NCBI GenBank assembly: GCA_965261395.1
Contig: OZ253462.1
Coordinates: forward strand, 3,488,001-3,552,000
Source of the DNA: Candidatus Latescibacterota bacterium
GTDB taxonomy: Bacteria > Latescibacterota > UBA2968 > UBA8231
Length of the DNA: 64,000 nt
Reading direction: 5' to 3'
Part shown: piece after piece, positions 1 through 64,000 of the stretch
Layout of the letters: every line of letters starts with the position of its first letter
Position numbering within the stretch: the first letter of the stretch is position 1
Notes under the pieces: generated by a model
What the model was told of the DNA's origin: nothing
Seen by the model: the letters and a program-made list of their open reading frames with translations, nothing else
Database searches by the model: none
Program-made: the position numbers and the translations under genes

Positions 1-892
1 TGCCGCCAGCTTGGGTTTTCGCTTGGGGCCGAGGATCAATGTCGCCGGCCGCCTAAAGTCGCCCGATATAGCGCTGCGGCTTTTGCGCTCCAAAAACGAG
101 GGGGAGGCCGCGCAGTTGGCTGACGAACTCAACAAGCTCAACTCCCAACGGCAGGTCTGGCAGCGCGAGGGCATACTGGAGGTCGAGGAACAGGTCGGCC
201 CGGAGGAGCACGTGGAGGATCACATCATCGTGGTGCTGGGGGAGTGGAATGTGGGGATCGTCGGCCTGTTGGCCAGCAAGTTGTGCGAAAAATACGCCCG
301 CCCCGCCGTCGTGTGTACCCAAGGTGGCGACCACGGCCTCTGCGTAGGTTCGGCCCGCAGCATTCCGTGCTACGACATCAGCGAGGGGATCCACGCCTGC
401 GAAGAGCACTTGCAGACGCATGGTGGCCATCCGGCGGCCGCGGGTTTTTCGCTCGCATCCGACGCCTTTGAGCGCTTTCGCCTCGCGCTGATCGGGCACG
501 CCAACGCCCACATTAGCGCCGAGGCACTGCAACCGGTCTTGGATATCGACCTGATGCTCAAGCCGGCCGATTTGACGCTGGACACGGTGGAGCAACTCGC
601 CGCGCTAGAGCCTTTTGGCAACGGACACCGGCGTCCGGTTTTTGTCCTAGAGGACTGTCGGGTCATTTGGTCGCGGCAGATCGGCAAAAACGGCCTCCAC
701 TTCAAGGCCGAATTGGAGGTAGAGGGCCGCCGCTGTACTGCGCTGTGGTGGAATCAAAAAGACCTCGCGGATCAGGTGCAGCCGGGCGACCGGCTGAGCG
801 CGGCCTTCGAGTTGGAGGCAGACACCTATACCGGCAATGGCGCCGTGCAGATGGTTATCAAGGACCTGTACTTGCAGGAGCCTGCGGCCTAG
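1..892 (+). CDS. recJ: Single-stranded-DNA exonuclease RecJ, C-terminal part (5' end outside window)
   Basis: GFRLGPRINVAGRL, GIVGLLASKL, GSARS, GGHPAAAGFS (DHHA1) and LEPFGNGH motifs, followed by an OB-fold-like tail. Confidence 0.95.
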   Translation, partial: AASLGFRLGPRINVAGRLKSPDIALRLLRSKNEGEAAQLADELNKLNSQRQVWQREGILEVEEQVGPEEHVEDHIIVVLGEWNVGIVGLLASKLCEKYARPAVVCTQGGDHGLCVGSARSIPCYDISEGIHACEEHLQTHGGHPAAAGFSLASDAFERFRLALIGHANAHISAEALQPVLDIDLMLKPADLTLDTVEQLAALEPFGNGHRRPVFVLEDCRVIWSRQIGKNGLHFKAELEVEGRRCTALWWNQKDLADQVQPGDRLSAAFELEADTYTGNGAVQMVIKDLYLQEPAA

Positions 893-937
893 GGCGGTTT
901 TCTCGGAATTGGACCTAGCGAGCTAGAGAATGCAAAC

Positions 938-2146
938 ATGATAAGTTCCCAATACACCAAGGAGTTGTGCATCCGGGACAGCGACGCCAAAATCGTCCTG
1001 TTGGTCGTCGATGGCTTGGGCGGGTTGCCCCATCCCGCCACCGGTAAGTCCGAGCTGGAGACGGCCCGCTTGCCCAACTTAGACGCGCTGGCCAAGGGGG
1101 GCACCTGCGGCCTGAGTTCGCCTTTAGGGGCTGGCTTTACTCCGGGCAGCGGCCCAGCCCACTTAGCTCTCTTTGGCTACGATCCTTGGCAGAGCCAAAT
1201 TGGTCGCGGTGCCCTTTCAGCCCTTGGTTTGGGGTTGGACTTTGCTCGTGGCGACGTGGCGGCGCGCCTCAATTTTTGCACGGTGGATACTGCGGGCCGG
1301 GTGTCCGACCGCCGCGCCGGCCGCATCCCCACGGAAAAAGGCCGCCAGCTTTGCGAAGTGTTACGAGCGATCACAATACCCGGAGTGGAGATACAGGTCG
1401 CCGCCGAGATGGAATACCGCGCCGGCGTGGTGCTTCGCGGTGCGGGCTTGGGCGACCAAGTCTCAGATTCAGACCCCCAAGTGACGGGGGTGCCGCCCAA
1501 GCCCCTGACGGCACTTGCGCCGGGTTCCGAGCGCACCGTCGAAGTGGCCAATGCCTTTTTAGAGCAAGCCGCTGCATTGCTCGCTGACGAGCACCCGGCC
1601 AACATGGTGCTGCTGCGCGGATTCGGTCGCTACCCAGCGCTAGTGTCGATGGACGAGGCGTACGGGCTGAAAGCACTGGGCATTGCTGGGTATCCCATGT
1701 ACCGCGGCGTGGCCGGGGCCGTGGGCATGGATGTCGAAGAGGTCGGCTGGGATCTCGCATCCGAGTTCGCCTTGCTCGAAAGCCGCTATGCGGACTACGA
1801 CTTTTTCTACGTCCACGCAAAGAAGACCGACAGCGCGGGCGAGGACGGCGATTTCGACTTGAAGGTGCGGCTGTTAGAGGAGCTAGATACCTACATTCCG
1901 CAGTTGCTCGCGCTGCAACCCGAGGTACTCATCGTCACCGGCGACCACTCGACCCCTTCGATTATGCGCAGCCACAGTTGGCATCCGGTGCCCACGGTCA
2001 TAGCCAGCCGGTGGGCATTGGCCGACGCGGCAGATGAATTTTCCGAGCGCGGTTGCAGTGCTGGCAGCCTCGGAATCGCGCCTACAACGAGCTTGATGGC
2101 CCAGGCATTGGCCCACGCGCGCCGGCTCGACAAATTCGGCGCTTGA
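938..2146 (+). CDS. apgM: 2,3-bisphosphoglycerate-independent phosphoglycerate mutase (ApgM type)
   Basis: LLVVDGLG, TPGSGPAHLALFGYDP, DRRAGRI, KKTDSAGEDG, VTGDHSTP, HSWHPVP motifs. Confidence 0.93.
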   Translation: MISSQYTKELCIRDSDAKIVLLVVDGLGGLPHPATGKSELETARLPNLDALAKGGTCGLSSPLGAGFTPGSGPAHLALFGYDPWQSQIGRGALSALGLGLDFARGDVAARLNFCTVDTAGRVSDRRAGRIPTEKGRQLCEVLRAITIPGVEIQVAAEMEYRAGVVLRGAGLGDQVSDSDPQVTGVPPKPLTALAPGSERTVEVANAFLEQAAALLADEHPANMVLLRGFGRYPALVSMDEAYGLKALGIAGYPMYRGVAGAVGMDVEEVGWDLASEFALLESRYADYDFFYVHAKKTDSAGEDGDFDLKVRLLEELDTYIPQLLALQPEVLIVTGDHSTPSIMRSHSWHPVPTVIASRWALADAADEFSERGCSAGSLGIAPTTSLMAQALAHARRLDKFGA

Positions 2147-2147
2147 G

Positions 2148-2996
2148 ATGATCACTCCCCTGCGCATTGCCCATCGTGGCGCATCCGGTCTGGGACTGGC
2201 GCCCGAGAATACGTTGGCCGCTTGCGAAAAGGCCCTCCAGATCGGCGTCGATATACTCGAAATCGACGTCCATGCCACCCGCGACGGCCAGATCGTGGTC
2301 TTGCACGACGCGGCGCTTGACCGGACGACCAATGGCACCGGGTTGGTCGCCGACCTCTTGGGCGAGGAAGTGCGCCAATTCGATGCTGGCCGCTGGTTTA
2401 GCGCTGATTTTGCCGGCGAGCGCGTGCCCCTGCTCGAAGACGTACTCGACTTAGCGCGCAACCAAGCCCTCGTGCTGATAGAGATCAAGGCCGATGGCAT
2501 TGCCGAGCGCGTCCTGCAGGTGATTGAGGCGGCGAATGCGGCTGGGCGCGTCGTGGTGCAAGCGTTCAATCCGCAAACCGTCCAGCGGCTCAATTTGCTC
2601 GCCCCTACCCTGCCCACCGCGCTGTTGGTCGGCCAGTTGCCGACCACGCCATCGCGGGTGCGCGCACGCCGCCTCGTGCGCCAAGTGCTGCAAGTGGGGG
2701 CCAACGCGCTGGCGATGTGGTACGCGGCCCTGACCCCACCCTTCCTCGAAGAGATGCGCCAGCGGGGCATTGCGGTCTGGGCTTGGACCGTTGACGAGGA
2801 CATTGCCATGCGCGACTTGGCGACGATGGGGGTCCAAGGGATCATCACCAATCGGCCAGACCTGCTCAATCAGGTGCTCGACGAACTGGTCGCCGAAGGG
2901 CAGGTCCGGCCGCCCTTGGGCCAGCGCGTCAAGCGCAGCCGCTGGGGTCGCCGCCGCCAATTGCGCAAGCTCAAGGCCGCCAAGAGGGGTCGCTAA
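2148..2996 (+). CDS. Glycerophosphodiester phosphodiesterase family protein
   Basis: IAHRGASG..PENT, EIDVHAT.DG..VVLHD..LDRTT, IEIK, WTVD, GIITNRP. Confidence 0.93.
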   Translation: MITPLRIAHRGASGLGLAPENTLAACEKALQIGVDILEIDVHATRDGQIVVLHDAALDRTTNGTGLVADLLGEEVRQFDAGRWFSADFAGERVPLLEDVLDLARNQALVLIEIKADGIAERVLQVIEAANAAGRVVVQAFNPQTVQRLNLLAPTLPTALLVGQLPTTPSRVRARRLVRQVLQVGANALAMWYAALTPPFLEEMRQRGIAVWAWTVDEDIAMRDLATMGVQGIITNRPDLLNQVLDELVAEGQVRPPLGQRVKRSRWGRRRQLRKLKAAKRGR

Positions 2997-3026
2997 AGAC
3001 TCGGCAGAGTGGGGAGGAGGTCACAG

Positions 3027-3233
3027 ATGTTCTACACCTTGTTAGCCGTATTGCTGCTGATTGTCGTGGTGCTGAAGTTCTGGTCGCCTTTTGGCCAGCG
3101 GTGTCCCCAGTGCCAAGCCCGCCGGGAAGATGCGGAATATCCCTTGTGTCCAAATTGCGGGTGGATATATGAAGTGCCCGGGGAAGAAGACGAGGATTTT
3201 GCGCCGGACGACGACGAAAATGCGAAATTCTGA
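3027..3233 (+). CDS. Small membrane-anchored zinc-ribbon protein
   Basis: GGAGGAGG RBS before ATG 3027; N-terminal TM helix, CPQC and CPNC pairs, acidic tail. Confidence 0.7.
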   Translation: MFYTLLAVLLLIVVVLKFWSPFGQRCPQCQARREDAEYPLCPNCGWIYEVPGEEDEDFAPDDDENAKF

Positions 3234-3265
3234 AGGGCGCGAAGCCGCGTTGCTGCGCCCTGTTT
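3234..3265 (+). terminator. Possible intrinsic terminator
   Basis: AGGGCGC...GCGCCCT stem followed by GTTT just after the stop codon. Confidence 0.35.
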
Positions 3266-3269
3266 GCGC

Positions 3270-3299
3270 TTGACAATTCCCTGTACTTCCCTTTAGATT
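3270..3299 (+). promoter_or_regulatory. Sigma70-type promoter of the lipoprotein gene
   Basis: TTGACA at 3270-3275, 18-nt spacer, TAGATT at 3294-3299. Confidence 0.55.
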
Positions 3300-3351
3300 G
3301 TCTCTGATTATATAGGGAAGCACAGAACGTTCAAACTCAGGAAGGTGGACC

Positions 3352-3975
3352 ATGAAAATGCGGGCAATATCGCTGTTTGTCGCCGTCGCGGTTTTGGCGG
3401 GCTGTGCCGACCCTCCCACAGTCGAGCTAGACGCGGCCAAGCAAGCCCTCGACTCGGCCCGGGATGTCGGTGCCGAGCAATTTGCCGCCAGCGAGTACTC
3501 GGCCGCTCAGCGCGCGTACAACGAAGCTGAAGCAACGACCAACACCGAAGCCGAGCGCTTTTTCCTTTTCAAGGACTTTGAGCAGGCGCGAGCGCAAATC
3601 GCCGATGCCAAGACCAAAGCCATGCGGGCAGAGTCGTCTGCGGAAGTCGAAAAGAAACGCCAGAAGGAGTCGGCCGAAGCAGCAATTGCCGCCGCCCGCG
3701 ACGCGGTCAGCGCCGCATATACCAGCTTAGAGGAAGCGCCGTCTGGCAAAGGCACGGAGGCCGATATTGAAGAGCTGAGCGCCGAGTTGAGCATGGCCGA
3801 AGCCGATATAGACGCGGCCGAAGCCGCGCTGAACAGCGAGAATTTCTCGGATGCCGAGTCCCTCGCCGAGAGCGCGGATCAGCAAGCCACCGAGATCGCC
3901 GACGGCGTGATGGTGGCCGTGGATAGATACCATGAGTTGGTCGAGAAGATGCGTCCTTGGTACGAGCGCATCTGA
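3352..3975 (+). CDS. Ala/Glu-rich helical lipoprotein (DUF4398-like)
   Basis: Lipobox VLAGC; PP..ELDAAKQAL..AR..GAEQFA..EY pattern; coiled-coil composition. Confidence 0.75.
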   Translation: MKMRAISLFVAVAVLAGCADPPTVELDAAKQALDSARDVGAEQFAASEYSAAQRAYNEAEATTNTEAERFFLFKDFEQARAQIADAKTKAMRAESSAEVEKKRQKESAEAAIAAARDAVSAAYTSLEEAPSGKGTEADIEELSAELSMAEADIDAAEAALNSENFSDAESLAESADQQATEIADGVMVAVDRYHELVEKMRPWYERI

Positions 3976-4579
3976 GCACGCGCCATTGCAAGCCTCAACT
4001 ACAGGCGGCCGGGAGTTATTCCCGGCCGCTTTGTTTTTTTGGGTATTGCTGTGGGGGCCGCCCGCCGCGTCTGCGTCCGCGCTGTCGTTAGAGCACCAGC
4101 AACTGGTGCAAGCCGTTGAGCGCCATGCCCTAGCTACTCCCTACATCGTCATCAACACCCAAGACAATCTAATCCTGCTCCGCGAGGGGGAGCAGGTGTT
4201 GCGCCAAGCCGCTTGTGCAACGGGCAGCGGCCGCAAACTCGAAGGCACCAAGCGGTGGCATCGCTGGACCTTCGACACCCCCAAGGGCCGCTTCGCCATC
4301 CGCCGCAAAGTCGCCGACCCCCTATGGACCCGGCCGACTTGGTTCTTCGTCGAAAACGACGAGGAGATCCCCATTTTCGCCGAAGATCCGAGGCGGTTCC
4401 AGCGCGGGGTCTTGGGCACGTACGCATTGTACTTCCTCAAGGATTTTATGATCCACGGCACGCTCTTTGAAATCAACTTGGGCAAGAGTATAACCCACGG
4501 CTGCGTACGGGTGGGCAACGAGGATCTGGAGTACCTCTACGAAGCCGTCGAGATCGGCTGGCCGGTCTTTATCTACTAG
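3932..4579 (+). CDS. L,D-transpeptidase (YkuD family); true start uncertain, possibly TTG 4031
   Basis: TP.GRFAI..K..DP.W and IHGT...LGKSITHGCVRV catalytic His/Cys motif. Confidence 0.9.
   Translation: MSWSRRCVLGTSASEHAPLQASTTGGRELFPAALFFWVLLWGPPAASASALSLEHQQLVQAVERHALATPYIVINTQDNLILLREGEQVLRQAACATGSGRKLEGTKRWHRWTFDTPKGRFAIRRKVADPLWTRPTWFFVENDEEIPIFAEDPRRFQRGVLGTYALYFLKDFMIHGTLFEINLGKSITHGCVRVGNEDLEYLYEAVEIGWPVFIY
4005..4040 (+). terminator. Rho-independent terminator
   Basis: 10-bp stem GCGGCCGGGA/TCCCGGCCGC followed by TTTGTTTTTTT. Confidence 0.8.
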
Positions 4580-4588
4580 CGATTAGCG

Positions 4589-5110
4589 ATGAAGCACCTA
4601 GCGTTGGTTTGGGCCTTTGCGTGCGGCACGAGCGCGGCGTCGGCTGAGGATTTGGCCTATGTCAACGCTGCGCTGCGAGCTTGGTTGCAGGCCATAGAAG
4701 CGGACGTGCCGTACTTGCTGGTGGACCGGGGTGCAGCTGAGCTACGGCTGATGCACGGGAAGGCGCTCTTGCGGCGCGTCCCCCTCGCGGCCGATTCCCT
4801 AGGAAAGCGACCGCCGGTGCAATCCTCGCTCCAGGCCCGGTTGCGGCGCTATCGACCCAGCAATCCTTGGCGCGGCTTGGTATCCAGCCCTTTCGATTGG
4901 GAACAGAATTTGGTTGCCGACGCCGCGGCCACCAGTGCCCTGTACTTTGCGAGCGGGCTGCTGATCTACGCCAACCCGGCGTGGCACCGCCCGAGCGCCA
5001 TGGATTTGCAAATCGAGGCCGCTGATTTGCGCGCTCTATACAATGCCTGCGGTCCGAGCACCCCGCTCGTCGTTCTCCCCGCTAACTGGAGAGAGGGGCC
5101 GGAGCAGTGA
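4589..5110 (+). CDS. Secreted L,D-transpeptidase-like protein lacking catalytic residues
   Basis: Aligns by eye with the upstream YkuD protein (ALYF..., DL..LY, P.vv at the end), but IHG becomes IYA and HGC becomes AMD; signal peptide present. Confidence 0.6.
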   Translation: MKHLALVWAFACGTSAASAEDLAYVNAALRAWLQAIEADVPYLLVDRGAAELRLMHGKALLRRVPLAADSLGKRPPVQSSLQARLRRYRPSNPWRGLVSSPFDWEQNLVADAAATSALYFASGLLIYANPAWHRPSAMDLQIEAADLRALYNACGPSTPLVVLPANWREGPEQ

Positions 5111-6366
5111 CCTTGCACTTTGGCGCGGCGGCCGCCGACATCACGCCGCCTGTTGGCATCGCAATGGGCGGGTATTGGGGGCGGCGGTCCGGGGCCACGC
5201 ATATCCGTGATCGCCTCATGGCCAAGGCCCTTGTCTGCGGCCTCGGGTCGGCGCGCGTCGCCTTAGTCGCCGTCGATTTGGTGGGGTTGGACGCCGCCGT
5301 TGTGCGGGCGATTCGGGAGCGGGTAGCGTGCTCCACCGGCATCGAAGTCATGGCTGTGATGATCTGTGCCTCCCACACTCACTCCGGCCCACTAACCTTT
5401 CCCTTCCGGGGCATGGGCCGCATCGACAGCCGCTACTTGGAGCAGGTCGTGGACGCCGTGGTCGAGGTGGTGATAGCTGCTGCCGCCGACAGCCGACCGG
5501 GTCGTTTGTACTATGCGCGCCCCCAGGTACAGATAGGCCGCAATCGCCGGCCGCAGAGCGTCAAAGGCGAGTTTGTGCCCTACGCGCACGTGTTGCGCTT
5601 TGTCGCTGAGTGTGGGGCGGAGGCCACGATTTTTAGCTACGCCTGTCATCCGGTGGTTTTGGGCCGCGACAATCACCAGATCAGCGCCGACTTCCCCGGG
5701 GTAGCGGCCCGCTGCATTGAGGCGGCGACCGGCGGGCGGGCTCTGTTTGTCAATGGGGCCTGCGGCGACGTCAACCCGCGGATCGCCAACGGCTCGTTTG
5801 CAGATGTGGATCGCTTGGGGGAGGAGTTGGGGAGGGCCGTGCTGGAGGGGCGGGCGGAGGCCACGCCCGTGGACGCCTCGGCGCTACGCTGGGCGCACGA
5901 GCGATTGGATTTGCCGCTGAGACCCTTACCACCGCGCTGGCGTGCCGAGGCTGAGAAACTCAAATGGCATCTGCGGGCGCGTTTGGCGCGGGGCGGCGAG
6001 GTGCCCACAGCGCAGCTCAAATGGGCTGTGGCCATGGAAAAATGGGTGAGGGCTGGCGCGGCGCGTGCGCGGGTGCAGCCCTTTGAGATACAGGCGTTGG
6101 CTCTCGGCGAGCTGGTGCTCTTGGGTATGGAAGGCGAGCTTTTTGCCCGCTATCAACTCGACTTGGAGGTCGCGCATGGGCCAGCCGTCTTGTGCGGCTT
6201 TGCCAATGGTTGCATTGGCTATGTGCCCACGGCCGACGAGTACGCGCGCGGCGGCTACGAGATTGACCTAGCCTATAAGGTCTATCCGAGCGTGCAGATG
6301 ATTGCGCCGGCGAGCGAGTCGCTGATACGGCAGCGGGCTGCGGCGTTGGTAGCAAAAGTGCGATAG
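5107..6366 (+). CDS. Neutral/alkaline ceramidase-like hydrolase
   Basis: DITPP.G..MGGY, ASHTHSGP, YACHP, ISADFPG, NGACGDVNP, GYVPT..Y..GGYE. Confidence 0.8.
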   Translation: MTLHFGAAAADITPPVGIAMGGYWGRRSGATHIRDRLMAKALVCGLGSARVALVAVDLVGLDAAVVRAIRERVACSTGIEVMAVMICASHTHSGPLTFPFRGMGRIDSRYLEQVVDAVVEVVIAAAADSRPGRLYYARPQVQIGRNRRPQSVKGEFVPYAHVLRFVAECGAEATIFSYACHPVVLGRDNHQISADFPGVAARCIEAATGGRALFVNGACGDVNPRIANGSFADVDRLGEELGRAVLEGRAEATPVDASALRWAHERLDLPLRPLPPRWRAEAEKLKWHLRARLARGGEVPTAQLKWAVAMEKWVRAGAARARVQPFEIQALALGELVLLGMEGELFARYQLDLEVAHGPAVLCGFANGCIGYVPTADEYARGGYEIDLAYKVYPSVQMIAPASESLIRQRAAALVAKVR

Positions 6367-6384
6367 ATTACAACAGGAGGATGT

Positions 6385-7059
6385 ATGCGCGATCTAGAGG
6401 TGCTCTACGATCAAGTTCCGGCGACCCGGTGTGCTGGGACGGGCGATTGCTGTGCGCTCACGGACGAGGAGTTCGACACCTACTACGCCACCATGTTTCC
6501 GCTCTACCGGGCCGAATACGTCCACATCGTCGCCTATGTGGAACGGCACTTTTCCCCTCAGCGTCGCCAGGAGTTGCTGAGCTTTACCGAGGAGCGGCCC
6601 CGTCGCTGCCCCTTTCTCGGCGCGGACCATAGCTGTACCATCTATCCGGTGCGCCCACTGATTTGCCGCACGTACGGAGCGATGAATCCGGTCTCGATTG
6701 CCCGCCAAGCCCTCGCGCATCAGGGCGCTTTGCCGTCGGCGCAAATCCGCTCCTTTGTTCGGCGCGAGGCCGGCATGGTGTGTCCGCGGGTGGCCGTGCT
6801 GGAGCCGGAAAAAGTCGCGCGGCACGCCCGCATGCTCATCGAAGGGACGTACGAGCGCGAATTGACGCGGCTCAGCGCCGAGGTGGAACTGACGGGCGGG
6901 ATACGCAAACGGCTCTTCCAACGGCTCACCGGCCGGAGAGAGTGGCCGCTGCGCTGGTCTTGGGGGGGCTTTAATGCGCTGCGCTTTGCGCCGCTGGCAT
7001 GGCTGCGCCAGCACTTTGCTGCGTATTGGAAAAAAGCCGAGTTAATCGATGGCAAGTAA
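6385..7059 (+). CDS. YkgJ family cysteine-cluster (putative Fe-S) protein
   Basis: C.G.G.CC and CPFL....C.IY..RP..CR.Y motifs; AGGAGG RBS. Confidence 0.8.
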   Translation: MRDLEVLYDQVPATRCAGTGDCCALTDEEFDTYYATMFPLYRAEYVHIVAYVERHFSPQRRQELLSFTEERPRRCPFLGADHSCTIYPVRPLICRTYGAMNPVSIARQALAHQGALPSAQIRSFVRREAGMVCPRVAVLEPEKVARHARMLIEGTYERELTRLSAEVELTGGIRKRLFQRLTGRREWPLRWSWGGFNALRFAPLAWLRQHFAAYWKKAELIDGK

Positions 7060-7078
7060 CGCGAAAGGAGATTGCACC

Positions 7079-8236
7079 ATGCAACAATACCGAGTCGCTA
7101 TTTTGGGCTGCCGCAGCCGGGGCACGGCCGCGGCCCGCGCGTATCATCAGCATCCCCGCACCGAGGTCGTAGCATTGTGCGACCTTGTGCCCGAGCGGCT
7201 GGCGGAACTCGGCGACGAGCTGGGGGTTGCAGCCCGCTACGACGACCTCGACCGGATGATTGAGGCCGAGGCCCCGGACATCGTCGCCATCCCCACGGGC
7301 ACTGAGTTCCACTATCCGCTCGCCATGCAAGTGCTGGAGCACAGAGTCCACATTGACATTGAAAAGCCGATCTGCACGACCTTGGCCGAGGCCGACGCGG
7401 TGTTGGCCAAAGCTGAGGAGCAAGGGGTGCAAGTGGCCGTGCATCACCAAGGGCGCAGCGGCGGTGCGCTGCAAGCGGTCAAGGCGGCGATTGCCGAGGG
7501 TCGGATCGGCGACTTGCGCTATGTGCAGGGCAGCGGCAAGGGCTACTACGGAGGCTACGGCCTGATGAATATCGCCACGCACTCGCTCAACGCCATGCTC
7601 GGAGTGGCCGGCCCGGTGCGGAGCGTCCAAGCCGTGGCCCTGACCGATGGCCGCCCGATTACTCCCGAGGATGTGGTGCCGTCGCCGAGTGGCATGGGCT
7701 ACATCGCCGGCGAGCACGTGACCGCGGCCCTCACCTTTGCGCGCGGGATTTCGGCCACCCTCTTGCAGCACCGCTTCCCCAAGATGGATTCAACGGCCTA
7801 TATGATCGAGATCTACGGCACCGAGGGCCGGCTCTACTGGAAGAGCGGTGCCCCGTGGTTTTTGTCCACACCGCACTTTGCTCCCGGCCACGCCGAGTGG
7901 CAGCCGCTCGCTCCCTTAGTGCCCGAGCACTACGACCCAGCGGGCTCAGCTTCGGTGGAGGACTACCAGTTCGCCGACGAGTACGTGCAGGCGCTCGACG
8001 AGGGCCGCGCGCACGAGTGCTCGGGCGAGGCGGGTCGCCACGTGCTGGAGATATTGATGGGGATTTTCGAGTCGGGGGCACGCGGTCGGCGCGTGGATTT
8101 GCCGCAAGTAGAACGCGACCACCCGCTCTTGCGTTGGCGCGAGGAACACGGCATGGGTCTGCCCAGTTCCATGCCACGCCCGTATGCGGAGTGGCTCGCC
8201 GCGGAAGATTGCCGCTTGGGCCGGAGCGCGCGTTAG
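7079..8236 (+). CDS. Gfo/Idh/MocA family oxidoreductase
   Basis: N-terminal Rossmann VAILGC, EKPI motif; AAGGAG RBS before ATG 7079. Confidence 0.88.
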   Translation: MQQYRVAILGCRSRGTAAARAYHQHPRTEVVALCDLVPERLAELGDELGVAARYDDLDRMIEAEAPDIVAIPTGTEFHYPLAMQVLEHRVHIDIEKPICTTLAEADAVLAKAEEQGVQVAVHHQGRSGGALQAVKAAIAEGRIGDLRYVQGSGKGYYGGYGLMNIATHSLNAMLGVAGPVRSVQAVALTDGRPITPEDVVPSPSGMGYIAGEHVTAALTFARGISATLLQHRFPKMDSTAYMIEIYGTEGRLYWKSGAPWFLSTPHFAPGHAEWQPLAPLVPEHYDPAGSASVEDYQFADEYVQALDEGRAHECSGEAGRHVLEILMGIFESGARGRRVDLPQVERDHPLLRWREEHGMGLPSSMPRPYAEWLAAEDCRLGRSAR

Positions 8237-9687
8237 CCGGCGAGTTTTCCCAATAGGCCCCAACCGCTGACGGCGGCCGAGACGATCAGTACCACGGTCG
8301 AGAGCACCGCGCCGATGAGGACCCATGCACGGGTGCGGTAGGAGGCGGGTAGCTTGAAGTTGAGATAGATGGCTGCCACCATCATCATAGCAATGGCCAG
8401 ATTGGCGATGAGGAAGCCGGCGATCTGGGTCAGGATGTCAAAGGGGATGTTGTTCCAGACGATGATCATGGTGGTGGCGAAGATGTAGAGGCAGATGACG
8501 CGCTTGATCGACTGATACTCCCAAGTGCGGTCGGGCCAGCGGGCGGCGAGAAACTCTTGCGCCACGCGGGCGTAGATTTCGGGCAGGGCTTGCAGGGTGC
8601 CCCACAGCGCGGCGAGGATACAGACGTAGTAAATCCACACCAAACTCGGATGAATCTGCCGCCAGACGTGGGCTTGGTGCGTCAGCAAGTTCCAGCCCTC
8701 AAAGCGGGTTTCGAGCGGGAAGAGCACGGCCGCCCCGGAAATCATAAAGGCCCCAGTGACGATGAAGAGGACCAGCGCTCCCAGCGCCACGTCCCAGCGC
8801 AGCGGCGCTACCCGTTGCCGCAGGTAGTGGATTTGCTGGGGATCGTCGGGTAGATAGTCGATGGTGTCGCTGCGGGCGGCGCGGGCGCGGATGGCTTCGA
8901 TGTCTTGGTGGCCAGTCAGGCCCCACTTGTGCAGGCCGATCCAGTTGGCGTAGGCGATGTAGCCAATCACCGAACCGCCGACGTAGCCAAAGGTGGTGCC
9001 CAACGTCAGCAGCGGATGCGCGACTGTGTCGGCGGGTGCCCACTCCGGGAAGGGAGGCAGGTCGCCAAAGCGGAAGGTCCCCACAAGCGCCGCGATCAGG
9101 TCTGGGCGCACGATGAGGGTCCCGGCAATGGTGCCCGTGACTAGGATCCCGCAGATGAGGAGCTGTTGCTTTTCAAGGCGTTCAAAGGACAGGCGGATAC
9201 CAAAAAGCAGCGCCAAGGCAATAAAGGCCGAGGTTATGGCGTTTTCCCAGAAGACTTCTTCCTCACCAGCGGGCAGCAGGTCGCGCAGCAAGAAGTGAAA
9301 AAGGTCGCCGCAGGGCTTGGAGACAGGCACCCAGGCTAGGGGTGCGCCGATCATTTCAAAGAGCAGAATGGTCAACAGCAGCCATCCGCGCGGCCCGGGC
9401 AGGCGCACGAGGCGGTGGCCGATCAGCTCGCCGCTGACGGCTGTATAGCGGCCGATCAGATAGGTGAAGAAGACGCCCTTGACCAAGCAACTGAGCAAGA
9501 CCATCCACAACAAACCATAGCCGGCCCAAGCCCCGGCCCGCACCACGACGATGGTCTCGCCGGCACCAATGGCGACCGAGGCGACGATGGCCGCCGGGCC
9601 GAAGACGGCGAGCATACCTAAGAGTTTCTGCAGTGACCAAGATTGGCCGAAGACGCCTTCGGGCGGCGGGATTTCTACTTTGTTCAT
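8233..9687 (-). CDS. Nramp-like (APC fold) membrane transporter
   Basis: GPAAIVASVAIGAGE, AGAWAGYGLLW, IGRYTAVSGE; many TM segments. Confidence 0.75.
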   Translation of the reverse strand: MNKVEIPPPEGVFGQSWSLQKLLGMLAVFGPAAIVASVAIGAGETIVVVRAGAWAGYGLLWMVLLSCLVKGVFFTYLIGRYTAVSGELIGHRLVRLPGPRGWLLLTILLFEMIGAPLAWVPVSKPCGDLFHFLLRDLLPAGEEEVFWENAITSAFIALALLFGIRLSFERLEKQQLLICGILVTGTIAGTLIVRPDLIAALVGTFRFGDLPPFPEWAPADTVAHPLLTLGTTFGYVGGSVIGYIAYANWIGLHKWGLTGHQDIEAIRARAARSDTIDYLPDDPQQIHYLRQRVAPLRWDVALGALVLFIVTGAFMISGAAVLFPLETRFEGWNLLTHQAHVWRQIHPSLVWIYYVCILAALWGTLQALPEIYARVAQEFLAARWPDRTWEYQSIKRVICLYIFATTMIIVWNNIPFDILTQIAGFLIANLAIAMMMVAAIYLNFKLPASYRTRAWVLIGAVLSTVVLIVSAAVSGWGLLGKLAG

Positions 9688-9806
9688 GCGAGGGGGTGCG
9701 CTTTGCAGAGAGGAATAAAGCTCTGGGCGACAATGCTGATGCGTAAATTCATGGGGGGCAAAGTACGGCGGGGGGATAGGTGGCGCAATAGGCCGTTTTT
9801 AAGCGG
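9684..9806 (-). pseudogene. Degenerate copy of the promoter and first codons of the Gfo gene at 18831-20018; forms a 22-aa ORF (9752-9684) overlapping the Nramp start (ATGA)
   Basis: Matches ~19941-20070 with a 15-bp deletion; MNLRISIVAQSFIPLCKAHPL vs MSLRIGIVGTGSFAQSFIPLFKAHPL. Confidence 0.85.
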
Positions 9807-9819
9807 CAAATAGCGCTGC

Positions 9820-10221
9820 TTATCGTCTTCCACTCTTCGCTTCGGTGTTCGCGCGAAGGAAAGACGTATAGCCCGCTTCATCAAGGGTCCCGGCCGCCAG
9901 CGCGATAACGGCCTGAGCCGCGCGCTCTTGAGTGGCGGTGAAGCGATATCCGTTCAACTCCAAAAACAGGATTCCAATCACAAAGCCCGTGCGCTTGTTG
10001 CCATCGACAAAGGGATGGTTGCGCACGATGCCCGCCGTATAGGCGGTAGCCATTTCGATGGGATCGGGTGTGTCCGCATAGGCGTAGAGTTGCTGTGGCC
10101 GGGCCAGAGCCGATTGCAACAAGCCGTCGTCGCGTACCCCCGCCGCGCCGCCATGCAGCGCGAGCAGTCGGTCGTGCAGCATCAGCGCGGCGCGTGCATC
10201 AATCCAAACCAGGTCCGTCAC
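9820..10221 (-). CDS. doc: Death-on-curing (Doc/Fido) toxin
   Basis: GVRD.GLL.SAL.RP and HPFVDGNKRTG motifs. Confidence 0.92.
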   Translation of the reverse strand: MTDLVWIDARAALMLHDRLLALHGGAAGVRDDGLLQSALARPQQLYAYADTPDPIEMATAYTAGIVRNHPFVDGNKRTGFVIGILFLELNGYRFTATQERAAQAVIALAAGTLDEAGYTSFLRANTEAKSGRR

Positions 10222-10445
10222 TGGGCCAGAACGTGGAGCGTGTTGCGATAGCGGTCGATGATGTCTTCAGCCTTTGCCAGCTTTTTTGCAAAGGTGGGAT
10301 CGTAGGGCGTCATCTGGTAGCTGCCGTCCGGCCCTTCGATCAGAAATAGAGGCTCCCCGTCTTTGGTGCGCAGCCGGTTGACGACCTCCTTGGGCAGGAC
10401 GACGCCGAGTGAGTTGCCGAATTTGCGGACTTTGAGTTCGACCAT
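10218..10445 (-). CDS. AbrB/MazE-type antitoxin (addiction module antidote)
   Basis: LKVRKFGNSLGVVLPKE; AGGAGG RBS; GTGA overlap with doc. Confidence 0.9.
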   Translation of the reverse strand: MVELKVRKFGNSLGVVLPKEVVNRLRTKDGEPLFLIEGPDGSYQMTPYDPTFAKKLAKAEDIIDRYRNTLHVLAQ

Positions 10446-10460
10446 GAAATGCCTCCTGTT

Positions 10461-10482
10461 TGTTACTACCATTGTAATAACA
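10461..10482. promoter_or_regulatory. Putative TA autoregulatory operator
   Basis: Imperfect palindrome TGTTACTAC-catt-GTAATAACA directly upstream of the antitoxin RBS. Confidence 0.5.
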
Positions 10483-10614
10483 TCTAACCGAGGCGCAAGG
10501 AGAATGCCTAGTCGAGATGGATTTGCAGAGGCTGCATCCGAGTTGCTATCCCACTCAAAATTTAGGCAGGTAATCACTCAATGCTTAGTACCGGCTTCTA
10601 TCAGCTATGGTGCC

Positions 10615-12846
10615 TTATTTAATGAGGAGCATCTTACGCCCTTGGACGACTGGCCCGGCCTGCAACTGGTACAAATACACGCCGCTGGCGACGCGCTGGC
10701 CTCGATAGTCGCGGCCATCCCAATGGGCGGCACTGGCATTCGTCAGGTACTGACCTGCTGCCCGATAGCCTAAGTCAATTTCTCTGACCAAGGCCCCCCG
10801 GACATCGTAAATAGCCAAGCGCACCTGGGCCGGGACGTGGAGTTGATAGGGGATCCAAGTCTCCGGGTTGAACGGATTGGGATAATTGGCCAGTAGCGCC
10901 GTCTGCGTCGGCAGCGGTGGCGAAAGCTCAATCGCCGTCTGCACAGAGGGGGTGATGTACGGCGACATATCCCACAGCAGAATCGTGTTGTAAGCAAAAT
11001 CTTCATTACTAGCGGCTAGGGTAGTGCCATCCGGCGAAAACGCCACGGACCAGACATCAAGAGTAAGAAATCGTCGTGAGGGATCTGTACTCAGGGTGGC
11101 TTTGTGTTGGCCGGTTTCTACGTCCCACAATCGAACCGAACCGTCAAAACTCCCACTGGCTAGGGTAGTGCCATCCGGCGAAAACGCCACCGAAATGACC
11201 AAATTTGTATGCCCTTCGAGAGTGGCCTTTTGTTCTCCGGTGTCCATGTCCCACAACCGTATCGTCTTGTCAAAACTCCCACTGGCTAGGGTAGTGCCAT
11301 CCGGCGAAAACGCCACCGAAGAGATCGCATCCGTGTGCCCTTTTAAGGCAGCTTTCCGTTCTCCGGTGTCCATGTCCCACAACCGTATCGTCTTGTCAAA
11401 ACTCCCACTGGCTAGGGTAGTGCCATCCGGCGAAAACGCCACCGAAGAGATCGCATCCGTATGCCCCTTTAGAGTGGTCTTTTGTTCTCCAGTATCCACA
11501 TCCCACAACCATATCTCCCTCGAACTACCACTGGCCGCTAGGGTGATACCATCCGGCGAGAATGCTATAGAAACGACCAAAAATGTCCCCTTTAGAGCAG
11601 TCTTGTATTGTCCGGTATCCACGTCCCACAATCGGATCGTCCCGTCCTCACTTCCACTGGCTAAGGTAGCGCCATCCGGCGAAAACACCACGGAACGGAC
11701 CACCGAAGAATGTCCCACGGTGGCTCGGAGTTCTCCGGTGTTCACGTCCCACAACCGAACCGTCCCGTCCTGACTTCCACTGGCCAGGGTGGTACCATCC
11801 GGCGAAAACGCCATCGAAATGACCAAATCCGTACTCGTCCCCCCTATGGTAATGGTAGCTTGGATTTCTCCGGTTTCCACGTCCCACAATCGAACTGTGC
11901 TGTTCCGACTTTGGTCCCAACTTCGACCGGCCAAGGTGGTGCCATCTGGCGAAAATGCCACCGACCCATATCCTTCTAAGACGGCCTTTTGTTGTCCGCT
12001 GTTCACGTCCCACAATCGGATCGGTCGGCCCTCACTGCCACTGGCCAAGGTAGTGCCATCTGGCGAAAATGCCACGGACTGGACAGAATCCGTATGCCCC
12101 TCTAAGATGACCTTGAGTTCCTCGGTGTCCACATCCCACAGCCATATCTCCTTCCAAGTGGCACCCGCCAGGGTCGTGCCATCTGGAGAAAACGCCACTG
12201 AATCGACCCCATATGGTGCCTCTATAGTGGCTCGGATTTCTCCGGTTTCCACGTCCCACAAGCGAACTGTGTCGTCCCAACTTCCACTGGCCAAGGCGGT
12301 GCCATCTGGAGAAAACGCCACGGACTGGACAGAATCCGTATGTCCTTCTAAGACGGCCTTTTGTTCTCCGGTTTTCACGTCCCATAATCGAACTGTGTCG
12401 TCCCAACTTCCACTGGCCAAGGTGGTGCCATCTGGAGAAAATGATATAGAAGAGATATGCTTCGCGTGTCCTTCTAAGACGGCCTTTTGTTCTCTGGTTC
12501 CCACATTCCACAACCATATATCATTATCAACATCTGTACTGGCCAAGGTGGTGCCATCTGGAGAAAACGCTACGGAGTAGACATAATTCTGCCCCTTAAG
12601 CAGGGCGACTTCGGTGCCGGTGTACGTATCATAGATCCAAATACCGATGTCACTGGCCACCGCTAGTCGCGTACCATCGGACGAGTAAGCCACCGCTTGG
12701 TTTTCCCAACTTAACCCTCCTTTACCCAAGCGGGCGATGGTACCTTCGGGCAAACTCAAGGGATTATCGTTTTGGGCGAGGCTGTCCTGTACGAACAGGA
12801 CACATATCCACAAGAGGGCAACATTGAACAGCCGAAATTTTTTCAT
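10615..12846 (-). CDS. Secreted WD40-repeat protein with C-terminal FlgD-like/secretion-sorting domain
   Basis: Signal peptide from ATG 12846 (AAGGAG RBS); ~14 repeats GHT..V.SVAFSPDGTTLASGS.D.TVRLWD; tail LLANYPNPFNPETWIPYQL...WDG.D..G..VASGVY.Y. Confidence 0.92.
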   Translation of the reverse strand: MKKFRLFNVALLWICVLFVQDSLAQNDNPLSLPEGTIARLGKGGLSWENQAVAYSSDGTRLAVASDIGIWIYDTYTGTEVALLKGQNYVYSVAFSPDGTTLASTDVDNDIWLWNVGTREQKAVLEGHAKHISSISFSPDGTTLASGSWDDTVRLWDVKTGEQKAVLEGHTDSVQSVAFSPDGTALASGSWDDTVRLWDVETGEIRATIEAPYGVDSVAFSPDGTTLAGATWKEIWLWDVDTEELKVILEGHTDSVQSVAFSPDGTTLASGSEGRPIRLWDVNSGQQKAVLEGYGSVAFSPDGTTLAGRSWDQSRNSTVRLWDVETGEIQATITIGGTSTDLVISMAFSPDGTTLASGSQDGTVRLWDVNTGELRATVGHSSVVRSVVFSPDGATLASGSEDGTIRLWDVDTGQYKTALKGTFLVVSIAFSPDGITLAASGSSREIWLWDVDTGEQKTTLKGHTDAISSVAFSPDGTTLASGSFDKTIRLWDMDTGERKAALKGHTDAISSVAFSPDGTTLASGSFDKTIRLWDMDTGEQKATLEGHTNLVISVAFSPDGTTLASGSFDGSVRLWDVETGQHKATLSTDPSRRFLTLDVWSVAFSPDGTTLAASNEDFAYNTILLWDMSPYITPSVQTAIELSPPLPTQTALLANYPNPFNPETWIPYQLHVPAQVRLAIYDVRGALVREIDLGYRAAGQYLTNASAAHWDGRDYRGQRVASGVYLYQLQAGPVVQGRKMLLIK
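11143..11460. repeat. Near-identical 126-bp tandem repeats (WD40 units)
   Basis: ~100 bp identical between 11233-11334 and 11359-11460; period 126 bp = 42 aa. Confidence 0.85.
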
Positions 12847-12898
12847 TTGATGATACTCCTTTATCTGAGGCAAGTTTATCTGATCGCGGGCAGCTAAG

Positions 12899-14044
12899 TC
12901 AGGAGCAGCGGCACGGCGAAACACCCTTCTCTGGTTTCCAACAGCCGTTGCCAATCATAATTACGTCTTGACCGCCCTTGGAGCCACAACGGCAATTTGT
13001 GCAGAAGCGGCGTCGGCGTTTCTGTTTGAGATACATCGGTCCTGGAAACTTGCCATTCTGATACAGACCGCTCCGCACCCATGTCAACGTCTGGAAGTTT
13101 GAAGCATCAATTGCTTTGAGTCGACGGTATGCCTCCTCGTTCTCCGAGTCCTTCGATCCATGATGAGGGGCAGTCACGAGCATGTTCTTTCTAACTGGAG
13201 GTCGGAAAACGGGAGGGTGTCTTAGGGAACCGAACCCGGAGTCCGCTGAAAAGAGTACGTCGGGGCCGACCCCAGCCGGAGAATGTAGTACGAGACAGAG
13301 GCGGTTCACTGTAGTCAAGTACACTAAACCTAGCAAGGAATAGGGACTAGTTTGAACTACGTAAACCTCCGAAGCATTGACTAGGTGGAGATACGGGTGA
13401 GCCTCCTCGCTCGGCTGGGGCTTCTTATATGGGTCGAACCATCGAATCTCCGCGCCGCGCCGCGTTGCCGCGGTGGCCAAGCATAAGATGTTGTCTGCAC
13501 GGATCGTCGCAGTTTCAATTAAGGGAATGCCCTCGGCCTCTATGGGTACGTCCTCGCCCGACCGCTCGGAAATAAAAACGACGACTATGGGAAGAAAGGG
13601 ATAGAATTCGTCGAAATGCTGTGAGTCTGCTCTCTTCTTAAGCTCCATATTGAGCCATTCCGCGGAAATTTCTTTATCATCACGACGATCCTCTGTCTCA
13701 GGTATTTGCTCGCTGTAGTCGGTGAAACACAATTGTTTAAAGGCCAAATCGGGATCTTTCAGCATCATTTGAAGAGGCTGCATCCAAGTCGCTGGCAACC
13801 AACACTCCTTAGCCTTGCCACCGTTCTTGAAGAAATCAATGAGGCCGTTGGCGTGGTCGCTATCGTTGTGTGTGCAAACTACGACTTCGACTTCGACCTG
13901 TTGGCGTTTGGTCACTTTTCGAAATCTATCCACGAAGTTTTTGCGGCGACCTCCATCAACAAGGCAAGAAAACCCATCGCGTTCAAGATAGAAGGCGTCC
14001 CCCATACCAACATTCAGGGCGATAAATCGGTCGGAATGGCTCAC
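12899..14044 (-). CDS. Stand-alone ComEC/Rec2-like metallo-beta-lactamase-fold hydrolase (putative nuclease)
   Basis: LNVGMGDAF, LVDGG, THNDSDHANG, LFSAD, PHHGS motifs; no TM domain. Confidence 0.8.
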   Translation of the reverse strand: MSHSDRFIALNVGMGDAFYLERDGFSCLVDGGRRKNFVDRFRKVTKRQQVEVEVVVCTHNDSDHANGLIDFFKNGGKAKECWLPATWMQPLQMMLKDPDLAFKQLCFTDYSEQIPETEDRRDDKEISAEWLNMELKKRADSQHFDEFYPFLPIVVVFISERSGEDVPIEAEGIPLIETATIRADNILCLATAATRRGAEIRWFDPYKKPQPSEEAHPYLHLVNASEVYVVQTSPYSLLGLVYLTTVNRLCLVLHSPAGVGPDVLFSADSGFGSLRHPPVFRPPVRKNMLVTAPHHGSKDSENEEAYRRLKAIDASNFQTLTWVRSGLYQNGKFPGPMYLKQKRRRRFCTNCRCGSKGGQDVIMIGNGCWKPEKGVSPCRCS

Positions 14045-14092
14045 GATTAATGTATTCTCCTATTCTTTGCTCAGCTTATCTGGTCAACACTA

Positions 14093-14254
14093 CTATGGTG
14101 GATCACCGAAGTCGGGTATGGGGAGGAGAGCACCCCCCTGTAGCGCGGACTCGTGGGCGACGAGGCCGGGGAGCATGTAGCGCGCCGCGTCCCAAGCGTT
14201 GTTGGGCGGAAGTTGGCCGCTGGCACAGGCTGTGACGAAGTCGTGGACGAGAAA
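14093..14254 (-). repeat. Diverged duplicate of the 3' end of the Gfo gene (copy of 18843-19001) with its own TAG stop
   Basis: 17 differences in 159 bp by manual alignment, 16 synonymous; 52/53 aa identical. Confidence 0.95.
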
Positions 14255-14270
14255 AATGAGCTGTGCTAAT

Positions 14271-14311
14271 GCGCTGTCATCGTCCTCCGCTCTTCGCTTC
14301 GGCATTCGCGC
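14271..14311 (-). pseudogene. Remnant of a doc 3' end (homologous to 9813-9854)
   Basis: ANAEAKSGGR* vs ANTEAKSGRR*, plus shared GCGCTG just past the stop. Confidence 0.7.
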
Positions 14312-14335
14312 TTCCTCCGGATAAATACCTTGCGC

Positions 14336-17300
14336 TCAATTGCCGCGATACTCGAGTACGACCCGATTGACAGGGCCTTGGAGGCCCATGGTATTGATCG
14401 CTTTTGCCCGCAGGGTGTTGCTGCCCGGGCGCAGTTTCCACGCGAAAGACGGGTCGCTTTCCTGCCATGCGCCCTCGTCCAAGCTGACCTCAAAGCGGGC
14501 GAAATTGGGAATGGGGCCGGACAATTGCACGGACAGGGCCGCGGTCGTCTCGGTGTCCTCTAGGTCGATCCTCGTTTTGTTCAAGGACCAGTAGAAATCC
14601 TCCGGCCGGGTGGTCTGGAGCGAATATTCCGGGTACCTCGGGTCGAGACTGTCGGTCCACCACAGATGGCCGTCCCAGTGGTACTGATCCATGCCCTGTT
14701 CCAGTTCCTGGGGCTCGGAGCGGTACAGGTGGTCGTTGCGCAGCGGTATGCCGAAGCGCAGGTACAGATCGACAAACATCCGTCGCATCTGGTCTATGGG
14801 AATGGGCGGTGGGGGAATAATATCGATATCCCCGGCATTGTTGGCTGCGGCGCTGCGATGCATTTCGAGCGCATTGATGGGCACCCCGGCCCTTTCGTAC
14901 TGGAAAGCCACTTGGTGCCCTGGCAAGAGCCCCGGATCTTGGAGAATCCACTTGCCGTACTGGTCCGACCAGATCTCGGCTAGGCAGTGGTGGTCGACGA
15001 TGAGGGCACGAGCGTGGTACCCCAGGGCCGCGGCGCACTGGGCAAAGACAGCCGCATAGTGGGTGCACATCCCCAGCGCCAAGTTCTGCGGAGCCAGTTC
15101 GAGGATCTCCAGCGCGTCCCACTGTGGGCAGTAGTTGTACTCGTTTTCGTTCCACCCTTCCCACTGCCGGCGCACCCACTGGCGCAAAAGGGCAAACTTC
15201 TCCATCTCCGTTTTGCCGGGGGCGACTATTTCCTCTAGCCGGTATTTTTCCCGTAAGTGGCGCATGCGGGGGTGGTGTGGATCGGCGTAGTCGAAATCGT
15301 ACGAAGAGACCGCAATGGCATGGTCCGGTGCCTCGATCACCTCGATGTCCGGGTGATTTACCCCACGGACCCGGCCGGAAGCCTCAATGGTCACTTTTTT
15401 CACCAGCGGCGTGATGCGGGCATCCCGGCTGGAAAGGGTCGCTCGCCACTGCACAAAGCGCTGTCCGGGCAAGGTGCTGGCCGAGTCGGCTGCCCGCCAG
15501 GGACTCCATTTATCCGACGCGTACCAGGCCGTCGAGCCAGTGCGCACTTGGAACCGGATAGCAGTCTGCGGCTGTAGTGCCAGATCGGCGGACAGACGCA
15601 GGGCGCTCACTTCCACCTTGGGGGAAAGGGCATATTCTGCGGCCACGTCAATTATCGGGGAAGTCAGGGTCCCCTCGGGCGGATAGCCGTGGACCCGGAT
15701 GCGGACGACGTACTCGCCCGAAAGATTGTTCTCGGGCCCGAGTATGTCGCTCTTCCACTCGCTGCTCTCCCCGGAAAGGCGCTTGAAACTGTTTTTGCCG
15801 GGCCTATCTGCATCGATGAGTAGAAAACCCGCTCCCGAAAAGATCAGTTCGTTGCTGCCCTGCTGCAGGTAGTGGCCGGGAATGGTCTCCCGGTCCCAGC
15901 CGCCCGTGAGCATTTTTCCCCTGTTCTGAACATGGCGGATCTCGTGCCCGTTGACCGCGATGAGCATGGGTGTTTGCTCGCTACCACCCCCGCCGAAAAA
16001 GAGGACTTCGGCTTTTTCGACTGCCGATGGCAGCTCGAAGACCTTTTTCACTTGGATTTGGTCCGTCAGGGGTTCGCTGATTTTCGAACTGCGGGCCATG
16101 GCATCGGCAATCAGATAGGTGGGCGCTAGGCCAAGGGCGCCAGAGGCGGCGGAAAAATCGCTGAAACGGTCGCGGGTGCAGTTGGTGAGAGCTTGGCCTG
16201 CAAGGGTACTTTCCCACTTGGACGAGGTTGCGCTGGCAGCGGTGTAGTGCGCCGGCGGCTCGCCGGAGGACATCGGCCGGTCTTGCGGGTAGTACAACAG
16301 CAGGTAACCGCGCCGCTCGCGTTCGCCGCATATGAGGGTGCCGTCGGCCGTGCTGACGACAGCACCGATGTCGCCGAAGGTCCGGTTCCCTCCTTCCGGC
16401 TGCATGCCGCCCGGCCAGGTGCCTAGGTACATCCGGCGTTGGACCGGGTCAAAGGCAAACAAGCGCGGCAGCCCTTCCTCTTCGCCGCCCACGCCGTAAA
16501 TCAGGCCATCGGCCCCCCGGGCCAGCCCCCGGATTCGGTGCTGTCGCAGGGGCTTGCCAAAACCCTCTACCAATGCGGCCTTTGGGTCAAAGCGGAACAA
16601 ATGGCCATCTGTCGTGCCGGCGAGAAAGCTGCCGTCGTCCAGTTTTACCGCGGCGTCGATGGCGGCGAATCGCCGTCGCCCCACTACGGCTGGCAGTCTG
16701 GCATCGAGGGGCTTGAGGACACCTGTGCGGGGATCCAATTCGAGGATGCGACCCATGTCGTCGTCAGCTCCGGTGCTGCCGCTGAGGTAGATCTTGCCGT
16801 TGTCTGCGGCCAGTAGGACTTTGCTGATTGGGCGGGTATGGTGGTGTTGGGGCAGGGGAACTACCTCGCCGTAGTCCTTTTGCTGGCCCGACGACAGCGC
16901 CACGGTGAAAAGCCGCCCTCCGGGCGCGGTAAGGCCGCAGAGCACTTGCCCAGTGGCGTCGACGGCTAGGGCCCCTACTCCGTCCGGCTCGGGAAATTCG
17001 GGCAAGGCGATCTCTGCGAGCAAGCGGCCAGCGGGCGAGTAGTGCCGGAGGGGCATGCTTGGGGCTGCTCGATCCATCAGGTGAGGTGGCGGCACTGAGT
17101 CGCGGCGTCTGAACGTGCCGGGGGTGTGGGGGCGCTGTCGCAGGCGTTCGAAGAAGAATTGCTTGTCGTACGCTCGGCGGGCTCCCAGATAAATGTCTCC
17201 TTCGGGTCCGAGCGCTAGGCGCGGCTCGTCCCACCACAGGGCCTTGAAGCAGTCGAGCATTTTCACTGTTGTGCTGCTGGGGTCAAAGCTGAACAGGCAG

Positions 17301-17509
17301 ATTTCCTTTTTGCCGCAGGTGGCCCCAATGATCAGGCCGTCGCGCTGCCGGCGGACCATTGCAGTTACCATGCACTCGTTGACGGGCAGGGCCTCGAACA
17401 GAGGCACCATCCGGGCGCTTTCCCGCTCCAGATTCAGCGCGGGTTCAGCGCCGGCGAGCAGCGGGGCAAAAGCGAAAATGGCGCAGCTTGTGAAAATTAT
17501 CCGATACAT
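14336..17509 (-). CDS. Large secreted protein: beta-propeller + beta-sandwich + transglutaminase-like (Cys-His-Asp) domain
   Basis: Signal peptide; DG.IYG-type propeller blades; GMCTHYA...HCLAEIWSDQYGKWILQDP. Confidence 0.72.
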   Translation of the reverse strand: MYRIIFTSCAIFAFAPLLAGAEPALNLERESARMVPLFEALPVNECMVTAMVRRQRDGLIIGATCGKKEICLFSFDPSSTTVKMLDCFKALWWDEPRLALGPEGDIYLGARRAYDKQFFFERLRQRPHTPGTFRRRDSVPPPHLMDRAAPSMPLRHYSPAGRLLAEIALPEFPEPDGVGALAVDATGQVLCGLTAPGGRLFTVALSSGQQKDYGEVVPLPQHHHTRPISKVLLAADNGKIYLSGSTGADDDMGRILELDPRTGVLKPLDARLPAVVGRRRFAAIDAAVKLDDGSFLAGTTDGHLFRFDPKAALVEGFGKPLRQHRIRGLARGADGLIYGVGGEEEGLPRLFAFDPVQRRMYLGTWPGGMQPEGGNRTFGDIGAVVSTADGTLICGERERRGYLLLYYPQDRPMSSGEPPAHYTAASATSSKWESTLAGQALTNCTRDRFSDFSAASGALGLAPTYLIADAMARSSKISEPLTDQIQVKKVFELPSAVEKAEVLFFGGGGSEQTPMLIAVNGHEIRHVQNRGKMLTGGWDRETIPGHYLQQGSNELIFSGAGFLLIDADRPGKNSFKRLSGESSEWKSDILGPENNLSGEYVVRIRVHGYPPEGTLTSPIIDVAAEYALSPKVEVSALRLSADLALQPQTAIRFQVRTGSTAWYASDKWSPWRAADSASTLPGQRFVQWRATLSSRDARITPLVKKVTIEASGRVRGVNHPDIEVIEAPDHAIAVSSYDFDYADPHHPRMRHLREKYRLEEIVAPGKTEMEKFALLRQWVRRQWEGWNENEYNYCPQWDALEILELAPQNLALGMCTHYAAVFAQCAAALGYHARALIVDHHCLAEIWSDQYGKWILQDPGLLPGHQVAFQYERAGVPINALEMHRSAAANNAGDIDIIPPPPIPIDQMRRMFVDLYLRFGIPLRNDHLYRSEPQELEQGMDQYHWDGHLWWTDSLDPRYPEYSLQTTRPEDFYWSLNKTRIDLEDTETTAALSVQLSGPIPNFARFEVSLDEGAWQESDPSFAWKLRPGSNTLRAKAINTMGLQGPVNRVVLEYRGN

Positions 17510-17515
17510 GGATCC

Positions 17516-18826
17516 TCAATCCGCGGTCAGCCGGGGAAATTCGAGGATGTAATACGGATAGGTTGCCATGATGTACAGGGTTCCATCTGGCCCTATTGCC
17601 GAGCCCTGGATCGAGCCCAGGCCGTTGTGCAAATCCCGGTGTGCGGCAAACTCCGCATCGACGACATAGCCGAGGCATTCGCCTTGGCCTCGGTGCGGAT
17701 CGTAGCGCATAATCAGGGTCTGCTTCGGGTTTTGGCCCACATCCGCGGTCCAGTAGATCCGGCCCTTGGCGTCCTGTATCATGGTGTGGATATCGCTGCT
17801 CTCGGCAAAGGGCTCGGGGACTGAATTGCAGACATAGCGCATGGGCACGATTCCGCTGTCGGCACCGGCTAGGTCGAATTCCTGAATTTGCCTGAGGTCG
17901 CCTCCGTAGAGTTTCATGCCGCGGCGGTTGAAATCGGCCCCGAGCTTGCTGCCGCCGCCGCCAATTACACAGGCGTACGGTTTTTCGTAGGGCGGCGCGC
18001 CTGCGGGGACGCGCACTTTGTACTCAACGAGTTCGTCTCTTTCCACGTCGTAGCGGGTCATTCTGCCGCGATTGGGTATCCACACATCGCCCCGGTCGTC
18101 CATGTCGATGTAGCGGCTCCAGGTGCCCACCCGCCCTTTGTCGATCACTTGGTGCGTGTCCAGCTCGTAGATGAGAAAGTGCATGCGCGGTTCGGTTTTG
18201 AAATAGATGCGGCGGCGCTCGTGGTCGACAATGCCGTTCATCAGACCGTCCTGGGCGCGCAGAATACCAAGGTCCTGGGCTAGGCCTGTGCGCGGATCAT
18301 AGGCGATTAAATGACCGCCGGGATAACCGCCAGCCTGTTCGCCGATTTCGGGTCTGGTGGCAAATAGTTCGTGTCCTTGCTTGGTGCCGCCGTATATGCG
18401 GCCGTCGGGGCCGATGGCCAGCTGCGTGTGCGTCTTGCCCTGGGTATTGATGTCGTACAGGTTTTCGGCGATGGTCCGGCTCAGGGCGACTACTCTCTCG
18501 ATGCTGCGGTCTCGGGGGTCATAGGCTAGCCAGTCGCCGTAATCGTAGTAGTTGGCCGTGCCTAGGTAGACCTTGCCGTCGGGTCCTGCCACGCAAGCGG
18601 TGTACCCCGATTTGTTGTTGGCGTATTCATCGGGCACCGGGGTGGCCCAGCAGAACAGCGGCTCGAGGTCGGCCACTTCGGGCTGTTGCAGGGCGGCGGG
18701 CACTGGTCCCGTGGGCTCTGGGGCCGTGCGGCAGAAGGCAGGGCCCGCTAGCAACAGGCTTAGGGCCGTCAGGGCGGTATGCCCCCACGCGGGGAGTACC
18801 CAAAGCCATGCGGCCCGATTTTTCAT
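17516..18826 (-). CDS. Secreted beta-propeller protein
   Basis: ATG 18826, 4 bp after the Gfo stop; N-terminal hydrophobic segment; repeated GPDG(K/R/T)(V/I/L)Y and YDP blades. Confidence 0.72.
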   Translation of the reverse strand: MKNRAAWLWVLPAWGHTALTALSLLLAGPAFCRTAPEPTGPVPAALQQPEVADLEPLFCWATPVPDEYANNKSGYTACVAGPDGKVYLGTANYYDYGDWLAYDPRDRSIERVVALSRTIAENLYDINTQGKTHTQLAIGPDGRIYGGTKQGHELFATRPEIGEQAGGYPGGHLIAYDPRTGLAQDLGILRAQDGLMNGIVDHERRRIYFKTEPRMHFLIYELDTHQVIDKGRVGTWSRYIDMDDRGDVWIPNRGRMTRYDVERDELVEYKVRVPAGAPPYEKPYACVIGGGGSKLGADFNRRGMKLYGGDLRQIQEFDLAGADSGIVPMRYVCNSVPEPFAESSDIHTMIQDAKGRIYWTADVGQNPKQTLIMRYDPHRGQGECLGYVVDAEFAAHRDLHNGLGSIQGSAIGPDGTLYIMATYPYYILEFPRLTAD

Positions 18827-18830
18827 GGAC

Positions 18831-20018
18831 TTATTCTCTGCCGGGCGGATCGCCGAGGTCGGGTATTGGGAGGAGGGCACCTCCCTGGAGGGCGGACTCG
18901 TGGGCGACGAGGCCGGGGAGCATGTAGCGGGCTGCGTCCCAGGCGTTGTTGGGTGGAAGCTGGCCGCTGGCGCAGGCGGTGACGAAGTCGTGGACGAGGA
19001 ACTGATGCGCGCCCGCGTGGCCATTGGGCAGGCCGGCGAACTCGCGCGGCAGGCGCTCGACCGGGTGAACGGCCGATGCGCCGAGGTGGGTGCCGTCGGC
19101 CGCGGTGACTTTATCCATGGGATCGTCGGCTTGGAGCGGCTGGCCGGTGCAGGCTAGGAGCTGATCTAGGTTTTCTTGTTGGGCGTGGTCCTTGGTCAGC
19201 CAACGGGCACCGCTGGCGGATTGCTCGAAGCAGCCTTCGGTACCTTGGAGGATCATCTGCACGCAGCCGGGGTGGCCGATGCGGCGGAATTCGTTGATGC
19301 GGCAGGCGCTGCCGTCGGACATCTTGTACAGGGCGCTCTGGTTGCTGAAGGGGTTTTGCCAGTCGTTGTGCGGGTAGATGCCGTCGGCGTGTTCGTCGCG
19401 GAAGCCTTGGCAGGAGACATGCGTCATATAGGCACCCGTAACGGAGATAATCTGACTCGTCGAATGGGTCGGGTAGTACATCGGCGGAATGCCAGCACTC
19501 GCCCGCCAATTTTCTCCGCCGCGCCAGCGCGCCACATCGTAGAGGCCGTGATCCCAGTCGTGGTAGTACTCGGCTTGGCCATAGACGATCTGGCCAAAAG
19601 CGCCACGGGCGTGCTGCTGGCGGCAGTAGAGCACGCCGGGATAGTAATAGCTGGTCTCGCCCAGCATGTACACCTTGCTACTGCGCGCGGCGGCTGCGAC
19701 CAAGTTTTCTATTTCCGCATAGCTGATGCCGGGGGGCACGGCTGAGTACACGTGTTTGCCGGCCTCTAGGGCTTGGACGGCTTGGGGGCCGTGGAGCCAG
19801 TTTTGGGTGAAGAGGCAAACGGCGTCTATGGACGAGTCGCAGAGCGCGTCGAGCGAGGGGCTTAGGTCGGTTATCGCGTGTTTGGCGGCGTTGCGTGCCA
19901 ACTTCTCGCCGTCCAAATCGCAGAGGACGACTTGGCCGACGAGGGGATGTGCTTTGAAGAGGGGAATAAAGCTCTGGGCGAAAGAGCCCGTGCCGACGAT
20001 GCCGATGCGTAAACTCAT
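18831..20018 (-). CDS. Gfo/Idh/MocA family oxidoreductase
   Basis: RIGIVGTGSFA, ALEAGKHVYSAVP, YMLGETSYY, AEYYHD, PPMYYPTHS. Confidence 0.9.
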   Translation of the reverse strand: MSLRIGIVGTGSFAQSFIPLFKAHPLVGQVVLCDLDGEKLARNAAKHAITDLSPSLDALCDSSIDAVCLFTQNWLHGPQAVQALEAGKHVYSAVPPGISYAEIENLVAAAARSSKVYMLGETSYYYPGVLYCRQQHARGAFGQIVYGQAEYYHDWDHGLYDVARWRGGENWRASAGIPPMYYPTHSTSQIISVTGAYMTHVSCQGFRDEHADGIYPHNDWQNPFSNQSALYKMSDGSACRINEFRRIGHPGCVQMILQGTEGCFEQSASGARWLTKDHAQQENLDQLLACTGQPLQADDPMDKVTAADGTHLGASAVHPVERLPREFAGLPNGHAGAHQFLVHDFVTACASGQLPPNNAWDAARYMLPGLVAHESALQGGALLPIPDLGDPPGRE

Positions 20019-20025
20019 GGGAGGC

Positions 20026-20054
20026 AAGGTATGGCGGGTGGATAGGTGGCGCAA
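20026..20054 (-). promoter_or_regulatory. Sigma70-type promoter, probably leaderless transcript
   Basis: Minus strand TTGCGC-N17-TACCTT-N7-ATG, no SD; spacing conserved in the copy near 9760-9788 (TTGCGC-N17-TACTTT-N7-ATG). Confidence 0.6.
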
Positions 20055-20161
20055 TAGGACGTTTAAGCGGTGGATGCGTTGAAATCTGTTGATTTGGCGT
20101 TGGCAAGGCCGTGCGCTATTTTGCAGCCGACCTATCCACTCTCTTGCCCGGCTAAAATCCC

Positions 20162-20989
20162 ATGTCCAGTCCCATTGCAGCAGGCCGGCCGTACTCGCCG
20201 GAAAAAACCCAGCGCATCATCGAGCAATTCAACCGCGACGGCTACTATCACTTGGGGTCCGTCCTCGCAGCCGACGAGGTCGAGGCCCTGCGCGAGGCCA
20301 TGGCGCGCAAAGTCGCCGATCCTCGCATCCTCAACGACCAAGCCGGCGACCACATCCGCGGCATCAGTCTCATGCGGATGTTTGAATACAGCGAGGCATT
20401 CCGCGACTTGGTCGTCCGCGAGCCATTTGCCAGCTTGGCCGAAGCCATTCTGGGCGACAACTGCCACCTCATGTCGCAAAACGCCCTGTACACCGAACCC
20501 GACTCTAGCAAAGTGCCCGACGGCCCCGGCGGCTGGCACCTCGATGACTTGATCCACTTTCCCCTGCCCGATGCGGTGGAACAGCACGACCCGCGCATCA
20601 CCATGCCCTGCTTTGTGCTGCAAATTTTCACCCCGGTCAGCGATGTAGAAAGCATTGAATACGGCCCCACGCAGGTCGTTCCCGGCAGCCATCGCGCCGG
20701 TCGTCGCCCCGCCTCCCAAGACGCGCCCACCTTTTGCGAGACTGGACCGGTTTCCTTGTTTGCCCGGGCTGGCGACGCTTATATGTTCAACAACCAGATC
20801 TGGCACCGGGGTGCCCCCAATGCCTCGGATCGCACGCGCTTCATGGCCGGAGCCACGTACAGCAAGCGCTTTATCTCCCAGCGTTTCTATCCCTTTATCG
20901 ACTACCGCATGCCGCCACACGTGCTGGAGGGCACCTCGCCCCGCCTGCAGCGCTTGCTCGGCCGCCACGAGAAAGGCTCCTACGGCTGA
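20162..20989 (+). CDS. Phytanoyl-CoA dioxygenase (PhyH) family protein
   Basis: FNRDGY, WHLDD, GPTQVVPGSH, AGDAYMFNNQIWHRG..N.S..TR. Confidence 0.92.
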   Translation: MSSPIAAGRPYSPEKTQRIIEQFNRDGYYHLGSVLAADEVEALREAMARKVADPRILNDQAGDHIRGISLMRMFEYSEAFRDLVVREPFASLAEAILGDNCHLMSQNALYTEPDSSKVPDGPGGWHLDDLIHFPLPDAVEQHDPRITMPCFVLQIFTPVSDVESIEYGPTQVVPGSHRAGRRPASQDAPTFCETGPVSLFARAGDAYMFNNQIWHRGAPNASDRTRFMAGATYSKRFISQRFYPFIDYRMPPHVLEGTSPRLQRLLGRHEKGSYG

Positions 20990-21087
20990 GGTCAGATTCC
21001 GCCCGCTCTCTGGCCACCTACCGCAGCACAACTGGGGAGACGAAGGAAGCCAGTCCATCGCCTACTCACCGGAACAAGGACTTCACC

Positions 21088-22083
21088 ATGAAATTTGGCA
21101 TCATCGGCTGCGGCTCCATAGCCGAGCACTCGTTTGGGCCGAGCCTGCTGGCTTCGGAACGGACCGACCTCGTCGCCGTCTGCCGTCGCGACCTCGAGGC
21201 AGCCAAGGCATTCGCGGCGCGATTCAGTGGCCCGCGCGCGTACGGCTCGGCGGCGGAGCTGGTGCGTGACGACCGGGTGGAGGCTGTCATCGTGTCGACG
21301 CCGGCCGATACCCATTGCGACTACACCTGCCTAGCGGCGGAGCACGGAAAGCACGTACTATGCGAGAAGCCGATGGCGAGAAACGCCGCCGAGTGTCGCG
21401 AAATGATCGCCACGTGCCGGGCTCACGGCGTGACCCTGGCGGTCGCCTACCGTCGGCGCACCTGTCCGCAAGTGGTCGCGGCCAAGCGGTTGATCGCCGC
21501 GGGCCGCATCGGCCGGGTCGTTTTCGCGCGTACCCATTACAGCGGGCGCTGGGATCCGGAAGCGGGGGATTGGCGGATCGAACCGGGCATCGGCGGCGCC
21601 CTGATGGAAATGGCGTCTCATCGCATCGAAGTGCTGTTGAACTTCGGCGGCCGGCCGCAGTCGGTGAGCGCTGTGGTCGACACGGTCGGTCACGACTGGC
21701 CCGTCGATGACACCAACGCCCTGATCGTGCGCTTCGAGGGTGGCGGGATCGGCATGCACTCGACGATCCTGACCTCGCCACCGCGTCGCGACTTTGCCCA
21801 GATCGACGGCGATGGCGGCAGGATACTGATTGACCCGCTGGAGTTGACAGCGGATCACCTGATTCTGGAGCTGCCCGATGGAACTGAGAGGATTGAGGTG
21901 GAGCCGCTGCAGGAGAAGCTATTCGATCTGCCGATGATCGAGGATTTCGCCGCCGCCGCAGAGCGCGGTGAAAAACCGGTCTGTGACGCGGAGAGCGGCT
22001 ACTGGGTGCAGGCGGTCGCCGACGCCGCCCGCGCCTCATCGAGTTCCGGTGTCGCGGTCGCCGTCGAACCGCTGGGCTCTTGA
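21088..22083 (+). CDS. Gfo/Idh/MocA family oxidoreductase
   Basis: MKFGIIGCGSIA, GKHVLCEKPMA, GGALMEMASH; AAGGA RBS. Confidence 0.92.
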   Translation: MKFGIIGCGSIAEHSFGPSLLASERTDLVAVCRRDLEAAKAFAARFSGPRAYGSAAELVRDDRVEAVIVSTPADTHCDYTCLAAEHGKHVLCEKPMARNAAECREMIATCRAHGVTLAVAYRRRTCPQVVAAKRLIAAGRIGRVVFARTHYSGRWDPEAGDWRIEPGIGGALMEMASHRIEVLLNFGGRPQSVSAVVDTVGHDWPVDDTNALIVRFEGGGIGMHSTILTSPPRRDFAQIDGDGGRILIDPLELTADHLILELPDGTERIEVEPLQEKLFDLPMIEDFAAAAERGEKPVCDAESGYWVQAVADAARASSSSGVAVAVEPLGS

Positions 22084-22145
22084 GGGTGCCTCGCCCCGTT
22101 TGCAGCGCTTGCTCGGCCGCCACGAGAAAGGTGCCTACGGCTGAG
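22082..22145 (+). repeat. Diverged duplicate of the PhyH gene 3' end (copy of 20927-20990)
   Basis: 6 differences in 64 bp (4 synonymous); includes the TGA stop; overlaps the stop codon of the inserted Gfo gene. Confidence 0.95.
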
Positions 22146-22151
22146 TGCGGG

Positions 22152-23255
22152 TTATTGGGTGGCGCGCACTTCGTCGGACCAATCCCGCCAGATGTCGCCG
22201 TTGGTGTTGTCCACTACTAGTGGATCGGGGAGGGATGCCGGCGTTTTGAGGAAACCGTAGATGGTCGCTTGGCGGATGACGTCGGCAGATAGATTTTGTC
22301 CGGCGATGTGCAAAATTTTGGTGTGCCACAAGACCACGGTGCCGGCGGGGCCGTGGCAATCGACGGGCTGGGTATCGACCTTGATGCGTTGGATGGCGGG
22401 GTCGTTGTAGCCGCCGACTTTGCGTTCCGCCAAGTGTTTGTCGGTATGCTTTTCGCCTTCTAGGAAAGCTTGCCACTGCTCGCGCCAGATTCGGCTGTGG
22501 CTGCCCGGCCACACTGTGAAGCCGCCGGAGTTGGGCGGTAGGTCGTCGGTGTAAGCCGACATTTGCAGCCGCCAGCGGCCGTAGCAGGCACCGTCGGAGT
22601 GGGCACCTCGGTAGTCGGGGCCAGGAGACGGGCTGTTGGGCAGGGTGCAATACAAGCCGCGCGTCCCCTGTCCGTTGAGCCATATCGGGCCGGTCTTGGG
22701 CAGGCGCAGTGCTTCCTCAGTGGTGAAGGACCCCTTCTCTGGCCACTTCTCGATCTCTTTGCCCAAGTGGCTGGCCAGCCCTCCCACCGCGTCGTCGCAC
22801 ATAAAGCACGGACCCGTCGTGATGCCAGCGTCATCCTCTCCAGCGGGCCACACCACCGTGCCCTCGCCAAGCAATTGCTCGGCGACTTGCCACAAGGCCC
22901 GAGGGGCCAAGTCGAGCATGAATTGTTCGGCACCGTTGCGGACATAGAAGCGGTGGCTGTTGCCGGCGAAATAGGGGTCGCCGCCGATATCGGGACGCTG
23001 TGCGTTTAGCGCGGTGCTTTCTTCCTCGGTAAGCGGGTCCCAGGTGGAGGGATCGTCCCGTTTTATGCGGGGCAGGTGGGTTGCAATCGCGGCCCACATT
23101 TCGTCCCTGGCCTGGCGGCAGAGGTCGGGGTCGAGCACGGCGGGGAGCACGAGGAAGCCGTCGCGCTTGAACTGGGCTATCTGGCTCGCGGTCAGGAGCG
23201 GGACTTGCTGCACGCTTGGGGTGGTTGGCGTTGGTTGCATATCAGGATTCACCAT
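22152..23255 (-). CDS. Phytanoyl-CoA dioxygenase (PhyH) family protein
   Basis: QFKRDGFLVL, AHSDG, GGFTVWPGSH, GTVVLWH..ILH.AGQN. Confidence 0.85.
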   Translation of the reverse strand: MVNPDMQPTPTTPSVQQVPLLTASQIAQFKRDGFLVLPAVLDPDLCRQARDEMWAAIATHLPRIKRDDPSTWDPLTEEESTALNAQRPDIGGDPYFAGNSHRFYVRNGAEQFMLDLAPRALWQVAEQLLGEGTVVWPAGEDDAGITTGPCFMCDDAVGGLASHLGKEIEKWPEKGSFTTEEALRLPKTGPIWLNGQGTRGLYCTLPNSPSPGPDYRGAHSDGACYGRWRLQMSAYTDDLPPNSGGFTVWPGSHSRIWREQWQAFLEGEKHTDKHLAERKVGGYNDPAIQRIKVDTQPVDCHGPAGTVVLWHTKILHIAGQNLSADVIRQATIYGFLKTPASLPDPLVVDNTNGDIWRDWSDEVRATQ

Positions 23256-23390
23256 GTTCCCTTGTTTTCAGATATGAAAATAAGAATGGGCTTAATTATC
23301 GTTCATGCTGGAATGCGCTAATAGCATAATAGGAATGGACGAATGAGGAAAGCTAAGAATGCCGACAAGAAAGGCGGTGTTATGACAGGC

Positions 23391-23418
23391 CCCGCTCTGG
23401 GAGAAATTCCGGAGCGGG
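23391..23418. terminator. GC-rich hairpin between the ThyX operon and phyH
   Basis: CCCGCTC...GAGCGGG stem; no clear U-tract. Confidence 0.35.
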
Positions 23419-23547
23419 AGCCTTAGTGTGCCTGCTGGCACAGCCGCCGATACCAAGTTATAGATGGGAGGTGTTTGAGGGGCTCCGGTTTGCCGATGAG
23501 AATTCAGCTACCGAAATACACCCTGATGCGAGGTGTATTCAGTATCA

Positions 23548-24495
23548 TCATTCTGAATCCTTGTCGTCCCTCCATGGTACCGGCAGACCAAGTTCGGTGA
23601 GCTTCACTTCCAATTCTTCCCTTTCTCTGTTTCGCTTCTGTCCCTTCTTATTCGGCGAGAGCCAGCCATTTTTGATCGCAAATCGGTTCGCTTCGTCTAG
23701 GTCGCCTTGTAATATTTGCTCAATTATCTCTTTATCGAGCCGTGTCAGGAACAGGGCATTGAGACGGTAATCAACGAATGCCTCCCAAGCGATCGGACAC
23801 CATCGAGCTACGATTTCATTCCCAATGATGTTCGCGTAGCCACGGATTTCTGTTTGTGCATGCGAATCCATTCTTAACGACAAGAAATGAAACAGATTAT
23901 GCAAATCTATCTTCCAGTACGCCTCTGTGTACGTCGAAAGAGGCAAGTCCTTTCGCGCTTGTTCTCGTGCAACACCCTTTTGAAGCCGTTCTTTGTATAC
24001 CTCTCTAGCTGCTCGTTGCAACTCATTTTCACGCTGAGTTAGATACTCACCTGTTTGACTGTCAAGGAAATCACCACTGCCCTGGCGATTCGTAGCACCC
24101 TGCTCACGCCATTGGTCACTCGATGTCTGTTGCGCGGCGTCGATTGCCTCAGAGTAACGCGTTGAGTACTCGTTCACGTTTGCAGTCCGGTGACGAATCC
24201 ATTGACGCCAACAATCCATGGGAACTCGGACATGAAGTTTAATCTCGCACATCTCAAATGGTGTAGTATGTCGATGACGCATTAAGTATCTGATGAGACC
24301 TCGGTCTTCATGAATCTTTTTCGTACCCTTTCCGTATGAGACACGGGCAGCTTGTACGATCGATTCGTCGGTTCCCATATAGTCGATAGCGCGAACAAAA
24401 CCATCGTCGAGAACTTTATATGGATTGCCGAGGATTTTATCTAGTTGAGCGGCATGAGGACGATGCGTCTTTTCAGCAGAATTTTCCATATTCAT
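23548..24495 (-). CDS. thyX: FAD-dependent thymidylate synthase
   Basis: IVQAARVSYG, LIRYLMRHRHTTPFE, RQWIRHRTANVNEYSTRYS (RHRx7S), GVAREQARKDLPLS, LHNLFHFLSLR...AQ.EIR; ATG 24495 overlaps the upstream TAA (TAATG). Confidence 0.95.
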   Translation of the reverse strand: MNMENSAEKTHRPHAAQLDKILGNPYKVLDDGFVRAIDYMGTDESIVQAARVSYGKGTKKIHEDRGLIRYLMRHRHTTPFEMCEIKLHVRVPMDCWRQWIRHRTANVNEYSTRYSEAIDAAQQTSSDQWREQGATNRQGSGDFLDSQTGEYLTQRENELQRAAREVYKERLQKGVAREQARKDLPLSTYTEAYWKIDLHNLFHFLSLRMDSHAQTEIRGYANIIGNEIVARWCPIAWEAFVDYRLNALFLTRLDKEIIEQILQGDLDEANRFAIKNGWLSPNKKGQKRNREREELEVKLTELGLPVPWRDDKDSE

Positions 24496-25463
24496 TATCC
24501 TCGCGGCAACTCCACCGTGTATTTCCAAATACGGGCTATGCCTCTGCTCGTGTTTTGGCTGTATCGTTCCTCAAATGGAAAAATGATGCTTGTTGCTGTA
24601 TTTCGGCGCTCTGTTACGTAATATAGAGCAAACCCAAGAACGTGTGCTTTCGTGGACAGTGGGCACAGATATAGATTAGTAATCCCTCTGCGAACGTTCC
24701 AATCATTGACCATACGACGCACTTCGCTAGCAGCAACGAAAGGGTCGTTTGCCGGTGCAAAAAAGGTACGAACCTCATCGTCAACTGTACCACCTAGAGA
24801 CTCTTCGGCCCTTCGTACACGAAGAACGTTCTCCTGATACATATCTGCACGCAACGACGGAAATCCAATCAATTGAAATTTCGTAGCCTTTGCTTTACTC
24901 TCCGCTACATGTGAGATCAGATTGTCTTCGTAGCCAGCACCAATTATTAATACATCTTTCCCGATATCATTTGTGTGGATTCCTTCGTAGCCTAAGACCT
25001 GTCGAACTTCCTTGACGACATCGCTAGAGAATTCGGTAAGTTCTCGCTTCTGGTATTGTATCGGTTCCGAATAAATGGCGTCGAATCTGGTGACACCCTT
25101 CTCTAACAGCCAAATCACAAGATATATAAGGTACGGTCGAATAAATCCTGAGATGTCGATACATATGCGTAAGTTCTGTGAGTCAGTCGGCAGAGTGTTC
25201 CAGAAATGAGCAATAAAAGTTGCTTCGTCGTCCGCAGCCTCATCGTACACTTTACCGCAAGGATATTCCGCAGTGGTGTAGCCGTACTCGGGAAAGATTA
25301 ACCAGTATTTATGCGTCGCGTTGACTTTATTGAATACGCATTTTGTTCGTTCGGCTGGTACGTAGGCTGAAATAAAGAGATCCCAGTTTTCCTGTGAACT
25401 CCACTCTCCAGAAACCGATAACTGACGTTTGTAAAAAATCGTGTAATCAGGATAGTTAGTCAT
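24495..25463 (-). CDS. Conserved-looking hypothetical protein, alpha/beta (Rossmann-like) segments
   Basis: 322-aa ORF overlapping both neighbours; IDISGF.RP, IYSEP..Y, LIIGAGYE, LCPLSTK. Confidence 0.8.
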   Translation of the reverse strand: MTNYPDYTIFYKRQLSVSGEWSSQENWDLFISAYVPAERTKCVFNKVNATHKYWLIFPEYGYTTAEYPCGKVYDEAADDEATFIAHFWNTLPTDSQNLRICIDISGFIRPYLIYLVIWLLEKGVTRFDAIYSEPIQYQKRELTEFSSDVVKEVRQVLGYEGIHTNDIGKDVLIIGAGYEDNLISHVAESKAKATKFQLIGFPSLRADMYQENVLRVRRAEESLGGTVDDEVRTFFAPANDPFVAASEVRRMVNDWNVRRGITNLYLCPLSTKAHVLGFALYYVTERRNTATSIIFPFEERYSQNTSRGIARIWKYTVELPRG

Positions 25464-27528
25464 CTTCCACTCCGAACAGCGTTCCCTGATTCTTACTCAC
25501 ATCATACTTTGTTTCTGGTCTTGTCCCAAAGAACGGTGCAGTCATTCTATCAATACGGGTTTTGAGTATCTGATCGAATTCGCTCGTGAAGGCTGGATCG
25601 AAGATGGCATTGAGTTCATCACCTGAAATGGCGAGCGTACCCCTGCGTATGAACGAAATGTCCCACCTTGGTGCAAGTATCCTGTTCATTTGGAATTTCA
25701 TATCTACACGCTCAGAGTTTCGGTCACGCTGTCCACCTACATTGACAAGCAACGACCATTTCTCGGCTAGGTCAATCAAACGCTGGGTATCGGCACTAAC
25801 AGATGCTTGTTCATAGCTGAAAGTAGATAAAGAGCATTCTGATGGTTTGTGCGAGTAGCGAATGCTGCGGAACAATGTACCTAATCGGTTGATTGCCTCC
25901 TGCACCAAATTTCCGTCCTTACCCTCCTTTATACGTGCATCACGAAAGAACCATTCTGCGGTTTCCCTAGCCCCCTCAGCTTGAGCTAAAACAGAAATTG
26001 GCTTTTCACCAAATGGATGTTCATCCTTAAACGCAGCCCACGCCATGACATGTTTAAGAAGGATCAGCAAGTGCCTTGGGTTTCCCCATGATAGCTCTAT
26101 GAAGGTATCGAAGCCAGCATATTGCTGTTTTCGGCGGCATTCACGTCGAAGTTGTGCGAGAAGATCATACTTCCAGTGAAGCAGCTTGCCATGATACTTC
26201 GTTCCTGTGTTTTCCTCTCTCAGATAAGTCTGGCAGTCAATGTGAATATTTTCGGCAGACTTTAAGAGATTACGGCGTGAACTCCATTGTTGATACAAGA
26301 TGAAACAATTAAGTTTTTCTAACAAAGGAAACTTCGGACATGACAGAAGGTCAACAACAGAGTCGATGTCACAGGAAGAAGTGATCCCTAGGGTTACCTT
26401 GGCCTTTAGTCCTTGCCGCATCACGTTCCGAAGTTTTTTGAAGTAGGGCCGTTCTCTATCGGAATATTTCTCAATTATAAACCGAGTTGAGCCCCCAGCA
26501 AGGCCATCCGTTGGATCCCTTTCAAAGGCTCTGGTCAGAAATTCGTGTGCTTCCTCATCGGTCTCCGGTGGATTGGCAAGGATGCCACGGGTATCTAAGC
26601 GACGAATAACAAGACGCCTAGCAAACGTAGCGTATTTTTCGTCATTTTCTCGTAAAGTTTTGTCGAGTATAAGTTGCTCGTACTCGGAGCCTTCTTTGTT
26701 GTTTTCATCTGCACAGAATGTTGAATAGGTCCTTATGCCGTAGAGCCGTGCACCAATCTTAAATGAGCACGGGTTCTGTTTTTCCCGGATCAACGTATTT
26801 ATAAGCTTCTGTTGGGACTCAGTCAGATTTTCAAATTCATCAACAAGGTAGACAAATAAAATGTTCTTCAGTTGTGAAAAGCGAGTCGATAGAACCTTTG
26901 GAATCCCGAAGATCAGTCTTCCGGGACTTACCCGAATTGTAATATCCAATACACCGGTAATGGCACAATTATTGACTTCAACATCGAGTTCTTTCTGCAA
27001 ATCTCGAAGATGCTGGCTAAAGTCATGAAGAGAACTCGGAAACTCACTAGCCGGCTCGTCAAACAGGTTCTCTAATTCAGCAATGATCGATGCTTCGCTA
27101 CCGTTGATATCGGCAGAGTTGCTAATAATCTCGCAGCATATATCAATAGTCATCTGTGAGAGCCAGAGTTCCATGTAGTAAGCAAAGACGTCCGCCCATG
27201 TATCTTCAGATTGTCTTTTTCCACGAAATCGAGTTGAGTTCAGGCCACTACAGCGCATATAGATTCCAATAAATCCTGCATCTCGAACACAGGCAGTCAG
27301 ATCCTCGGAATGACGCATCTTCTGCAGCGGAAACGAAAGATAGCGCATGATGTGCGTTTTCCCGCTTCCTTTACCGCCAAGAATAAGCATAGGCATTTCC
27401 AGGCGAGGTTGGATCAAATCCAGAAAGCCATCACCATAGGATAGGTCTACCCAATACTGCAATATCTGCTCATCTGTGAAATCGGCAGCTCTTGTCACGC
27501 TAAATGGGTTGTCAAGAAAATTATCCAT
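25456..27528 (-). CDS. P-loop NTPase (ORC/CDC6-like/STAND-like)
   Basis: N-terminal NPF...RA, Walker A GGKGSGKT, Walker B YLVDEFENL, GNPR sensor-like motif. Confidence 0.85.
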   Translation of the reverse strand: MDNFLDNPFSVTRAADFTDEQILQYWVDLSYGDGFLDLIQPRLEMPMLILGGKGSGKTHIMRYLSFPLQKMRHSEDLTACVRDAGFIGIYMRCSGLNSTRFRGKRQSEDTWADVFAYYMELWLSQMTIDICCEIISNSADINGSEASIIAELENLFDEPASEFPSSLHDFSQHLRDLQKELDVEVNNCAITGVLDITIRVSPGRLIFGIPKVLSTRFSQLKNILFVYLVDEFENLTESQQKLINTLIREKQNPCSFKIGARLYGIRTYSTFCADENNKEGSEYEQLILDKTLRENDEKYATFARRLVIRRLDTRGILANPPETDEEAHEFLTRAFERDPTDGLAGGSTRFIIEKYSDRERPYFKKLRNVMRQGLKAKVTLGITSSCDIDSVVDLLSCPKFPLLEKLNCFILYQQWSSRRNLLKSAENIHIDCQTYLREENTGTKYHGKLLHWKYDLLAQLRRECRRKQQYAGFDTFIELSWGNPRHLLILLKHVMAWAAFKDEHPFGEKPISVLAQAEGARETAEWFFRDARIKEGKDGNLVQEAINRLGTLFRSIRYSHKPSECSLSTFSYEQASVSADTQRLIDLAEKWSLLVNVGGQRDRNSERVDMKFQMNRILAPRWDISFIRRGTLAISGDELNAIFDPAFTSEFDQILKTRIDRMTAPFFGTRPETKYDVSKNQGTLFGVEDD

Positions 27529-27531
27529 ATA

Positions 27532-28512
27532 TCATTCCTTATATAGTTTTGGGTACCGCTTGAAGATAGGTGTCCACGGATTCCCATCAGATCCCTCACT
27601 CCAGATAATTGGCAGTGTGTTGTCTGGTGTATTATGTTGAAACCCAAGCAACAATTGGCAGTTGCCGTAACCAATCGGTGCATTCGGCTCAAGAGTATGA
27701 CCATATCTAAGGCACATCTGTTCAGCAAACTGCGCGTTGATATTGTTTGGCCAAGGCGAAGGAAAGTAGCGCGAGGAAGAAGAAAAACAACGAAAACTAT
27801 CATCGAGTTCGAATACACATCGAACTACGTCGAATTTCGTGTTATTACGGATGACATCCATACCTGTTGAAGTCGCACACAATACAAAGTACGAGATCTT
27901 GATATCTGGATTACACCTCTTGATTTCTTCGACAATGTCGGCTGAATAAACCTCGGCTTGATGTCCAGAGCCACAAAAATCATCTATAAAAACATAACGA
28001 TCAACATTTGGATTGCGAAACTTTAGCGTACTTACACAATGGTCGCTCCGATTAAAGATCATGGATTTGTTTTCGAATATATCGTTACTATGGATGAAGT
28101 GACTTTCGGGTAAGCTGTTTTCCTGTCGAAAATAGTATAGCAAATGAGGTCCACTTTCAGATGGACTTCCAACTCCAAGAAAAAGAGTTCTATTAAGAGT
28201 CTCTCGAAATTTTTGATTAATGAATTCAAGGTCAGTCGTGTGTCCGTTTTCCTCTCGAATCTGCTCAACAAGTGGGTATTTATAAAGATCGCGGAAAAGC
28301 ACTCGCATGAGTTCACGCATTTGGCGACTGCCGAAGTACATAAACTGCGATAGTAAATAGAGGGCGTGCAATTTGCACTCGTCTTCCGTCCCATTCGCCG
28401 GAGTGCTAAAATTGGCCAGCCAGTCTTCGATTTGTGGCTGCCTAGCTTCACGATCCCATATCGTCTCACTGAAAATCTTGATCTTGGTAAATAACTTATC
28501 TGAAAGAGACAT
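27532..28512 (-). CDS. Phosphoribosyltransferase-like protein (PRTase-CE-like)
   Basis: PRPP-binding loop YVFIDDFCGSGHQ; SESGPHLLYYFRQ; C-terminal PIGYG..QLL..F.HNTPDNTLPIIW. Confidence 0.8.
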   Translation of the reverse strand: MSLSDKLFTKIKIFSETIWDREARQPQIEDWLANFSTPANGTEDECKLHALYLLSQFMYFGSRQMRELMRVLFRDLYKYPLVEQIREENGHTTDLEFINQKFRETLNRTLFLGVGSPSESGPHLLYYFRQENSLPESHFIHSNDIFENKSMIFNRSDHCVSTLKFRNPNVDRYVFIDDFCGSGHQAEVYSADIVEEIKRCNPDIKISYFVLCATSTGMDVIRNNTKFDVVRCVFELDDSFRCFSSSSRYFPSPWPNNINAQFAEQMCLRYGHTLEPNAPIGYGNCQLLLGFQHNTPDNTLPIIWSEGSDGNPWTPIFKRYPKLYKE

Positions 28513-28526
28513 ACACTATTGCCCTT

Positions 28527-29897
28527 TTAATCTTTCACAAAAACGAGTACCCATTCTCGAGTAATCATGCCTGCAGTTTCGTTGCGCTTAGTCATGAGGC
28601 CGCGTGAGCGGATGTTGTCAATCATTCGCAAGACAGTTCGAAAACCTGTTTCCTCTGCTATCATTCGCAAGTAGTGTTGTGTTTTAAACTCACGTCCACA
28701 GATTTGATTGTTCGCCACAACCAGCACAAAATACCCACCAACCTTCAAGCTTCGCCACACTTCTTCGATTGATTCACGCATTTCGCGGAGATACGTCGAG
28801 GCAATCGTGGCACGAATCGGGTTCTCACTGTGAATGTCCATGAGGAATCTATCAGCAGCGCGAAGGCCTGTTTGGGAAAACGTAGCGTAATCAGATTTCC
28901 GAACTTCTTCTCGCCCAATCGTTTCAATCTTGTATTTGCGTAGCTCGTTTGATCTGCAGAGTCCGAGCCATCCCAAGCTAAGGCAAGATGACCGAATATA
29001 CTTTTGGGCACCCGGATAGGGAGGGGATGTAATAACGAGCTGCACTTGGCCAGTGGGGGGCTTTCCATTTGACGGAGATGTAGTGTCGCTGTATCCAAAG
29101 CTTCGTGCGTCGGATGACACTATTTTTGCAGTCGGTAGTTCGTCCGTAAATGGCTCGATAGATGCGATCCGTCTTCGATTCGAGTTTAGGATTTCTTTGA
29201 AAATGGTAATGACGTTTATACGTCGAAGACGGCGTATGTGAGCATCCGTCTTCTCGCGAAGGTTGTGGCCTTCTGGATACTGTCCTGGCCGCAATTTCAC
29301 CGGCACGGAGAGACGCGGATCGGAGAGACTGACTCTCTTGACGCAGCTAGAGAAACACACTCGGAAGAAATCGCGTATCTTCTCTTGGCTCGTCGCTTCA
29401 ATTGCCTCGTACAGACATTGAAGCTGACGAATAACGTGAGGGTAAAACCAGTATGCCAAGTTAACTACATCTGGAGTGCCGTTTTGGGATTCTTTAGGAA
29501 TGCGGTCCAGAAGATGGTCAGTAGCTGAATCCAAGGTCAGCACTGGGACTGGTGAGGTCTTGACGGTGGTGAGCAGTTGAGCAAGTGGGTTAGAGTCGGC
29601 ACCTATTGCGCGTCGCCTAGCTAGTTGTGCCTCCAGCAGTACGGTACCAGAACCGCAAAAAGGGTCAGCAACGACGTCCCCTTGTCGAGAGAGAATCGAA
29701 TTGGCCAAGAAGAAAAACGGGATGTGCATTAGCAATTTCGCCGGATAGGGGTGGAGCAAATGCGTTGCACGCTCGGCGGTTGGAAGGCAAGACACGAGAC
29801 GACGAAAGTCGACCGGCACTGCGCGCCCTGTCCTCTCATAGCGCTCTAGCAAGCGTTCTAATGCAGCGTCTGTGGGATATGTGTCGTAGTTGAACAT
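28527..29897 (-). CDS. Amino DNA methyltransferase (probably N4-cytosine, alpha-type motif order)
   Basis: HPYPAK, motif I DPFCGSGT near the N-terminus, motif IV ITSPPY in the C-terminal half, LKVGG.FVLVVAN. Confidence 0.9.
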   Translation of the reverse strand: MFNYDTYPTDAALERLLERYERTGRAVPVDFRRLVSCLPTAERATHLLHPYPAKLLMHIPFFFLANSILSRQGDVVADPFCGSGTVLLEAQLARRRAIGADSNPLAQLLTTVKTSPVPVLTLDSATDHLLDRIPKESQNGTPDVVNLAYWFYPHVIRQLQCLYEAIEATSQEKIRDFFRVCFSSCVKRVSLSDPRLSVPVKLRPGQYPEGHNLREKTDAHIRRLRRINVITIFKEILNSNRRRIASIEPFTDELPTAKIVSSDARSFGYSDTTSPSNGKPPTGQVQLVITSPPYPGAQKYIRSSCLSLGWLGLCRSNELRKYKIETIGREEVRKSDYATFSQTGLRAADRFLMDIHSENPIRATIASTYLREMRESIEEVWRSLKVGGYFVLVVANNQICGREFKTQHYLRMIAEETGFRTVLRMIDNIRSRGLMTKRNETAGMITREWVLVFVKD

Positions 29898-30153
29898 GAA
29901 CGACGGTGCTAGTGTCCTGTCTCAGAGATAATTTGGATCCATAGTCTGCAGCGGCAATTTGATACGGTTCTTTCACTAAAGTAAAGAAATTGGTCCGTCG
30001 AATTAAGTGGTTTGCAGACCGCTATGACGAAAAAGGCTCGCACTTACGATATTGAGCACTCGGCAGGCTCGCAGCCTTGAGCAGCATCTTGAGGGCATGA
30101 TCCAATATTCTGGATGAGCAACACTATATAGAATCTTCACGTAATGGTCAACA

Positions 30154-30246
30154 TCAAGCGCCACCAGCGTCGGTGAGCAGGTCGATAACAGCCGCGAGCC
30201 GATCCTTGTCTTTCACCTTGGAGCGCAATGCGGTTGCCAGCGGCGT
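30154..30246 (-). repeat. Diverged duplicate of the ankyrin gene 3' end (copy of 31552-31644)
   Basis: 9 differences in 93 bp (7 synonymous); includes the TGA stop; begins 4 bp after the Fic stop. Confidence 0.95.
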
Positions 30247-30250
30247 CGGC

Positions 30251-31411
30251 TTATGGTAATTCGGTACCCTCGCCGAGAATGGCAAGATATTGATCATAGC
30301 CGAAAAGCCGGTTCCGCTTCTTGCCCGTCAATTCGCGCGCTACTCCGACCCGTTCGAGTATCTGCATCCCGGTGGTAACCGCGGGGACCGAGAGTTCAGT
30401 GCGCTTGGCAAGTTCTTGGATCGATGCAATCGGGTGCTCCTGCAAAGCTTGGTGGACGCGCAGCGCCGACCCCGCCGCACGACCTGTCTGTTGTATCTTT
30501 GCTTGGTCTTCCTGAAACAGAGCGAGCAGCCGCTGTGCGGTCGAGACGGCCCCCTCCGCGGTCTGCGTCACGCCGTCGAGAAAGAACGCGAGCCACGCTT
30601 CCCAGTCACCGTCTTTCCGCACAGTATTGAGGAGTTCGTAATAGCTCTCTCGGTGTTGTTTGAAGTAGAGGCTCAAATACAGCAGCGGCTCGCGCAGCAC
30701 TCCGTCGTGACACAGCAGGAACGTGATCAGCAGGCGGCCGACCCGTCCGTTACCGTCGAGGAAGGGATGGATGGTCTCGAATTGGACATGGGCGAGTCCT
30801 GCCCGCAGGAGGGCGGGCAATCCGCAAGCCTCGGTATGGAGAAATCGCTCCAGATCCGACATGCACTCTGCAACAGCGTGTGCCGGCGCGGGCACGAAGC
30901 GCGCCGTTCCGGGCCGGCTGCCGCCAATCCAGTTTTGTGAGCGCCGGAATTCACCTGGGGTTTTGTCGCTGCCGCGACCTCGTGCGAGCAACTCGGCATG
31001 GATCTCGCGGATGAGGCGATTGCAGAGCGGGAATCCCTCGCGTATCCGGCGCAATCCATGTTCTAGTGCCGCCACATAATTCGAGACCTCGACAACATCG
31101 TCGAGGGGGGTACCTGGCATCTCCTCTAGTTCGAACAACAGAAGATCCGACAGTGAGGACTGGGTACCCTCGATCTGGGAGGACAGCACAGCCTCTTTGC
31201 GGACATAGGTGTAAAGGAACAGGTGAGCGTCGGGCAGCAACACGGAGAGACTGTCCAACCGGCCCAGCGCCAGCAATGCCTTCTCTAGGGGACCCTGCAG
31301 AGCTATCAGATCCAGTGCAGGCACGGGCGGAAGCGGCGCAGGTACGAAAGCTCGCACCGTCTCATCGCCAACGATTGTGGTCTCGTATTGGCCGGTTTCG
31401 CCGCGTCTCAC
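30251..31411 (-). CDS. Fic family protein (Fic_N + Fido + C-terminal HTH)
   Basis: EAVLSSQIEGT, PGEFRRSQNWIG, HVQFETIHPFLDGNGRVGR. Confidence 0.93.
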   Translation of the reverse strand: MRRGETGQYETTIVGDETVRAFVPAPLPPVPALDLIALQGPLEKALLALGRLDSLSVLLPDAHLFLYTYVRKEAVLSSQIEGTQSSLSDLLLFELEEMPGTPLDDVVEVSNYVAALEHGLRRIREGFPLCNRLIREIHAELLARGRGSDKTPGEFRRSQNWIGGSRPGTARFVPAPAHAVAECMSDLERFLHTEACGLPALLRAGLAHVQFETIHPFLDGNGRVGRLLITFLLCHDGVLREPLLYLSLYFKQHRESYYELLNTVRKDGDWEAWLAFFLDGVTQTAEGAVSTAQRLLALFQEDQAKIQQTGRAAGSALRVHQALQEHPIASIQELAKRTELSVPAVTTGMQILERVGVARELTGKKRNRLFGYDQYLAILGEGTELP

Positions 31412-31422
31412 GGAGAGGTTTC

Positions 31423-31484
31423 CTTATTAAGCACAACGTAATAAGCCGTATTGTTATTAATATTTAACGCTAAAGTATTAATAA
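31423..31484. promoter_or_regulatory. Two TTATTA/TAATAA inverted repeats upstream of fic (putative operators)
   Basis: CTTATTA-N9-TAATAAG (31423-31445) and TTATTAATA-N13-TATTAATAA (31454-31484). Confidence 0.55.
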
Positions 31485-31551
31485 GAACTATCGAATGCAA
31501 GGAATGAGCGTCAGCAATGGTGCAGGCTATCCATGTTCCCTTAGCTGAAGC

Positions 31552-32565
31552 TCAAACGCCACCAGCGTCGGTGAGCAGGCCGATGACAGCCGCGAGCCGA
31601 TCCTTGTCTTTCACCTTTGAACGCAACGCAGTCGCCAACGGCGTTGCGCCCTTGTCGTCTTTGGCGTTCACATCGGCCCCTCGGTCGAGCAGCAAGGCGA
31701 CGATTTGGTCAAATCCCGCTTTGGCGGCGCAGTGCAAGGCCGTTTGGCCCTTGTGGTTCCTGACATTGACGTCGGCCCCGCAGTCGAGCAACTCGCGCAC
31801 GCGCTGGACATTGCCGCCGCGGTCGCCGCGCGACTGGAAGACAAGGGGCGGCCAGCCGCCCTCGGCGTGGTCCACATCCACTGCGACGCCGTGAGCGGTC
31901 AACAATTCGATGATCTCAGTATTGACGATGCCGGAACGAGGGGCCTCGGCGTGGGTTGGATCGGCCCCGGCGTCGAGCAGGGCCTTGAGGATATCGGCGC
32001 GATCCCGCCACACGGCAAAGCGAATCAGCCAGCCACTGTATGGCCGCGGATCGGCACCCCGCGCCAATAGCATCGTGACGATGGCGAGGTGCCCGGCGCT
32101 GACGGCGTAGTGCAAAACCGTCGTGCGCCGACAGGAATCGTGCTGCGCCTTTTCGGCCGTTGCCAGACCCAGTTCTCGGTCGAGGTAGTCGGCGACCGCA
32201 TCGCTTTCGCCGAGAAAGGCAGCGGTGTAGATATCGGTCGTGGCACCGCGTGTTAGCAGCCGGTCGGCGACTGCGTGATGGCGCTTGTAACGGGCGGCGC
32301 AGTAGGGGGAGATTTCGACTAGCAGAGGCGTGAAGTGACAGCCGCAGGCGTGGATGTCAGCGCCTTGATCGAGCAGGTAATCGACCATGGCGAGCCGTCC
32401 CCGGTACGCAGCTTCCCACAGCATGGTGCGACCGTGCGAACCGACGCGGCTGATCCACGCTGGTTTTTGCGCCAATACGGCCTGAACGGTTTGGAGGTCG
32501 CCGCGCCCGGCGGCAGCGACCGCGACCTTGAGAAAATCACTGGCTTTTCCCGGCAGAATCGACAT
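31552..32565 (-). CDS. Ankyrin-repeat protein
   Basis: GRT.LWEAA..G, GADVN.RN.KGQTALHCAAKAG, GATPL repeats. Confidence 0.92.
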   Translation of the reverse strand: MSILPGKASDFLKVAVAAAGRGDLQTVQAVLAQKPAWISRVGSHGRTMLWEAAYRGRLAMVDYLLDQGADIHACGCHFTPLLVEISPYCAARYKRHHAVADRLLTRGATTDIYTAAFLGESDAVADYLDRELGLATAEKAQHDSCRRTTVLHYAVSAGHLAIVTMLLARGADPRPYSGWLIRFAVWRDRADILKALLDAGADPTHAEAPRSGIVNTEIIELLTAHGVAVDVDHAEGGWPPLVFQSRGDRGGNVQRVRELLDCGADVNVRNHKGQTALHCAAKAGFDQIVALLLDRGADVNAKDDKGATPLATALRSKVKDKDRLAAVIGLLTDAGGV

Positions 32566-32577
32566 TGTTACCTGACC

Positions 32578-33948
32578 TTAAGGACTATAGTAGTTCCAAG
32601 TCATCTTACTGCGGCGGTAGTGGTCTTGCGACCACAGTCGCGGACGATCAGAACCCAGATTCTCGGACTCGTTGAAGTAGATGTGGAGTTGGTTGCCGTG
32701 CAAGACGATCAGTTCTTCGCGCCAATCTCCAGCTACATCGGCGACGTAGAGCCGGTCGGCCTTTTCCTTGAAGTGGTGGAGAAAGCGTCCGCTGAGCGGA
32801 TCGAAGATGCCAACGTCCCCGGAGGTATGGCGCTCTTTGGCTGCGGCAAGCTGCTTGCGGTCGCCCGTCCAATCGATCTTGTGGATGACCTCGACCCCTC
32901 TTACGGTCCAGCCCTCGGGTGCGACATCGTCCATTTGGTAATCCGCGATCTTCTTTCCCTGTGCGTCAAAGACGAAGGGCTTCTGATGCTCGTTATAGCG
33001 GCTCCGACACCATATCTCCAGGCCCGGCCGCTCCAAGTCGAATTCGCCGACCGCTGCATTCTGGGGTTCTTGATGGCGGAAGTGCGTTTCCCAGAAGAGT
33101 TGTTCGTGGTTGTAGAGGAAAATGCGATTGCCGCCACCTTCTTCTAAGGCGACGATTTCCAAGCCTGGTACGTTGGGTAGTACGTCGTAGATGAAGATCG
33201 AGTCGATGTGACCTTTTAAGGGAATCCGCAGTAGGATTTTTCCATCGGCAGAGACGACCGTTGCGCCGATGACCTCGTCTTGCCCATCTCTATTCAGATC
33301 GGCCAGCCGTACGCCGTTGTGGGCGCAGGAGACGAAATCGTCGCGTTCCCACAGGGGGGCAAAATTTCCGCGACGGAGATCTTCTATCGCATAGGCCGCT
33401 AGAAAGCGCCCCATGCGGTATCCCTCGGCGTTGGTGGCTTGGAGGAGTATGTCTCGATCTCCCGCGCCACGGAAATTGGCGACGACCAAATGCTCCCAGC
33501 GTTGGGTGCCTTTAGGAATGGGCGGCTTTGCGCTCCACTGCTCGCGCCCTGTAGTGCCATCGACCACATGGAGCGTGCCATCCTGGGTAAGGAACAGCAC
33601 TTCGACCTGTTCATCGCCATCGATGTCTGCGGCCTGAACGCCTGGACCGTGATGGCCGGGTAGGCCGAGGCGCTCTGAGGAGCCGCCTATCCAGAGGTCG
33701 GTTTCGAGTACCCAGAGTTTGCGGCCATCGTGGGCATGAGCTGTGAGATAATTGGGAACGGTGACCAAGTAATCCATGCGTCCATCCCCATTCAGATCGG
33801 CGACAATGAGGCCGCCGGCAGAATCCGTAGGGCCTGGAATGTCCAGTTGGATGACGAATGGATTTACGGGGTATGCAGGCCAGGGCGACCGCCTGTTCCC
33901 GGTGGTGGAACAACTGGCTAGGATTAACAGCGTCAGAAGCAGTTGCAA
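32578..33948 (-). CDS. FG-GAP/beta-propeller lipoprotein (rhamnogalacturonan lyase 11-like)
   Basis: Lipobox ILASC; repeated ADLNGDG / ADIDGD / ADVAGDWREELIV; HIDS and EPQN motifs. Confidence 0.65.
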   Translation of the reverse strand: MQLLLTLLILASCSTTGNRRSPWPAYPVNPFVIQLDIPGPTDSAGGLIVADLNGDGRMDYLVTVPNYLTAHAHDGRKLWVLETDLWIGGSSERLGLPGHHGPGVQAADIDGDEQVEVLFLTQDGTLHVVDGTTGREQWSAKPPIPKGTQRWEHLVVANFRGAGDRDILLQATNAEGYRMGRFLAAYAIEDLRRGNFAPLWERDDFVSCAHNGVRLADLNRDGQDEVIGATVVSADGKILLRIPLKGHIDSIFIYDVLPNVPGLEIVALEEGGGNRIFLYNHEQLFWETHFRHQEPQNAAVGEFDLERPGLEIWCRSRYNEHQKPFVFDAQGKKIADYQMDDVAPEGWTVRGVEVIHKIDWTGDRKQLAAAKERHTSGDVGIFDPLSGRFLHHFKEKADRLYVADVAGDWREELIVLHGNQLHIYFNESENLGSDRPRLWSQDHYRRSKMTWNYYSP

Positions 33949-33951
33949 TGC

Positions 33952-34884
33952 TTAGATCCCGTTCGAGCGGGCGCAGGCTAAGGCGACAATGGCAGCAGGC
34001 GCGTGCCAAAACGCAGACCAATTCTCGCCTCTATCCTCACTGCGGTAGAGCTGATCCTCGACAGCAGCCCAAGCAATCCCCTCGGCGTCAAAGGCGATGT
34101 GGAAAGTGTCGATATTGCCCTTGGCTTCGGGAAAGCCAGCAAGTGCCCGAGTCCAGGTGCGGCCGGCGTCGTGCGAAAAGTAGAGCTTGCCCTGCACATC
34201 GCCGCCATGGCCCGGTCCTTTGCTGACGCTGGCCAGCAGGCAGTCGGGATCGCGCGGGTGGACGGCCAAGGCGCGGCCATAGCGGTGTTCCAAGCCCTCG
34301 TTCCGATGCTCCCAAGAGTGGCCGTAGTCGTCGCTGGCAAAGACCGCGTCCGCAGTGTTGGCGTACAAGCGTCCCTCCATAGGGGCGGTGGCCACCTGAT
34401 GCACATCCGCGTGCAAGTCCGGGGTCACCGGCTCCCAGGTAGTGCCGCGGTCGGGCGAACGCATGATGCTGCCGACGTGGATATCGGCGAAAACCCAGTC
34501 GCCACTGCGCGCCAAACCGCGCACGGCCGGCGGACCGCCCCAAGGCGTGTACCAGCTCTGGCGGCATTCCAAAGCATCAAAGGATTCTATCCGGCTCGCC
34601 GGCCCGCTGTCGCCATTGAGACAGTACACGTGGGGCGGCTCCGTGCCCAGCAGCACTTGCAGCGGCTCTTCGGACAGCAGGGAGATGCACTCGACTGAAT
34701 CGCCGATGCCGGTGGCCTGCGGTTGGGCTTGGCCGTCGGCCAAGACGACCACTTGACCATCGGCCAAACCAATGGCGGAACAACGGACGCCCTCGTCTAG
34801 GCAGCGGATGCCGTCGGTGGCCAAGCATTGCGTGGGAGTTTCCCCCTCCAAGGTGAAAACTTGGTTACTAGTGACTATGAGCAT
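33952..34884 (-). CDS. BNR/Asp-box repeat beta-propeller (glycosyl hydrolase-like)
   Basis: S.D.G.TW Asp-boxes (SPDRGTTW, SDDYGHSW, SHDAGRTW, SEDRGENW); AGGAGG RBS. Confidence 0.8.
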   Translation of the reverse strand: MLIVTSNQVFTLEGETPTQCLATDGIRCLDEGVRCSAIGLADGQVVVLADGQAQPQATGIGDSVECISLLSEEPLQVLLGTEPPHVYCLNGDSGPASRIESFDALECRQSWYTPWGGPPAVRGLARSGDWVFADIHVGSIMRSPDRGTTWEPVTPDLHADVHQVATAPMEGRLYANTADAVFASDDYGHSWEHRNEGLEHRYGRALAVHPRDPDCLLASVSKGPGHGGDVQGKLYFSHDAGRTWTRALAGFPEAKGNIDTFHIAFDAEGIAWAAVEDQLYRSEDRGENWSAFWHAPAAIVALACARSNGI

Positions 34885-34958
34885 GATCGTCCTCCTGACG
34901 TTGGTTTTATAAAAGTCAAACCTTGCACAAATATGGGCCGATGATTTGACGCACCTGC

Positions 34959-36248
34959 TCAGCGCTTGAAGTCGTACTCCATCAGTTCGGCAGTGCCCTG
35001 CCATACGATACCATTGTGCCCCAGCCGACGTGCTTCGTCAACGATGCGGTCGATTGCCTCTGGTGGCCAACCCTCTCCGTGGATAATTGGATAGGATGGC
35101 ATGTCCGCCGGTAGGTATAGTTTCGTCTTCACCAGATCCCGCAAAACCAAGTCGGCCGTGGGGATCCGATAGGCCAGCGTCGCCGGCTCGTCAGCGCCGT
35201 ATGCGGCGATGGTCTCCGGCAACCCCATGCCGTCGTAGCCCGTAAATCGATAGACGAGCTGTAGGGCATCCTCTTCCGGCAGGTTGGGAATTTCCTGCTG
35301 CAGAAAGCGGGCCCACTCGATGAACGTGTTGCAGACAAAGGCGGAAATGTGGGACACCAGCGGGCTGGCAAAGTCGGCCATCTCATCCCAGCGCCGGTAA
35401 TTGTGGCCCGCCGTCAGGGCCATGGAGGCCGGGTAGGTGTCGGTGCCAAAGGCCTTGCCAGGGGCGGCCGCGTGCACCGCCGCCCGAAAGCGCGCTAGAT
35501 TGCGGGTGAGCAGGTCACAGCGGAAGCGGACCCAGTCGAGGACCCCCGACCGCAGACCGAGCGCGTGGACCACATCGAAGAAACCAACCCCGAGACGGAC
35601 TGCTTCACCGAGGCGAGCACCGTCGAGCCGGCGCAGGCTCTCCCGGGTACGCTGCAAGTCCTCGACCATTGCTTCCATGTCGTAACCGAGCTCTTGGGCG
35701 GCGGCTGTGCAAGAAGAACAGGTGCAGCCAAAAAGCCCTAGGGGAAAACTGCCCATCGGATAGCGGAAGTGGGTGATGTCGAGCGCGTCGAGATCATACT
35801 GGGTCGCCCAGTACACGCACACGGCTTCGATCCAGTCTTGCACATCCTCCCGCGATGGACAGAACATGAGCCGGCGGATCGTCCAAGCTCCTCCGCACGT
35901 CCACACATTCAGGCCTGCCTCCTTTAGCTGTCCCACAGCCTGTCTGAAGGCTTTGTCGTCGCCCCGAGCCGCAACGCCGGGACCGCACAGGGCCTGAGCC
36001 TGCTGGTATTCCCGCGGGTCTATGGGCCGACCATCGAAATGCCGTATAACGAGCTTGGTCAGCTCCTCTGCTGTCGGCGTGCGTCCCCCATAGGGACTGA
36101 GGGCGAGCACCTCCTCCGATAGCTGGCCCGTAAAGGAGAGAACCACCGTATTCAGACCGATCTCATCGCGCAGCCGCTCGACATAATCGGGGTATTTGAG
36201 CACCACATCCGTGGTCAGATAAATTCCCGTGAGCCAATTATTGGTCAT
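34959..36248 (-). CDS. Hypothetical protein, possible TIM-barrel glycoside-hydrolase-like fold
   Basis: FCPS...YDLDALDITHFRY, GCTC..C, WVRFRCD..T pattern; GAAAGGA RBS. Confidence 0.55.
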   Translation of the reverse strand: MTNNWLTGIYLTTDVVLKYPDYVERLRDEIGLNTVVLSFTGQLSEEVLALSPYGGRTPTAEELTKLVIRHFDGRPIDPREYQQAQALCGPGVAARGDDKAFRQAVGQLKEAGLNVWTCGGAWTIRRLMFCPSREDVQDWIEAVCVYWATQYDLDALDITHFRYPMGSFPLGLFGCTCSSCTAAAQELGYDMEAMVEDLQRTRESLRRLDGARLGEAVRLGVGFFDVVHALGLRSGVLDWVRFRCDLLTRNLARFRAAVHAAAPGKAFGTDTYPASMALTAGHNYRRWDEMADFASPLVSHISAFVCNTFIEWARFLQQEIPNLPEEDALQLVYRFTGYDGMGLPETIAAYGADEPATLAYRIPTADLVLRDLVKTKLYLPADMPSYPIIHGEGWPPEAIDRIVDEARRLGHNGIVWQGTAELMEYDFKR

Positions 36249-36351
36249 TTGTTTCCTTTCGGGAGTCGTAGCGAATCTACATCCCTCGTCGAACGAAATG
36301 CGACTCATATCAGAATAGAGCCGGGGCTTCTAGCTGCCAACAAGCCCGGAC

Positions 36352-38328
36352 TCAAATTACAAATATCATGTTGTCTGTCATGCCAGTGAACCCATCAATT
36401 ATTGTCCATATACCCGCCGAGACGAACTGTCCCAGGACCATTCCCAAAAAGAAGGGGCGCAGGGCCCTAAACATCTTGGGCCCGCCATAGCGCAATACGA
36501 TGATCTTGACCAGCCAAGCCAGAAAGATGCTGAACCAAGTCCAGTCCATCACCCGGCTGCCGGCAACAGTCAATCCCAGCGGATGGAGCGGCCACCACAG
36601 AAATTTGTGTCGCAATAGCGTCAGCATGCCCATGAGCGAGGCGCCAATGCCTGTATTCATCCACATGCCCCAAGTCACGTCGATCGGTCGGTTGGTTACC
36701 GTCGATACCAGATCAAAGGGTAGCAAATTTGCCCCCAAGCAGAACCACGAGTGGATGTTCACGCCCCCGACCTCATAAACCAGCCTGAGCATCAGCCCAA
36801 ACGACACGATCAGCGATACGATTAGCGCCGCGACAATACAGCCAAACACCGGCCGCTTGCGTCCCTGGAAACGCTTGTCGTCCAACAGCTTCAACCCGTT
36901 GGCGATCGATGCCATCAAAAAGGTCCGAATATCCGAAGACCACCCGTAGGTATAACCCAGCGCCGTCACTCCCTGCGCGCCCAGTGCTGGAGTGCCGACG
37001 GCATAGAGCATAAAGTTGGGCGCGATCAGAGGTGCCCGGCACGCCGCCATACCGCCCTCGACCACGATGCGGGTAATGGCGATAAAGATCACAAAGGCGA
37101 TAAACAGGAACAGCCCGCCCGCCCAAAGAGGTAAGCCGGCGGCCCTGAGCCAGACGAGCATGACGACCACCGACACCAGGGTGCCGATCACCGCGCTCCG
37201 ATAGGAGAGAATCTCGCCGGAATCATCCACATCAGGAGCCGGGGTAAACGCCTTTCTAAACACATCTTTCAGGTGGCCCCTGGCGACCCATCCGCCATAG
37301 AGCACCAGTGTCAACATCGCTCCGATCGCGGTCGAGGAGAATATCCCTGAACTGCCGCCGTAGTGATTGACCCGCAATTGCAGGTACACCCCGAGGGTAT
37401 TGAACACTCCGTCCAGGCATTTGGCCACCACATCCAGAGACCAGAGCCCGAATGCCACATCCTGATTGATCAAATAGGCAAATCCCATCACGGGGAAACT
37501 GATCATAAAGCGCAACTGGATCGATTCCCGCAGCAGCGGGAGAGTGACGCCGGGATAGAGGAGGTTGAATGAGGGCAAATAATCGTAGTAAGCGTTGAGG
37601 CCAATGGAAGAAGTGACCAAGGAAGCAAAGGCGAAACCCAGCCACATCAGGGGATTTTTGAAGAACCCCGCCAGCAGACCGTCCCTGCTATTCTCACCGA
37701 TCATGTCGAGGGGGGCCCTGATGATGGGATAGATCAGCCTTTCGTGCTCTATCCACTGCTTTCTCAGAATGACCATCAGCGCGATCATCACAAAGTAGAA
37801 GGCGGCGAAGAAGACGCTCCAGTAAGCCAGCGGCTTCAACCACACAGCCCACGGAATCGACTCGCCTTGCGGCAGGCCCTCAAAGAAGTACTTGCTCGCC
37901 AGTGGATCCTCGATGATCATCCATCCTCTGACATAGGGGGCCACCAGATTCGCCCAGTCGTTCTCGGGCGTGGCAAAGTAGGGCAGCGTCGCCAGCAGGG
38001 GGATCTGGTAGTGGGTCAGCCCCATTCCCGTGATCGCGCACGAGGTCATCATCATCACATAGATGAGGATCAACTCCGTCGGCGTGAATGCCACTCTGGG
38101 TCCCATGAGCCTCAACAGCACATTGACGCCGGCCACTAAGAAAAAGAAAATGAATAGAGCCCCGCCGGTGCTGAAGTCATCGGACATGCGCGAACTTCTG
38201 AGGAAGATTTCCCCGTACTGCGTTCCCCCGCCTACCAGGGCCGAGCACACCAGACCGATAAAAAAAGCTCTCGGCGTCACCCCAGAGGAATTACCCACTC
38301 GCGTCTCTGTTCGCTTCTGTTCCTTCAT
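36352..38328 (-). CDS. Polytopic membrane protein (DUF6785/DUF6784-like putative transporter)
   Basis: RAFFIGL, YFATPENDW, ILRKQWIEHERLIYP, WWPLHPLG, LRYGG....ALRPFFLG. Confidence 0.75.
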   Translation of the reverse strand: MKEQKRTETRVGNSSGVTPRAFFIGLVCSALVGGGTQYGEIFLRSSRMSDDFSTGGALFIFFFLVAGVNVLLRLMGPRVAFTPTELILIYVMMMTSCAITGMGLTHYQIPLLATLPYFATPENDWANLVAPYVRGWMIIEDPLASKYFFEGLPQGESIPWAVWLKPLAYWSVFFAAFYFVMIALMVILRKQWIEHERLIYPIIRAPLDMIGENSRDGLLAGFFKNPLMWLGFAFASLVTSSIGLNAYYDYLPSFNLLYPGVTLPLLRESIQLRFMISFPVMGFAYLINQDVAFGLWSLDVVAKCLDGVFNTLGVYLQLRVNHYGGSSGIFSSTAIGAMLTLVLYGGWVARGHLKDVFRKAFTPAPDVDDSGEILSYRSAVIGTLVSVVVMLVWLRAAGLPLWAGGLFLFIAFVIFIAITRIVVEGGMAACRAPLIAPNFMLYAVGTPALGAQGVTALGYTYGWSSDIRTFLMASIANGLKLLDDKRFQGRKRPVFGCIVAALIVSLIVSFGLMLRLVYEVGGVNIHSWFCLGANLLPFDLVSTVTNRPIDVTWGMWMNTGIGASLMGMLTLLRHKFLWWPLHPLGLTVAGSRVMDWTWFSIFLAWLVKIIVLRYGGPKMFRALRPFFLGMVLGQFVSAGIWTIIDGFTGMTDNMIFVI

Positions 38329-38398
38329 CCTCCTCTGGCTCCCTCTAGTAACAGATTCCCCCACAGCGATTTTATCCTGCGTCGCACCATTGCGATTG

Positions 38399-39673
38399 CT
38401 ACTTTTTGCTTAGTATAACTTGGTCCCCAGCCGCGTTCCTGAGCATCACAGTGACGGCTTTCGCTTCTCCGGGCAGCCGGATCTCCTCTGAAACCCGCAC
38501 TACTTTTCCCGGTAGCAAGCTCTTGGTGAAAAGAGACTCACCGCTAGCCGCATCCTGCGCGATGAGTTCGGTTTCTGCCGATACCCCAATATCCATTTTC
38601 AAGACGGCCTTGCCACCATTGCCGCTCTCGAAGGTCAGGCTCGGCTCATCCAACAGCAGATAATCTCCTGTGAGCCTGTACAAAGAGACAATCTGTTCCT
38701 TGGAGACACCGTGAAACATCGCCATATCCACGGTGTACTCGCACACCTCGCCTCGGTCGAGGTCGACAGAGTACCCCTCCCGCTCCCAGCGGTCGGCGTG
38801 ATTGGAGATGTGCCGGGTCAGCGAGGGCTCTAAGTAGTATGTGTCTGCACCCCGCGTATATCCTATGTAGGCGGGGATCTCCCTATCCTCGACAGACACC
38901 GAAGAGATGGCCATAGCCATCACTTGCTGGCTCTCGTCGTCCCCAATGACACCCCACCGCGCCGGCACAAACAACTGGAGACCGCCCGAGCCCCCCCTGC
39001 GGAAATCCACTGCTTCGGGTATCGGCCACGAGTGCCACGACTGGTCCGGGATCTGGTATTGGGGGATGAGTCCGCTCCACACCACCCAGCACTGACTGCC
39101 GGGGGCGAAAAAATAATCGCTGTCGTCGCACTCGCCTCCGACGCAGGGACTGCCGTGGACGCAGTGTTGAAAGCGGGCGCGCCGTTCGCCGACATTTTCT
39201 ATTTTGTAATCCATCTTCAGCCGCGTAGAGCCCTCGTAAGCGGTCGTGGTCTTTGCGAATCTCAGTTCGCACAATTTGCCGGTGACTGGGTCGGGGTAGG
39301 GAAAAGTCATCTCACCTACCAAGACTGCACGGTGTTCGTAGATCCGGGCTGTCATCTCCCACGGTTGGGTCCATAGGTAGCCCATGTAGGGCGATCCCCC
39401 GGTCCACGGCACGCATTCGGCGACACCGCCGTGCGGATAGTGTTTCCCGTGGTTTTTGTCGAGGGGTTCGAGTTGTCTTAGCTGTTCCACGCCGGCGATT
39501 TTGTCGAAATAACTCAGCGGCGACCGGCCTCGGGTATGGGCTATCTCACTTCTGATGTATTTATTCTCGAACACATATATCGGCTGCCCATCGCGTTCGC
39601 TGATATAGAGAGATACTTGGCCCATTCCGGGGAGGGCCCACAAGAGAGCTAGGGATAAAGCCCATGATCTCAT
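38399..39673 (-). CDS. Secreted galactose-mutarotase-like fold protein
   Basis: Signal peptide; FENKYIR.EI...G, GG..EC.P, G.LWTQPW, L.MDY.IEN. Confidence 0.55.
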   Translation of the reverse strand: MRSWALSLALLWALPGMGQVSLYISERDGQPIYVFENKYIRSEIAHTRGRSPLSYFDKIAGVEQLRQLEPLDKNHGKHYPHGGVAECVPWTGGSPYMGYLWTQPWEMTARIYEHRAVLVGEMTFPYPDPVTGKLCELRFAKTTTAYEGSTRLKMDYKIENVGERRARFQHCVHGSPCVGGECDDSDYFFAPGSQCWVVWSGLIPQYQIPDQSWHSWPIPEAVDFRRGGSGGLQLFVPARWGVIGDDESQQVMAMAISSVSVEDREIPAYIGYTRGADTYYLEPSLTRHISNHADRWEREGYSVDLDRGEVCEYTVDMAMFHGVSKEQIVSLYRLTGDYLLLDEPSLTFESGNGGKAVLKMDIGVSAETELIAQDAASGESLFTKSLLPGKVVRVSEEIRLPGEAKAVTVMLRNAAGDQVILSKK

Positions 39674-39715
39674 CGAAAAACTCCTTTCGCGAATGCTATG
39701 ATCGAGCCTCTGACA

Positions 39716-41461
39716 TCAGGGCGCACGGCTGCTGTCGTTCCATCCACCTCCGACCCATCCCCTGCCTTCCTCGATCACGACGCGCTGATTGACGGCTAAC
39801 TGGCTCATGCGATCCACCGTGCCGCTGGGCCAGCGAACGACGAGTTGCTCTATACTCTCACTCTTCCCCAATCCAAAAGAAGCGTGTAGGTCATTTTGGC
39901 TGTACAGTCCAGAGCCGCTCTTGATCTCCCTGATCTGGCGCAAACCGCCCGCGTTGAGTTCGATCCGCGCCCCCACACCATCCCTGTTGCTCTCTACACC
40001 GACTACTCGGACTTGGAACCAGTTGTGCTGGGTACCCCCATCGTTTCGCAGCAGGTCGGCACGGCCGACCGAATGGACCACGAAGATATCCACATCGCCG
40101 TCGTTGTCGTAATCGCCGAACGCCGCCCCCCGGCTCACCTTGACGATGGACAGCCCCTCCCCCGAGGCATCGGAGACCTCCACAAAGCGTCTCTGTCCCT
40201 CGTTCCTGAACAACTGGTTGCGCTGGGGATACGAGGTAGAGGCGTCAAAAAGAATCACGTTGTCCAGAGTATGACCGTTGGCGACGAAGATATCCAACAA
40301 ACCATCGTTGTCATAGTCGAAGAAGGCGGTGCTCCAGCCGACATAGGGGAGCGAATAGCGCCCGATACTCGAAGGCGTCGATTCGTACGCGAACAGGCCA
40401 TCGCCTTCGTTCCGATAGAGGCTGGTAGGCTCGCGCTGAAAATTTGGGACAACGAGATCTAGCAAGCCATCGTTGTCATAGTCCCCGAAGTCGGCCCCCA
40501 TACTGGCTTCCATCCGCCCATCACCGCTGTAGCCGACCCCCGCGATAAGAGCTACATCCGCAAAAGTTCCATCGCCGTTGTTCTGGTAGAGGAAATTGGC
40601 TGTCTGGTCATTGGCCACAAAGAGATCCATGTCGCCGTCGTTGTCGTAATCGCCGCACACTAAGCCCATCCCTTTTCCATCTGGATTGAACACCCCGGCT
40701 TGGACCGTGACGTCCGCAAAGGTTCCATCCCCCTCGTTGTGATACAGGGCATCGGGAGCGCCTTTAAAATTATCGGGACTGGGATAGGATCTGGTATCTG
40801 GCGCTACTTCTGCGCCCGCAAAGGAGCCAACGGCATATGGAGTCAGATCCTTGCCAGGGGCATCGAGGGTATACTCGACATAGTTGGCCACATACAAATC
40901 GAGGAATCCGTCGTTGTCATAGTCAAAAAAGGCACAGCCCGTCCCCCACAATTCGTTCCCCAATCCCGTTTGGTCGGTGACGTTCGCAAAGGTTCCATCC
41001 CCCTCGTTGCGATACAGCGCGTTCGGACCGTAATTGGTGAGGTAGATATCCACATCCCCGTCGTTGTCATAATCGGCGGCGGTCACACCCATGCCGTATC
41101 CCCCGTCTCTCACCCCGGCTTCGCGTCCGACTGCGGCGAAGGTTCCATTGCCCCTGTTGCGATAGAGCGCATTGCGCTCTTCAGGGTCAGTGTCAGGACT
41201 CAGATCGTGACCATTGACTGCGTATAAATCGAGAAATCCATCGCTGTCATAGTCCAGAAACGCGCACCCCGGTCCCATGGTTTCGATAAAGTACTTCTGC
41301 CCAGTGCCGCCGTGGGTATAGTGAAAATCGATACCTGCCTCTACGCTCACCTCGACAAAATGCACCTGTCCACTCGTGGCATGGATGGCCGAACCCCAGA
41401 GCACGAGGCAGATCAACCACATTGAGTATGGAAAAAGACGGCCTAGGTAGTCTCTCGACAT
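39716..41461 (-). CDS. CRTAC1 family protein (FG-GAP repeats + ASPIC/UnbV)
   Basis: Multiple DYDNDG..D repeats, LYRN.GDGTF, SNRDGVGARI, FGLG....IE.L.VRWPSG. Confidence 0.92.
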   Translation of the reverse strand: MSRDYLGRLFPYSMWLICLVLWGSAIHATSGQVHFVEVSVEAGIDFHYTHGGTGQKYFIETMGPGCAFLDYDSDGFLDLYAVNGHDLSPDTDPEERNALYRNRGNGTFAAVGREAGVRDGGYGMGVTAADYDNDGDVDIYLTNYGPNALYRNEGDGTFANVTDQTGLGNELWGTGCAFFDYDNDGFLDLYVANYVEYTLDAPGKDLTPYAVGSFAGAEVAPDTRSYPSPDNFKGAPDALYHNEGDGTFADVTVQAGVFNPDGKGMGLVCGDYDNDGDMDLFVANDQTANFLYQNNGDGTFADVALIAGVGYSGDGRMEASMGADFGDYDNDGLLDLVVPNFQREPTSLYRNEGDGLFAYESTPSSIGRYSLPYVGWSTAFFDYDNDGLLDIFVANGHTLDNVILFDASTSYPQRNQLFRNEGQRRFVEVSDASGEGLSIVKVSRGAAFGDYDNDGDVDIFVVHSVGRADLLRNDGGTQHNWFQVRVVGVESNRDGVGARIELNAGGLRQIREIKSGSGLYSQNDLHASFGLGKSESIEQLVVRWPSGTVDRMSQLAVNQRVVIEEGRGWVGGGWNDSSRAP

Positions 41462-41502
41462 TGAGATAGCGCCTCACGGCAGGAGTTCATGCTCTAGCGG
41501 CG

Positions 41503-42435
41503 CTAGGGAGCCTCTAGAGCATCCTCTACCTGAATATTATCCTGCCCTTCGAGCACCAGAATCCGGGAGAGATGCCGAGCCAGTACTTCGACGATTTGGA
41601 CGACTCCGATCCGCTTCATCTCCCGCCGAGAATACACCGCGAATTTGTGCCCCACCTCAACCTTGTCCGCCAGCCCCAAATTGGCGAAGCCCTCCTTTCC
41701 CTCCAGGGCGAGGATCTTCGGTTCCCGCTGTTGCAGGGCGTGAGGTGGGGAGGTCTTAGCCCTAATTTCTGCAGTTAGTTGCTGGAGTGCAGCTAGCGTA
41801 ACTTTGCCTATGATGGTCCGCCGAAAGCGCTCCACGCCAAAGGGAATCTCGTTGAGTTCGAGCAGGGCGGCCTCTTTACGGGTAGGTTTTCCCAAAAGGG
41901 TCAAGCCCAGATCCCGATCCGTCATTTCGGCCTTACCCGCCGCCGTTCCAACTTGACTCCCAGAGAGCGGCTGCAGCAATTGGAGCTCGACTTCGACCAG
42001 AGCCGTATAGGAGGTGTACCCTCCCAAGAAGGGGTTGCCTGCATTGAACCGTTTGATGGAGAAGTTGCGGATATCGCCGTTCACAACCAGATCGGCACCG
42101 GCGGCACCTCCTATCCTGAGCGCTTGGGCTTCACTCAGGGCGGCACCGTCCTCGCCTGCTGTCAGTAAAGAATCGAGCGTATCCAACGGCAAAACAACTA
42201 TGTTCCGATCCTGTTGGAGCAATTCGCCTAGGACCTGGGGAATATCCCGGCTGATATCCCAGCTACCGCGAAAATAGCTGTGGTCCTCGAAGGGCATGAT
42301 CAGAATCACCGCTTCGGGCTGCAACGCCGCAGAACGAAGCGGATACAGGAGTAGTGCGAGTCCAAACAGGTCGACTCTACAGAGACCAGCCCAGCCCAGA
42401 ATAGCTATTGTTCTTAGCATGGAAAGAGCTGGCAT
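41503..42435 (-). CDS. Periplasmic CsgG/TolB-N/FlgT-like protein
   Basis: IMPFEDHS, IG...GADLVV.GDI.NF, C-terminal NLG..D.V.VG..F.VY. Confidence 0.55.
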   Translation of the reverse strand: MPALSMLRTIAILGWAGLCRVDLFGLALLLYPLRSAALQPEAVILIMPFEDHSYFRGSWDISRDIPQVLGELLQQDRNIVVLPLDTLDSLLTAGEDGAALSEAQALRIGGAAGADLVVNGDIRNFSIKRFNAGNPFLGGYTSYTALVEVELQLLQPLSGSQVGTAAGKAEMTDRDLGLTLLGKPTRKEAALLELNEIPFGVERFRRTIIGKVTLAALQQLTAEIRAKTSPPHALQQREPKILALEGKEGFANLGLADKVEVGHKFAVYSRREMKRIGVVQIVEVLARHLSRILVLEGQDNIQVEDALEAP

Positions 42436-42450
42436 GGTGGTATAAAGCCA

Positions 42451-43236
42451 CTATTGACGGTCAAAGCTCACCGCCTCATGGTCTTTCTTGACCTCCCACT
42501 TCTCCACCCTGCGGTTGAAGTCGAAACGGATATCGACCGTTTCTAGCGGCGTGTCGAACTGGTCGAATTTGAGGGCGAATTCTTTCAGTGCCAACCGCAC
42601 TTTCTCCACCGCCGGGTCGAGCGAATCAAAGGCGATTAGACCGCTGTAGCTCTCTCCCTTGAATATCGACTGATCCTCCGCATAGTTCAGACTGCGCACA
42701 TGCCCCATTCTGACTTCAAAGCGATAGAATTCATTGCCGCTCTGCCCGCGCAAGCCTCTGTAATACCGCTCGAAGCTATTGTAGGGCGACGTCGATGGCA
42801 TCCCATAGGAATGGAGTGTCTGGTCCTGATCCGTCAGGAGAATGGCTTTGAGGGGATAGAGTTGAACTTTGGCAAAAGTCTGGTTGAAAACACTCACCTT
42901 GAAGACCGTGAAGCGGTTGGGAGTATAACCCACATCCCGATCAATGTAGTCGCCGTAGGTATAGGGATTAGTCGAATACTCTCCTCTATCCGAATCTTCG
43001 GGAAGCAGGGCATTCAGCTCTGCATCCGTCATAAATTTGACGTCGATCCGCAATCCTTCTGACGCATATACAGAGCCATCGTTCTCCACTCTATAAGGAG
43101 CTTCATTGCCGCTCTTTGCCACGGGCACCAGATACGAGTTGTAGTGGATCTGCGGCGGAAAAATAATGCACCCCACCGCGATTTGGGCTGTACAAGCTAC
43201 CAATATCCACCTTGTCGCCTTGCCGGTGATTTGCAT
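42451..43236 (-). CDS. Hypothetical lipoprotein
   Basis: Lipobox-like IAVGC; AAAGGGA RBS; NPYTYG..D..GYTPNRFTVF. Confidence 0.65.
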   Translation of the reverse strand: MQITGKATRWILVACTAQIAVGCIIFPPQIHYNSYLVPVAKSGNEAPYRVENDGSVYASEGLRIDVKFMTDAELNALLPEDSDRGEYSTNPYTYGDYIDRDVGYTPNRFTVFKVSVFNQTFAKVQLYPLKAILLTDQDQTLHSYGMPSTSPYNSFERYYRGLRGQSGNEFYRFEVRMGHVRSLNYAEDQSIFKGESYSGLIAFDSLDPAVEKVRLALKEFALKFDQFDTPLETVDIRFDFNRRVEKWEVKKDHEAVSFDRQ

Positions 43237-43311
43237 ATTCATTCCCTTTCTGGTATGACTTACTTTTCCCCTCAACTTGCGCGAGCCCAGTCAATCCACG
43301 TACCCCGAGCA

Positions 43312-46300
43312 TCACAGCCTGGAGTTCACGATCCAGTCTCGATGCCCTTTGGCAAATCGATAGGCATCTTCGCTAGCTTTATCGTCCTCAAATAGAGCGA
43401 TCACTTTATCGTAGGTTTGCACTGCTTTTTGCCACTGGCGCAAAAACTCATAACATGTGCCCAAATTGCTTAGTGCGCCGATCTCCACCTCGGTGCCAGG
43501 ATATTTCTCCGTGAGAGCGATGAACAGCGGCACCACTTCGTCGAATTTCTGCCGCGCCTTCTCTTCCTCTCCCTCTTTGTCCAAGACCGCAGCCGCGCCA
43601 AATAGGGCCATAGTTCGTTCGTATTCTTCATAGGCTATCAGTTCCCGCACGTTTTCTACAACCTCGGGAACTTCTCTGGCGATATTGGCCTCGGGGTAGT
43701 CGGCCAGCACATGTTGATACTCGACCAGCGCTCTTGCGTAGTCTTCCTTGTTGAAGTAATAATCGCCTAGCGTGAAGCGGGCATCTGCCGCAAACTCACT
43801 ATTGGGAAAGGTTGCGAGCAGACGTTGAAAAGTCCGAATGAATTTTTCATTGTCCTTTAGTTCGTAGAACGCCCAAGCCGTGTTATAGAGTGCATCATCG
43901 CTAAACGACGACGCTAGATAATCATCTAATAGACGCTGGTAGAGCGCGATCGTCTCGTCAAATTTTCTCAAGTTGAATGCACTCTCAGATGCACGCATCA
44001 GCGCTTCGGCCGCCACGTCGGCGTGCGGATATTTTTCCACCAGCTGCTCGAAAACCTCTGCAGACCGCTCGAATTCCCTCAGGTTGAAATACGCGTAGCC
44101 AAGATAGTAGTACGCGTACCCAATGTTGGTTGAGTCGGGGAAACGCGCGACAAAGGCGCTCAATACTTCCGCTGATTCGTCGAACTTTTCGCTCTGAAAG
44201 TAAAGCGTGCCCAGAGCATAGGCCATATCGACGGAATAGTAAGAGTTCGGATAGCGCTTGAGCCCTTCGCTATACGTCGATATCACTTCCTCGTATTGCC
44301 CCTTGTGCTGCTGGCTCTCACCAATGAGGTAATAGACCTGCTCCTTCAACCAGTAATCTCTATCTCCTTTGCTGTCCGCTAGGTCCATCGCCAGAATTTT
44401 TCGGCCCGTGGCGATGGCTGTATCATACTGCTCCAATTCGAGATAGAGCGTCAGCATAAGCACCAGGTACTCTGCCTGTTCAACTGGATCTTCGGCAGCA
44501 GTGGCCAATCGCCGGTAGCTCTCGAGCGCCTCTTCCTGTCTGTTTAAGCGGAGATAAGCTAATCCCAACATCTTCTGGGCCGGACTTTTGATCCTCTCGT
44601 CGGCAGAATCCACCAGCACTCGCAGATCTTCCGCTGCTTGGGCGTATCGCTCCAGACGCGAGTAGCTCGTCCCCCTGTCGTACTGTGCGATCTCCTTCAA
44701 CTTGGGGTTGCCCGTACTATTGATGGCCTGCGTAAATTGGGCCACCGCACGCTCGTATTCCTCTTTTCCCACCCATGCCTTGCCCATCAAGTAGTGGTAT
44801 TGAGCACGCTCTTCCTCGCTGCCGGCTCTAGTCATGCCCCGCGCGAGAATCCCCAAAGCTCGGTCGAGTTGCTGGATACCTAGGTATATACGCCCTGCTT
44901 CGACGCACGCCAGTGAGAACTGTGGTGCCGTCTCCCGCACCTGCAAAAAGACCTCCGTCGCCCTCTCGCCTTCGCCTTTTTTATTGAGAGCCAATCCCCG
45001 TTCAAAGTGGGCGATATCCAACTGAGTGGAATCATCCGTCACCGCGATAATCTCATCGTAGAAGGCCGCCGCCCTATCGTATAGCTCCTGGTTGTAGAGC
45101 ATCCGTGCCAGTTGGAATTGTGAACTCCTGGCATAAGTGCCATCGCGATTGTCCGCGATGATCTGCCGGTAGATCTCCTCGGCCTCGCGCTGCGCTGCTT
45201 GCTCGCCAATCCTCTGTTTGGCGAGAGCGACATTGAATCTGGTCGCGGTGACAAAATTAGGATCGGGATACTGCTCCAAGACCGTGTCATAGGCCTGCAC
45301 GGCTGCCGCATAGGCCTCGCGGGCCTCTACTGCCTCTCCCTGCTGTGCCAATTTTTCGGCTTTAGAGTAGTAGGCGCGACCAATTTCGAACCAGGAATTA
45401 CCTAGGGAGTAGCCGGCTCGGGGGGCGATTTCGCCATAGGCTTTCGCATATACATTGTATTCGCGAATCGCATCGTCAAAATAGTCTGCTCCCCATTCTT
45501 CGCTCGCTTTGGTGTAGCGTTGAGCTAGCTGGAACTGCATTCGCGCCTTAAATGTGTTGTTGGGTATTTGGACGATGGCCTCGCGGTACGTATCAACACA
45601 GCGGGCGAAAAGCCGGTTTTCAAAGTACATATCCGCTAGGCTCTGATAAGCCTTCTCAACCAGTCTCCGCTCTTGGGCAAACACCGTGATGACGGAGCGA
45701 TAGGATCGCTCTGCCTGTGCAAAATCCTCTAACTGGCCGTAGCAGTCTCCGATCCGGATCTGGGCCTTTGCGGTCAACTCATACTCGGTTTCGTCCACCA
45801 ACCCGGCCACTTTCTCGAACTGCATCTTCTGAATTTCTTGGTCGCTTAACGCGCCGATGTTTAACTGGTCCACTAATTGTTGATAGTAGGGGATCGCCTT
45901 GCGGTACTGTCCCTGATCGTAATAGCATTCACCGATCTGGAAAAAGGCCCGGCTGACCTGGAAACCGGATTTGAAACGCTCCGTCAGTTCGGTAAAGGCT
46001 TCGATGCTATTGGTGTATTCCCTCAGTTCGTAGTAGGACCATCCTATATTATAAAAAGCCTCCACTACATACGGGTTATCGGGATATTTCTCAATAAATT
46101 TCTGTCCCGCGCGGATGACCTCCCGGTAGTGCCGCGCGCGGTACCAACAGGCCGTAATCCTGCTTTGCGCTAGCACCCGCAAATTCTCGGACTTAGCATT
46201 TTCTTCTACTCTGGAGAAATGGCTCACCGCCTTTGCCAAATATTCCTCCGCCCTGCTCTTCCGCTGCTCCTGTTCCTCTTTGTTCGACTCGTCCTTCGAG

Positions 46301-46599
46301 GCAAGAAATTCTTCCTCGAACATCTTGAAATACGCATTGCCCATCTGGTAGATCGCCGCGTCTTTCACTGCAGTTTCCACTTTTCCAACCACGACGACGA
46401 TGTCGCTGTCTGCTAGCAACATACTGCGAACACCGCTGATATCTTCGAACTTATCGATGGCCTGATCGTAAGCACCTTCGGAATAGAAACTCTGACCCGC
46501 TTGGAAGGTGGAGAGCATGTACTCTCTAGTGGGCACATTTTTCGCCAAGAGGGCAATGCCCAAGGTCATAGCTACAATCGCCAATCCCAGCAAATTCAT
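43312..46599 (-). CDS. Very large TPR-repeat protein (BamD/CpoB-like repeats)
   Basis: N-terminal TM/signal; many repeats such as AFYNIGWSYY, AFFQIGECYY, ARFTLGDYY, L..YP.S. Confidence 0.88.
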   Translation of the reverse strand: MNLLGLAIVAMTLGIALLAKNVPTREYMLSTFQAGQSFYSEGAYDQAIDKFEDISGVRSMLLADSDIVVVVGKVETAVKDAAIYQMGNAYFKMFEEEFLASKDESNKEEQEQRKSRAEEYLAKAVSHFSRVEENAKSENLRVLAQSRITACWYRARHYREVIRAGQKFIEKYPDNPYVVEAFYNIGWSYYELREYTNSIEAFTELTERFKSGFQVSRAFFQIGECYYDQGQYRKAIPYYQQLVDQLNIGALSDQEIQKMQFEKVAGLVDETEYELTAKAQIRIGDCYGQLEDFAQAERSYRSVITVFAQERRLVEKAYQSLADMYFENRLFARCVDTYREAIVQIPNNTFKARMQFQLAQRYTKASEEWGADYFDDAIREYNVYAKAYGEIAPRAGYSLGNSWFEIGRAYYSKAEKLAQQGEAVEAREAYAAAVQAYDTVLEQYPDPNFVTATRFNVALAKQRIGEQAAQREAEEIYRQIIADNRDGTYARSSQFQLARMLYNQELYDRAAAFYDEIIAVTDDSTQLDIAHFERGLALNKKGEGERATEVFLQVRETAPQFSLACVEAGRIYLGIQQLDRALGILARGMTRAGSEEERAQYHYLMGKAWVGKEEYERAVAQFTQAINSTGNPKLKEIAQYDRGTSYSRLERYAQAAEDLRVLVDSADERIKSPAQKMLGLAYLRLNRQEEALESYRRLATAAEDPVEQAEYLVLMLTLYLELEQYDTAIATGRKILAMDLADSKGDRDYWLKEQVYYLIGESQQHKGQYEEVISTYSEGLKRYPNSYYSVDMAYALGTLYFQSEKFDESAEVLSAFVARFPDSTNIGYAYYYLGYAYFNLREFERSAEVFEQLVEKYPHADVAAEALMRASESAFNLRKFDETIALYQRLLDDYLASSFSDDALYNTAWAFYELKDNEKFIRTFQRLLATFPNSEFAADARFTLGDYYFNKEDYARALVEYQHVLADYPEANIAREVPEVVENVRELIAYEEYERTMALFGAAAVLDKEGEEEKARQKFDEVVPLFIALTEKYPGTEVEIGALSNLGTCYEFLRQWQKAVQTYDKVIALFEDDKASEDAYRFAKGHRDWIVNSRL

Positions 46600-46633
46600 C
46601 AGTTCTCTCCTCTTTTCAAGCCTTGCAAAGAAA

Positions 46634-47914
46634 TCAAAGGCGCTGCGTGCTCTGCAGCGCTTCTTTGAGTCCCCGTCGGGCTTCCCCCAAGCCCGGTCGC
46701 AGTGTCAGGGCCTTCCTGTACGCGGTGATCGCCCGCTCATACTGACCGTATTTTTCGTGTATGCGCCCCAATTTGCAGTGCGCTGCCGCATCGCCGGGCA
46801 TGTAGAGCAGAATTTTGCCGATGTGCTCTTGCTCTTTGTTGTACTGGCTCATCTTCTCAAACAAGTCCATCTCGCGCTGGGCTTCTGCTCTCATTCCCAA
46901 TTTCATATAGGCCCGGCCCAAATTGTAGTGGGCATCGGCGTACTGGGAATCTAGGAAGATCGCCTTCTCGTAATAGGCCACAGCCTCTCGGTAGCGATTT
47001 TCCCTAGCCAGAAGCAACCCGATGCGGTAATGGGACTGCCGGTGGGATGGGGCGAGGGCGAGCACTTTCTCGTACTGTGCCATCGCCTGCTGCTCCTGCT
47101 GCATGCCCTCGTAGGTCAAGCCGAGGTGATAGTGGATATCGGGATTATCCCGCTTGCCCTGGAGCGCCTTGCTGTAATAGTCGAGCGCCACTTCATACTG
47201 GCCTTCTTCAGCATAGACGAGTCCGAGATTGTAGTAGGCTCTGCTCTGATGGGGATTCAACTGGAGCGAAATCTCGTACTCCGCAATAGCCTCCCTCGGC
47301 TTGCCCAAGGCGATGTAGGTAAGTGCTAGGTTGTTGTGAGCTTGGAACAGGTCCCGTCTGAGCTGGACGGCCTTCCGGTACTCTTCCACCGCCTTGCTGT
47401 ACTGGCCGATCTGCGCGTAGAAGGCACCCAGATTGTAGTGCATCACGGCGGAGTTCGGGTCCAAAGAGAGAGCCTGTCTGTATATGGCTTCTGCCTTCTC
47501 CGTCCTATCGCTCTCCGAGTAGATGATCCCCAGATTGTTGTAGGTATCCACCACGGTCCGATCTAGGGCAAGAGCCTGCAGGAGGTAATACTCTGCCCGG
47601 GCCAAATCTCCCGTGGCTCTGTAGGCCATGCCCATACCGTTGTAGGCATAGACAAAGTCTGGATCACGGTCAATCGCCTTTTTATAGTAGTCAATTGCAC
47701 GGCCCACCTGACCGACGTTTAAGTGGGCATTCCCCTGCTCGAATAATGCCTTGGCTGCGGACCGATCTCCCGGGGATGCAGAGGCGAAAAAATACAAACA
47801 GATCACTCCGATGAGGCCAGCACACGCCATTCCAATACCAAGCCATCTGATCCGGGCTGTGCTCTTTCCCGACACCGGACCTTCTCCCCTTCGCCGATCT
47901 CTACTCTGGCGCAA
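46634..47914 (-). CDS. Membrane-anchored TPR protein
   Basis: TM helix followed by canonical TPRs (AYNGMG, TYNNLG, HYNLG, AHNNLA). Confidence 0.9.
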   Translation of the reverse strand: MRQSRDRRRGEGPVSGKSTARIRWLGIGMACAGLIGVICLYFFASASPGDRSAAKALFEQGNAHLNVGQVGRAIDYYKKAIDRDPDFVYAYNGMGMAYRATGDLARAEYYLLQALALDRTVVDTYNNLGIIYSESDRTEKAEAIYRQALSLDPNSAVMHYNLGAFYAQIGQYSKAVEEYRKAVQLRRDLFQAHNNLALTYIALGKPREAIAEYEISLQLNPHQSRAYYNLGLVYAEEGQYEVALDYYSKALQGKRDNPDIHYHLGLTYEGMQQEQQAMAQYEKVLALAPSHRQSHYRIGLLLARENRYREAVAYYEKAIFLDSQYADAHYNLGRAYMKLGMRAEAQREMDLFEKMSQYNKEQEHIGKILLYMPGDAAAHCKLGRIHEKYGQYERAITAYRKALTLRPGLGEARRGLKEALQSTQRL

Positions 47915-48866
47915 ATAGTCTCTCCGCCGTAAGGGATTCGGCCAACTCGGAACTCGCCCGATTTAGCTGATTTACAAAGGACGAATCGAGTGTGAACACA
48001 GGAGCCCTTGACAGATCTCTGGCGTAGTAGCTTCCCTCCTGCTCAAATCCGACCCACAAACTATGGACCTCATCCTCTCCCACCGAGACTTCGACGCGTA
48101 GCACAGGCGGATCCAAGCCGTATGACCCCAAGCTATTGGGTACATCGTCGACAAATTCTCCGACGGGTGAGGCCAAGCCCCGTAGAACGGATTCTATCGC
48201 TTCTCCATCTCCTCTCGCCTCTGTCGGGAGCGTCATCTGCCACTCCTCGCCGCGCTTTGTTACTTCGACGGTGTCCCCCTGACTTTCGATTCTCAATTTC
48301 GTCGCCAGCGCCCTCTTGAATTTGAGCGTAGTCTTATTCCTCAGTTCGCTCCATTGCTTGTCTACTCCGGTGCGACGGTACAATTCGACCATACCGATGC
48401 GGTCCTCAGAATCCTTCTTGACATAGACATATCGTCCAGAGGGGTTCTCATCCCCGAACAGGATCGTGTCTAGAAGGCGTCCTCTGACGTGCAGACTCAC
48501 TTTCACGTGCGGAAAATCTAGGCCGTACTTTTTGAGTGCCTGTTCTGTCGATTCATTGTCCAAGACGAGAAACCGCGTCAGTCGTGCCCGCTCGAGATTA
48601 GCCAGGACAGCATGTATGGCCCCCCGATGTGCATCAACCGTTATGGGTTCGATGAGCTGCCAATCTTCCCCGATCTTGCGGCACACCACTCTACCGCTCG
48701 CATTCTCTATGCGAAGTTCGTCCACCTCATCCTTGTCAAAGGTCAGCAATTTCCTAGAATGATACTCTGCTCCCTCTTTTTCGTCTTCCTTTCTGTCGAC
48801 ATAGAGCACTACGAGAAAAAGGGCAGCAAAAAATAGGCTTATCAGAATGACTGTTTTCAGCTTCAT
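47901..48866 (-). CDS. DUF4340-like protein
   Basis: N-terminal TM; tandem W.L..P....A / YGLD.P / G repeats. Confidence 0.75.
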   Translation of the reverse strand: MKLKTVILISLFFAALFLVVLYVDRKEDEKEGAEYHSRKLLTFDKDEVDELRIENASGRVVCRKIGEDWQLIEPITVDAHRGAIHAVLANLERARLTRFLVLDNESTEQALKKYGLDFPHVKVSLHVRGRLLDTILFGDENPSGRYVYVKKDSEDRIGMVELYRRTGVDKQWSELRNKTTLKFKRALATKLRIESQGDTVEVTKRGEEWQMTLPTEARGDGEAIESVLRGLASPVGEFVDDVPNSLGSYGLDPPVLRVEVSVGEDEVHSLWVGFEQEGSYYARDLSRAPVFTLDSSFVNQLNRASSELAESLTAERLFAPE

Positions 48867-49120
48867 TATCGCTCTTGCGTTATGAGTTTATCTTTGTCGT
48901 GTTGTCGCTGTTTACACTGCCCTGTCAGGGTCTAAAGTATCCGAACTACTGAGATTGGAGCAGGGGCACCTGTGGGAACACTGGTGGCTAATTTGAGGCG
49001 TTCTTATTATAACGCAACAACTTGGCTCAGTAAACTATTTTTTGTGCGTAATTCAGGTTAGAATTGGGATGTCCTAAAGCCGCTTAGATGGCCAAAGTCG
49101 AGTCAGAGGAGTGTTCAAAT

Positions 49121-51247
49121 ATGCCGCTAGATAGAAGTCTCCGTTTTGCGTTCGATGCCGCCGCGCTCGAAGCGCGAGGCCAGTTCGACCAACTCCAGTA
49201 CTGCGAGTTGAAAAAGGCTATCGTCCTCAGTGATATGCTCCTCGTCGAAGACGATGCGCCGGCCATCGGCTGCCCCCAAGGCGCTGAGGACCGGTCGTGG
49301 TTCGAGAAATTGCAAGAAGGAGTGATGATCCGCAAAGATCTGGTCCTCGATGATCCTCGCGCCCTAGCCGCCTACCTGATCTTCAACGGACGGGAAATGG
49401 ACGACAATGACCATGCACTCCACATCTGTGTCAACGGTCACTACCTGATCCGACCCCCGAGCAAGATCGCCCACCCCTGTGCTCGCCACTACTACACCAG
49501 CGACTGGGGAGGCTCGCACTTCGACAACTGGTTCGCGGTGGCCGTGCCAGTAGGTGCCCTGCGGCAGGGCACCAATGAGTTCGTCCTGTGGGCCGAATCG
49601 GAGGAGACCAGTTGGGAAATTATGGTGGCCGCCGATGGAGAATATAAGCGTGGCTCTGAAACGCGGCTCTGCCACCCTAACCGCAGCGCCAAGAGCCGAG
49701 ACGGAGGCCGTACCTGGGATTTTGAGCACTTGGGCTGGAAAGATGAAATCGACGGGGAGTACACCATCCGCCTCAGTCTAGATCGCAGCGTAGCGCAGGG
49801 CACCTTTGTCTCGTCGGTGATCGACCTGGCTACAGGAGGGGAGACCAAAAGAATCGAGAGATTGCTCGACGTGGAAGAGTGCCGGGTAGGATGGGAGGTG
49901 GACATACCCGAGGGAAGTCAGGTAGAAATAGAGGTACGTCTGGGCGATAATCCAGTGCCTACAGCCGCCTCATGGTCTCCTTTCGAGTCCGTAGCAAATT
50001 TCTCCAAGACATGGTCTGCTCCCGCCGGACGCTACCTGCAGTTCAAGATTGTCATGCACACTCACAATCCGCTGGTGACGCCGGTGTTCAAAGGCATTTC
50101 TGTGGAAGCGAAGTACCGCGAGCACAAGCACCGCTCCAATAGATTTTATCGCCTTCTCCAATTCCGCAACGGCTGCGTCATCCGCCCATCCCTACCCTAT
50201 GTCCACGAAGATTTCGCCCGCTTAAACGAACTGCGCCACCGCTTTGAACTGGACGCGATGGTCTCAGACGCAGCGACTGAGTTCGAAGCCCAACTGCAAC
50301 TCATGCACTGGGCCTACAAAGTACCGCTCGGTCGCCTAGATGCCTACCAATGGAATTACTTTGATCTGCCTCGCCTCGATAGGGATGCGAGTGGACGCCC
50401 TCGCCTGCTAGGGGACTACCAGAATCGCCGGCGCGATGGCCACTGCCTCTACTGCAACCTGACCCTAATTGCCGCCTGTCTGGCCATGGGCTTTCCGGCC
50501 CGTTGGGTCAACATCTCCACTAAGCACACCTATGGGCACGAGGTGGCCGAAGTATGGTCTAACGAGTTCGACAAGTGGATATTCCTGGATGCGACGCGCG
50601 ATTACTACATTTACGACCCCGACACGGGTATTCCCCTGAGCCTAGTGGAAATCAGCGAGCGCTTGGCCGAAATCATGCCGGGACCGGCGACTTGGGAATA
50701 TCCCATCCAATGGCACCTGCCGGACCTCGAAATGCTCCGTGCCGCTCGCGTTGCCTACCGCCAAGGCGACAGTGCTTTTTCGATTGACGACCTGAGCGGA
50801 GGACCGGAGCACTTGATACTCAAAGGACACTTGCAACTAGTGCGGCGCAACGATTTTGCCAGCCGGCCTTGGCCGCTACCGTGGCGCCTCTCCAGCAACT
50901 GGGGAAGCGATCTCTTCTATTGTTTCTACAGCGATATGTTCCCCCGCAAACGCGAATACCACCAACACACCAAGCGCTGGCAGGATTTCAGTCCTCCGCT
51001 CAACCAGACGGAACTCTTCTTAAGCGAAACCGCCCAACCAGATGTCCTGCGCGTGGATGTGGATACCGAGACGCCCTGCTTTGACGCATTTCTAGTGCAG
51101 ATTGACAAAGCCGCATGGAGCGAACAAACAGACCCCTCGCTGGAGTGGAGACTGCACGAAGGCCTGAACCAACTGCGGCTCAAGGTGCGCAACAGCGCGG
51201 GGGTTTGCGGCCCGGAGAGCCATGCGGCGGTAGTGATGAACACTTGA
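49121..51247 (+). CDS. Transglutaminase-like (Cys-His-Asp) domain protein
   Basis: GAGGAG RBS before ATG 49121; GHCLYCN...AMGFPARWV...GHEVAEVWSNEFDKWIFLDAT; paralogous to the C-terminal part of 14336-17509. Confidence 0.75.
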   Translation: MPLDRSLRFAFDAAALEARGQFDQLQYCELKKAIVLSDMLLVEDDAPAIGCPQGAEDRSWFEKLQEGVMIRKDLVLDDPRALAAYLIFNGREMDDNDHALHICVNGHYLIRPPSKIAHPCARHYYTSDWGGSHFDNWFAVAVPVGALRQGTNEFVLWAESEETSWEIMVAADGEYKRGSETRLCHPNRSAKSRDGGRTWDFEHLGWKDEIDGEYTIRLSLDRSVAQGTFVSSVIDLATGGETKRIERLLDVEECRVGWEVDIPEGSQVEIEVRLGDNPVPTAASWSPFESVANFSKTWSAPAGRYLQFKIVMHTHNPLVTPVFKGISVEAKYREHKHRSNRFYRLLQFRNGCVIRPSLPYVHEDFARLNELRHRFELDAMVSDAATEFEAQLQLMHWAYKVPLGRLDAYQWNYFDLPRLDRDASGRPRLLGDYQNRRRDGHCLYCNLTLIAACLAMGFPARWVNISTKHTYGHEVAEVWSNEFDKWIFLDATRDYYIYDPDTGIPLSLVEISERLAEIMPGPATWEYPIQWHLPDLEMLRAARVAYRQGDSAFSIDDLSGGPEHLILKGHLQLVRRNDFASRPWPLPWRLSSNWGSDLFYCFYSDMFPRKREYHQHTKRWQDFSPPLNQTELFLSETAQPDVLRVDVDTETPCFDAFLVQIDKAAWSEQTDPSLEWRLHEGLNQLRLKVRNSAGVCGPESHAAVVMNT

Positions 51248-51276
51248 TTGGCTGCTAACGCGGGTCAACAAACAAA

Positions 51277-52773
51277 TCAGCCCTTCAGCCGGTCAAAGAG
51301 TGCTGCGACTTCTCGCTCTTTCTCCGCTGAGCGCTTGCTCACGAATCCTTCCGCAAAGTAGATCAGGAAGCTGACGACCAACTCGGCACCCAGATTGATG
51401 GTAAAATTATCGGGATAAATCGAATTGAAGAGAGCGTAGGTCAGCAAACCGCCGATCAGGGAGAGAATGGCACCTCGGGCTGTGGTCCGTCTCCAGATTA
51501 GGCCGAACATGAGTGGGATGGCCACTGGGGGTAGAACGGCGCTGAACATTTTGATGGTCTTTTCAAAGACCTTGCCGATCCCCTCGCTTTCGGCGACCCA
51601 GATAGCCGTGATCAGCACCGCCATCCCAAAGGCAACCGTGGCGATCATCCCGGTTCTGAAGAGTGTTTGGCCGCTCGCTTGGCGGTTGAAGTTGCGCTGG
51701 TAGATATCTTTGGTGAAGACCGCGGCCAGTGAATTGATATCGCTGTCGATCATGGACATCGTCGCCGCGAACATCGAACAAATGAGTAACCCAATCAGCC
51801 CTGGAGCTAGATCGGTCAGCACCTGACGAGCTAAGAGGACATAGGTCTGGTCCGGGTCGAACCCTTCGCGCGGCAACAATGAATTGGGGTCGAAATACTC
51901 CGGCATCATCAGCGGTGCTGCCCAAGCCGGCACGAAGATTACAATCGGATACAGAAGGTACAAAAAACCAGAAAGCAGGGCCGCCTTCTGTGTATCCTTC
52001 GATTGCCCTACTGAGATGAAGCGCTGCGCCAATCCCCAAGTACCACCGCTGTAGCTGAGTATCGTGACGATCAACAGAACCAGCCAGAAATCAAACCCAA
52101 TACCCGCTTCTGCATTGAACAGCACCGCACGCTCCGCCGGCAACTGATCCCACAGCGAATCCCACCCACCGACGTATTCGAGCACTATGATCATGACGAG
52201 GATGCTGAGGACGAATTGGATGAAAAACTGAAGCACATCGGTCAGGACCGTAGCCCACAAACCGCCGACCAGAACATACACAATGGTGACTAGACCACCC
52301 ACGGCGATAATGTGCAGCAAATCCCAACCGGTACAAATCTGGACCACGATCGAGATGGCGTAGAGCTTAATCCCGAGATCGACGAATTTAACTCCAATCC
52401 CTGCTAGGGCTACCAGTAGCCGCACAGAGTTGTCGTAGCGTGCCTCCAAGTATTCTACGGGGGTTAAAACTTTGAGGCGGGACCATCTCGGTGCCCAGGC
52501 TAGGGCAGCGATCATCATGGCGATAAAACACGAGAGCGAAAACAGGGTCCACATGCTGAACCCGGCACTGCTGGCACGGCCGGCAAAGCCGACAAAGAGT
52601 ACCGCGCTGTAGCCTGAAACATGGTGTGATATCGCCGCCATCCACCAAGGCAGGCGATGGCCGGCAGCAAAGTACTCATCGACATTGGCCGCCTTCTTCC
52701 GCGCCACCAGACCCATCCAAGTCATCACAACGACATAGATGGCGATGACAGCGCTATCAGTAGCAGTCAGCAC
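51277..52773 (-). CDS. Sodium:solute symporter family protein
   Basis: YFAAG..LPWW, TPVEYLEARY, GGLWATVLTDVLQF, AQRF, MFAATMS.IDS.INS. Confidence 0.92.
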   Translation of the reverse strand: MLTATDSAVIAIYVVVMTWMGLVARKKAANVDEYFAAGHRLPWWMAAISHHVSGYSAVLFVGFAGRASSAGFSMWTLFSLSCFIAMMIAALAWAPRWSRLKVLTPVEYLEARYDNSVRLLVALAGIGVKFVDLGIKLYAISIVVQICTGWDLLHIIAVGGLVTIVYVLVGGLWATVLTDVLQFFIQFVLSILVMIIVLEYVGGWDSLWDQLPAERAVLFNAEAGIGFDFWLVLLIVTILSYSGGTWGLAQRFISVGQSKDTQKAALLSGFLYLLYPIVIFVPAWAAPLMMPEYFDPNSLLPREGFDPDQTYVLLARQVLTDLAPGLIGLLICSMFAATMSMIDSDINSLAAVFTKDIYQRNFNRQASGQTLFRTGMIATVAFGMAVLITAIWVAESEGIGKVFEKTIKMFSAVLPPVAIPLMFGLIWRRTTARGAILSLIGGLLTYALFNSIYPDNFTINLGAELVVSFLIYFAEGFVSKRSAEKEREVAALFDRLKG

Positions 52774-52853
52774 AATACACCCTCTTTTGCCCTTCCCAAG
52801 TCTTGCAACCGAGAATCCGGCTTACACAGCAGAAATAGGTTTTAAGCAGAAAT

Positions 52854-54134
52854 TTACTCGGTAAGTTCAGTATAGAAATCAATCTGCTGCTGCGCGATAG
52901 AGCCCTCCTGGGTGAGGGCAAAAACCACCAAATTGACCCCCATCCTCAGCTGAGGCTCATTCTCGAATTCATCCTGCCAGATGCTCCCATAGCCCATATC
53001 TGAGTAAACCGCCACCAAGCGTCCATGCAAAAAAACTCCTTCGAGGGACTGTGCCTGATCGGGCTGATAGTAAACATCTGTCTGCTCGGCCGAGTTGTAA
53101 TAGAAAACGTCGGGGTTACCCCTGACACTCAGGTATTCTCCCCCGACCGGAGGACCATCTAGGTCGAAATAACTGTGGTAAATCGGATGACTGTTGGAAA
53201 TGCGCTGCAGCTTGCCATCTTTGCCCAAAGCCAAGCTGAACATCTTTCTTAACGAAGCTTCCGCTGGCCCAAAGTTGAGATCCGGCCGGTCGTTGTCGGC
53301 AAAGACAAATCCTCCATTGCGCAGGTACCATCCCAGATTTTCGATTTCTTTATCCGTCAGTTCAAAACCATCCTTGTCCGTGATATATACAAAAGGTGTC
53401 TTGAACAGTTCGGGAGAGTCCAAGAACATGTGGTCCGCCACCTTGGCTTGGATACCGGTATAAGAGTTGATGCCATCTGCAAGCCTAGAAACCGAGCGGG
53501 GAGCGTCGGGTTGGAGATCGTTGGCCCAAGCCAGCGCCAGGTAGACGAAGCCCTTGATATTTCTCCGATCATTCGGATCTTGGATTACCATGCCCCGATA
53601 CTTACCCGTATCGAGCGCGTTCAGATCCAGAAACTCCTCCTGCATACTGATCCGCTTCTCCGGATCCTTCGAACTCTTGATCTGCATCGAGGGCATCTGC
53701 GGCGTGATAGTGCCGGTACCCACGCTTGTCCCCGCATCGATGCCGCGATCGAAGACAGCTACATTGCCCAATACATCTAGCCGCCGCACCGGACGCGGGG
53801 GCGTACGGGTCAGTTTCGGCTTCGCGGCAGCTAGCTTGCGGGTCATCACCCTCTTTTGCACCAAGGTCTTCCTCATGCGGAAGGGCTTCTTGGCCATCGG
53901 CTTGCGAATCATAAACTCCATTGCCAGGGGCTTGGGCACGGGCTTTTCTTCTTTTATTCCCACTAGAGAGGCGAAGGCTGAGGCCATTATGAGCAGCGCT
54001 AGAGCGTACGCAGCGTAGGATATCCTGCGGTTATCTCGATAGAGCCTCCTTAGAGCTATCGCATCCGCTGGAGCCCTAAAACGATCTGGAGTAGATTTTC
54101 GCACCTGTATTTGGTCCGAAGTGAATTCCGCCAT
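52854..54134 (-). CDS. Membrane-anchored DUF4159-domain protein with TonB-like basic/Pro-rich linker
   Basis: TM, K/P-rich linker, PFVYIT...E.ENL..YLRNGGFVFAD, HPIYHSYFD, RMGVNLVVFALT. Confidence 0.75.
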   Translation of the reverse strand: MAEFTSDQIQVRKSTPDRFRAPADAIALRRLYRDNRRISYAAYALALLIMASAFASLVGIKEEKPVPKPLAMEFMIRKPMAKKPFRMRKTLVQKRVMTRKLAAAKPKLTRTPPRPVRRLDVLGNVAVFDRGIDAGTSVGTGTITPQMPSMQIKSSKDPEKRISMQEEFLDLNALDTGKYRGMVIQDPNDRRNIKGFVYLALAWANDLQPDAPRSVSRLADGINSYTGIQAKVADHMFLDSPELFKTPFVYITDKDGFELTDKEIENLGWYLRNGGFVFADNDRPDLNFGPAEASLRKMFSLALGKDGKLQRISNSHPIYHSYFDLDGPPVGGEYLSVRGNPDVFYYNSAEQTDVYYQPDQAQSLEGVFLHGRLVAVYSDMGYGSIWQDEFENEPQLRMGVNLVVFALTQEGSIAQQQIDFYTELTE

Positions 54135-54185
54135 AGGAGTACGTCAGCCGTTAAAGCCTATATATCCATTGCCGTCATCGCGCTA

Positions 54186-54566
54186 TTACTGCGAAATAAA
54201 CACGGTGTCCACATTCGACTTCTGCCCGGCGAAGTTGGTTTTATCCACGGCCTGGACCTGGAAGGTATAGAAAGAGTCAATCCAGGTAAATTCAGCCGTA
54301 TAGGACTGCCTGGCGCCGGGGGTAGTGTATTGATGTTCCACCCCCGACGTGCCTTCAGTTACCGTGACTATATAGTAAAAGACGGTCGCAGTGTCGCTCA
54401 TGCTCCATCCCAGAATCACATCGTCCCCTGCAAAGGATGCTTCCAAGTCTTGGGGGATGCCAATCCGACTCTCGTGAAACTTGGGCGGCAAGCTATGATC
54501 TTTGCTGCAGTGCAGGGTGCCGAAGATCAGCAGCACGCAAAAAAGCAGCCACAAGGCTCTGCCCAT
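54186..54566 (-). CDS. Small lipoprotein with a fibronectin type III-like domain
   Basis: Signal ending LHC; PQDL.A, LGW, YTFQVQAVD..N..G..S. Confidence 0.65.
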   Translation of the reverse strand: MGRALWLLFCVLLIFGTLHCSKDHSLPPKFHESRIGIPQDLEASFAGDDVILGWSMSDTATVFYYIVTVTEGTSGVEHQYTTPGARQSYTAEFTWIDSFYTFQVQAVDKTNFAGQKSNVDTVFISQ

Positions 54567-54588
54567 TGACGAACTCCTTCTAAAAGGT

Positions 54589-55131
54589 TCAGAAACTTCC
54601 CACCATCACCAACTTGGGCGGCACATTTCCCATCCCCGGTATGGCCCTCAAGTTCCAGCGGGCCACAGCGGATGCTTTGGGAGAATCAGATAAGAGGATA
54701 TCGGTCAGGCTGTAAATATACACCCCCACAGCTACCGCACCAAAAACCCTGCGCGTCAGATGCAGGTCGTCCAACTCATCATTGGTTTTATGCAACTCGT
54801 CCCACTTTTGCTGGGCGAGATCGTAGCGGCTGTTCCCAGCCGCCATCACTGCGTATTCGTCTTTTAGGCGGTGGAAATTGTCGCGGCGGGTATTATAGTT
54901 TTCGTTTGCTATTAGCGCCACGGCCAGAGAGCCAATCTCGCCGACCAGCATGAACGTTCCCTTTATCTTCTGGCCGGTGGAAAGTTGACCCAGCCCGGGG
55001 AAGAGAGCTGACAGGACAACCGCCTCCTTTTTGGTGGCGATCTGCCTAGTTGCAAAGACATCGTCTTCGCTTTGCGCCCAGCAGGGAGGTCCCAAGCTGA
55101 GAAGCGTTAGTAATAAAATAAAATGTTTCAT
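54589..55131 (-). CDS. DUF5683-like outer-membrane-associated protein
   Basis: Signal peptide; SALFPGLGQL..GQ..KG motif. Confidence 0.6.
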   Translation of the reverse strand: MKHFILLLTLLSLGPPCWAQSEDDVFATRQIATKKEAVVLSALFPGLGQLSTGQKIKGTFMLVGEIGSLAVALIANENYNTRRDNFHRLKDEYAVMAAGNSRYDLAQQKWDELHKTNDELDDLHLTRRVFGAVAVGVYIYSLTDILLSDSPKASAVARWNLRAIPGMGNVPPKLVMVGSF

Positions 55132-55175
55132 TGCAATTACCTTTTGTTGGATTCGCTTGAGAGTGCGTCTGTCCT

Positions 55176-58100
55176 TCAATATTGTGGTGCCCCTGCTACG
55201 ATCTGTATGAAGACAGCGAGGACATCGGTATTGTCGGCACTGCGGAAGGAATCGTCGTACGTTCGGCGATCGAAGGTCACACCAGCATTGGCCACAATCT
55301 CGTAGCCGAAATAGTCGGAACGGTTGGTCATCATGAAGACGTACACATTCTGCTCAAAACTGTTCCAATTGTTGCCATGGTCCTCGACGCCATAGTTCCA
55401 GAAGGGCAAACCCTGGGCACCGAGGCGAAAGGTAGTTCGGGGCGTCACATAGTAATTGGCTTTGAGCAACGGAATAACCGTGGTCTCATTGGCTAGGGGT
55501 ATGTCGATGATGTCCTGGGTGCGCTTGAGGAAAAGCAGTTTCAGCGCCGGGATGATCTCCAGTTTACTCTGGTGCCGCCGCCAAGTATAGTCAACGCGGT
55601 GAACCGAACTCATAGAGCGAATCGCATTCTTGCGCTGATGGGTCCCGTCGTCCAAAAAGCCCTGCTGCTGCCAGTTGAATTCGCAGCGGAAGTTGTGATA
55701 CATTCTCAGGTCTTTGAGCGGACTCAAAAGCGTCTCCAAGTAGAATCTATTGGCCAAGCTATTCTTGTAGTTCAGATTATCCTCTATTAATATCAGGTCG
55801 AACTGTTGTTGGTAGCCGAATCCGGCCAGATGCGTCTTGCCGAAGGGACTCCTGCCGAAATCCGAGGAGATCAAGACGCGATCCGGCACAGTGTCCCAAA
55901 CCCGCTTCAGCGTATTCTCCACCACCAGCCTACCCAATCCCGGCTGCTCTGCCTTCCAGATGAGACGGCCATAATTCATCAAATTTTTACCCGCCCTATC
56001 CTGCTGGCGGGCGTTGAGGCGCCCCAGAGAGAAGTTCAGATCCCGCCACAGCCCGTACTTCCCGAACAGATGGTAGCCCTCCAGATCCTCGGGATAGGGG
56101 TAATCGGGTTCGGGATCGTCCTCCCGGCTATCCGGTCTGTCGTTGTTATTCAGATCTAAATCGTAGATATAGTCGTCCGATTCCACATCGTACATCAGGA
56201 AGGGTTCTAGGTAGTCCGGCAGCCTATTCCCATTTTTATTCGTGTCTGGCCGCCCATCCCCATCCTCGTCCTTGCCAGGGAAAATACCATCCGCATCCAC
56301 TCCCTCGTTGACGAAGCCGGCGATGTACTGCTGGAACCACGAGTCGGGAAAGCGATCGTTGTCGTCATTGTCGTCCACCATCATCAAGCGCATAGTACTG
56401 TTGAAATGGGGTACAGCCGGCGTTCCCAACACTACTAATTCCGTGTTGTAGTTCGGTCCCATGTGGAAGAATTCGCCTCCCCAGTCGAAGCGCTCGTGTT
56501 CCTTGCGCACCACCAGATAATACGCTTCACCTTGCTGGTCGAAGCGCTTGCCGAAGCGCATGGCCGTGCTGGGATCGGGTCCGACTACACCATCGGGGTA
56601 CTGGAAGTAGTGCTGGCTCCTCGCGTACTCTCCGTCAATCTTTAGCCCGAAGATGTTGGTGCTGAAATTGGCTCCCAAGATTTCCATTCCGGTCTGCGTG
56701 CCGATGTCGAATGAAATGCGCTGCACGTTCGACCGGTCCTGGACATTCCCCGGAGCGCGCTCCACTACGCGAAAGAGCGTGGGCTGGCCATAGCGCTGTG
56801 TATAGGGGCTTTCAATCGGAGCGTACGGGTCATTGAGGTCCACCCTTCTATTTCTAGCCACAGTTCCCACCTCAATCTTGTAATCGTTGGCGACCACGGC
56901 TTCGAAGGAAACGGATTGAACATAGCCCTCTCCCGCCAAGTTGAAGTAATAGACCACGAAGTCGTCGCCAGAGACCTCTATAGGACCTGTTTCGTCGGTG
57001 CGCCACCGGAAAGATTGTTCCAGAGGCCTATAGATGTTGTTGAGGGCGTTGTTGCGAATCAGGATGGCAAGCACTTCATCTTCAGTAAATTGCTCCCCCA
57101 AGATCGCATCGGCGTTATCGCGGTAGTAGTTCCTGCTCGTTGATGCTTCCGGCTGCAGATTCACCGCTAAGTGCCACGGCTCCTCAATGGGAAATTCTAC
57201 GCCTCTCCATACGTAGGTCGTAAACTGGCGTTTGGGATCTACCGGATCATTCAACCTCAGATCCTTGAAGAAGAGGTAGTCCATGTAGAGCGGCGCTTCA
57301 TTGATGCGATACTGCATATAGGTGGGCTGGGTCGGGACCGAGGAAGTAAAGGCCGCCGCCAGCTCGGCATAGGTGTTGCGCACTAACCCCTGCGCACCGA
57401 AGCGGCCCACCGAGGACTCGGTGATGCCGTCAATGTGCTCGACAATATCCGGGACGATGTCCTGGCGGAGAATTCCGTTGACCAAGATGTTCAACTCGAC
57501 GATGTAGGGGCCACCCCGGTCGTCCTTGGGTGAATCATCCGAAAATTTGACGGCGATAATTTCTGGGTATGGCTGGTTGTGGCGCAGCACCCCTTTGCGG
57601 GAGAAGGTGTGGCCGGACGCATCGCTGAAGCTCTCGTGCTGGTTGACATAAGTTAGACCCAAATTCAGCAGGCCGATCCGCCGCTCAAAGTGAAAGGCCC
57701 CCATCCGCACCGTGTTCCAGTTCATAAATAGTGCCGAGAGATCGTTGTGTTTTGTACCTACGTCAATTCTGAAGCCGCGAAAGGCGTTGACTTTCAGAGT
57801 CAGCGGCGTGAAGCGCCCCCGCAACTCCTGAGCAATGGTCAGGCCCGCCCACCACCGGTTGGTCTGCTCCGAAACGGTCAGCACATCCTCGAAATAGCGC
57901 CGATAAGTAGATTGTTCGCGCCCGGGATAGTTGTAGAGATCGCCGGTCACCCTCAGTATCGACGATCCCCGACTTTGGGGGCCCAGACCCGTGGTTTCCA
58001 CCCAGTCATAGCCGGGGATCCCGTAGACTAGGCGATTCCCTAGCGGCCCATAGAAATACTGCTTGGGATCGCGGTAGGGAGAAAGGATGGTCGAATAGTT

Positions 58101-58358
58101 TTTATACCTTTTTTCTTCGTGGGCATAATTCTCGTAGGGTTGCCAATCTCTCCTCAGAAACATCCGGTCGGGTTGGATTCGCGGCACCTCCGGAATATCG
58201 ATTCCTGTGCGCGGTCCCCAACTCTCCGAAGACTCGTCCTCCTCGGTGCCGATGGACGAACTCGCAGAGATCAGGACAGCGAGTAAGACCCAGATAAAGG
58301 GCCGGTAACGAGAAATTCCGCAAGGCCTGGAAAATCTTTTGCGCAAATCGTTTGACAC
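55176..58358 (-). CDS. Large secreted hypothetical protein, paralog 3 (Ca-binding DxDxDG loops, beta-rich)
   Basis: Signal-like N-terminus; RFTPLTL, LGLTYVNQH, VDDNDDNDRFPD, GIFPGKDEDGDGRPD; alternating beta-strand C-terminus. Confidence 0.8.
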   Translation of the reverse strand: MSNDLRKRFSRPCGISRYRPFIWVLLAVLISASSSIGTEEDESSESWGPRTGIDIPEVPRIQPDRMFLRRDWQPYENYAHEEKRYKNYSTILSPYRDPKQYFYGPLGNRLVYGIPGYDWVETTGLGPQSRGSSILRVTGDLYNYPGREQSTYRRYFEDVLTVSEQTNRWWAGLTIAQELRGRFTPLTLKVNAFRGFRIDVGTKHNDLSALFMNWNTVRMGAFHFERRIGLLNLGLTYVNQHESFSDASGHTFSRKGVLRHNQPYPEIIAVKFSDDSPKDDRGGPYIVELNILVNGILRQDIVPDIVEHIDGITESSVGRFGAQGLVRNTYAELAAAFTSSVPTQPTYMQYRINEAPLYMDYLFFKDLRLNDPVDPKRQFTTYVWRGVEFPIEEPWHLAVNLQPEASTSRNYYRDNADAILGEQFTEDEVLAILIRNNALNNIYRPLEQSFRWRTDETGPIEVSGDDFVVYYFNLAGEGYVQSVSFEAVVANDYKIEVGTVARNRRVDLNDPYAPIESPYTQRYGQPTLFRVVERAPGNVQDRSNVQRISFDIGTQTGMEILGANFSTNIFGLKIDGEYARSQHYFQYPDGVVGPDPSTAMRFGKRFDQQGEAYYLVVRKEHERFDWGGEFFHMGPNYNTELVVLGTPAVPHFNSTMRLMMVDDNDDNDRFPDSWFQQYIAGFVNEGVDADGIFPGKDEDGDGRPDTNKNGNRLPDYLEPFLMYDVESDDYIYDLDLNNNDRPDSREDDPEPDYPYPEDLEGYHLFGKYGLWRDLNFSLGRLNARQQDRAGKNLMNYGRLIWKAEQPGLGRLVVENTLKRVWDTVPDRVLISSDFGRSPFGKTHLAGFGYQQQFDLILIEDNLNYKNSLANRFYLETLLSPLKDLRMYHNFRCEFNWQQQGFLDDGTHQRKNAIRSMSSVHRVDYTWRRHQSKLEIIPALKLLFLKRTQDIIDIPLANETTVIPLLKANYYVTPRTTFRLGAQGLPFWNYGVEDHGNNWNSFEQNVYVFMMTNRSDYFGYEIVANAGVTFDRRTYDDSFRSADNTDVLAVFIQIVAGAPQY

Positions 58359-58367
58359 GGCCTTTTC

Positions 58368-61196
58368 CTAGATGACCGGACGGAGTCCGACCAAAGCCCG
58401 AAAAAAGAATATGGACGTATCCACGTTATTCAGAGCCTGTCTGGAGGAATTGAATTCCCTCTTCTGTATCTGGTAGCCCATGTTGAAATTCACCCTATAC
58501 CCCTGATAAGTAAAAGTATTGGCGAGCATGAAAACATAGTCCTCACTCGCAAAGTCCCTATTCGAATTGACCAAGTCGAGAGAACGGCTCTGCAGAAAGG
58601 GAAAACCCTGGGCTCCTAGGCGAACGCTCGTCAAGGAGGTCATATTCCAGTCTAGGCGCAGAATGGGATAGAAGAATATCTCGTGCAGCACCGGAACCTG
58701 CCACCGATCATTGGTCAACTTCTGTCCCATTACCTTCACTTGAGGGGTGATTGTCACATCCCGAAACATACCCGACAGGTCTAAGGGATACTCTCCCTTG
58801 GCGACAGAAGTCAGCCTGACGATGCGGTTGGACTTGCGTCCTTGCTGGGCAAATTGGCGATTGAAGTCGTGCTTGAAATCGAGATGGATGTTGAGGGGTT
58901 TGGCACCGTCAAAATCCAAGGCGGCATAGGCGGTGTTGACGAAACTATCCTTCATGCGCAGAGGATCTTCTATCAGGTCAATGGTCAATCCCGCACCGGT
59001 CAGCCGACCACTGATATCTTCCTGCAGTTCAAAAGTGGCATTGCGGGGAAACTGGAAGACGTTATCCCGGATGTCGTCCTCGACCCTCTTGGCGAAGTCA
59101 ATCAGGGTAAGGTGACCCCAAAAGGGAAGATAGCGGGTGTGTTCCACCTTGGTGTAAAAGACCCTGTTCTCGCCCCCGGCTGCGATCTGCTCCGTGTTAT
59201 AGTGCCCCACCTTGAGCGTCGTTCCCTGCCAAGGGCGGAAAGACGCAAATAGGTGAAACCCTTCTAGATCCTTATTGTAGGGGTAGTCCACATCGGGATT
59301 GTTCTCCCGGATGTCGATGACTCCGTTGTTGTTCAAATCATCGCCGTAATCGTACTCTTCGGGATTGACATCGAAGAGCAGAAAAGGCTCCAGATAGTCG
59401 GGGATACCATTGTTGTTTATATTGGTCTCCGGCCGGCCGTCCTGATCGATATCTAGCCCCGGGAAAATTCCATCCTGATCTCTCCGGCTCCTGATATAAT
59501 GCTCATCTGGAAAGCGGTCCTTGTCGTCGTTGTCCTCCACCGTATCGAAGATCAGGGTTCCATTGAGCGAACTCTGGTTGAACCCATCAATGCCTTTCAA
59601 GCCGCCGGCAATCTCGCTGTCCAAGGGTGCAAAGGGCAGGGTGACAAAGCTCTGATAGCTAGGATCTTGGACCTGTAAGGAGGTGCCGTATTCCGGGCCT
59701 ATACGGAATAATTCGCCTCCGAATTCCACCCCGTTCCGGTCCACGACGGCATTGATGAAATACGCTTCGCCCCGGCGATTGCTCTGCTTCCCTTTGGCTA
59801 CCGGAAACTGGCGGAAATCGTAGCTGAGATCGTACTCCGCCCTCACAAAGAGATTCTCCACCTCAAAATCCGCGTGGACTCCGCCTAGCATTCTCCCAGT
59901 CTGTCGGCCGTGTCGGAACTCCACCACCCTCAGATTGGAGAGATCCTGTACTTTACCTAGAGCATGGGCGACGTCGTAGAAGTAAAGTGCTCTGTTCCGG
60001 TCCCGCGGACTTCGATCCCTCTGAGCCCTAGTGGGATCGTTGGCGTAGACCTCGGACAGGCTGATCCGATAGTCGTTGCCCACCTTGACTTTGAACCGCA
60101 CATCGTCGATATCCTCCTCGCTCAACGGCACCCAGTAAAGCAGGAACTCTTTGCCGTGTGCTTCCAGATAACCCTTTGCTCCTGGGAAGTCCTCTGGCAG
60201 CGAGCCGTTGACGAATTCCACATAGGGCGGTATTTCCCGCCCCAATTCCCGAAGAAATTCCTTGTCGCCGTTGGGAAAGGCTGGATCAATGTCCTCGAGG
60301 TGATGCCGGGTCACGGCGATGCGCTGGGTATCGTCAATGCCCGCCGCTGAAACAGCATCGGGATACACCTGCAATTCCGGTCGCAATTGGCCGTTGATAT
60401 AGACCTCGAAATCGTATACTCGGGGCCCTCCGCCATCGTCTATCGACCCATCCGCAAACTTCACCACCAGATAATCAACCGGCCGGATATTCCCTGGCGT
60501 CGCTCCCCTGAAATCCCAGTCCCCCCATTCCATCAGACTGTTGATGCGGTACTGATTGACCCACACGAGTCCCAGATTCAACGCTCCAACCTGGGTTTCC
60601 AAGTGCGATCCCAGCAGATAGGTGGCAAATAAGGGTGGCCGAGTGCCGAGCGCACCAAAGTTGTGTTGCTTATTATCGGCGTTCGCGTTCACGTCAAAGA
60701 TGGGATAGTCCAGACGCGAGGAGATCAGGGTAAAATCGGACTGGGGCAGGTTCATGTCCCAACGAATGCCGTTCATGGCCGCCAAGTCTAGGGTCAGCGA
60801 GGTAAATTTGGTGCGGACATTGTCGCCGATGATCAGAGAAGTGTTAATTTTTCCGTAGGAATCAGAGGAGACGGAAAGCCGACTGAGATAGTCTTTGAAA
60901 TACCGGCTCTTGTCGATGACACTTCCCGGCTCAGGGTCCAGGGTGCGCGACTCGCGCAGCCGGAACACTTCGATGCCCTCGACGACAAAATTGCCCAGCT
61001 CGTCGAAGACGAGATCTTCGGGACGAACCAGATAAGAGCGCGGCCAGTGTTTGTAGGGTTCCTGGGAATGGGTGATATATCCCTCGCCCGGCCGGTAGAG
61101 AAAAAGCCCCGATCCCCGTACATGGGCGCTACTCTCTCCAACCCACACCAGTGCCAGAGCGCTTAATAAAAAATAAACGGTCCTTGTCTTGCTCAT
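58368..61196 (-). CDS. Large secreted hypothetical protein, paralog 2
   Basis: Signal peptide from ATG 61196; KFTSLTL, LGLVWVNQY, VEDNDDKDRFPD, GIFPGLDIDQDGRPE. Confidence 0.8.
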   Translation of the reverse strand: MSKTRTVYFLLSALALVWVGESSAHVRGSGLFLYRPGEGYITHSQEPYKHWPRSYLVRPEDLVFDELGNFVVEGIEVFRLRESRTLDPEPGSVIDKSRYFKDYLSRLSVSSDSYGKINTSLIIGDNVRTKFTSLTLDLAAMNGIRWDMNLPQSDFTLISSRLDYPIFDVNANADNKQHNFGALGTRPPLFATYLLGSHLETQVGALNLGLVWVNQYRINSLMEWGDWDFRGATPGNIRPVDYLVVKFADGSIDDGGGPRVYDFEVYINGQLRPELQVYPDAVSAAGIDDTQRIAVTRHHLEDIDPAFPNGDKEFLRELGREIPPYVEFVNGSLPEDFPGAKGYLEAHGKEFLLYWVPLSEEDIDDVRFKVKVGNDYRISLSEVYANDPTRAQRDRSPRDRNRALYFYDVAHALGKVQDLSNLRVVEFRHGRQTGRMLGGVHADFEVENLFVRAEYDLSYDFRQFPVAKGKQSNRRGEAYFINAVVDRNGVEFGGELFRIGPEYGTSLQVQDPSYQSFVTLPFAPLDSEIAGGLKGIDGFNQSSLNGTLIFDTVEDNDDKDRFPDEHYIRSRRDQDGIFPGLDIDQDGRPETNINNNGIPDYLEPFLLFDVNPEEYDYGDDLNNNGVIDIRENNPDVDYPYNKDLEGFHLFASFRPWQGTTLKVGHYNTEQIAAGGENRVFYTKVEHTRYLPFWGHLTLIDFAKRVEDDIRDNVFQFPRNATFELQEDISGRLTGAGLTIDLIEDPLRMKDSFVNTAYAALDFDGAKPLNIHLDFKHDFNRQFAQQGRKSNRIVRLTSVAKGEYPLDLSGMFRDVTITPQVKVMGQKLTNDRWQVPVLHEIFFYPILRLDWNMTSLTSVRLGAQGFPFLQSRSLDLVNSNRDFASEDYVFMLANTFTYQGYRVNFNMGYQIQKREFNSSRQALNNVDTSIFFFRALVGLRPVI

Positions 61197-61203
61197 AGAA
61201 ACT

Positions 61204-63957
61204 CTATCCGATGCGCAAGCGGATAAAATAGCGAACGGCACCGACATCCACGCGGTGTGAGGAGGAAGGATAGCGGTCAAAATTTTTCTGGTACCCAATG
61301 TTGGTACTCACATCAACTCCCCGATAATTGCCGAGATTTTCCAGAACCAAAATGTAGTACCAAGAATCTCGGTCCAAAAAAGGCCGCACCAAGTCTCGGT
61401 GCTTCTCCTGCAGTGGCCATCCGAGGATCCCTCCTCGCAGCACTGTGTGCGGTGCCAAATGGTAATCTCCCCTTATGATCGGCGTCAGTGTATATGCATG
61501 TCTCTGCAAACTAAATAGTTCGGCCTTGGTCCGGTTGAAGACCGCCTTAAACATCGGACCGAAGCCGAAGCTATCGCCTAGGTGCCAGGTGTAATCGATC
61601 CTAGCGACATACCCCATAGTCGTTATGCGGCTGTCCGGCTGAAAGAAATCCCCATCAGTCAATTCTCGCTGGTCGTTGACTTCCACGAGAATATCATTGT
61701 AGATGTTCAAGTGTGGCAGCACGTCCGTGTTAACATGAGTCCCCACCACGAGGGTATTTTGCAGACTGTTGCGCAGCAGCAGACGATCTGGCAATACTTG
61801 GTACCTGCCGCTGCCGACGAATTGGTACAGATCATTGCTAATATCGTCCCGAACTCTCTTGGCGTAATAGCCGACCTGCAGCCGGCCGAGCCCCGGCCAG
61901 TGTCGCGGATAATTGGTCTTCACATAGGTGGTCAAGTCCCGGCCACCGCTGGCTGGCTGGCGCATATCGTAGTGGCCGACTCGCACCCACGCATACTGCT
62001 GGGAAGTAAAGGGACGCCAAGTGATGAAGAAATGACTGCCGCGACTGTCGTGATCGTAAGGGTAATCCGACCGGTTGTCGTTCTCCCACCCATCTACCAG
62101 ACCGTTATTGTTGAAATCGTCGCCGAACACAAAGGGCTGGTCGTAATAGGTCAGAACCTTGTCCGCTCCGTTGTACCAAATATTGTCCCGCACTCCATCG
62201 TTATCCACATCTAGGCCGGGAAAAACCCCGAATCCCAGACCGGCTCCTGGGGCCGGCGTCATGTTAAGCGAGGCAAAATCGCGCTCTTGCTCCCAGCGGT
62301 CAGGCCATTCATCCCGGTCGTCGTTGTCGTCCACCAAGTCAAAGGGGGCGATGACATTTTGCCGGGGGTTCTGCATTAGGGCTTGAAAAGAAGTGGCGAA
62401 GCCCGAAGGCAAGCTCACATACTCGAACCCCATGTCCCAACGGCCCATGTCCCGAAACACATTGAGGAAATAGGCGTCCTCGTTCGTGGAAAGACGCTTA
62501 CCCTCTCCCGAGGGGAACTTGAAATAGGAGGTGTTGCGGACGAATTCACCCCAAGCGTGGGAGCCCAAGACTTTGGCCTCGAAATTCATCCCGTAGAGAA
62601 TCATCCCCGTCGGGAATCCATAGCGGAACGTGATCCACCCCATATTGCCCCGGTCCTTGGCGTTGTTCTCAGCCCGCTTTACGGTGTGCCAATCCCGCCA
62701 TTGGACGTCGGTGCCGGTCCAGTCTAGGGCGCTGGCCACATCCACCACATAGTCTCCTGCGGCCAGTGCCCTGAAGCGCACCTTCTCGGAACCCGGAGGA
62801 ATCTCAAAGCGGTAGACTAGAATATCCGTCCCATTTACTTGTAAGAAAGGAACGCCATCGTGGCTTACGGGCTCTCCTTCCTTGAAGAACAGTCCGCCGC
62901 TGGTAAAATTGCTGAGTTGACCGCTACGCGTGTACCCCTCCCTGACAATTTCCTCCATCTGATAATTCTGGATTAGCCACGAAGGTCTGTCCGCCCGATG
63001 GAGCGCGATCTCACTGGTTCCCCGCCCGATAGTCCTGTTGGCAGCACCTATGAGTTCGGGCACCGAGTGGATCATCCGGATCATCGGCTCGATATCGTCC
63101 CGCCTCTCGCCGTCAACGTACAGCTCCATACGATAGATGCGTGGCCCTTCTCCGTCCCAATGGGAATCATCGCTGACTAGGACGAATACCGACTTTCCCT
63201 CGTCGAGAGCGGAAAAGGGGACGACTCCCTTGAGCGATCCCTCCTTTCTGCTTGCGATACTGTCGAAGTTGTGAGCATTGACATAGGTGGAACCCAGTTT
63301 GAGCACACTCCCCAGAGTTGTCTCCCAGTGCCCGCCTATCAGATAGGTTCCGAACGAAGGTCTGCCGAAAACGCCCCTTGGATTTACCTGAACGCCGCTC
63401 TGGGATAGCCCTGTGGCCAAGAGTACCGGATCCGAGATCCGCGAGGCGATGATGCTGAAACTAGTCTTGCGCGTAGAGGCGTCGAAGCGAAGGCCGTTGA
63501 GACGACTCAAATTCAGGGTCAAAGGCGAAAAGCGGGTGGGGATGGCATCGCCTACCATGATAGCGGCCGACCATCCCCGGTAGGAATCCATGCCGATCAT
63601 CAAGTTGCGGAAAATCCGTGGGTAGATCGGACTCTTGAAGACGGCGCTGCCTCGCTCTGGTCCCTCGGTACGGCTCTCCTCGAGTGTGAATACTGGAACC
63701 CCGTCAATCAAGTAGACCCCAAAGGGGTCGTAGACCCGCCGCTCAATATCCTGCTCATCAAAGTCGCGGTAGCCGTACTGTCCGAGATTCTCGTAACGCT
63801 CTTTTTGCCACAGGGGGTAGTAGTCGCGGGAGATTAGCTGGCCTTCGGCCCTACAAAAGCATAGGAGGAGCGCGGCGAATATAGCGAGTGATAATCCTCC
63901 TCTAATCCTCTCTACCACGACGCTTCTCCGCATTGCTTTGGGCTTGTGGTTTGACAC
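61204..63957 (-). CDS. Large secreted hypothetical protein, paralog 1 (start uncertain)
   Basis: Signal peptide; RFSPLTL, LGSTYVNAH, VDDNDDRDEWPD, GVFPGLDVDNDGVRD; C-terminus YFIRLRIG. Confidence 0.8.
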   Translation of the reverse strand: MSNHKPKAMRRSVVVERIRGGLSLAIFAALLLCFCRAEGQLISRDYYPLWQKERYENLGQYGYRDFDEQDIERRVYDPFGVYLIDGVPVFTLEESRTEGPERGSAVFKSPIYPRIFRNLMIGMDSYRGWSAAIMVGDAIPTRFSPLTLNLSRLNGLRFDASTRKTSFSIIASRISDPVLLATGLSQSGVQVNPRGVFGRPSFGTYLIGGHWETTLGSVLKLGSTYVNAHNFDSIASRKEGSLKGVVPFSALDEGKSVFVLVSDDSHWDGEGPRIYRMELYVDGERRDDIEPMIRMIHSVPELIGAANRTIGRGTSEIALHRADRPSWLIQNYQMEEIVREGYTRSGQLSNFTSGGLFFKEGEPVSHDGVPFLQVNGTDILVYRFEIPPGSEKVRFRALAAGDYVVDVASALDWTGTDVQWRDWHTVKRAENNAKDRGNMGWITFRYGFPTGMILYGMNFEAKVLGSHAWGEFVRNTSYFKFPSGEGKRLSTNEDAYFLNVFRDMGRWDMGFEYVSLPSGFATSFQALMQNPRQNVIAPFDLVDDNDDRDEWPDRWEQERDFASLNMTPAPGAGLGFGVFPGLDVDNDGVRDNIWYNGADKVLTYYDQPFVFGDDFNNNGLVDGWENDNRSDYPYDHDSRGSHFFITWRPFTSQQYAWVRVGHYDMRQPASGGRDLTTYVKTNYPRHWPGLGRLQVGYYAKRVRDDISNDLYQFVGSGRYQVLPDRLLLRNSLQNTLVVGTHVNTDVLPHLNIYNDILVEVNDQRELTDGDFFQPDSRITTMGYVARIDYTWHLGDSFGFGPMFKAVFNRTKAELFSLQRHAYTLTPIIRGDYHLAPHTVLRGGILGWPLQEKHRDLVRPFLDRDSWYYILVLENLGNYRGVDVSTNIGYQKNFDRYPSSSHRVDVGAVRYFIRLRIG

Positions 63958-64000
63958 AATCGGTGCCAGACCATCCCCCTGTTTCTCGCACCGGCCGCGC

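Follow-up and report, generated by a model that had tools for sequence, protein, structure and literature searches.

The window analysed in the present study, a stretch of 64000 nucleotides, belongs to the closed 6.55-Mb chromosome of a sponge symbiont, Candidatus Latescibacterota, which was assembled from a metagenome, as were the genomes of the relatives used for comparison (Candidatus Latescibacterota MAGs, about 90–94% identical). At three loci in this window, an intact gene is separated by accessory genes, hereafter called the cargo, from a second copy of its own 3′ end, hereafter called the orphan. The features are as follows.

9689..9806, minus strand: remnant of the Gfo start and upstream region, 78–89% identical with 19940–20081
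10509..14082, minus strand: block private to this genome, with a WD40 protein (10615–12924) and a metallo-beta-lactamase-fold protein (12899–14044); GC 52–55%
14083..14254, minus strand: orphan Gfo 3′ end (repeat 14097–14254; small ORF 14093–14305)
14255..14335, minus strand: spacer S, from cargo stop codon to orphan; by self-match, 14271–14311 resembles 9813–9854 (86%)
14336..18880, minus strand: cargo between the Gfo copies, a 454-aa gene (17516–18880) and a 1057-aa transglutaminase-like gene (14336–17509)
18831..20018, minus strand: intact Gfo/Idh/MocA oxidoreductase gene (Pfam PF01408), whose 3′ end (18844–19001) is the intact repeat copy
20162..20989, plus strand: intact PhyH dioxygenase gene, whose 3′ end (20924–20990) is the intact repeat copy
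21088..22083, plus strand: cargo, a second Gfo/Idh/MocA gene by family match
22079..22160, plus strand: orphan PhyH 3′ end (22079–22145) with its own downstream flank
23330..30153, minus strand: strain-private island of low GC (44–47%), with ThyX, a CARF6-type protein, an ORC/CDC6-like ATPase, PRTase-CE and a DNA methyltransferase
30154..30246, minus strand: orphan ankyrin 3′ end (repeat)
30251..31411, minus strand: cargo, a Fic-domain defence gene (SoFic type) by family match
31552..32565, minus strand: intact ankyrin-repeat gene, whose 3′ end (31552–31644) is the intact repeat copy

Each locus contains a direct repeat pair of 90% identity, namely 14097–14254 and 18844–19001 for Gfo (158 nt), 20924–20990 and 22079–22145 for PhyH (67 nt), and 30154–30246 and 31552–31644 for ankyrin (93 nt), and no inverted repeats were found in positions 12000–34000 of the window. 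Homology is lost sharply at both sides of each repeat, all three orphans keep the frame and a stop codon, and the codon differences are mostly synonymous (synonymous/non-synonymous, 13/1 for Gfo, 4/2 for PhyH and 7/2 for ankyrin). These data agree with a first-pass annotation of the window, which had described the three pairs in these terms; it had missed a fourth pair, in which 9689–9806 is similar to the beginning of the Gfo gene and the sequence upstream of it. That annotation had also placed the orphan within 0–4 bp of the cargo stop codon in two cases, and indeed the orphan PhyH end overlaps the stop codon of the second Gfo-family gene and the orphan ankyrin end starts 4 nt past the Fic stop codon; in the Gfo case, 81 nt separate the two. 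As it had likewise stated, none of the 46 window proteins matched a recombinase, transposase or RT family.

The same arrangement is strongly enriched throughout the chromosome. With a filter for isolated two-copy pairs of 40–400 nt lying 300–15000 nt apart, we found 108 direct pairs and only two inverted ones, and the 220 isolated pairs lying >100 kb apart in 6.5 Mb indicate that approximately one local pair would be expected by chance. In 37 of the 108 pairs, the layout is that of an intact gene (designated X), cargo and an orphan 3′ end downstream, and the orphan lies upstream in two. The mirror-image 5′-end layout occurs six times, and this preference for 3′ ends (37 compared with 6) is not explained by the model proposed below. 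The repeats of the 37 pairs are present in two copies genome-wide and measure 45–376 nt, most of them 45–150 nt at ~90% identity, and the cargo measures 571–14482 nt. The targets are 37 different genes, including those for PhyH, Gfo/Idh/MocA and ankyrin proteins, aconitase, acetate kinase and aminotransferases. The cargo is rich in defence and toxin–antitoxin genes and also includes genes for metabolic and surface proteins; restriction–modification genes are found in some cargos only (XamI with an Eco57I-type methylase; HsdRMS), most cargos carrying other genes.

The origin of the two copies was assessed from the sites at which they differ. In the 34 ungapped pairs of the 37, the differences fall at codon positions 1, 2 and 3 in the numbers 74, 49 and 185 respectively (chi-square, p=7e-23), so that 60% are at third positions. 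For five pairs compared with relatives, giving 38 differing sites, both bases occur in the relatives' orthologues at 30 sites, the base of the orphan only at three and that of the intact copy only at five. The orphan base is thus found in working genes of relatives at 33 of 38 sites, whereas a random substitution would match a relative in 8% of cases (156/1917), or in 16% (104/639) if only transitions are considered. The copies are therefore different alleles and not a fresh duplication that later decayed, which bears out the first-pass claim that both come from functional alleles. For four of the five pairs tested, the copies appear to group with different relatives.

Empty sites were tested for three of the 37 cargos and were found in each case. 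At pair 509057/513017, X abuts the flank in six of 25 genus genomes, and the cargo occurs in none; at pair 2189570/2191883, the empty site occurs in 12 of 25; and relative G010 lacks the Fic gene, its spacer J directly adjoining the ankyrin stop codon. It is the orphan that retains the native tail and the flank downstream of it: this type of tail and flank is carried by relatives, and the tail of the intact copy is private and is not found in the empty-site genomes. Within X of pair 509057, identity to G034 is 97–99% and then falls to 93–95%, although the ancestry switch that the model below expects upstream of the repeat is only suggestive here, with one gene tested and large noise. No simple empty site was found for the Gfo or the PhyH pair of the window in the relatives compared.

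At the Gfo locus, the final 13 nt of the intact gene form a private tail which, in the tail comparison, is common only to cargo-bearing relatives, and the orphan tail with ~10 nt of downstream flank matches the cargo-less relatives G006, G004 and G018. The closest relatives, G034 and G010, have Gfo and the same two cargo genes with no orphan, and in G009 and G011 the two cargo genes occur without Gfo. The orphan borders DNA which, among the loci compared, occurs only in this genome (from 10509 to 14082, or to 14331), and the Gfo-start remnant at 9689–9806, which adjoins a conserved Nramp-like gene, is present in most relatives. At the ankyrin locus, the orphan measures 93 nt here, is reduced to a 20-nt stop-proximal remnant in G005 and G009, and is lacking in G006. 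The low-GC island has been inserted precisely, with the stop codon of the ankyrin orphan at one end and conserved spacer J (23252–23329) at the other, and the orphan is older than this adjoining island. It had been proposed that cargo arrives attached to a related allele of the upstream gene; in the window, the inter-repeat DNA has not always arrived together with the orphan, as shown by Gfo and its cargo without an orphan in G034 and G010 and by the age of the ankyrin orphan.

The junction at the PhyH locus coincides exactly with a 7-nt microhomology, GAGGGTG, between PhyH and the native 3′ end of the second Gfo-family gene. Donor-like context was available for no other junction, which makes this the only readable microhomology joint, and it fits the earlier suggestion of a homology-anchored route with one illegitimate joint. 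The orphan and the intact gene have different flanks, and in G004 the flank of the orphan is found again next to a PhyH remnant of 17 nt; the erosion series of this orphan is 64 nt and then 17 nt. The orphan is also present in G034.

We consider that the orphan tails are probably scars left when congeners living together recombined additively, by a homology-anchored illegitimate route, and that deletion has since worn them down. Potential donors are close by, since congeners 90–99% alike are present in the same samples at 2–3 times the depth of strain-private segments. Incoming DNA that carries accessory genes beside the donor's X would be anchored by homology at the conserved gene X, and the other end of this DNA, having no homologous partner, would be sealed by an illegitimate joint of the microhomology type, either through homology-facilitated illegitimate recombination or through one-ended break repair copied from the foreign template. 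If the joint fell within the resident X, or if the incoming piece started within the donor X, the product would be a complete X, cargo and a partial X, and sometimes a full second X, and small deletions would then shrink the redundant copy to a stop-proximal stub beside the native flank. A dedicated recombinase would be unnecessary, and finished repeat-flanked modules could probably be lost or transferred by ordinary homologous recombination. Longer and full-length duplicates flanking cargo are also present, and in G005 a full second copy has been kept, internally deleted and with a 10-nt overlap at the deletion joint. The direction of each transfer, a requirement for RecA and the way in which the DNA enters are inferred.

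Homology-facilitated illegitimate recombination was reportedly described by de Vries and Wackernagel in 2002, by Prudhomme and colleagues in 2002 and by Meier and Wackernagel in 2003. It is defined in PMC3240628, and the three papers are cited in passages of PMC5361080. The loci studied here resemble it in having one putatively homology-anchored end and, at the PhyH junction, the other end at a microhomology, with foreign DNA beside a conserved gene and no recombinase of its own; however, it is known from laboratory transformation and conjugation with selected markers, whereas here we only infer it from natural scars with one readable microhomology joint. C-terminal displacement that leaves orphan 3′ ends in Rhs/CDI loci is said to go back to Jackson and colleagues in 2009. 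For T6SS effector–immunity modules, sequential displacement is described in passages of Kirchberger et al. (2017; PMC5361080), with homology-facilitated illegitimate recombination proposed as the mechanism. In those systems, as in the model proposed here, a new 3′ part and linked genes enter through recombination within a conserved 5′ part and the old 3′ end stays downstream as an orphan. They concern polymorphic toxins, where the part displaced is the variable toxic domain and its immunity gene serves as the cargo, whereas our anchors are ordinary enzymes and an ankyrin protein, with tails that are barely changed and cargo unrelated to the anchor. The question addressed is how defence and accessory genes enter 'hotspots' without mobile-element genes, and the proposed model would make the 37 pairs dated scars of one process in a closed genome, with relatives at ~90–94% identity in which donor and recipient alleles, empty sites and stages of decay can be read. 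It further suggests a free exchange of defence genes even among sponge symbionts that have almost no integrases, and the loci provide defined DNA with which the process could be tried at the bench in a transformable model bacterium.

It is also conceivable, although we think it unlikely, that the repeat–cargo–repeat unit is itself the vehicle, a recombinase-free, self-propagating cassette that is released by recombination between its repeats, either circular or linear with homologous ends, and enters a naive genome through Campbell-type integration dependent on RecA or through the bridging of sister chromosomes at a single-copy gene end, the repeats being re-created each time. Such a life cycle is put forward for restriction–modification units in passages of Furuta et al. 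(2010; PMC2853133). Exact empty sites are the expected product of repeat-by-repeat excision, and pair 2189570/2191883 (99.2% identity over 129 nt) also speaks for cassettes and against our own model: both copies carry bases private to this genome, and G002 shares the cargo and junction at ~90%, its own copies differing by ~10%. Such a pair calls for gene conversion, or for homologous recombination that re-created the repeats, rather than for a simple scar. Contigs of two runs contain the Gfo cargo unit joined head to tail (18866 to 14312, with three extra letters, at ~0.3 of the strain depth). However, this joint lies outside the repeats, contrary to repeat-mediated excision, its depth is that of a second co-occurring strain, and the depth of the cargo is not raised. 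Among the joints listed for four runs, no repeat-to-repeat contig was found across the three window cargos, contigs being a form of data in which rare forms are invisible. In addition, most repeats, at 45–150 nt and ~90% identity, would be poor RecA substrates, and the first cassette would still require an illegitimate joint. A tentative and similarly doubtful reading is that conserved gene ends serve as portable address labels, such that an accessory module once joined to a gene tail becomes a recombinase-free cassette that host homologous recombination could insert, cut out and carry between co-resident species. If true, this would be a main route of defence-gene circulation in dense symbiont communities without classic mobile elements, and the head-to-tail Gfo joint in the two runs would be a snapshot of such traffic.

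A true long target-site duplication, in which staggered cuts and fill-in give copies that are identical at birth and then diverge, is very improbable. Some pairs are identical or nearly so (100% over 50 nt at 5990176, and the 2189570 pair), and the published name of the phenomenon presumes such an origin, but the orphan bases recur in relatives far more often than the 8–16% expected of private mutations, the differences are concentrated at third codon positions and the private tails of the intact copies are missing from empty-site genomes. Insertion with long target duplication was reportedly described by Nobusato and colleagues in 2000. Passages of Furuta, Abe and Kobayashi (2010; PMC2853133), who cite that paper as their reference 37, characterize it by genes occupying <20 kb, with no mobility genes among them, between direct repeats of >30 nt of which a related genome has one copy; there, the repeats often overlap the 3′ end of a gene, the cargo consists of defence genes and the mechanism is given as unknown, with a link to competence suggested. 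The cases in those passages amount to a handful per species, are restricted to restriction–modification genes by design and have mostly near-identical repeats (for example 417/423 and 44/46). Our loci agree with this in having repeats of >30 nt unique in the genome (37 pairs), a single copy in insert-less relatives (for the three of 37 tested) and inserts of <20 kb without a responsible integrase or transposase. They differ in that only some inserts contain restriction and modification genes and in that the repeats do not both derive from the target, being different alleles at 33 of 38 differing sites in the five pairs compared, with the 2189570 pair compatible with duplication or conversion. 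They also differ in scale (37 in one genome), in the wider cargo (toxin–antitoxin, many defence types, metabolic and surface genes) and in the mostly ~90% identity of the repeats. 'Target duplication' is thus the wrong description of the origin of the repeats here; the phenomenon is otherwise published, and its scale here is unusual. Two different alleles can lie behind what the literature terms long target duplication, which points to recombination between species rather than cut-and-fill insertion.

Decayed site-specific elements, or an integron-like cassette integrase acting in trans on gene ends, are highly improbable as a source of the pattern. The orphan begins ≤12 nt from the cargo stop codon in nine of the 37 pairs, a precision that also speaks against our own model, since random joints should be less exact unless they are trimmed by selection or by subsequent deletion; of 116 cargo genes, 89 have the same orientation as X; and breakpoints at 14332–14334 recur with three different neighbours in different species. 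On the other hand, the targets are 37 different genes, one junction is a microhomology joint, and no k-mer rose above background in the 74 junction flanks of 60 nt (a comparison of sequence k-mers only). No integrase or resolvase was found among 100 cargo proteins (34 pairs) or the 46 window proteins, and six of the 100 matched IS transposase families, some being fragments. The only tyrosine recombinases of the genome are XerD, an XerC-like protein and two weak Xer-like proteins, and the genome gave no match to serine recombinases/resolvases or to Ku. The best integron-integrase scores (128.5 and 102.8 bits) fall short of the cut-off, which is 265, and belong to XerD and the XerC-like protein. 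The dedicated cassette-like machinery that the first-pass annotation had envisaged therefore finds no backing in the junctions, only nine of 37 of which lie that close to a cargo stop codon, or in the recombinases of the genome. As in integrons, promoter-less and mostly co-oriented genes without a recombinase of their own are stacked downstream of a fixed point, but IntI is lacking, as are an attC-like site in common and a shared point of attachment, and the junctions are the ends of 37 different genes. tRNA/tmRNA islands and tycheposons are inserted by an integrase into the 3′ end of a tRNA or protein gene and bring a replacement end along, which gives a similar order of intact gene, island and displaced, diverged 3′ end; they carry a tyrosine integrase and a short identical core, whereas none of the 37 cargos here has an integrase. 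A ComEC homologue is present in the genome, a presence that does not show competence, and neither this nor the absence of Ku demonstrates homology-facilitated illegitimate recombination.

An artefact of assembling one chromosome from mixed strains deserves scarcely any credence: this genome and its relatives are MAGs, and congeners 90–99% alike coexist in the same samples, but the DNA joined is non-homologous, so that strain switching is impossible at these points, relatives assembled independently have the same junctions (G034 has the PhyH orphan and G002 the 2189570 junction, and G004, G005 and G009 have remnants), and short-read contigs of other runs span several junctions. These contigs cover 20962–22130 (run X15), 21074–22130 (run X16), 13500–14174 and 23163–30212 (two runs), and a relative's contig was found at 21260–22123 in run X1.

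Self-comparison of the window bore out the three direct repeat pairs, each 90% identical, where the first-pass annotation had placed them, and returned no inverted repeats in the region of these pairs. In each pair one copy forms the 3′ end of an intact (anchor) gene, the second is a detached orphan and the DNA between them is cargo, as follows.

Repeat pairs, anchor genes and cargo in the window
14097–14254 and 18844–19001: Gfo repeat pair, 158 nt, 90% identical
18831–20018, minus strand: Gfo/Idh/MocA gene, 3′ end is the intact copy; cargo, a 454-aa gene and a 1057-aa transglutaminase-like gene
20924–20990 and 22079–22145: PhyH repeat pair, 67 nt, 90% identical
20162–20989, plus strand: PhyH gene, 3′ end is the intact copy; cargo, a second Gfo-family gene
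30154–30246 and 31552–31644: ankyrin repeat pair, 93 nt, 90% identical
31552–32565, minus strand: ankyrin gene, 3′ end is the intact copy; cargo, a Fic gene (PADLOC SoFic, E 1e-117)

Comparison of the flanks showed that homology breaks off sharply at both sides of these repeats. As had been claimed, all three orphans retain the frame and a stop codon, and the copies differ mostly at synonymous sites, with synonymous/non-synonymous codon counts of 13/1 (Gfo), 4/2 (PhyH) and 7/2 (ankyrin). The reported absence of recombinase, transposase and RT also held, with no family matches among the 46 window proteins.

The source genome is a single contig of 6,549,484 bp, and self-comparison of this chromosome for local direct matches of 40–400 nt, spaced 300–15000 nt apart, gave 1143 matches including 108 isolated (two-copy) pairs, compared with 2 inverted pairs under the identical filter. 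Given 220 isolated pairs lying more than 100 kb apart, approximately one local pair would be expected by chance. The 108 pairs were classed with a simple codon-usage gene caller built for this analysis, which miscalls low-GC islands.

Classes of isolated direct pairs
37 pairs: 3′-terminal copy in a long gene, orphan downstream (one also falls in a 5′-end class)
2 pairs: 3′-terminal copy in a long gene, orphan upstream
6 pairs: 5′-end orphan upstream
4 pairs: 5′-end orphan downstream
16 pairs: both copies within long paralogues
43 pairs: none of these

The layout seen in the window, for which the first-pass annotation had proposed a genome-wide search, is thus that of 37 of the 108 pairs. Their repeats are 45–376 nt long (median 93) and 84–100% identical (median 92%), and enclose cargo of 571–14482 nt with one to eight genes, 89 in the orientation of the anchor gene and 27 opposite. 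In 31 of the 37 the cargo had a lower GC than the genome mean, and in nine the start of the orphan lay no more than 12 nt from the last cargo gene.

The evidence fits a history in which orphans arise by homology-anchored illegitimate recombination between co-resident congeners and are then worn down by deletion. Parallels to the orphan tails are described by Furuta, Abe and Kobayashi (2010; PMC2853133) as ‘insertion with long target duplication’ of restriction–modification units, the first cases being credited there to Nobusato et al. (2000), and by Kirchberger et al. (2017; PMC5361080), who proposed homology-facilitated illegitimate recombination for orphan tails at T6SS and Rhs loci.

To identify empty sites, we compared Candidatus Latescibacterota MAG chromosomes of the same genus, whose species share approximately 90–94% DNA identity, equal to the distance between repeat copies. 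Empty-site alleles, which the first-pass annotation had suggested looking for, were found in three cases. At the pair 509057/513017 (genome co-ordinates) the anchor gene directly meets the post-orphan flank in six of 25 genus genomes, different DNA occupies the site in four and this cargo occurs in none; at the pair 2189570/2191883 the gene abuts the flank in 12 of 25; and in G010 the ankyrin stop codon adjoins J, the conserved spacer at 23252–23329 beyond the Fic cargo. In each case the tail and downstream flank of the empty-site genomes match the orphan and not the intact copy, which, unlike them, ends in a private tail. Sliding identity to the closest relative, G034, gives no more than a suggestive position for the crossover within the anchor gene of the 509057 pair.

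Differences between copies fell at codon positions 1, 2 and 3 in the numbers 74, 49 and 185 (34 ungapped pairs of the 37, the three gapped pairs being left out). We also compared five pairs, with 38 differing sites, against the orthologues of five to eight relatives: the bases of both orphan and intact copy occurred among relatives at 30 sites, that of the orphan alone at three and that of the intact copy alone at five. In the same alignments, random private substitutions would be expected to coincide with the base of a relative at 8% of sites, and at 16% when only transitions are considered. As relatives carry the orphan bases far more often than this, the orphans are little-decayed pieces of working alleles, in agreement with the earlier proposal, and simple duplication of a target does not fit. 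For Gfo, choosing the native copy by identity alone was rejected, as both copies are 88–94% identical with relatives, and only tails, flanks and site-by-site states resolved it.

Travel of the modules by recombination alone is an alternative that is kept alive by the pair at 2189570, both copies of which share bases private to this genome despite a junction common to G002. This combination requires either gene conversion or re-creation of the repeat by homologous recombination.

Deletional erosion is seen in the ankyrin orphan, which has a length of 93 nt here and 20 nt in G005 and G009 and is absent from G006; the G005/G009 remnant is the stop-proximal part, the remainder having been lost between two short repeats. 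The PhyH orphan, common to this genome and G034, comes with its own downstream flank, which also lies beside a 17-nt PhyH remnant in G004. In relatives the second Gfo-family gene leads, at its native end, into the next gene; here that end meets the PhyH fragment at a 7-nt stretch, GAGGGTG, present in both. At the 2189570/2191883 locus, G005 has the gene, Mrr and an internally deleted second copy whose deletion joint has a 10-nt overlap, and in G012 and G013 the downstream copy alone persists with Mrr upstream of it. Cargo was also found flanked by longer partial and full-length duplicates. The erosion series and the deleted copy in G005 indicate that what forms first can be a complete second copy, the orphan stubs being the remainder after deletion. 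Between PhyH and the second Gfo-family gene, the short spacer (20990–21088) is empty here and holds 0.6–2.2 kb of differing DNA in eight relatives, with slightly different breakpoints, making it another insertion hotspot.

A site-specific cassette system, which the first-pass annotation had envisaged as acting in trans, does not fit. The whole genome has four PF00589 matches (XerD, a XerC-like protein and two weak Xer-like proteins), none near the integron-integrase cut-off, and no resolvase-family match, on which basis a site-specific recombinase acting in trans was rejected; a shared att-like motif was likewise rejected, k-mer sharing among 74 junction flanks being at background level. For the 34 pairs lying elsewhere in the chromosome, 134 proteins were scanned (34 anchor proteins and 100 cargo proteins, the latter from ORFs of 180 nt or more, with three cargo genes common to two overlapping pairs taken once), and none of the cargo proteins matched an integrase or resolvase family. 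A search for competence genes found one ComEC homologue. Ku was not found in the genome, and Ku-type end joining was therefore rejected.

Assembly artefact does not fit either: in sponge-metagenome-labelled runs, which contain related sequence, contigs of X15 and X16 span J, the adjoining island and the ankyrin orphan (23163–30212) with no differences, as well as the junction of the Gfo orphan with a metallo-β-lactamase-fold gene (13500–14174). Contigs of X15 (20962–22130) and X16 (21074–22130), and a more divergent one of X1 (21260–22123, 14 differences), span the joint between the PhyH orphan and the second Gfo-family gene, parts of the window outside the X1 and X2 contigs being uninformative. 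Among the joints listed for the four runs, no repeat-to-repeat joint crossed the three window cargos; all four are contig sets, in which rare excised or circular forms are invisible. The summed depth of strain-private parts was approximately one-third to one-half that of conserved parts, indicating that congeners 90–99% alike occur in the same samples. X15 and X16 also contain a head-to-tail joint (18866 to 14312, three extra letters) at approximately 0.3 of strain depth, which matches the depth of a second strain whose variants show in the cargo. The unit comprises the two cargo genes and the last 36 nt of Gfo, with the joint outside the repeats, and could represent tandem or sequentially displaced cargo in the second strain, or a circle.

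Two blocks bear on the history of the Gfo and ankyrin loci.

Blocks in the window
10509–14331: WD40 protein and metallo-β-lactamase-fold protein; present only here among the loci compared
23330–30153: low-GC island, GC 44–47%, private to this strain; ThyX, CARF6-type protein (PADLOC E 1.7e-110), ORC/CDC6-like ATPase (PF24389), PRTase-CE (PF24390, PADLOC PRTase_III-A) and type II DNA methyltransferase

The Gfo orphan lies at the edge of the first block. G034 and G010 have the privately tailed Gfo and the same two cargo genes without an orphan, the cargo joining an old Gfo-start remnant (9689–9806) directly at 9795, and G009 and G011 have the cargo without Gfo. We mildly favour a history in which the block and the old Gfo were resident and were overlaid by an imported new Gfo with its cargo, as the approx. 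77-nt spacer between the last cargo stop codon and the orphan resembles DNA adjoining the Gfo-start remnant; possibly, the block instead arrived second, with a donor's truncated Gfo end. Adjoining this remnant is a Doc/Fic toxin with a MazE-type antitoxin (9820–10445), present in G009, G011, G001, G013, G005 and G002 and not in G034 or G010. Within the WD40 gene, 12002–12582 consists of five in-frame tandem units of 123–126 nt, 69–78% alike. The island is a later insertion exactly between the stop codon of the ankyrin orphan and J, with loss of 37 nt of J, and from its genes it appears to be a candidate defence system of several genes that includes a thymidylate synthase.

Outside the window the anchor genes of the 34 pairs are ordinary enzymes, and many of the 100 scanned cargo genes encode defence or toxin–antitoxin functions. 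The toxin–antitoxin genes are PIN–MazE, PIN–FitA, HicAB and Phd; restriction–modification and allied nucleases comprise a type I set, XamI paired with an Eco57I-type methylase, Mrr accompanied by a caspase, GmrSD and RmuC; and further families linked to defence are AbiEii-type ATPases, PglZ together with a helicase, Schlafen/AlbA_2 and HamA. IS transposase families were matched by six of the 100, some fragmentary. In locus L052 (G000:C1:5345209–5351960) the GmrSD gene is interrupted by a gene for a 481-aa UPF0236-family transposase, which recurs in a second cargo (L059). At the 509057 pair a 10–11-nt direct repeat (L028:1726–1740 and 5447–5460; G000:C1:509282 and 513003) brackets the cargo, immediately behind the new stop codon and immediately ahead of the orphan, and may be left over from an insertion that had occurred earlier in the donor. 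Finally, G000:C1:2184555–2193511 (L033 and L034) is a double hotspot with convergent amidohydrolase and xylose-isomerase-like TIM barrel anchors, each with its own cargo and orphan tail, the orphans facing each other approximately 1 kb apart.

What the first reader, a model, noticed from the sequence alone, without database searches (positions are those of the whole stretch)
23548..29897. Five-gene operon: DNA methyltransferase, PRTase, P-loop ATPase, unknown protein, ThyX; candidate nucleotide-centred anti-phage system
Seen: five co-directional genes, visibly AT-richer than the flanks, with gaps of 14 and 3 bp and overlaps of 8 bp and 1 bp (TAATG), indicating one translationally coupled unit. 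No restriction endonuclease is recognisable next to the SPPY methyltransferase. Established: SPPY MTases with motif I before motif IV are typically alpha-type N4-C/N6-A enzymes, DDFxGSG is the PRPP-binding loop of type I PRTases, and ThyX converts dUMP to dTMP. From recollection, not a search: PRTase plus ORC/CDC6-like ATPase cassettes occur in predicted conflict systems. Inference: the MTase marks self DNA, the ATPase senses an invader (or loss of methylation) and activates the PRTase to deplete or re-route nucleotides, and ThyX buffers or redirects pyrimidine pools. I do not recognise this combination as a named, tested system.
Basis: partly seen in the sequence, partly recalled or inferred. 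Interest (0 to 1): 0.85.

Follow-up and report, generated by a model that had tools for sequence, protein, structure and literature searches.

The report
Methylase-PRTase-ATPase-CARF immune cassette carrying ThyX
A horizontally acquired five-gene operon combines a widespread but untested four-gene immune-type cassette (DNA methylase, phosphoribosyltransferase, ORC/Cdc6-like ATPase, tandem-CARF nucleotide sensor) with a spare thymidylate synthase, an add-on that recurs in related cassettes and hints at a link between this immunity and thymidine supply.

Summary
Five co-directional minus-strand genes (23548-29897) have the stated gaps and overlaps and form a low-GC island (0.42-0.50; flanks 0.60-0.64).

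The "unknown" gene is a tandem-CARF/SAVED-like sensor (PADLOC CARF6 1.7e-110; best fold match Can1, Z 12.5). MTase, PRTase-CE (PF24390), ORC-CDC6-like ATPase (PF24389) and CARF6 keep this gene order in 68 of 80 loci from many phyla, and occur on conjugative plasmids. My searches found no paper that names or tests the cassette. This scan had already flagged the four-gene cassette in other genomes.

New here: ThyX is a facultative but recurrent passenger.
- 20 of 68 cassettes carry a dTMP-pathway gene within 4 kb (ThyX, ThyA, dUTPase or dCMP deaminase).
- ThyX also follows sister cassettes with other effectors and DNA modifiers (8 of 47 HD-CE/C5-methylase loci; one kinase/DruA-Mom-like locus).
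- The island ThyX is surplus, because the genome has a full ThyA elsewhere.

Best reading: a DNA-modification-gated, ATPase/CARF-controlled immune system with a PRPP-dependent effector. It carries its own dTMP-supply module, whose exact role is inferred only.

The parts
28527..29897 (-). DNA methyltransferase, 456 aa. Motif I (DPFCGSGT, 78-85) comes about 205 residues before motif IV (SPPY, 291-294), an alpha-like order. The target base is not determined.
   Evidence: Pfam N6_N4_Mtase 2e-14. PADLOC MTase_II 2.6e-34. DPF.G.GTV and TSPPY are conserved at 90% or more in 69 homologues. The weak PDB sequence matches include N4-cytosine methylases.
27532..28512 (-). PRTase-CE phosphoribosyltransferase, 326 aa: the predicted effector. 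It has an N-terminal helical part and a type I PRTase core with the PRPP loop VFIDDFCGSGHQ (174-185).
   Evidence: PF24390 3.7e-69. PADLOC retron PRTase_III-A 2.1e-32. D177, D178, G181, S182, G183 and Q185 are invariant or nearly so in 43 sequences. AF2 model pLDDT 92.5. Top fold matches are uracil, orotate and purine PRTases at Z 10.4-9.7, which are ties.
25456..27528 (-). ORC/Cdc6-like AAA+ ATPase, 690 aa: the predicted DNA sensor or switch.
   Evidence: PF24389 3.3e-129 over residues 7-633. Walker A (K53, G54, G56, H59) and Walker B (D230, E233) are invariant in 37 sequences. No solved relative by sequence.
24495..25463 (-). Tandem-CARF (SAVED-like) protein of the CARF6 group, 322 aa: the predicted nucleotide-ligand sensor. 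Its start overlaps the ATPase stop by 8 bp.
   Evidence: PADLOC PDLC01914 1.7e-110. 1040 homologues at E<=0.001. AF2 model pLDDT 83.9. VIA-align: Can1 6sce_A Z 12.5 (rmsd 3.7, 220 aligned, residues 27-302); Csm6, Card1, Cam1 and Can2 Z 9.9-11.5; SAVED domains Z about 9.
23548..24495 (-). ThyX, flavin-dependent thymidylate synthase, 315 aa counted from the ATG that overlaps the CARF6 stop (TAATG). It is a surplus copy travelling with the island.
   Evidence: Pfam Thy1 1.4e-51 and TIGR02170 186 bits against a cut-off of 87.9. RHRX7S is conserved. GC is 0.47, like the cassette. It is the only ThyX in the genome, which also has a full ThyA elsewhere.
30123..30151 (-). Candidate sigma-70-like promoter (TTGACC-17-TATAGT) about 225 nt upstream of the MTase start.
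   Evidence: 10 of 12 matches and the best site in the region. The scan as a whole is not above shuffles (8 found, 9.7 expected), so this is only a positional candidate.
30251..31411 (-). Neighbouring SoFic-like Fic/HTH gene. It has host-like GC and is not part of the operon, but it marks a defence-gene hotspot.
   Evidence: PADLOC SoFic 1.2e-117; Pfam Fic_N, Fic and HTH_24. In the ~90% identical relative, a divergent SoFic-like gene sits on the other side of the cassette.

Best explanation
The 6.35-kb island is one copy of a mobile, widespread, experimentally untested immune-type cassette. Its proposed parts are as follows.
- A DNA methylase marks the host's own DNA.
- An ORC/Cdc6-like AAA+ ATPase acts as the DNA-reading switch.
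- A tandem-CARF protein bound to the ATPase gates it with a nucleotide ligand.
- A PRPP-binding phosphoribosyltransferase (PRTase-CE) is the effector that damages nucleotide metabolism and stops replication of invader or cell.

This copy also carries ThyX. ThyX is one form of a recurrent, facultative dTMP-supply module (ThyX, ThyA, dUTPase, dCMP deaminase) that travels with this cassette family. The module most likely keeps dTTP up and dUTP down in cells that carry the system. That would avoid self-triggering or collateral damage, or deny base-substituting phages a way round modification-based recognition.

Shown: gene content, gene order, mobility, catalytic motifs, the CARF fold, surplus status of ThyX, and recurrence of the dTMP genes.

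Inferred: self-marking, DNA sensing, the ligand, the effector's substrate, and what the dTMP module is for.
For: **Core cassette**
- 68 of 80 loci seeded with the CARF6 protein hold MTase, PRTase, ATPase and CARF6 in that order on one strand, across many phyla.
- Catalytic motifs are conserved in 69-70 homologues.
- The methylase slot is filled by unrelated DNA modifiers in sister or variant cassettes: C5 methylase, N6_Mtase on Klebsiella plasmids, and a DruA/Mom-like protein. This fits epigenetic self-marking.
- The effector slot varies: PRTase-CE, HD-CE, or a kinase fused to the ATPase.
- Neighbours include AbiV, AbiGi, TIR-TPR, RES, type I RM genes, PLD, SoFic/Fic, integrases and transposases.
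- The cassette is patchy within the genus: PRTase-CE scores over the cut-off in 3 of 24 congeners.
- It is found on 153 plasmid records, 136 of them conjugative, but in only 2 of 50,697 phage records, both partial.

**CARF fold and the ATPase-CARF pair**
- CARF fold.
- A PADLOC model of a fused kinase-AAA-CARF protein (PDLC01925) matches both the window ATPase (3.3e-4) and the separate CARF protein of L154 (3.3e-14).
- The predicted complex of ATPase 1-660 with CARF6 scored 0.56 against a best control of 0.00, verdict 'weak support'. That mark was reached by 58 of 80 solved complexes and 2 of 110 mismatches. At 0.60 or under it was reached by only 7 of the 80 and by both mismatches. The runs agree in at least 74% of contacts, and the partner's pLDDT is at least 78.

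**Tested precedent for a PRTase effector**
- ShosT binds PRPP and its toxicity disrupts nucleotide metabolism, with DNA damage (PMC11961720, abstract and passages).

**dTMP module**
- 20 of 68 cassettes have ThyX, ThyA, dUTPase or dCMP deaminase within 4 kb, and 19 have one within 650 bp. No hit lay further out in the ~9-kb flanks.
- 8 of 47 HD-CE sister loci have ThyX, once inside the operon.
- The kinase-type locus L154 has ThyX.
- S. meliloti plasmid pCpl has thyX overlapping the MTase start.
- The accessory genes share the cassette's GC rather than the host's: window 0.47 against 0.60-0.64; L031 0.56 against 0.72; L011 0.50-0.52 against 0.64.
- Linked ThyX is surplus in 6 of 6 genomes checked. 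Linked ThyA is a second full copy in 3 of 3 Bacteroidota.
- On a 91-tip ThyX tree, the 13 linked copies need 6 parsimony changes, against a shuffled mean of 12.4 and minimum of 8. This indicates several separate captures plus co-inheritance.
Against: - No experiment bears on this cassette. Defence, self-marking, ligand and substrate are all inferred.
- No signal synthase (cyclase) for the CARF protein is encoded in the operon.
- No nuclease was found, so how unmethylated DNA would be handled is unknown.
- The dTMP genes are absent from 48 of 68 PRTase-type and 39 of 47 HD-type loci, so they are not needed for the core function.
- ThyX beside a kinase-effector cassette (one locus, L154) argues against a role specific to nucleotide-pool effectors.
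- For dUTPase, the linked gene is the only clear dUTPase in 4 of 5 genomes, so it may double as the housekeeping gene there.
- L036's ThyX has host-like GC (0.70) and is probably a resident gene.
- L051's ThyA is a fragment.
- L062 and L063 are near-duplicates, and L002 is the window's close relative.
- Gene calls in the loci are my own crude ORF picks.
- The tree is FastTree, with local supports of 0.24-0.91 at the key nodes.
- Fold matching cannot choose between pyrimidine and purine PRTases.
Confidence: 0.6

Rival explanations
1. Anti-base-substitution add-on. The dTMP module exists to fight phages that replace thymine (uracil-DNA, hydroxymethyluracil and its hypermodified forms). Such phages must suppress host dTTP synthesis and use dUMP or dUTP. 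Extra ThyX, ThyA or dUTPase would force normal T into phage DNA and keep it readable by the modification-reading sensor.
For: The module goes with the modifier, ATPase and CARF core whatever the effector is: PRTase, HD or kinase. Two-step sets occur: dUTPase plus ThyX in L005, L011, L020 and L017; dCMP deaminase plus ThyA in L023 and L049. The common output is dTMP. A thymidylate-synthase-domain system was validated as anti-phage in E. coli, in another context (PMC13092281, passages).
Against: No phage data exist. Nothing shows that such phages infect these hosts. Similar add-ons were not looked for beside restriction-modification or BREX systems, so specificity is untested. The add-on is sometimes the same type as the housekeeping enzyme (a second ThyA in 3 of 3 Bacteroidota), which would not escape a phage inhibitor by being a different fold.
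Confidence: 0.15
2. Signal tuning. The tandem-CARF protein senses a deoxypyrimidine-pathway nucleotide, or a derivative that rises in infection. ThyX, dUTPase and the other enzymes set its basal level, in the way ring nucleases reset cyclic-oligoadenylate signalling.
For: No signal synthase is encoded in the operon. The CARF fold is well supported. The dTMP genes follow the ATPase-CARF core across three effector types.
Against: Solved CARF and SAVED ligands in the matched structures are cyclic or linear oligonucleotides, not mononucleotides (titles). The accessory enzymes share no single substrate or product apart from flux to dTMP.
Confidence: 0.1
3. Hitch-hiker. ThyX and the other dTMP genes are ordinary cargo of mobile DNA that happen to sit beside the cassette, with no functional tie.
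For: They are absent from most cassettes (48 of 68; 39 of 47). ThyX, ThyA and dUTPase are common auxiliary genes of mobile elements and phages (recalled, no call). L036 looks like chance adjacency to a resident gene.
Against: Links are at the operon border or inside the operon, with overlapping stop and start codons: window TAATG; L035, L060, L062 and L079; pCpl; L189 between MTase and effector. Linkage arose about six times or more on the ThyX tree and in three sister cassettes. No dTMP gene lies 4-9 kb out in the same loci. The window island holds nothing else mobile.
Confidence: 0.12
4. The cassette is primarily a selfish addiction or exclusion module. The methylase acts as antidote and the PRTase as poison, stabilising plasmids and islands, rather than serving as a host immune system.
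For: It is frequent on conjugative plasmids (136 of 153 plasmid records) and sits next to the replication genes of pKPHS2. No nuclease was found. The methylase is always present.
Against: This does not explain the ATPase and CARF sensor pair or the defence-island neighbours. The two roles are not exclusive.
Confidence: 0.13

Closest known systems
Unnamed MTase + PRTase-CE (Pfam PF24390) + ORC-CDC6-like ATPase (PF24389) + CARF6 (PADLOC PDLC01914) cassette
   Same: All four families match at 1e-69 to 1e-129, in the same gene order as in 68 of 80 loci. RefSeq annotates the plasmid copy as thyX, DNA methyltransferase and three hypothetical proteins.
   Different: This copy adds a translationally coupled ThyX. 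No held paper describes or tests the cassette. The paper that defined the CARF groups was not held, so what it says about CARF6 neighbourhoods is unknown to me.
Sister cassettes: C5 methylase + HD-CE (PF24391) + ORC-CDC6-like + CARF6; DruA/Mom-like + kinase-ORC-CDC6 fusion + CARF6
   Same: They share the ATPase-CARF6 core, a DNA modifier and one effector slot. ThyX is attached in 8 of 47 HD-type loci and in L154.
   Different: Different effector (HD phosphohydrolase or protein kinase) and a different modifier family.
CARF/SAVED effectors of type III CRISPR and CBASS (Can1, Csm6, Card1, Cap4/Cap5)
   Same: Tandem Rossmann-like CARF fold: Z 12.5 to Can1 over both halves.
   Different: No cyclase or Cas10 is nearby. 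The CARF protein is free-standing, with no fused nuclease. Ligand unknown.
PRTase toxins ShosT/PsyrT and retron type III-A PRTase effectors
   Same: PRTase core with a PRPP loop. PADLOC retron PRTase_III-A models match at 2e-32. ShosT binds PRPP and is toxic through nucleotide metabolism and DNA damage (PMC11961720).
   Different: No reverse transcriptase, no DprA-like antitoxin and no fused pyrophosphatase. No Rfam match in the region.
Methylation-based systems without a classical restriction nuclease (BREX, DISARM): resemblance recalled, not tested
   Same: A DNA methylase plus large ATPase-containing machinery and no recognisable endonuclease.
   Different: None of their marker families appeared in the Pfam or PADLOC scans of the operon.
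Thymidylate-synthase-domain defence system validated in E. coli (DefensePredictor, PMC13092281)
   Same: A thymidylate synthase domain within a validated anti-phage unit. dUTPase is highlighted in predicted systems (passages and figure legends).
   Different: The legend lists it with dNMP kinase, 5-hmdU kinase and NMAD domains, which is a different system. The PRTase found in that paper's supplement pairs with a NADAR protein. Figures were not visible to me.

Membership tests
MTase/PRTase-CE/ORC-CDC6-like/CARF6 cassette | PRTase-CE family protein with an intact PRPP loop | tested here: met
   PF24390 3.7e-69. DD..GSG.Q conserved.
MTase/PRTase-CE/ORC-CDC6-like/CARF6 cassette | ORC-CDC6-like ATPase with Walker A and B | tested here: met
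   PF24389 3.3e-129. Invariant K53, D230, E233.
MTase/PRTase-CE/ORC-CDC6-like/CARF6 cassette | CARF6-type tandem-CARF partner directly after the ATPase | tested here: met
   PDLC01914 1.7e-110. Fold Z 12.5 to Can1. 8-bp overlap with the ATPase.
MTase/PRTase-CE/ORC-CDC6-like/CARF6 cassette | DNA methylase in the same operon, with a conserved gene order | tested here: met
   68 of 80 loci share the order.
MTase/PRTase-CE/ORC-CDC6-like/CARF6 cassette | Anti-phage or anti-plasmid activity | not testable with these tools
   No experiment was found in the held papers.
Retron type III-A | Reverse transcriptase and msr/msd RNA next to the PRTase | tested here: not met
   No RT family in the operon or its neighbours. 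No Rfam match at E<=0.1 in 22000-32000.
Type II restriction-modification | Restriction endonuclease partnered with the methylase | tested here: inconclusive
   No nuclease family was found. Restriction enzymes are very diverse, so absence of a match is not proof. All five ORFs are otherwise assigned.
CBASS / type III CRISPR signalling | Nucleotide cyclase (CD-NTase or Cas10) that makes the CARF/SAVED ligand | tested here: not met
   None in the operon or in the neighbours scanned. The rest of the genome was not searched.
ShosTA / PsyrTA | DprA-like antitoxin paired with the PRTase toxin | tested here: not met
   No such family in the operon.
ThyX (flavin-dependent thymidylate synthase) | Score above the equivalog cut-off, and the RHRX7S motif | tested here: met
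   TIGR02170 186.1 bits against a cut-off of 87.9. R101, H102, R103 and S111 invariant in 7 sequences.

The most novel reading that the evidence does not exclude
A whole family of modification-reading immune cassettes (DNA modifier, ORC/Cdc6-like ATPase, tandem CARF and an exchangeable effector) repeatedly recruits its own thymidylate pathway (dUTPase, ThyX or ThyA, dCMP deaminase) as a working arm of immunity. The arm would either keep uracil out of self DNA so that the sensor does not fire on the host, or defeat phages that swap thymine for other bases. That would make control of the dUTP:dTTP balance a built-in part of a bacterial immune system.
Probability: 0.3. Interest if true: 0.8.

Novelty: new variant of a known kind. 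Interest (0 to 1): 0.62.

Why it matters
The four-gene cassette is common. The CARF6 protein has 1040 homologues at E<=0.001. The cassette is present in many phyla and on 153 plasmid records, including 128 Klebsiella plasmids. It has no tested function, no solved structure by sequence for the PRTase or ATPase, and no known CARF ligand.

The recurrent, independently acquired thymidylate genes give a concrete and cheap handle on its mechanism. One can compare operons with and without ThyX or dUTPase for toxicity, uracil in DNA, nucleotide pools and phage range.

If the link is functional, it would connect DNA-modification-based self-recognition, CARF signalling and deoxypyrimidine metabolism in one system.

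Tried and rejected
- **Literature.** Searches for 'PRTase-CE', 'CARF6', 'CARF+PRTase+Cdc6', 'PRTase+CARF', 'ORC-CDC6-like', and 'phosphoribosyltransferase+CARF+methyltransferase+defense system' gave no description of this cassette. The hits used the names in other contexts: retron survey table, polyvalent proteins, BREX PglW, ParA systems. PMC10542128 held none of the terms. The CARF classification paper was not held under two ids.
- **Close-relative search.** A search with the ATPase alone found only one locus.
- **CARF6 fold.** Foldseek against the PDB gave only weak tandem-Rossmann and Csm6 hits. VIA-align gave the clear CARF result.
- **PRTase substrate.** No call is possible from fold. 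VIA-align ranks uracil and orotate PRTases first and Foldseek ranks purine PRTases first, all within ties.
- **PDB sequence searches.** Nothing for the PRTase; only chance-level hits for the ATPase.
- **Island borders.** No flanking direct repeats, tRNA gene or integrase. No terminator-like site after ThyX, and the promoter scan was not above shuffles.
- **Reverse test on ThyX.** 0 of 80 nearest ThyX loci lie beside a PRTase-type cassette, so this ThyX clade is mostly free-living.
- **Expression.** No RNA holder was listed for the stretch.
- **Earlier-findings look-up by sequence.** Nothing found.

Full report
**1. Observation**

One search shows five long minus-strand ORFs between 23548 and 29897.
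- The last junction is ...GAGGATAATGAAT.... The CARF6 stop TAA shares its last A with the ThyX ATG at 24495, and a GAGGA lies just upstream.
- The longest ORF for ThyX starts at a TTG at 24528. The ATG start fits the relatives better.
- GC is 0.42-0.50 for the five genes, against 0.60-0.64 for the genes on either side. GC3 is 0.42-0.50 against 0.67-0.76.
- No flanking repeats, tRNA gene or integrase mark the borders.
- A promoter-like TTGACC-17-TATAGT lies about 225 nt upstream of the first gene. The scan as a whole is not above shuffles.

**2. What the genes are**

- Gene 1 is a DNA methylase: N6_N4_Mtase 2e-14 and PADLOC MTase_II 2.6e-34. Motif I lies about 205 residues before SPPY.
- Gene 2 is PRTase-CE: PF24390, 3.7e-69. 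It also matches the PADLOC retron type III-A PRTase models at 2e-32.
- Gene 3 is the ORC-CDC6-like ATPase: PF24389, 3.3e-129.
- Gene 4 has no Pfam or NCBIfam family but matches the PADLOC model PDLC01914 'CARF6--CARF_CARF_CARF' at 1.7e-110.
- Gene 5 is ThyX: TIGR02170, 186 bits against a cut-off of 87.9.

Structure models:
- An AlphaFold2 model of gene 4 (pLDDT 83.9) matches the tandem-CARF nuclease Can1 over both halves (6sce_A, Z 12.5, rmsd 3.7, 220 residues). It matches single CARF domains of Csm6, Card1, Cam1 and Can2 (Z 9.9-11.5) and SAVED domains (Z about 9). Foldseek alone was unclear.
- The PRTase model (pLDDT 92.5) has a type I PRTase core. Uracil, orotate and purine enzymes tie at Z 9.7-10.4, so no substrate can be named.

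The catalytic motifs of the methylase, PRTase and ATPase are conserved in 69-70 homologues.

**3. Relatives and the conserved unit**

- A Latescibacterota genome (OZ220690.1) is about 90% identical in DNA and syntenic on both sides. It holds the same five genes. The island was therefore already present in their common ancestor.
- A SoFic-like gene sits upstream of the cassette in the window and downstream of it in that relative.
- I seeded a search with an alignment of 28 CARF6 proteins and obtained 80 loci from many phyla.
- Of these, 68 hold methylase, PRTase, ATPase and CARF6 in this order on one strand.
- The other 12 are cut contigs or partial: L015, L017, L026, L043, L045, L050, L052, L056, L064, L074, L077, L078. 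L001 was dropped as a duplicate of L002.
- The conserved unit therefore has four genes.
- Within the window's genus, PRTase-CE scores over the cut-off in 3 of 24 other genomes.
- The ATPase is found on 153 plasmid records, 136 of them conjugative. It is found in only 2 of 50,697 phage records, both partial.
- On pKPHS2 and 127 other Klebsiella plasmid records, a distant version uses an N6_Mtase-type methylase.
- Genes next to the cassette elsewhere include AbiV, AbiGi, TIR-TPR, RES, type I RM subunits, PLD, Fic, integrases and transposases.

**4. ThyX and the thymidylate genes**

ThyX follows or precedes the cassette in only 7 of the 68 complete loci: L002, L003, L005, L011, L020, L035, L036. 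Other enzymes of the same short pathway also turn up.
- dUTPase: 8 loci (L005, L006, L009, L010, L011, L020, L031, L059).
- ThyA: 8 loci. In L060, L062, L063 and L079 it overlaps the methylase start. In L049 it is 152 bp away. L051 holds a fragment. L023 and L014 are 2.4-3.9 kb away.
- dCMP deaminase: 2 loci (L023, L049).
- Sources.

In all, 20 of 68 loci have such a gene within 4 kb, and 19 have one within 650 bp. None lies further out in the roughly 9-kb flanks.

The partial locus L017 has PRTase-ATPase-CARF6-dUTPase, with ThyX and the methylase on the other strand. The S. meliloti plasmid pCpl has thyX overlapping the methylase start. RefSeq calls the other three genes hypothetical.

Composition says these genes belong to the cassette and not to the host:
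- Window: ThyX 0.47, against flanks of 0.60-0.64.
- L031: dUTPase 0.56 and cassette 0.56-0.59, against flank 0.72.
- L010: 0.45 and 0.43, against 0.56.
- L011: 0.50-0.52 and 0.46-0.49, against 0.64.
- The exception is L036. Its 531-aa ThyX has host GC (0.70) and is probably a resident gene.

Are the linked copies surplus?
- The window's genome has one ThyX (this one), a full-length ThyA elsewhere (402.6 bits) and a weaker ThyA-like match.
- All 5 other genomes with a linked ThyX that I checked have another thymidylate synthase.
- All 3 Bacteroidota with a linked ThyA have a second full ThyA.
- For dUTPase the picture differs. The linked gene is the only clear dUTPase in 4 of 5 genomes.

**5. 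Sister cassettes**

I searched in reverse with the linked ThyX proteins and obtained 80 ThyX loci at 60-71% identity.
- None lies beside a PRTase-type cassette.
- Three lie directly after an ORC-CDC6-like ATPase and a CARF6 protein.
- L091 and L104 have a C5 cytosine methylase and HD-CE (PF24391).
- L154 has a DruA/Mom-like protein and a protein kinase fused to the ATPase.

Seeding with the HD-type ATPase gave 48 loci.
- 47 have the ATPase, and 44 of those are complete.
- 8 of the 47 have ThyX attached: L165 (the same contig as L091), L166, L167, L179, L183, L189, L192 (the same contig as L104) and L208. In L189 it lies between the methylase and HD-CE.
- Two of the eight are a short, distant ThyX type confirmed by Pfam.

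The thymidylate link therefore goes with the modifier, ATPase and CARF core across three effector types.

ThyX tree (FastTree, 91 tips: 13 linked, 78 free):
- Left out: L091 and L104 as duplicates, and L166, L167, L017 and L036 by score or type.
- The linked copies need 6 parsimony changes, against a mean of 12.4 and a minimum of 8 in 1000 label shuffles.
- Local supports at the key nodes are 0.24-0.91.
- This indicates several separate captures followed by co-inheritance. Identity of ThyX to the window tracks that of CARF6 (L003 69 against 70%; L011 51 against 49%), except in L035 (68 against 45%).

**6. How it most likely works**

*Shown:* four conserved active-looking proteins, mobility, defence-island company, exchangeable DNA modifiers, exchangeable effectors, and a tandem-CARF fold.

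*Inferred:*
- The modifier marks self DNA.
- The ORC/Cdc6-like ATPase reads DNA and switches.
- The CARF protein gates it with a nucleotide ligand.
- The effector, here a PRPP-binding PRTase, harms nucleotide metabolism.

Physical coupling of the ATPase and the CARF protein rests on four points.
- Their 8-bp overlap in the window.
- Small overlaps or gaps in many loci. ORF starts there are my upper bounds.
- A PADLOC model of a fused kinase-AAA-CARF protein that matches both parts.
- A complex prediction with verdict 'weak support': score 0.56, best control 0.00. The mark was reached by 58 of 80 solved complexes and 2 of 110 mismatches. At 0.60 or under it was reached by only 7 of the 80 and by both mismatches. 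The runs agree in at least 74% of contacts, and the partner's pLDDT is at least 78.

The only tested precedent I read for a PRTase effector is ShosT. It binds PRPP, has no known acceptor, and kills through disturbed nucleotide metabolism and DNA damage (PMC11961720, abstract and passages).

For the thymidylate module, the common output of all the add-ons is more dTMP and less dUTP. I rank its possible roles as follows.
1. Insulation of the host from self-triggering or collateral damage.
2. Countering thymine-substituting phages.
3. Tuning of the CARF signal.
4. Hitch-hiking.

It is weakened by the kinase-type locus, although that is a single case.

**7. Comparison with what is known, and novelty**

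- The parts are catalogued: Pfam PF24389, PF24390 and PF24391, and the PADLOC CARF6 models.
- This scan had already described the four-gene cassette and its variants in other genomes.
- No held paper names or tests the cassette. The paper behind the CARF group names was not available to me, so it may describe these neighbourhoods.
- A recent screen validated a thymidylate-synthase-domain system and a PRTase-containing system in E. coli. By their domain lists these are other systems (PMC13092281, passages, legends and a supplement search). I could not see its figures.
- The window is therefore a new variant (with ThyX) of a known, untested kind.
- The wider pattern is the useful new point: thymidylate genes recruited repeatedly by this cassette family.

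**8. Limits**

- Gene calls in the fetched loci are simple longest-ORF picks.
- Family labels in the loci come from phmmer with the window's proteins, plus Pfam and PADLOC spot checks.
- L062 and L063 are near-duplicates, and L002 is a close relative of the window.
- No matched control set of other defence islands was counted, so the enrichment rests on the internal contrast (border against outer flanks) and on rough expectation.
- No expression data were found (reported only as tried).

Noticed in passing
window 30251-31411 (-); L001 12262-13428: A SoFic-like Fic/HTH gene (PADLOC SoFic 1.2e-117, but NCBIfam SoFic only 146 bits against a cut-off of 550) lies upstream of the cassette here. In the ~90% identical relative, a divergent copy (about 74% over short stretches) lies downstream. 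The site looks like a small defence-gene hotspot.
   Followed up: partly
window 9820-14044 (-): A lower-GC stretch (0.52-0.55) holds a short Fic/Doc gene (133 aa), a 779-aa WD40 beta-propeller protein and an overlapping 381-aa protein with no Pfam family. It may be another acquired unit.
   Followed up: no
L214 (NC_016846.1, pKPHS2) 2816-7892; 128 Klebsiella plasmid records: A distant version of the cassette sits next to the replication genes of conjugative IncF-type plasmids: N6_Mtase-type methylase, PRTase-CE 2.9e-50, ORC-CDC6-like 6.8e-117, CARF6 5.3e-47. All but the methylase are annotated as hypothetical.
   Followed up: partly
L154 2857-9578: DruA/Mom-like protein, protein kinase fused to an ORC-CDC6-like ATPase (881 aa), CARF6-type protein (369 aa), ThyX and a DUF4365 protein, all on one strand. 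This is a third kind of sister cassette, seen once.
   Followed up: partly
G000:C1:5830288-5830809 (locus L084): The window's genome has a second, weaker ThyA-family match (82 bits, profile positions 50-224) besides the full ThyA at 5766027-5766812. Its nature was not examined.
   Followed up: no
L013 9964-11111; L053 10014-11125: Two cassettes are followed on the same strand by a similar pair of small ORFs (143/147 aa and 239/231 aa) with no Pfam family at E<=0.001. This may be another accessory pair.
   Followed up: no
L051 10575-11558 and G009:C1:24259-24774: In a Bosea genome, the ThyA match beside the cassette covers only profile positions 1-98. Positions 93-266 lie on another contig, as if thyA had been split.
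   Followed up: no
L016, L018, L019 (Pseudomonas), about 10100-10640: An MvaT-type xenogeneic silencer gene lies directly downstream of the cassette in three Pseudomonas loci.
   Followed up: no
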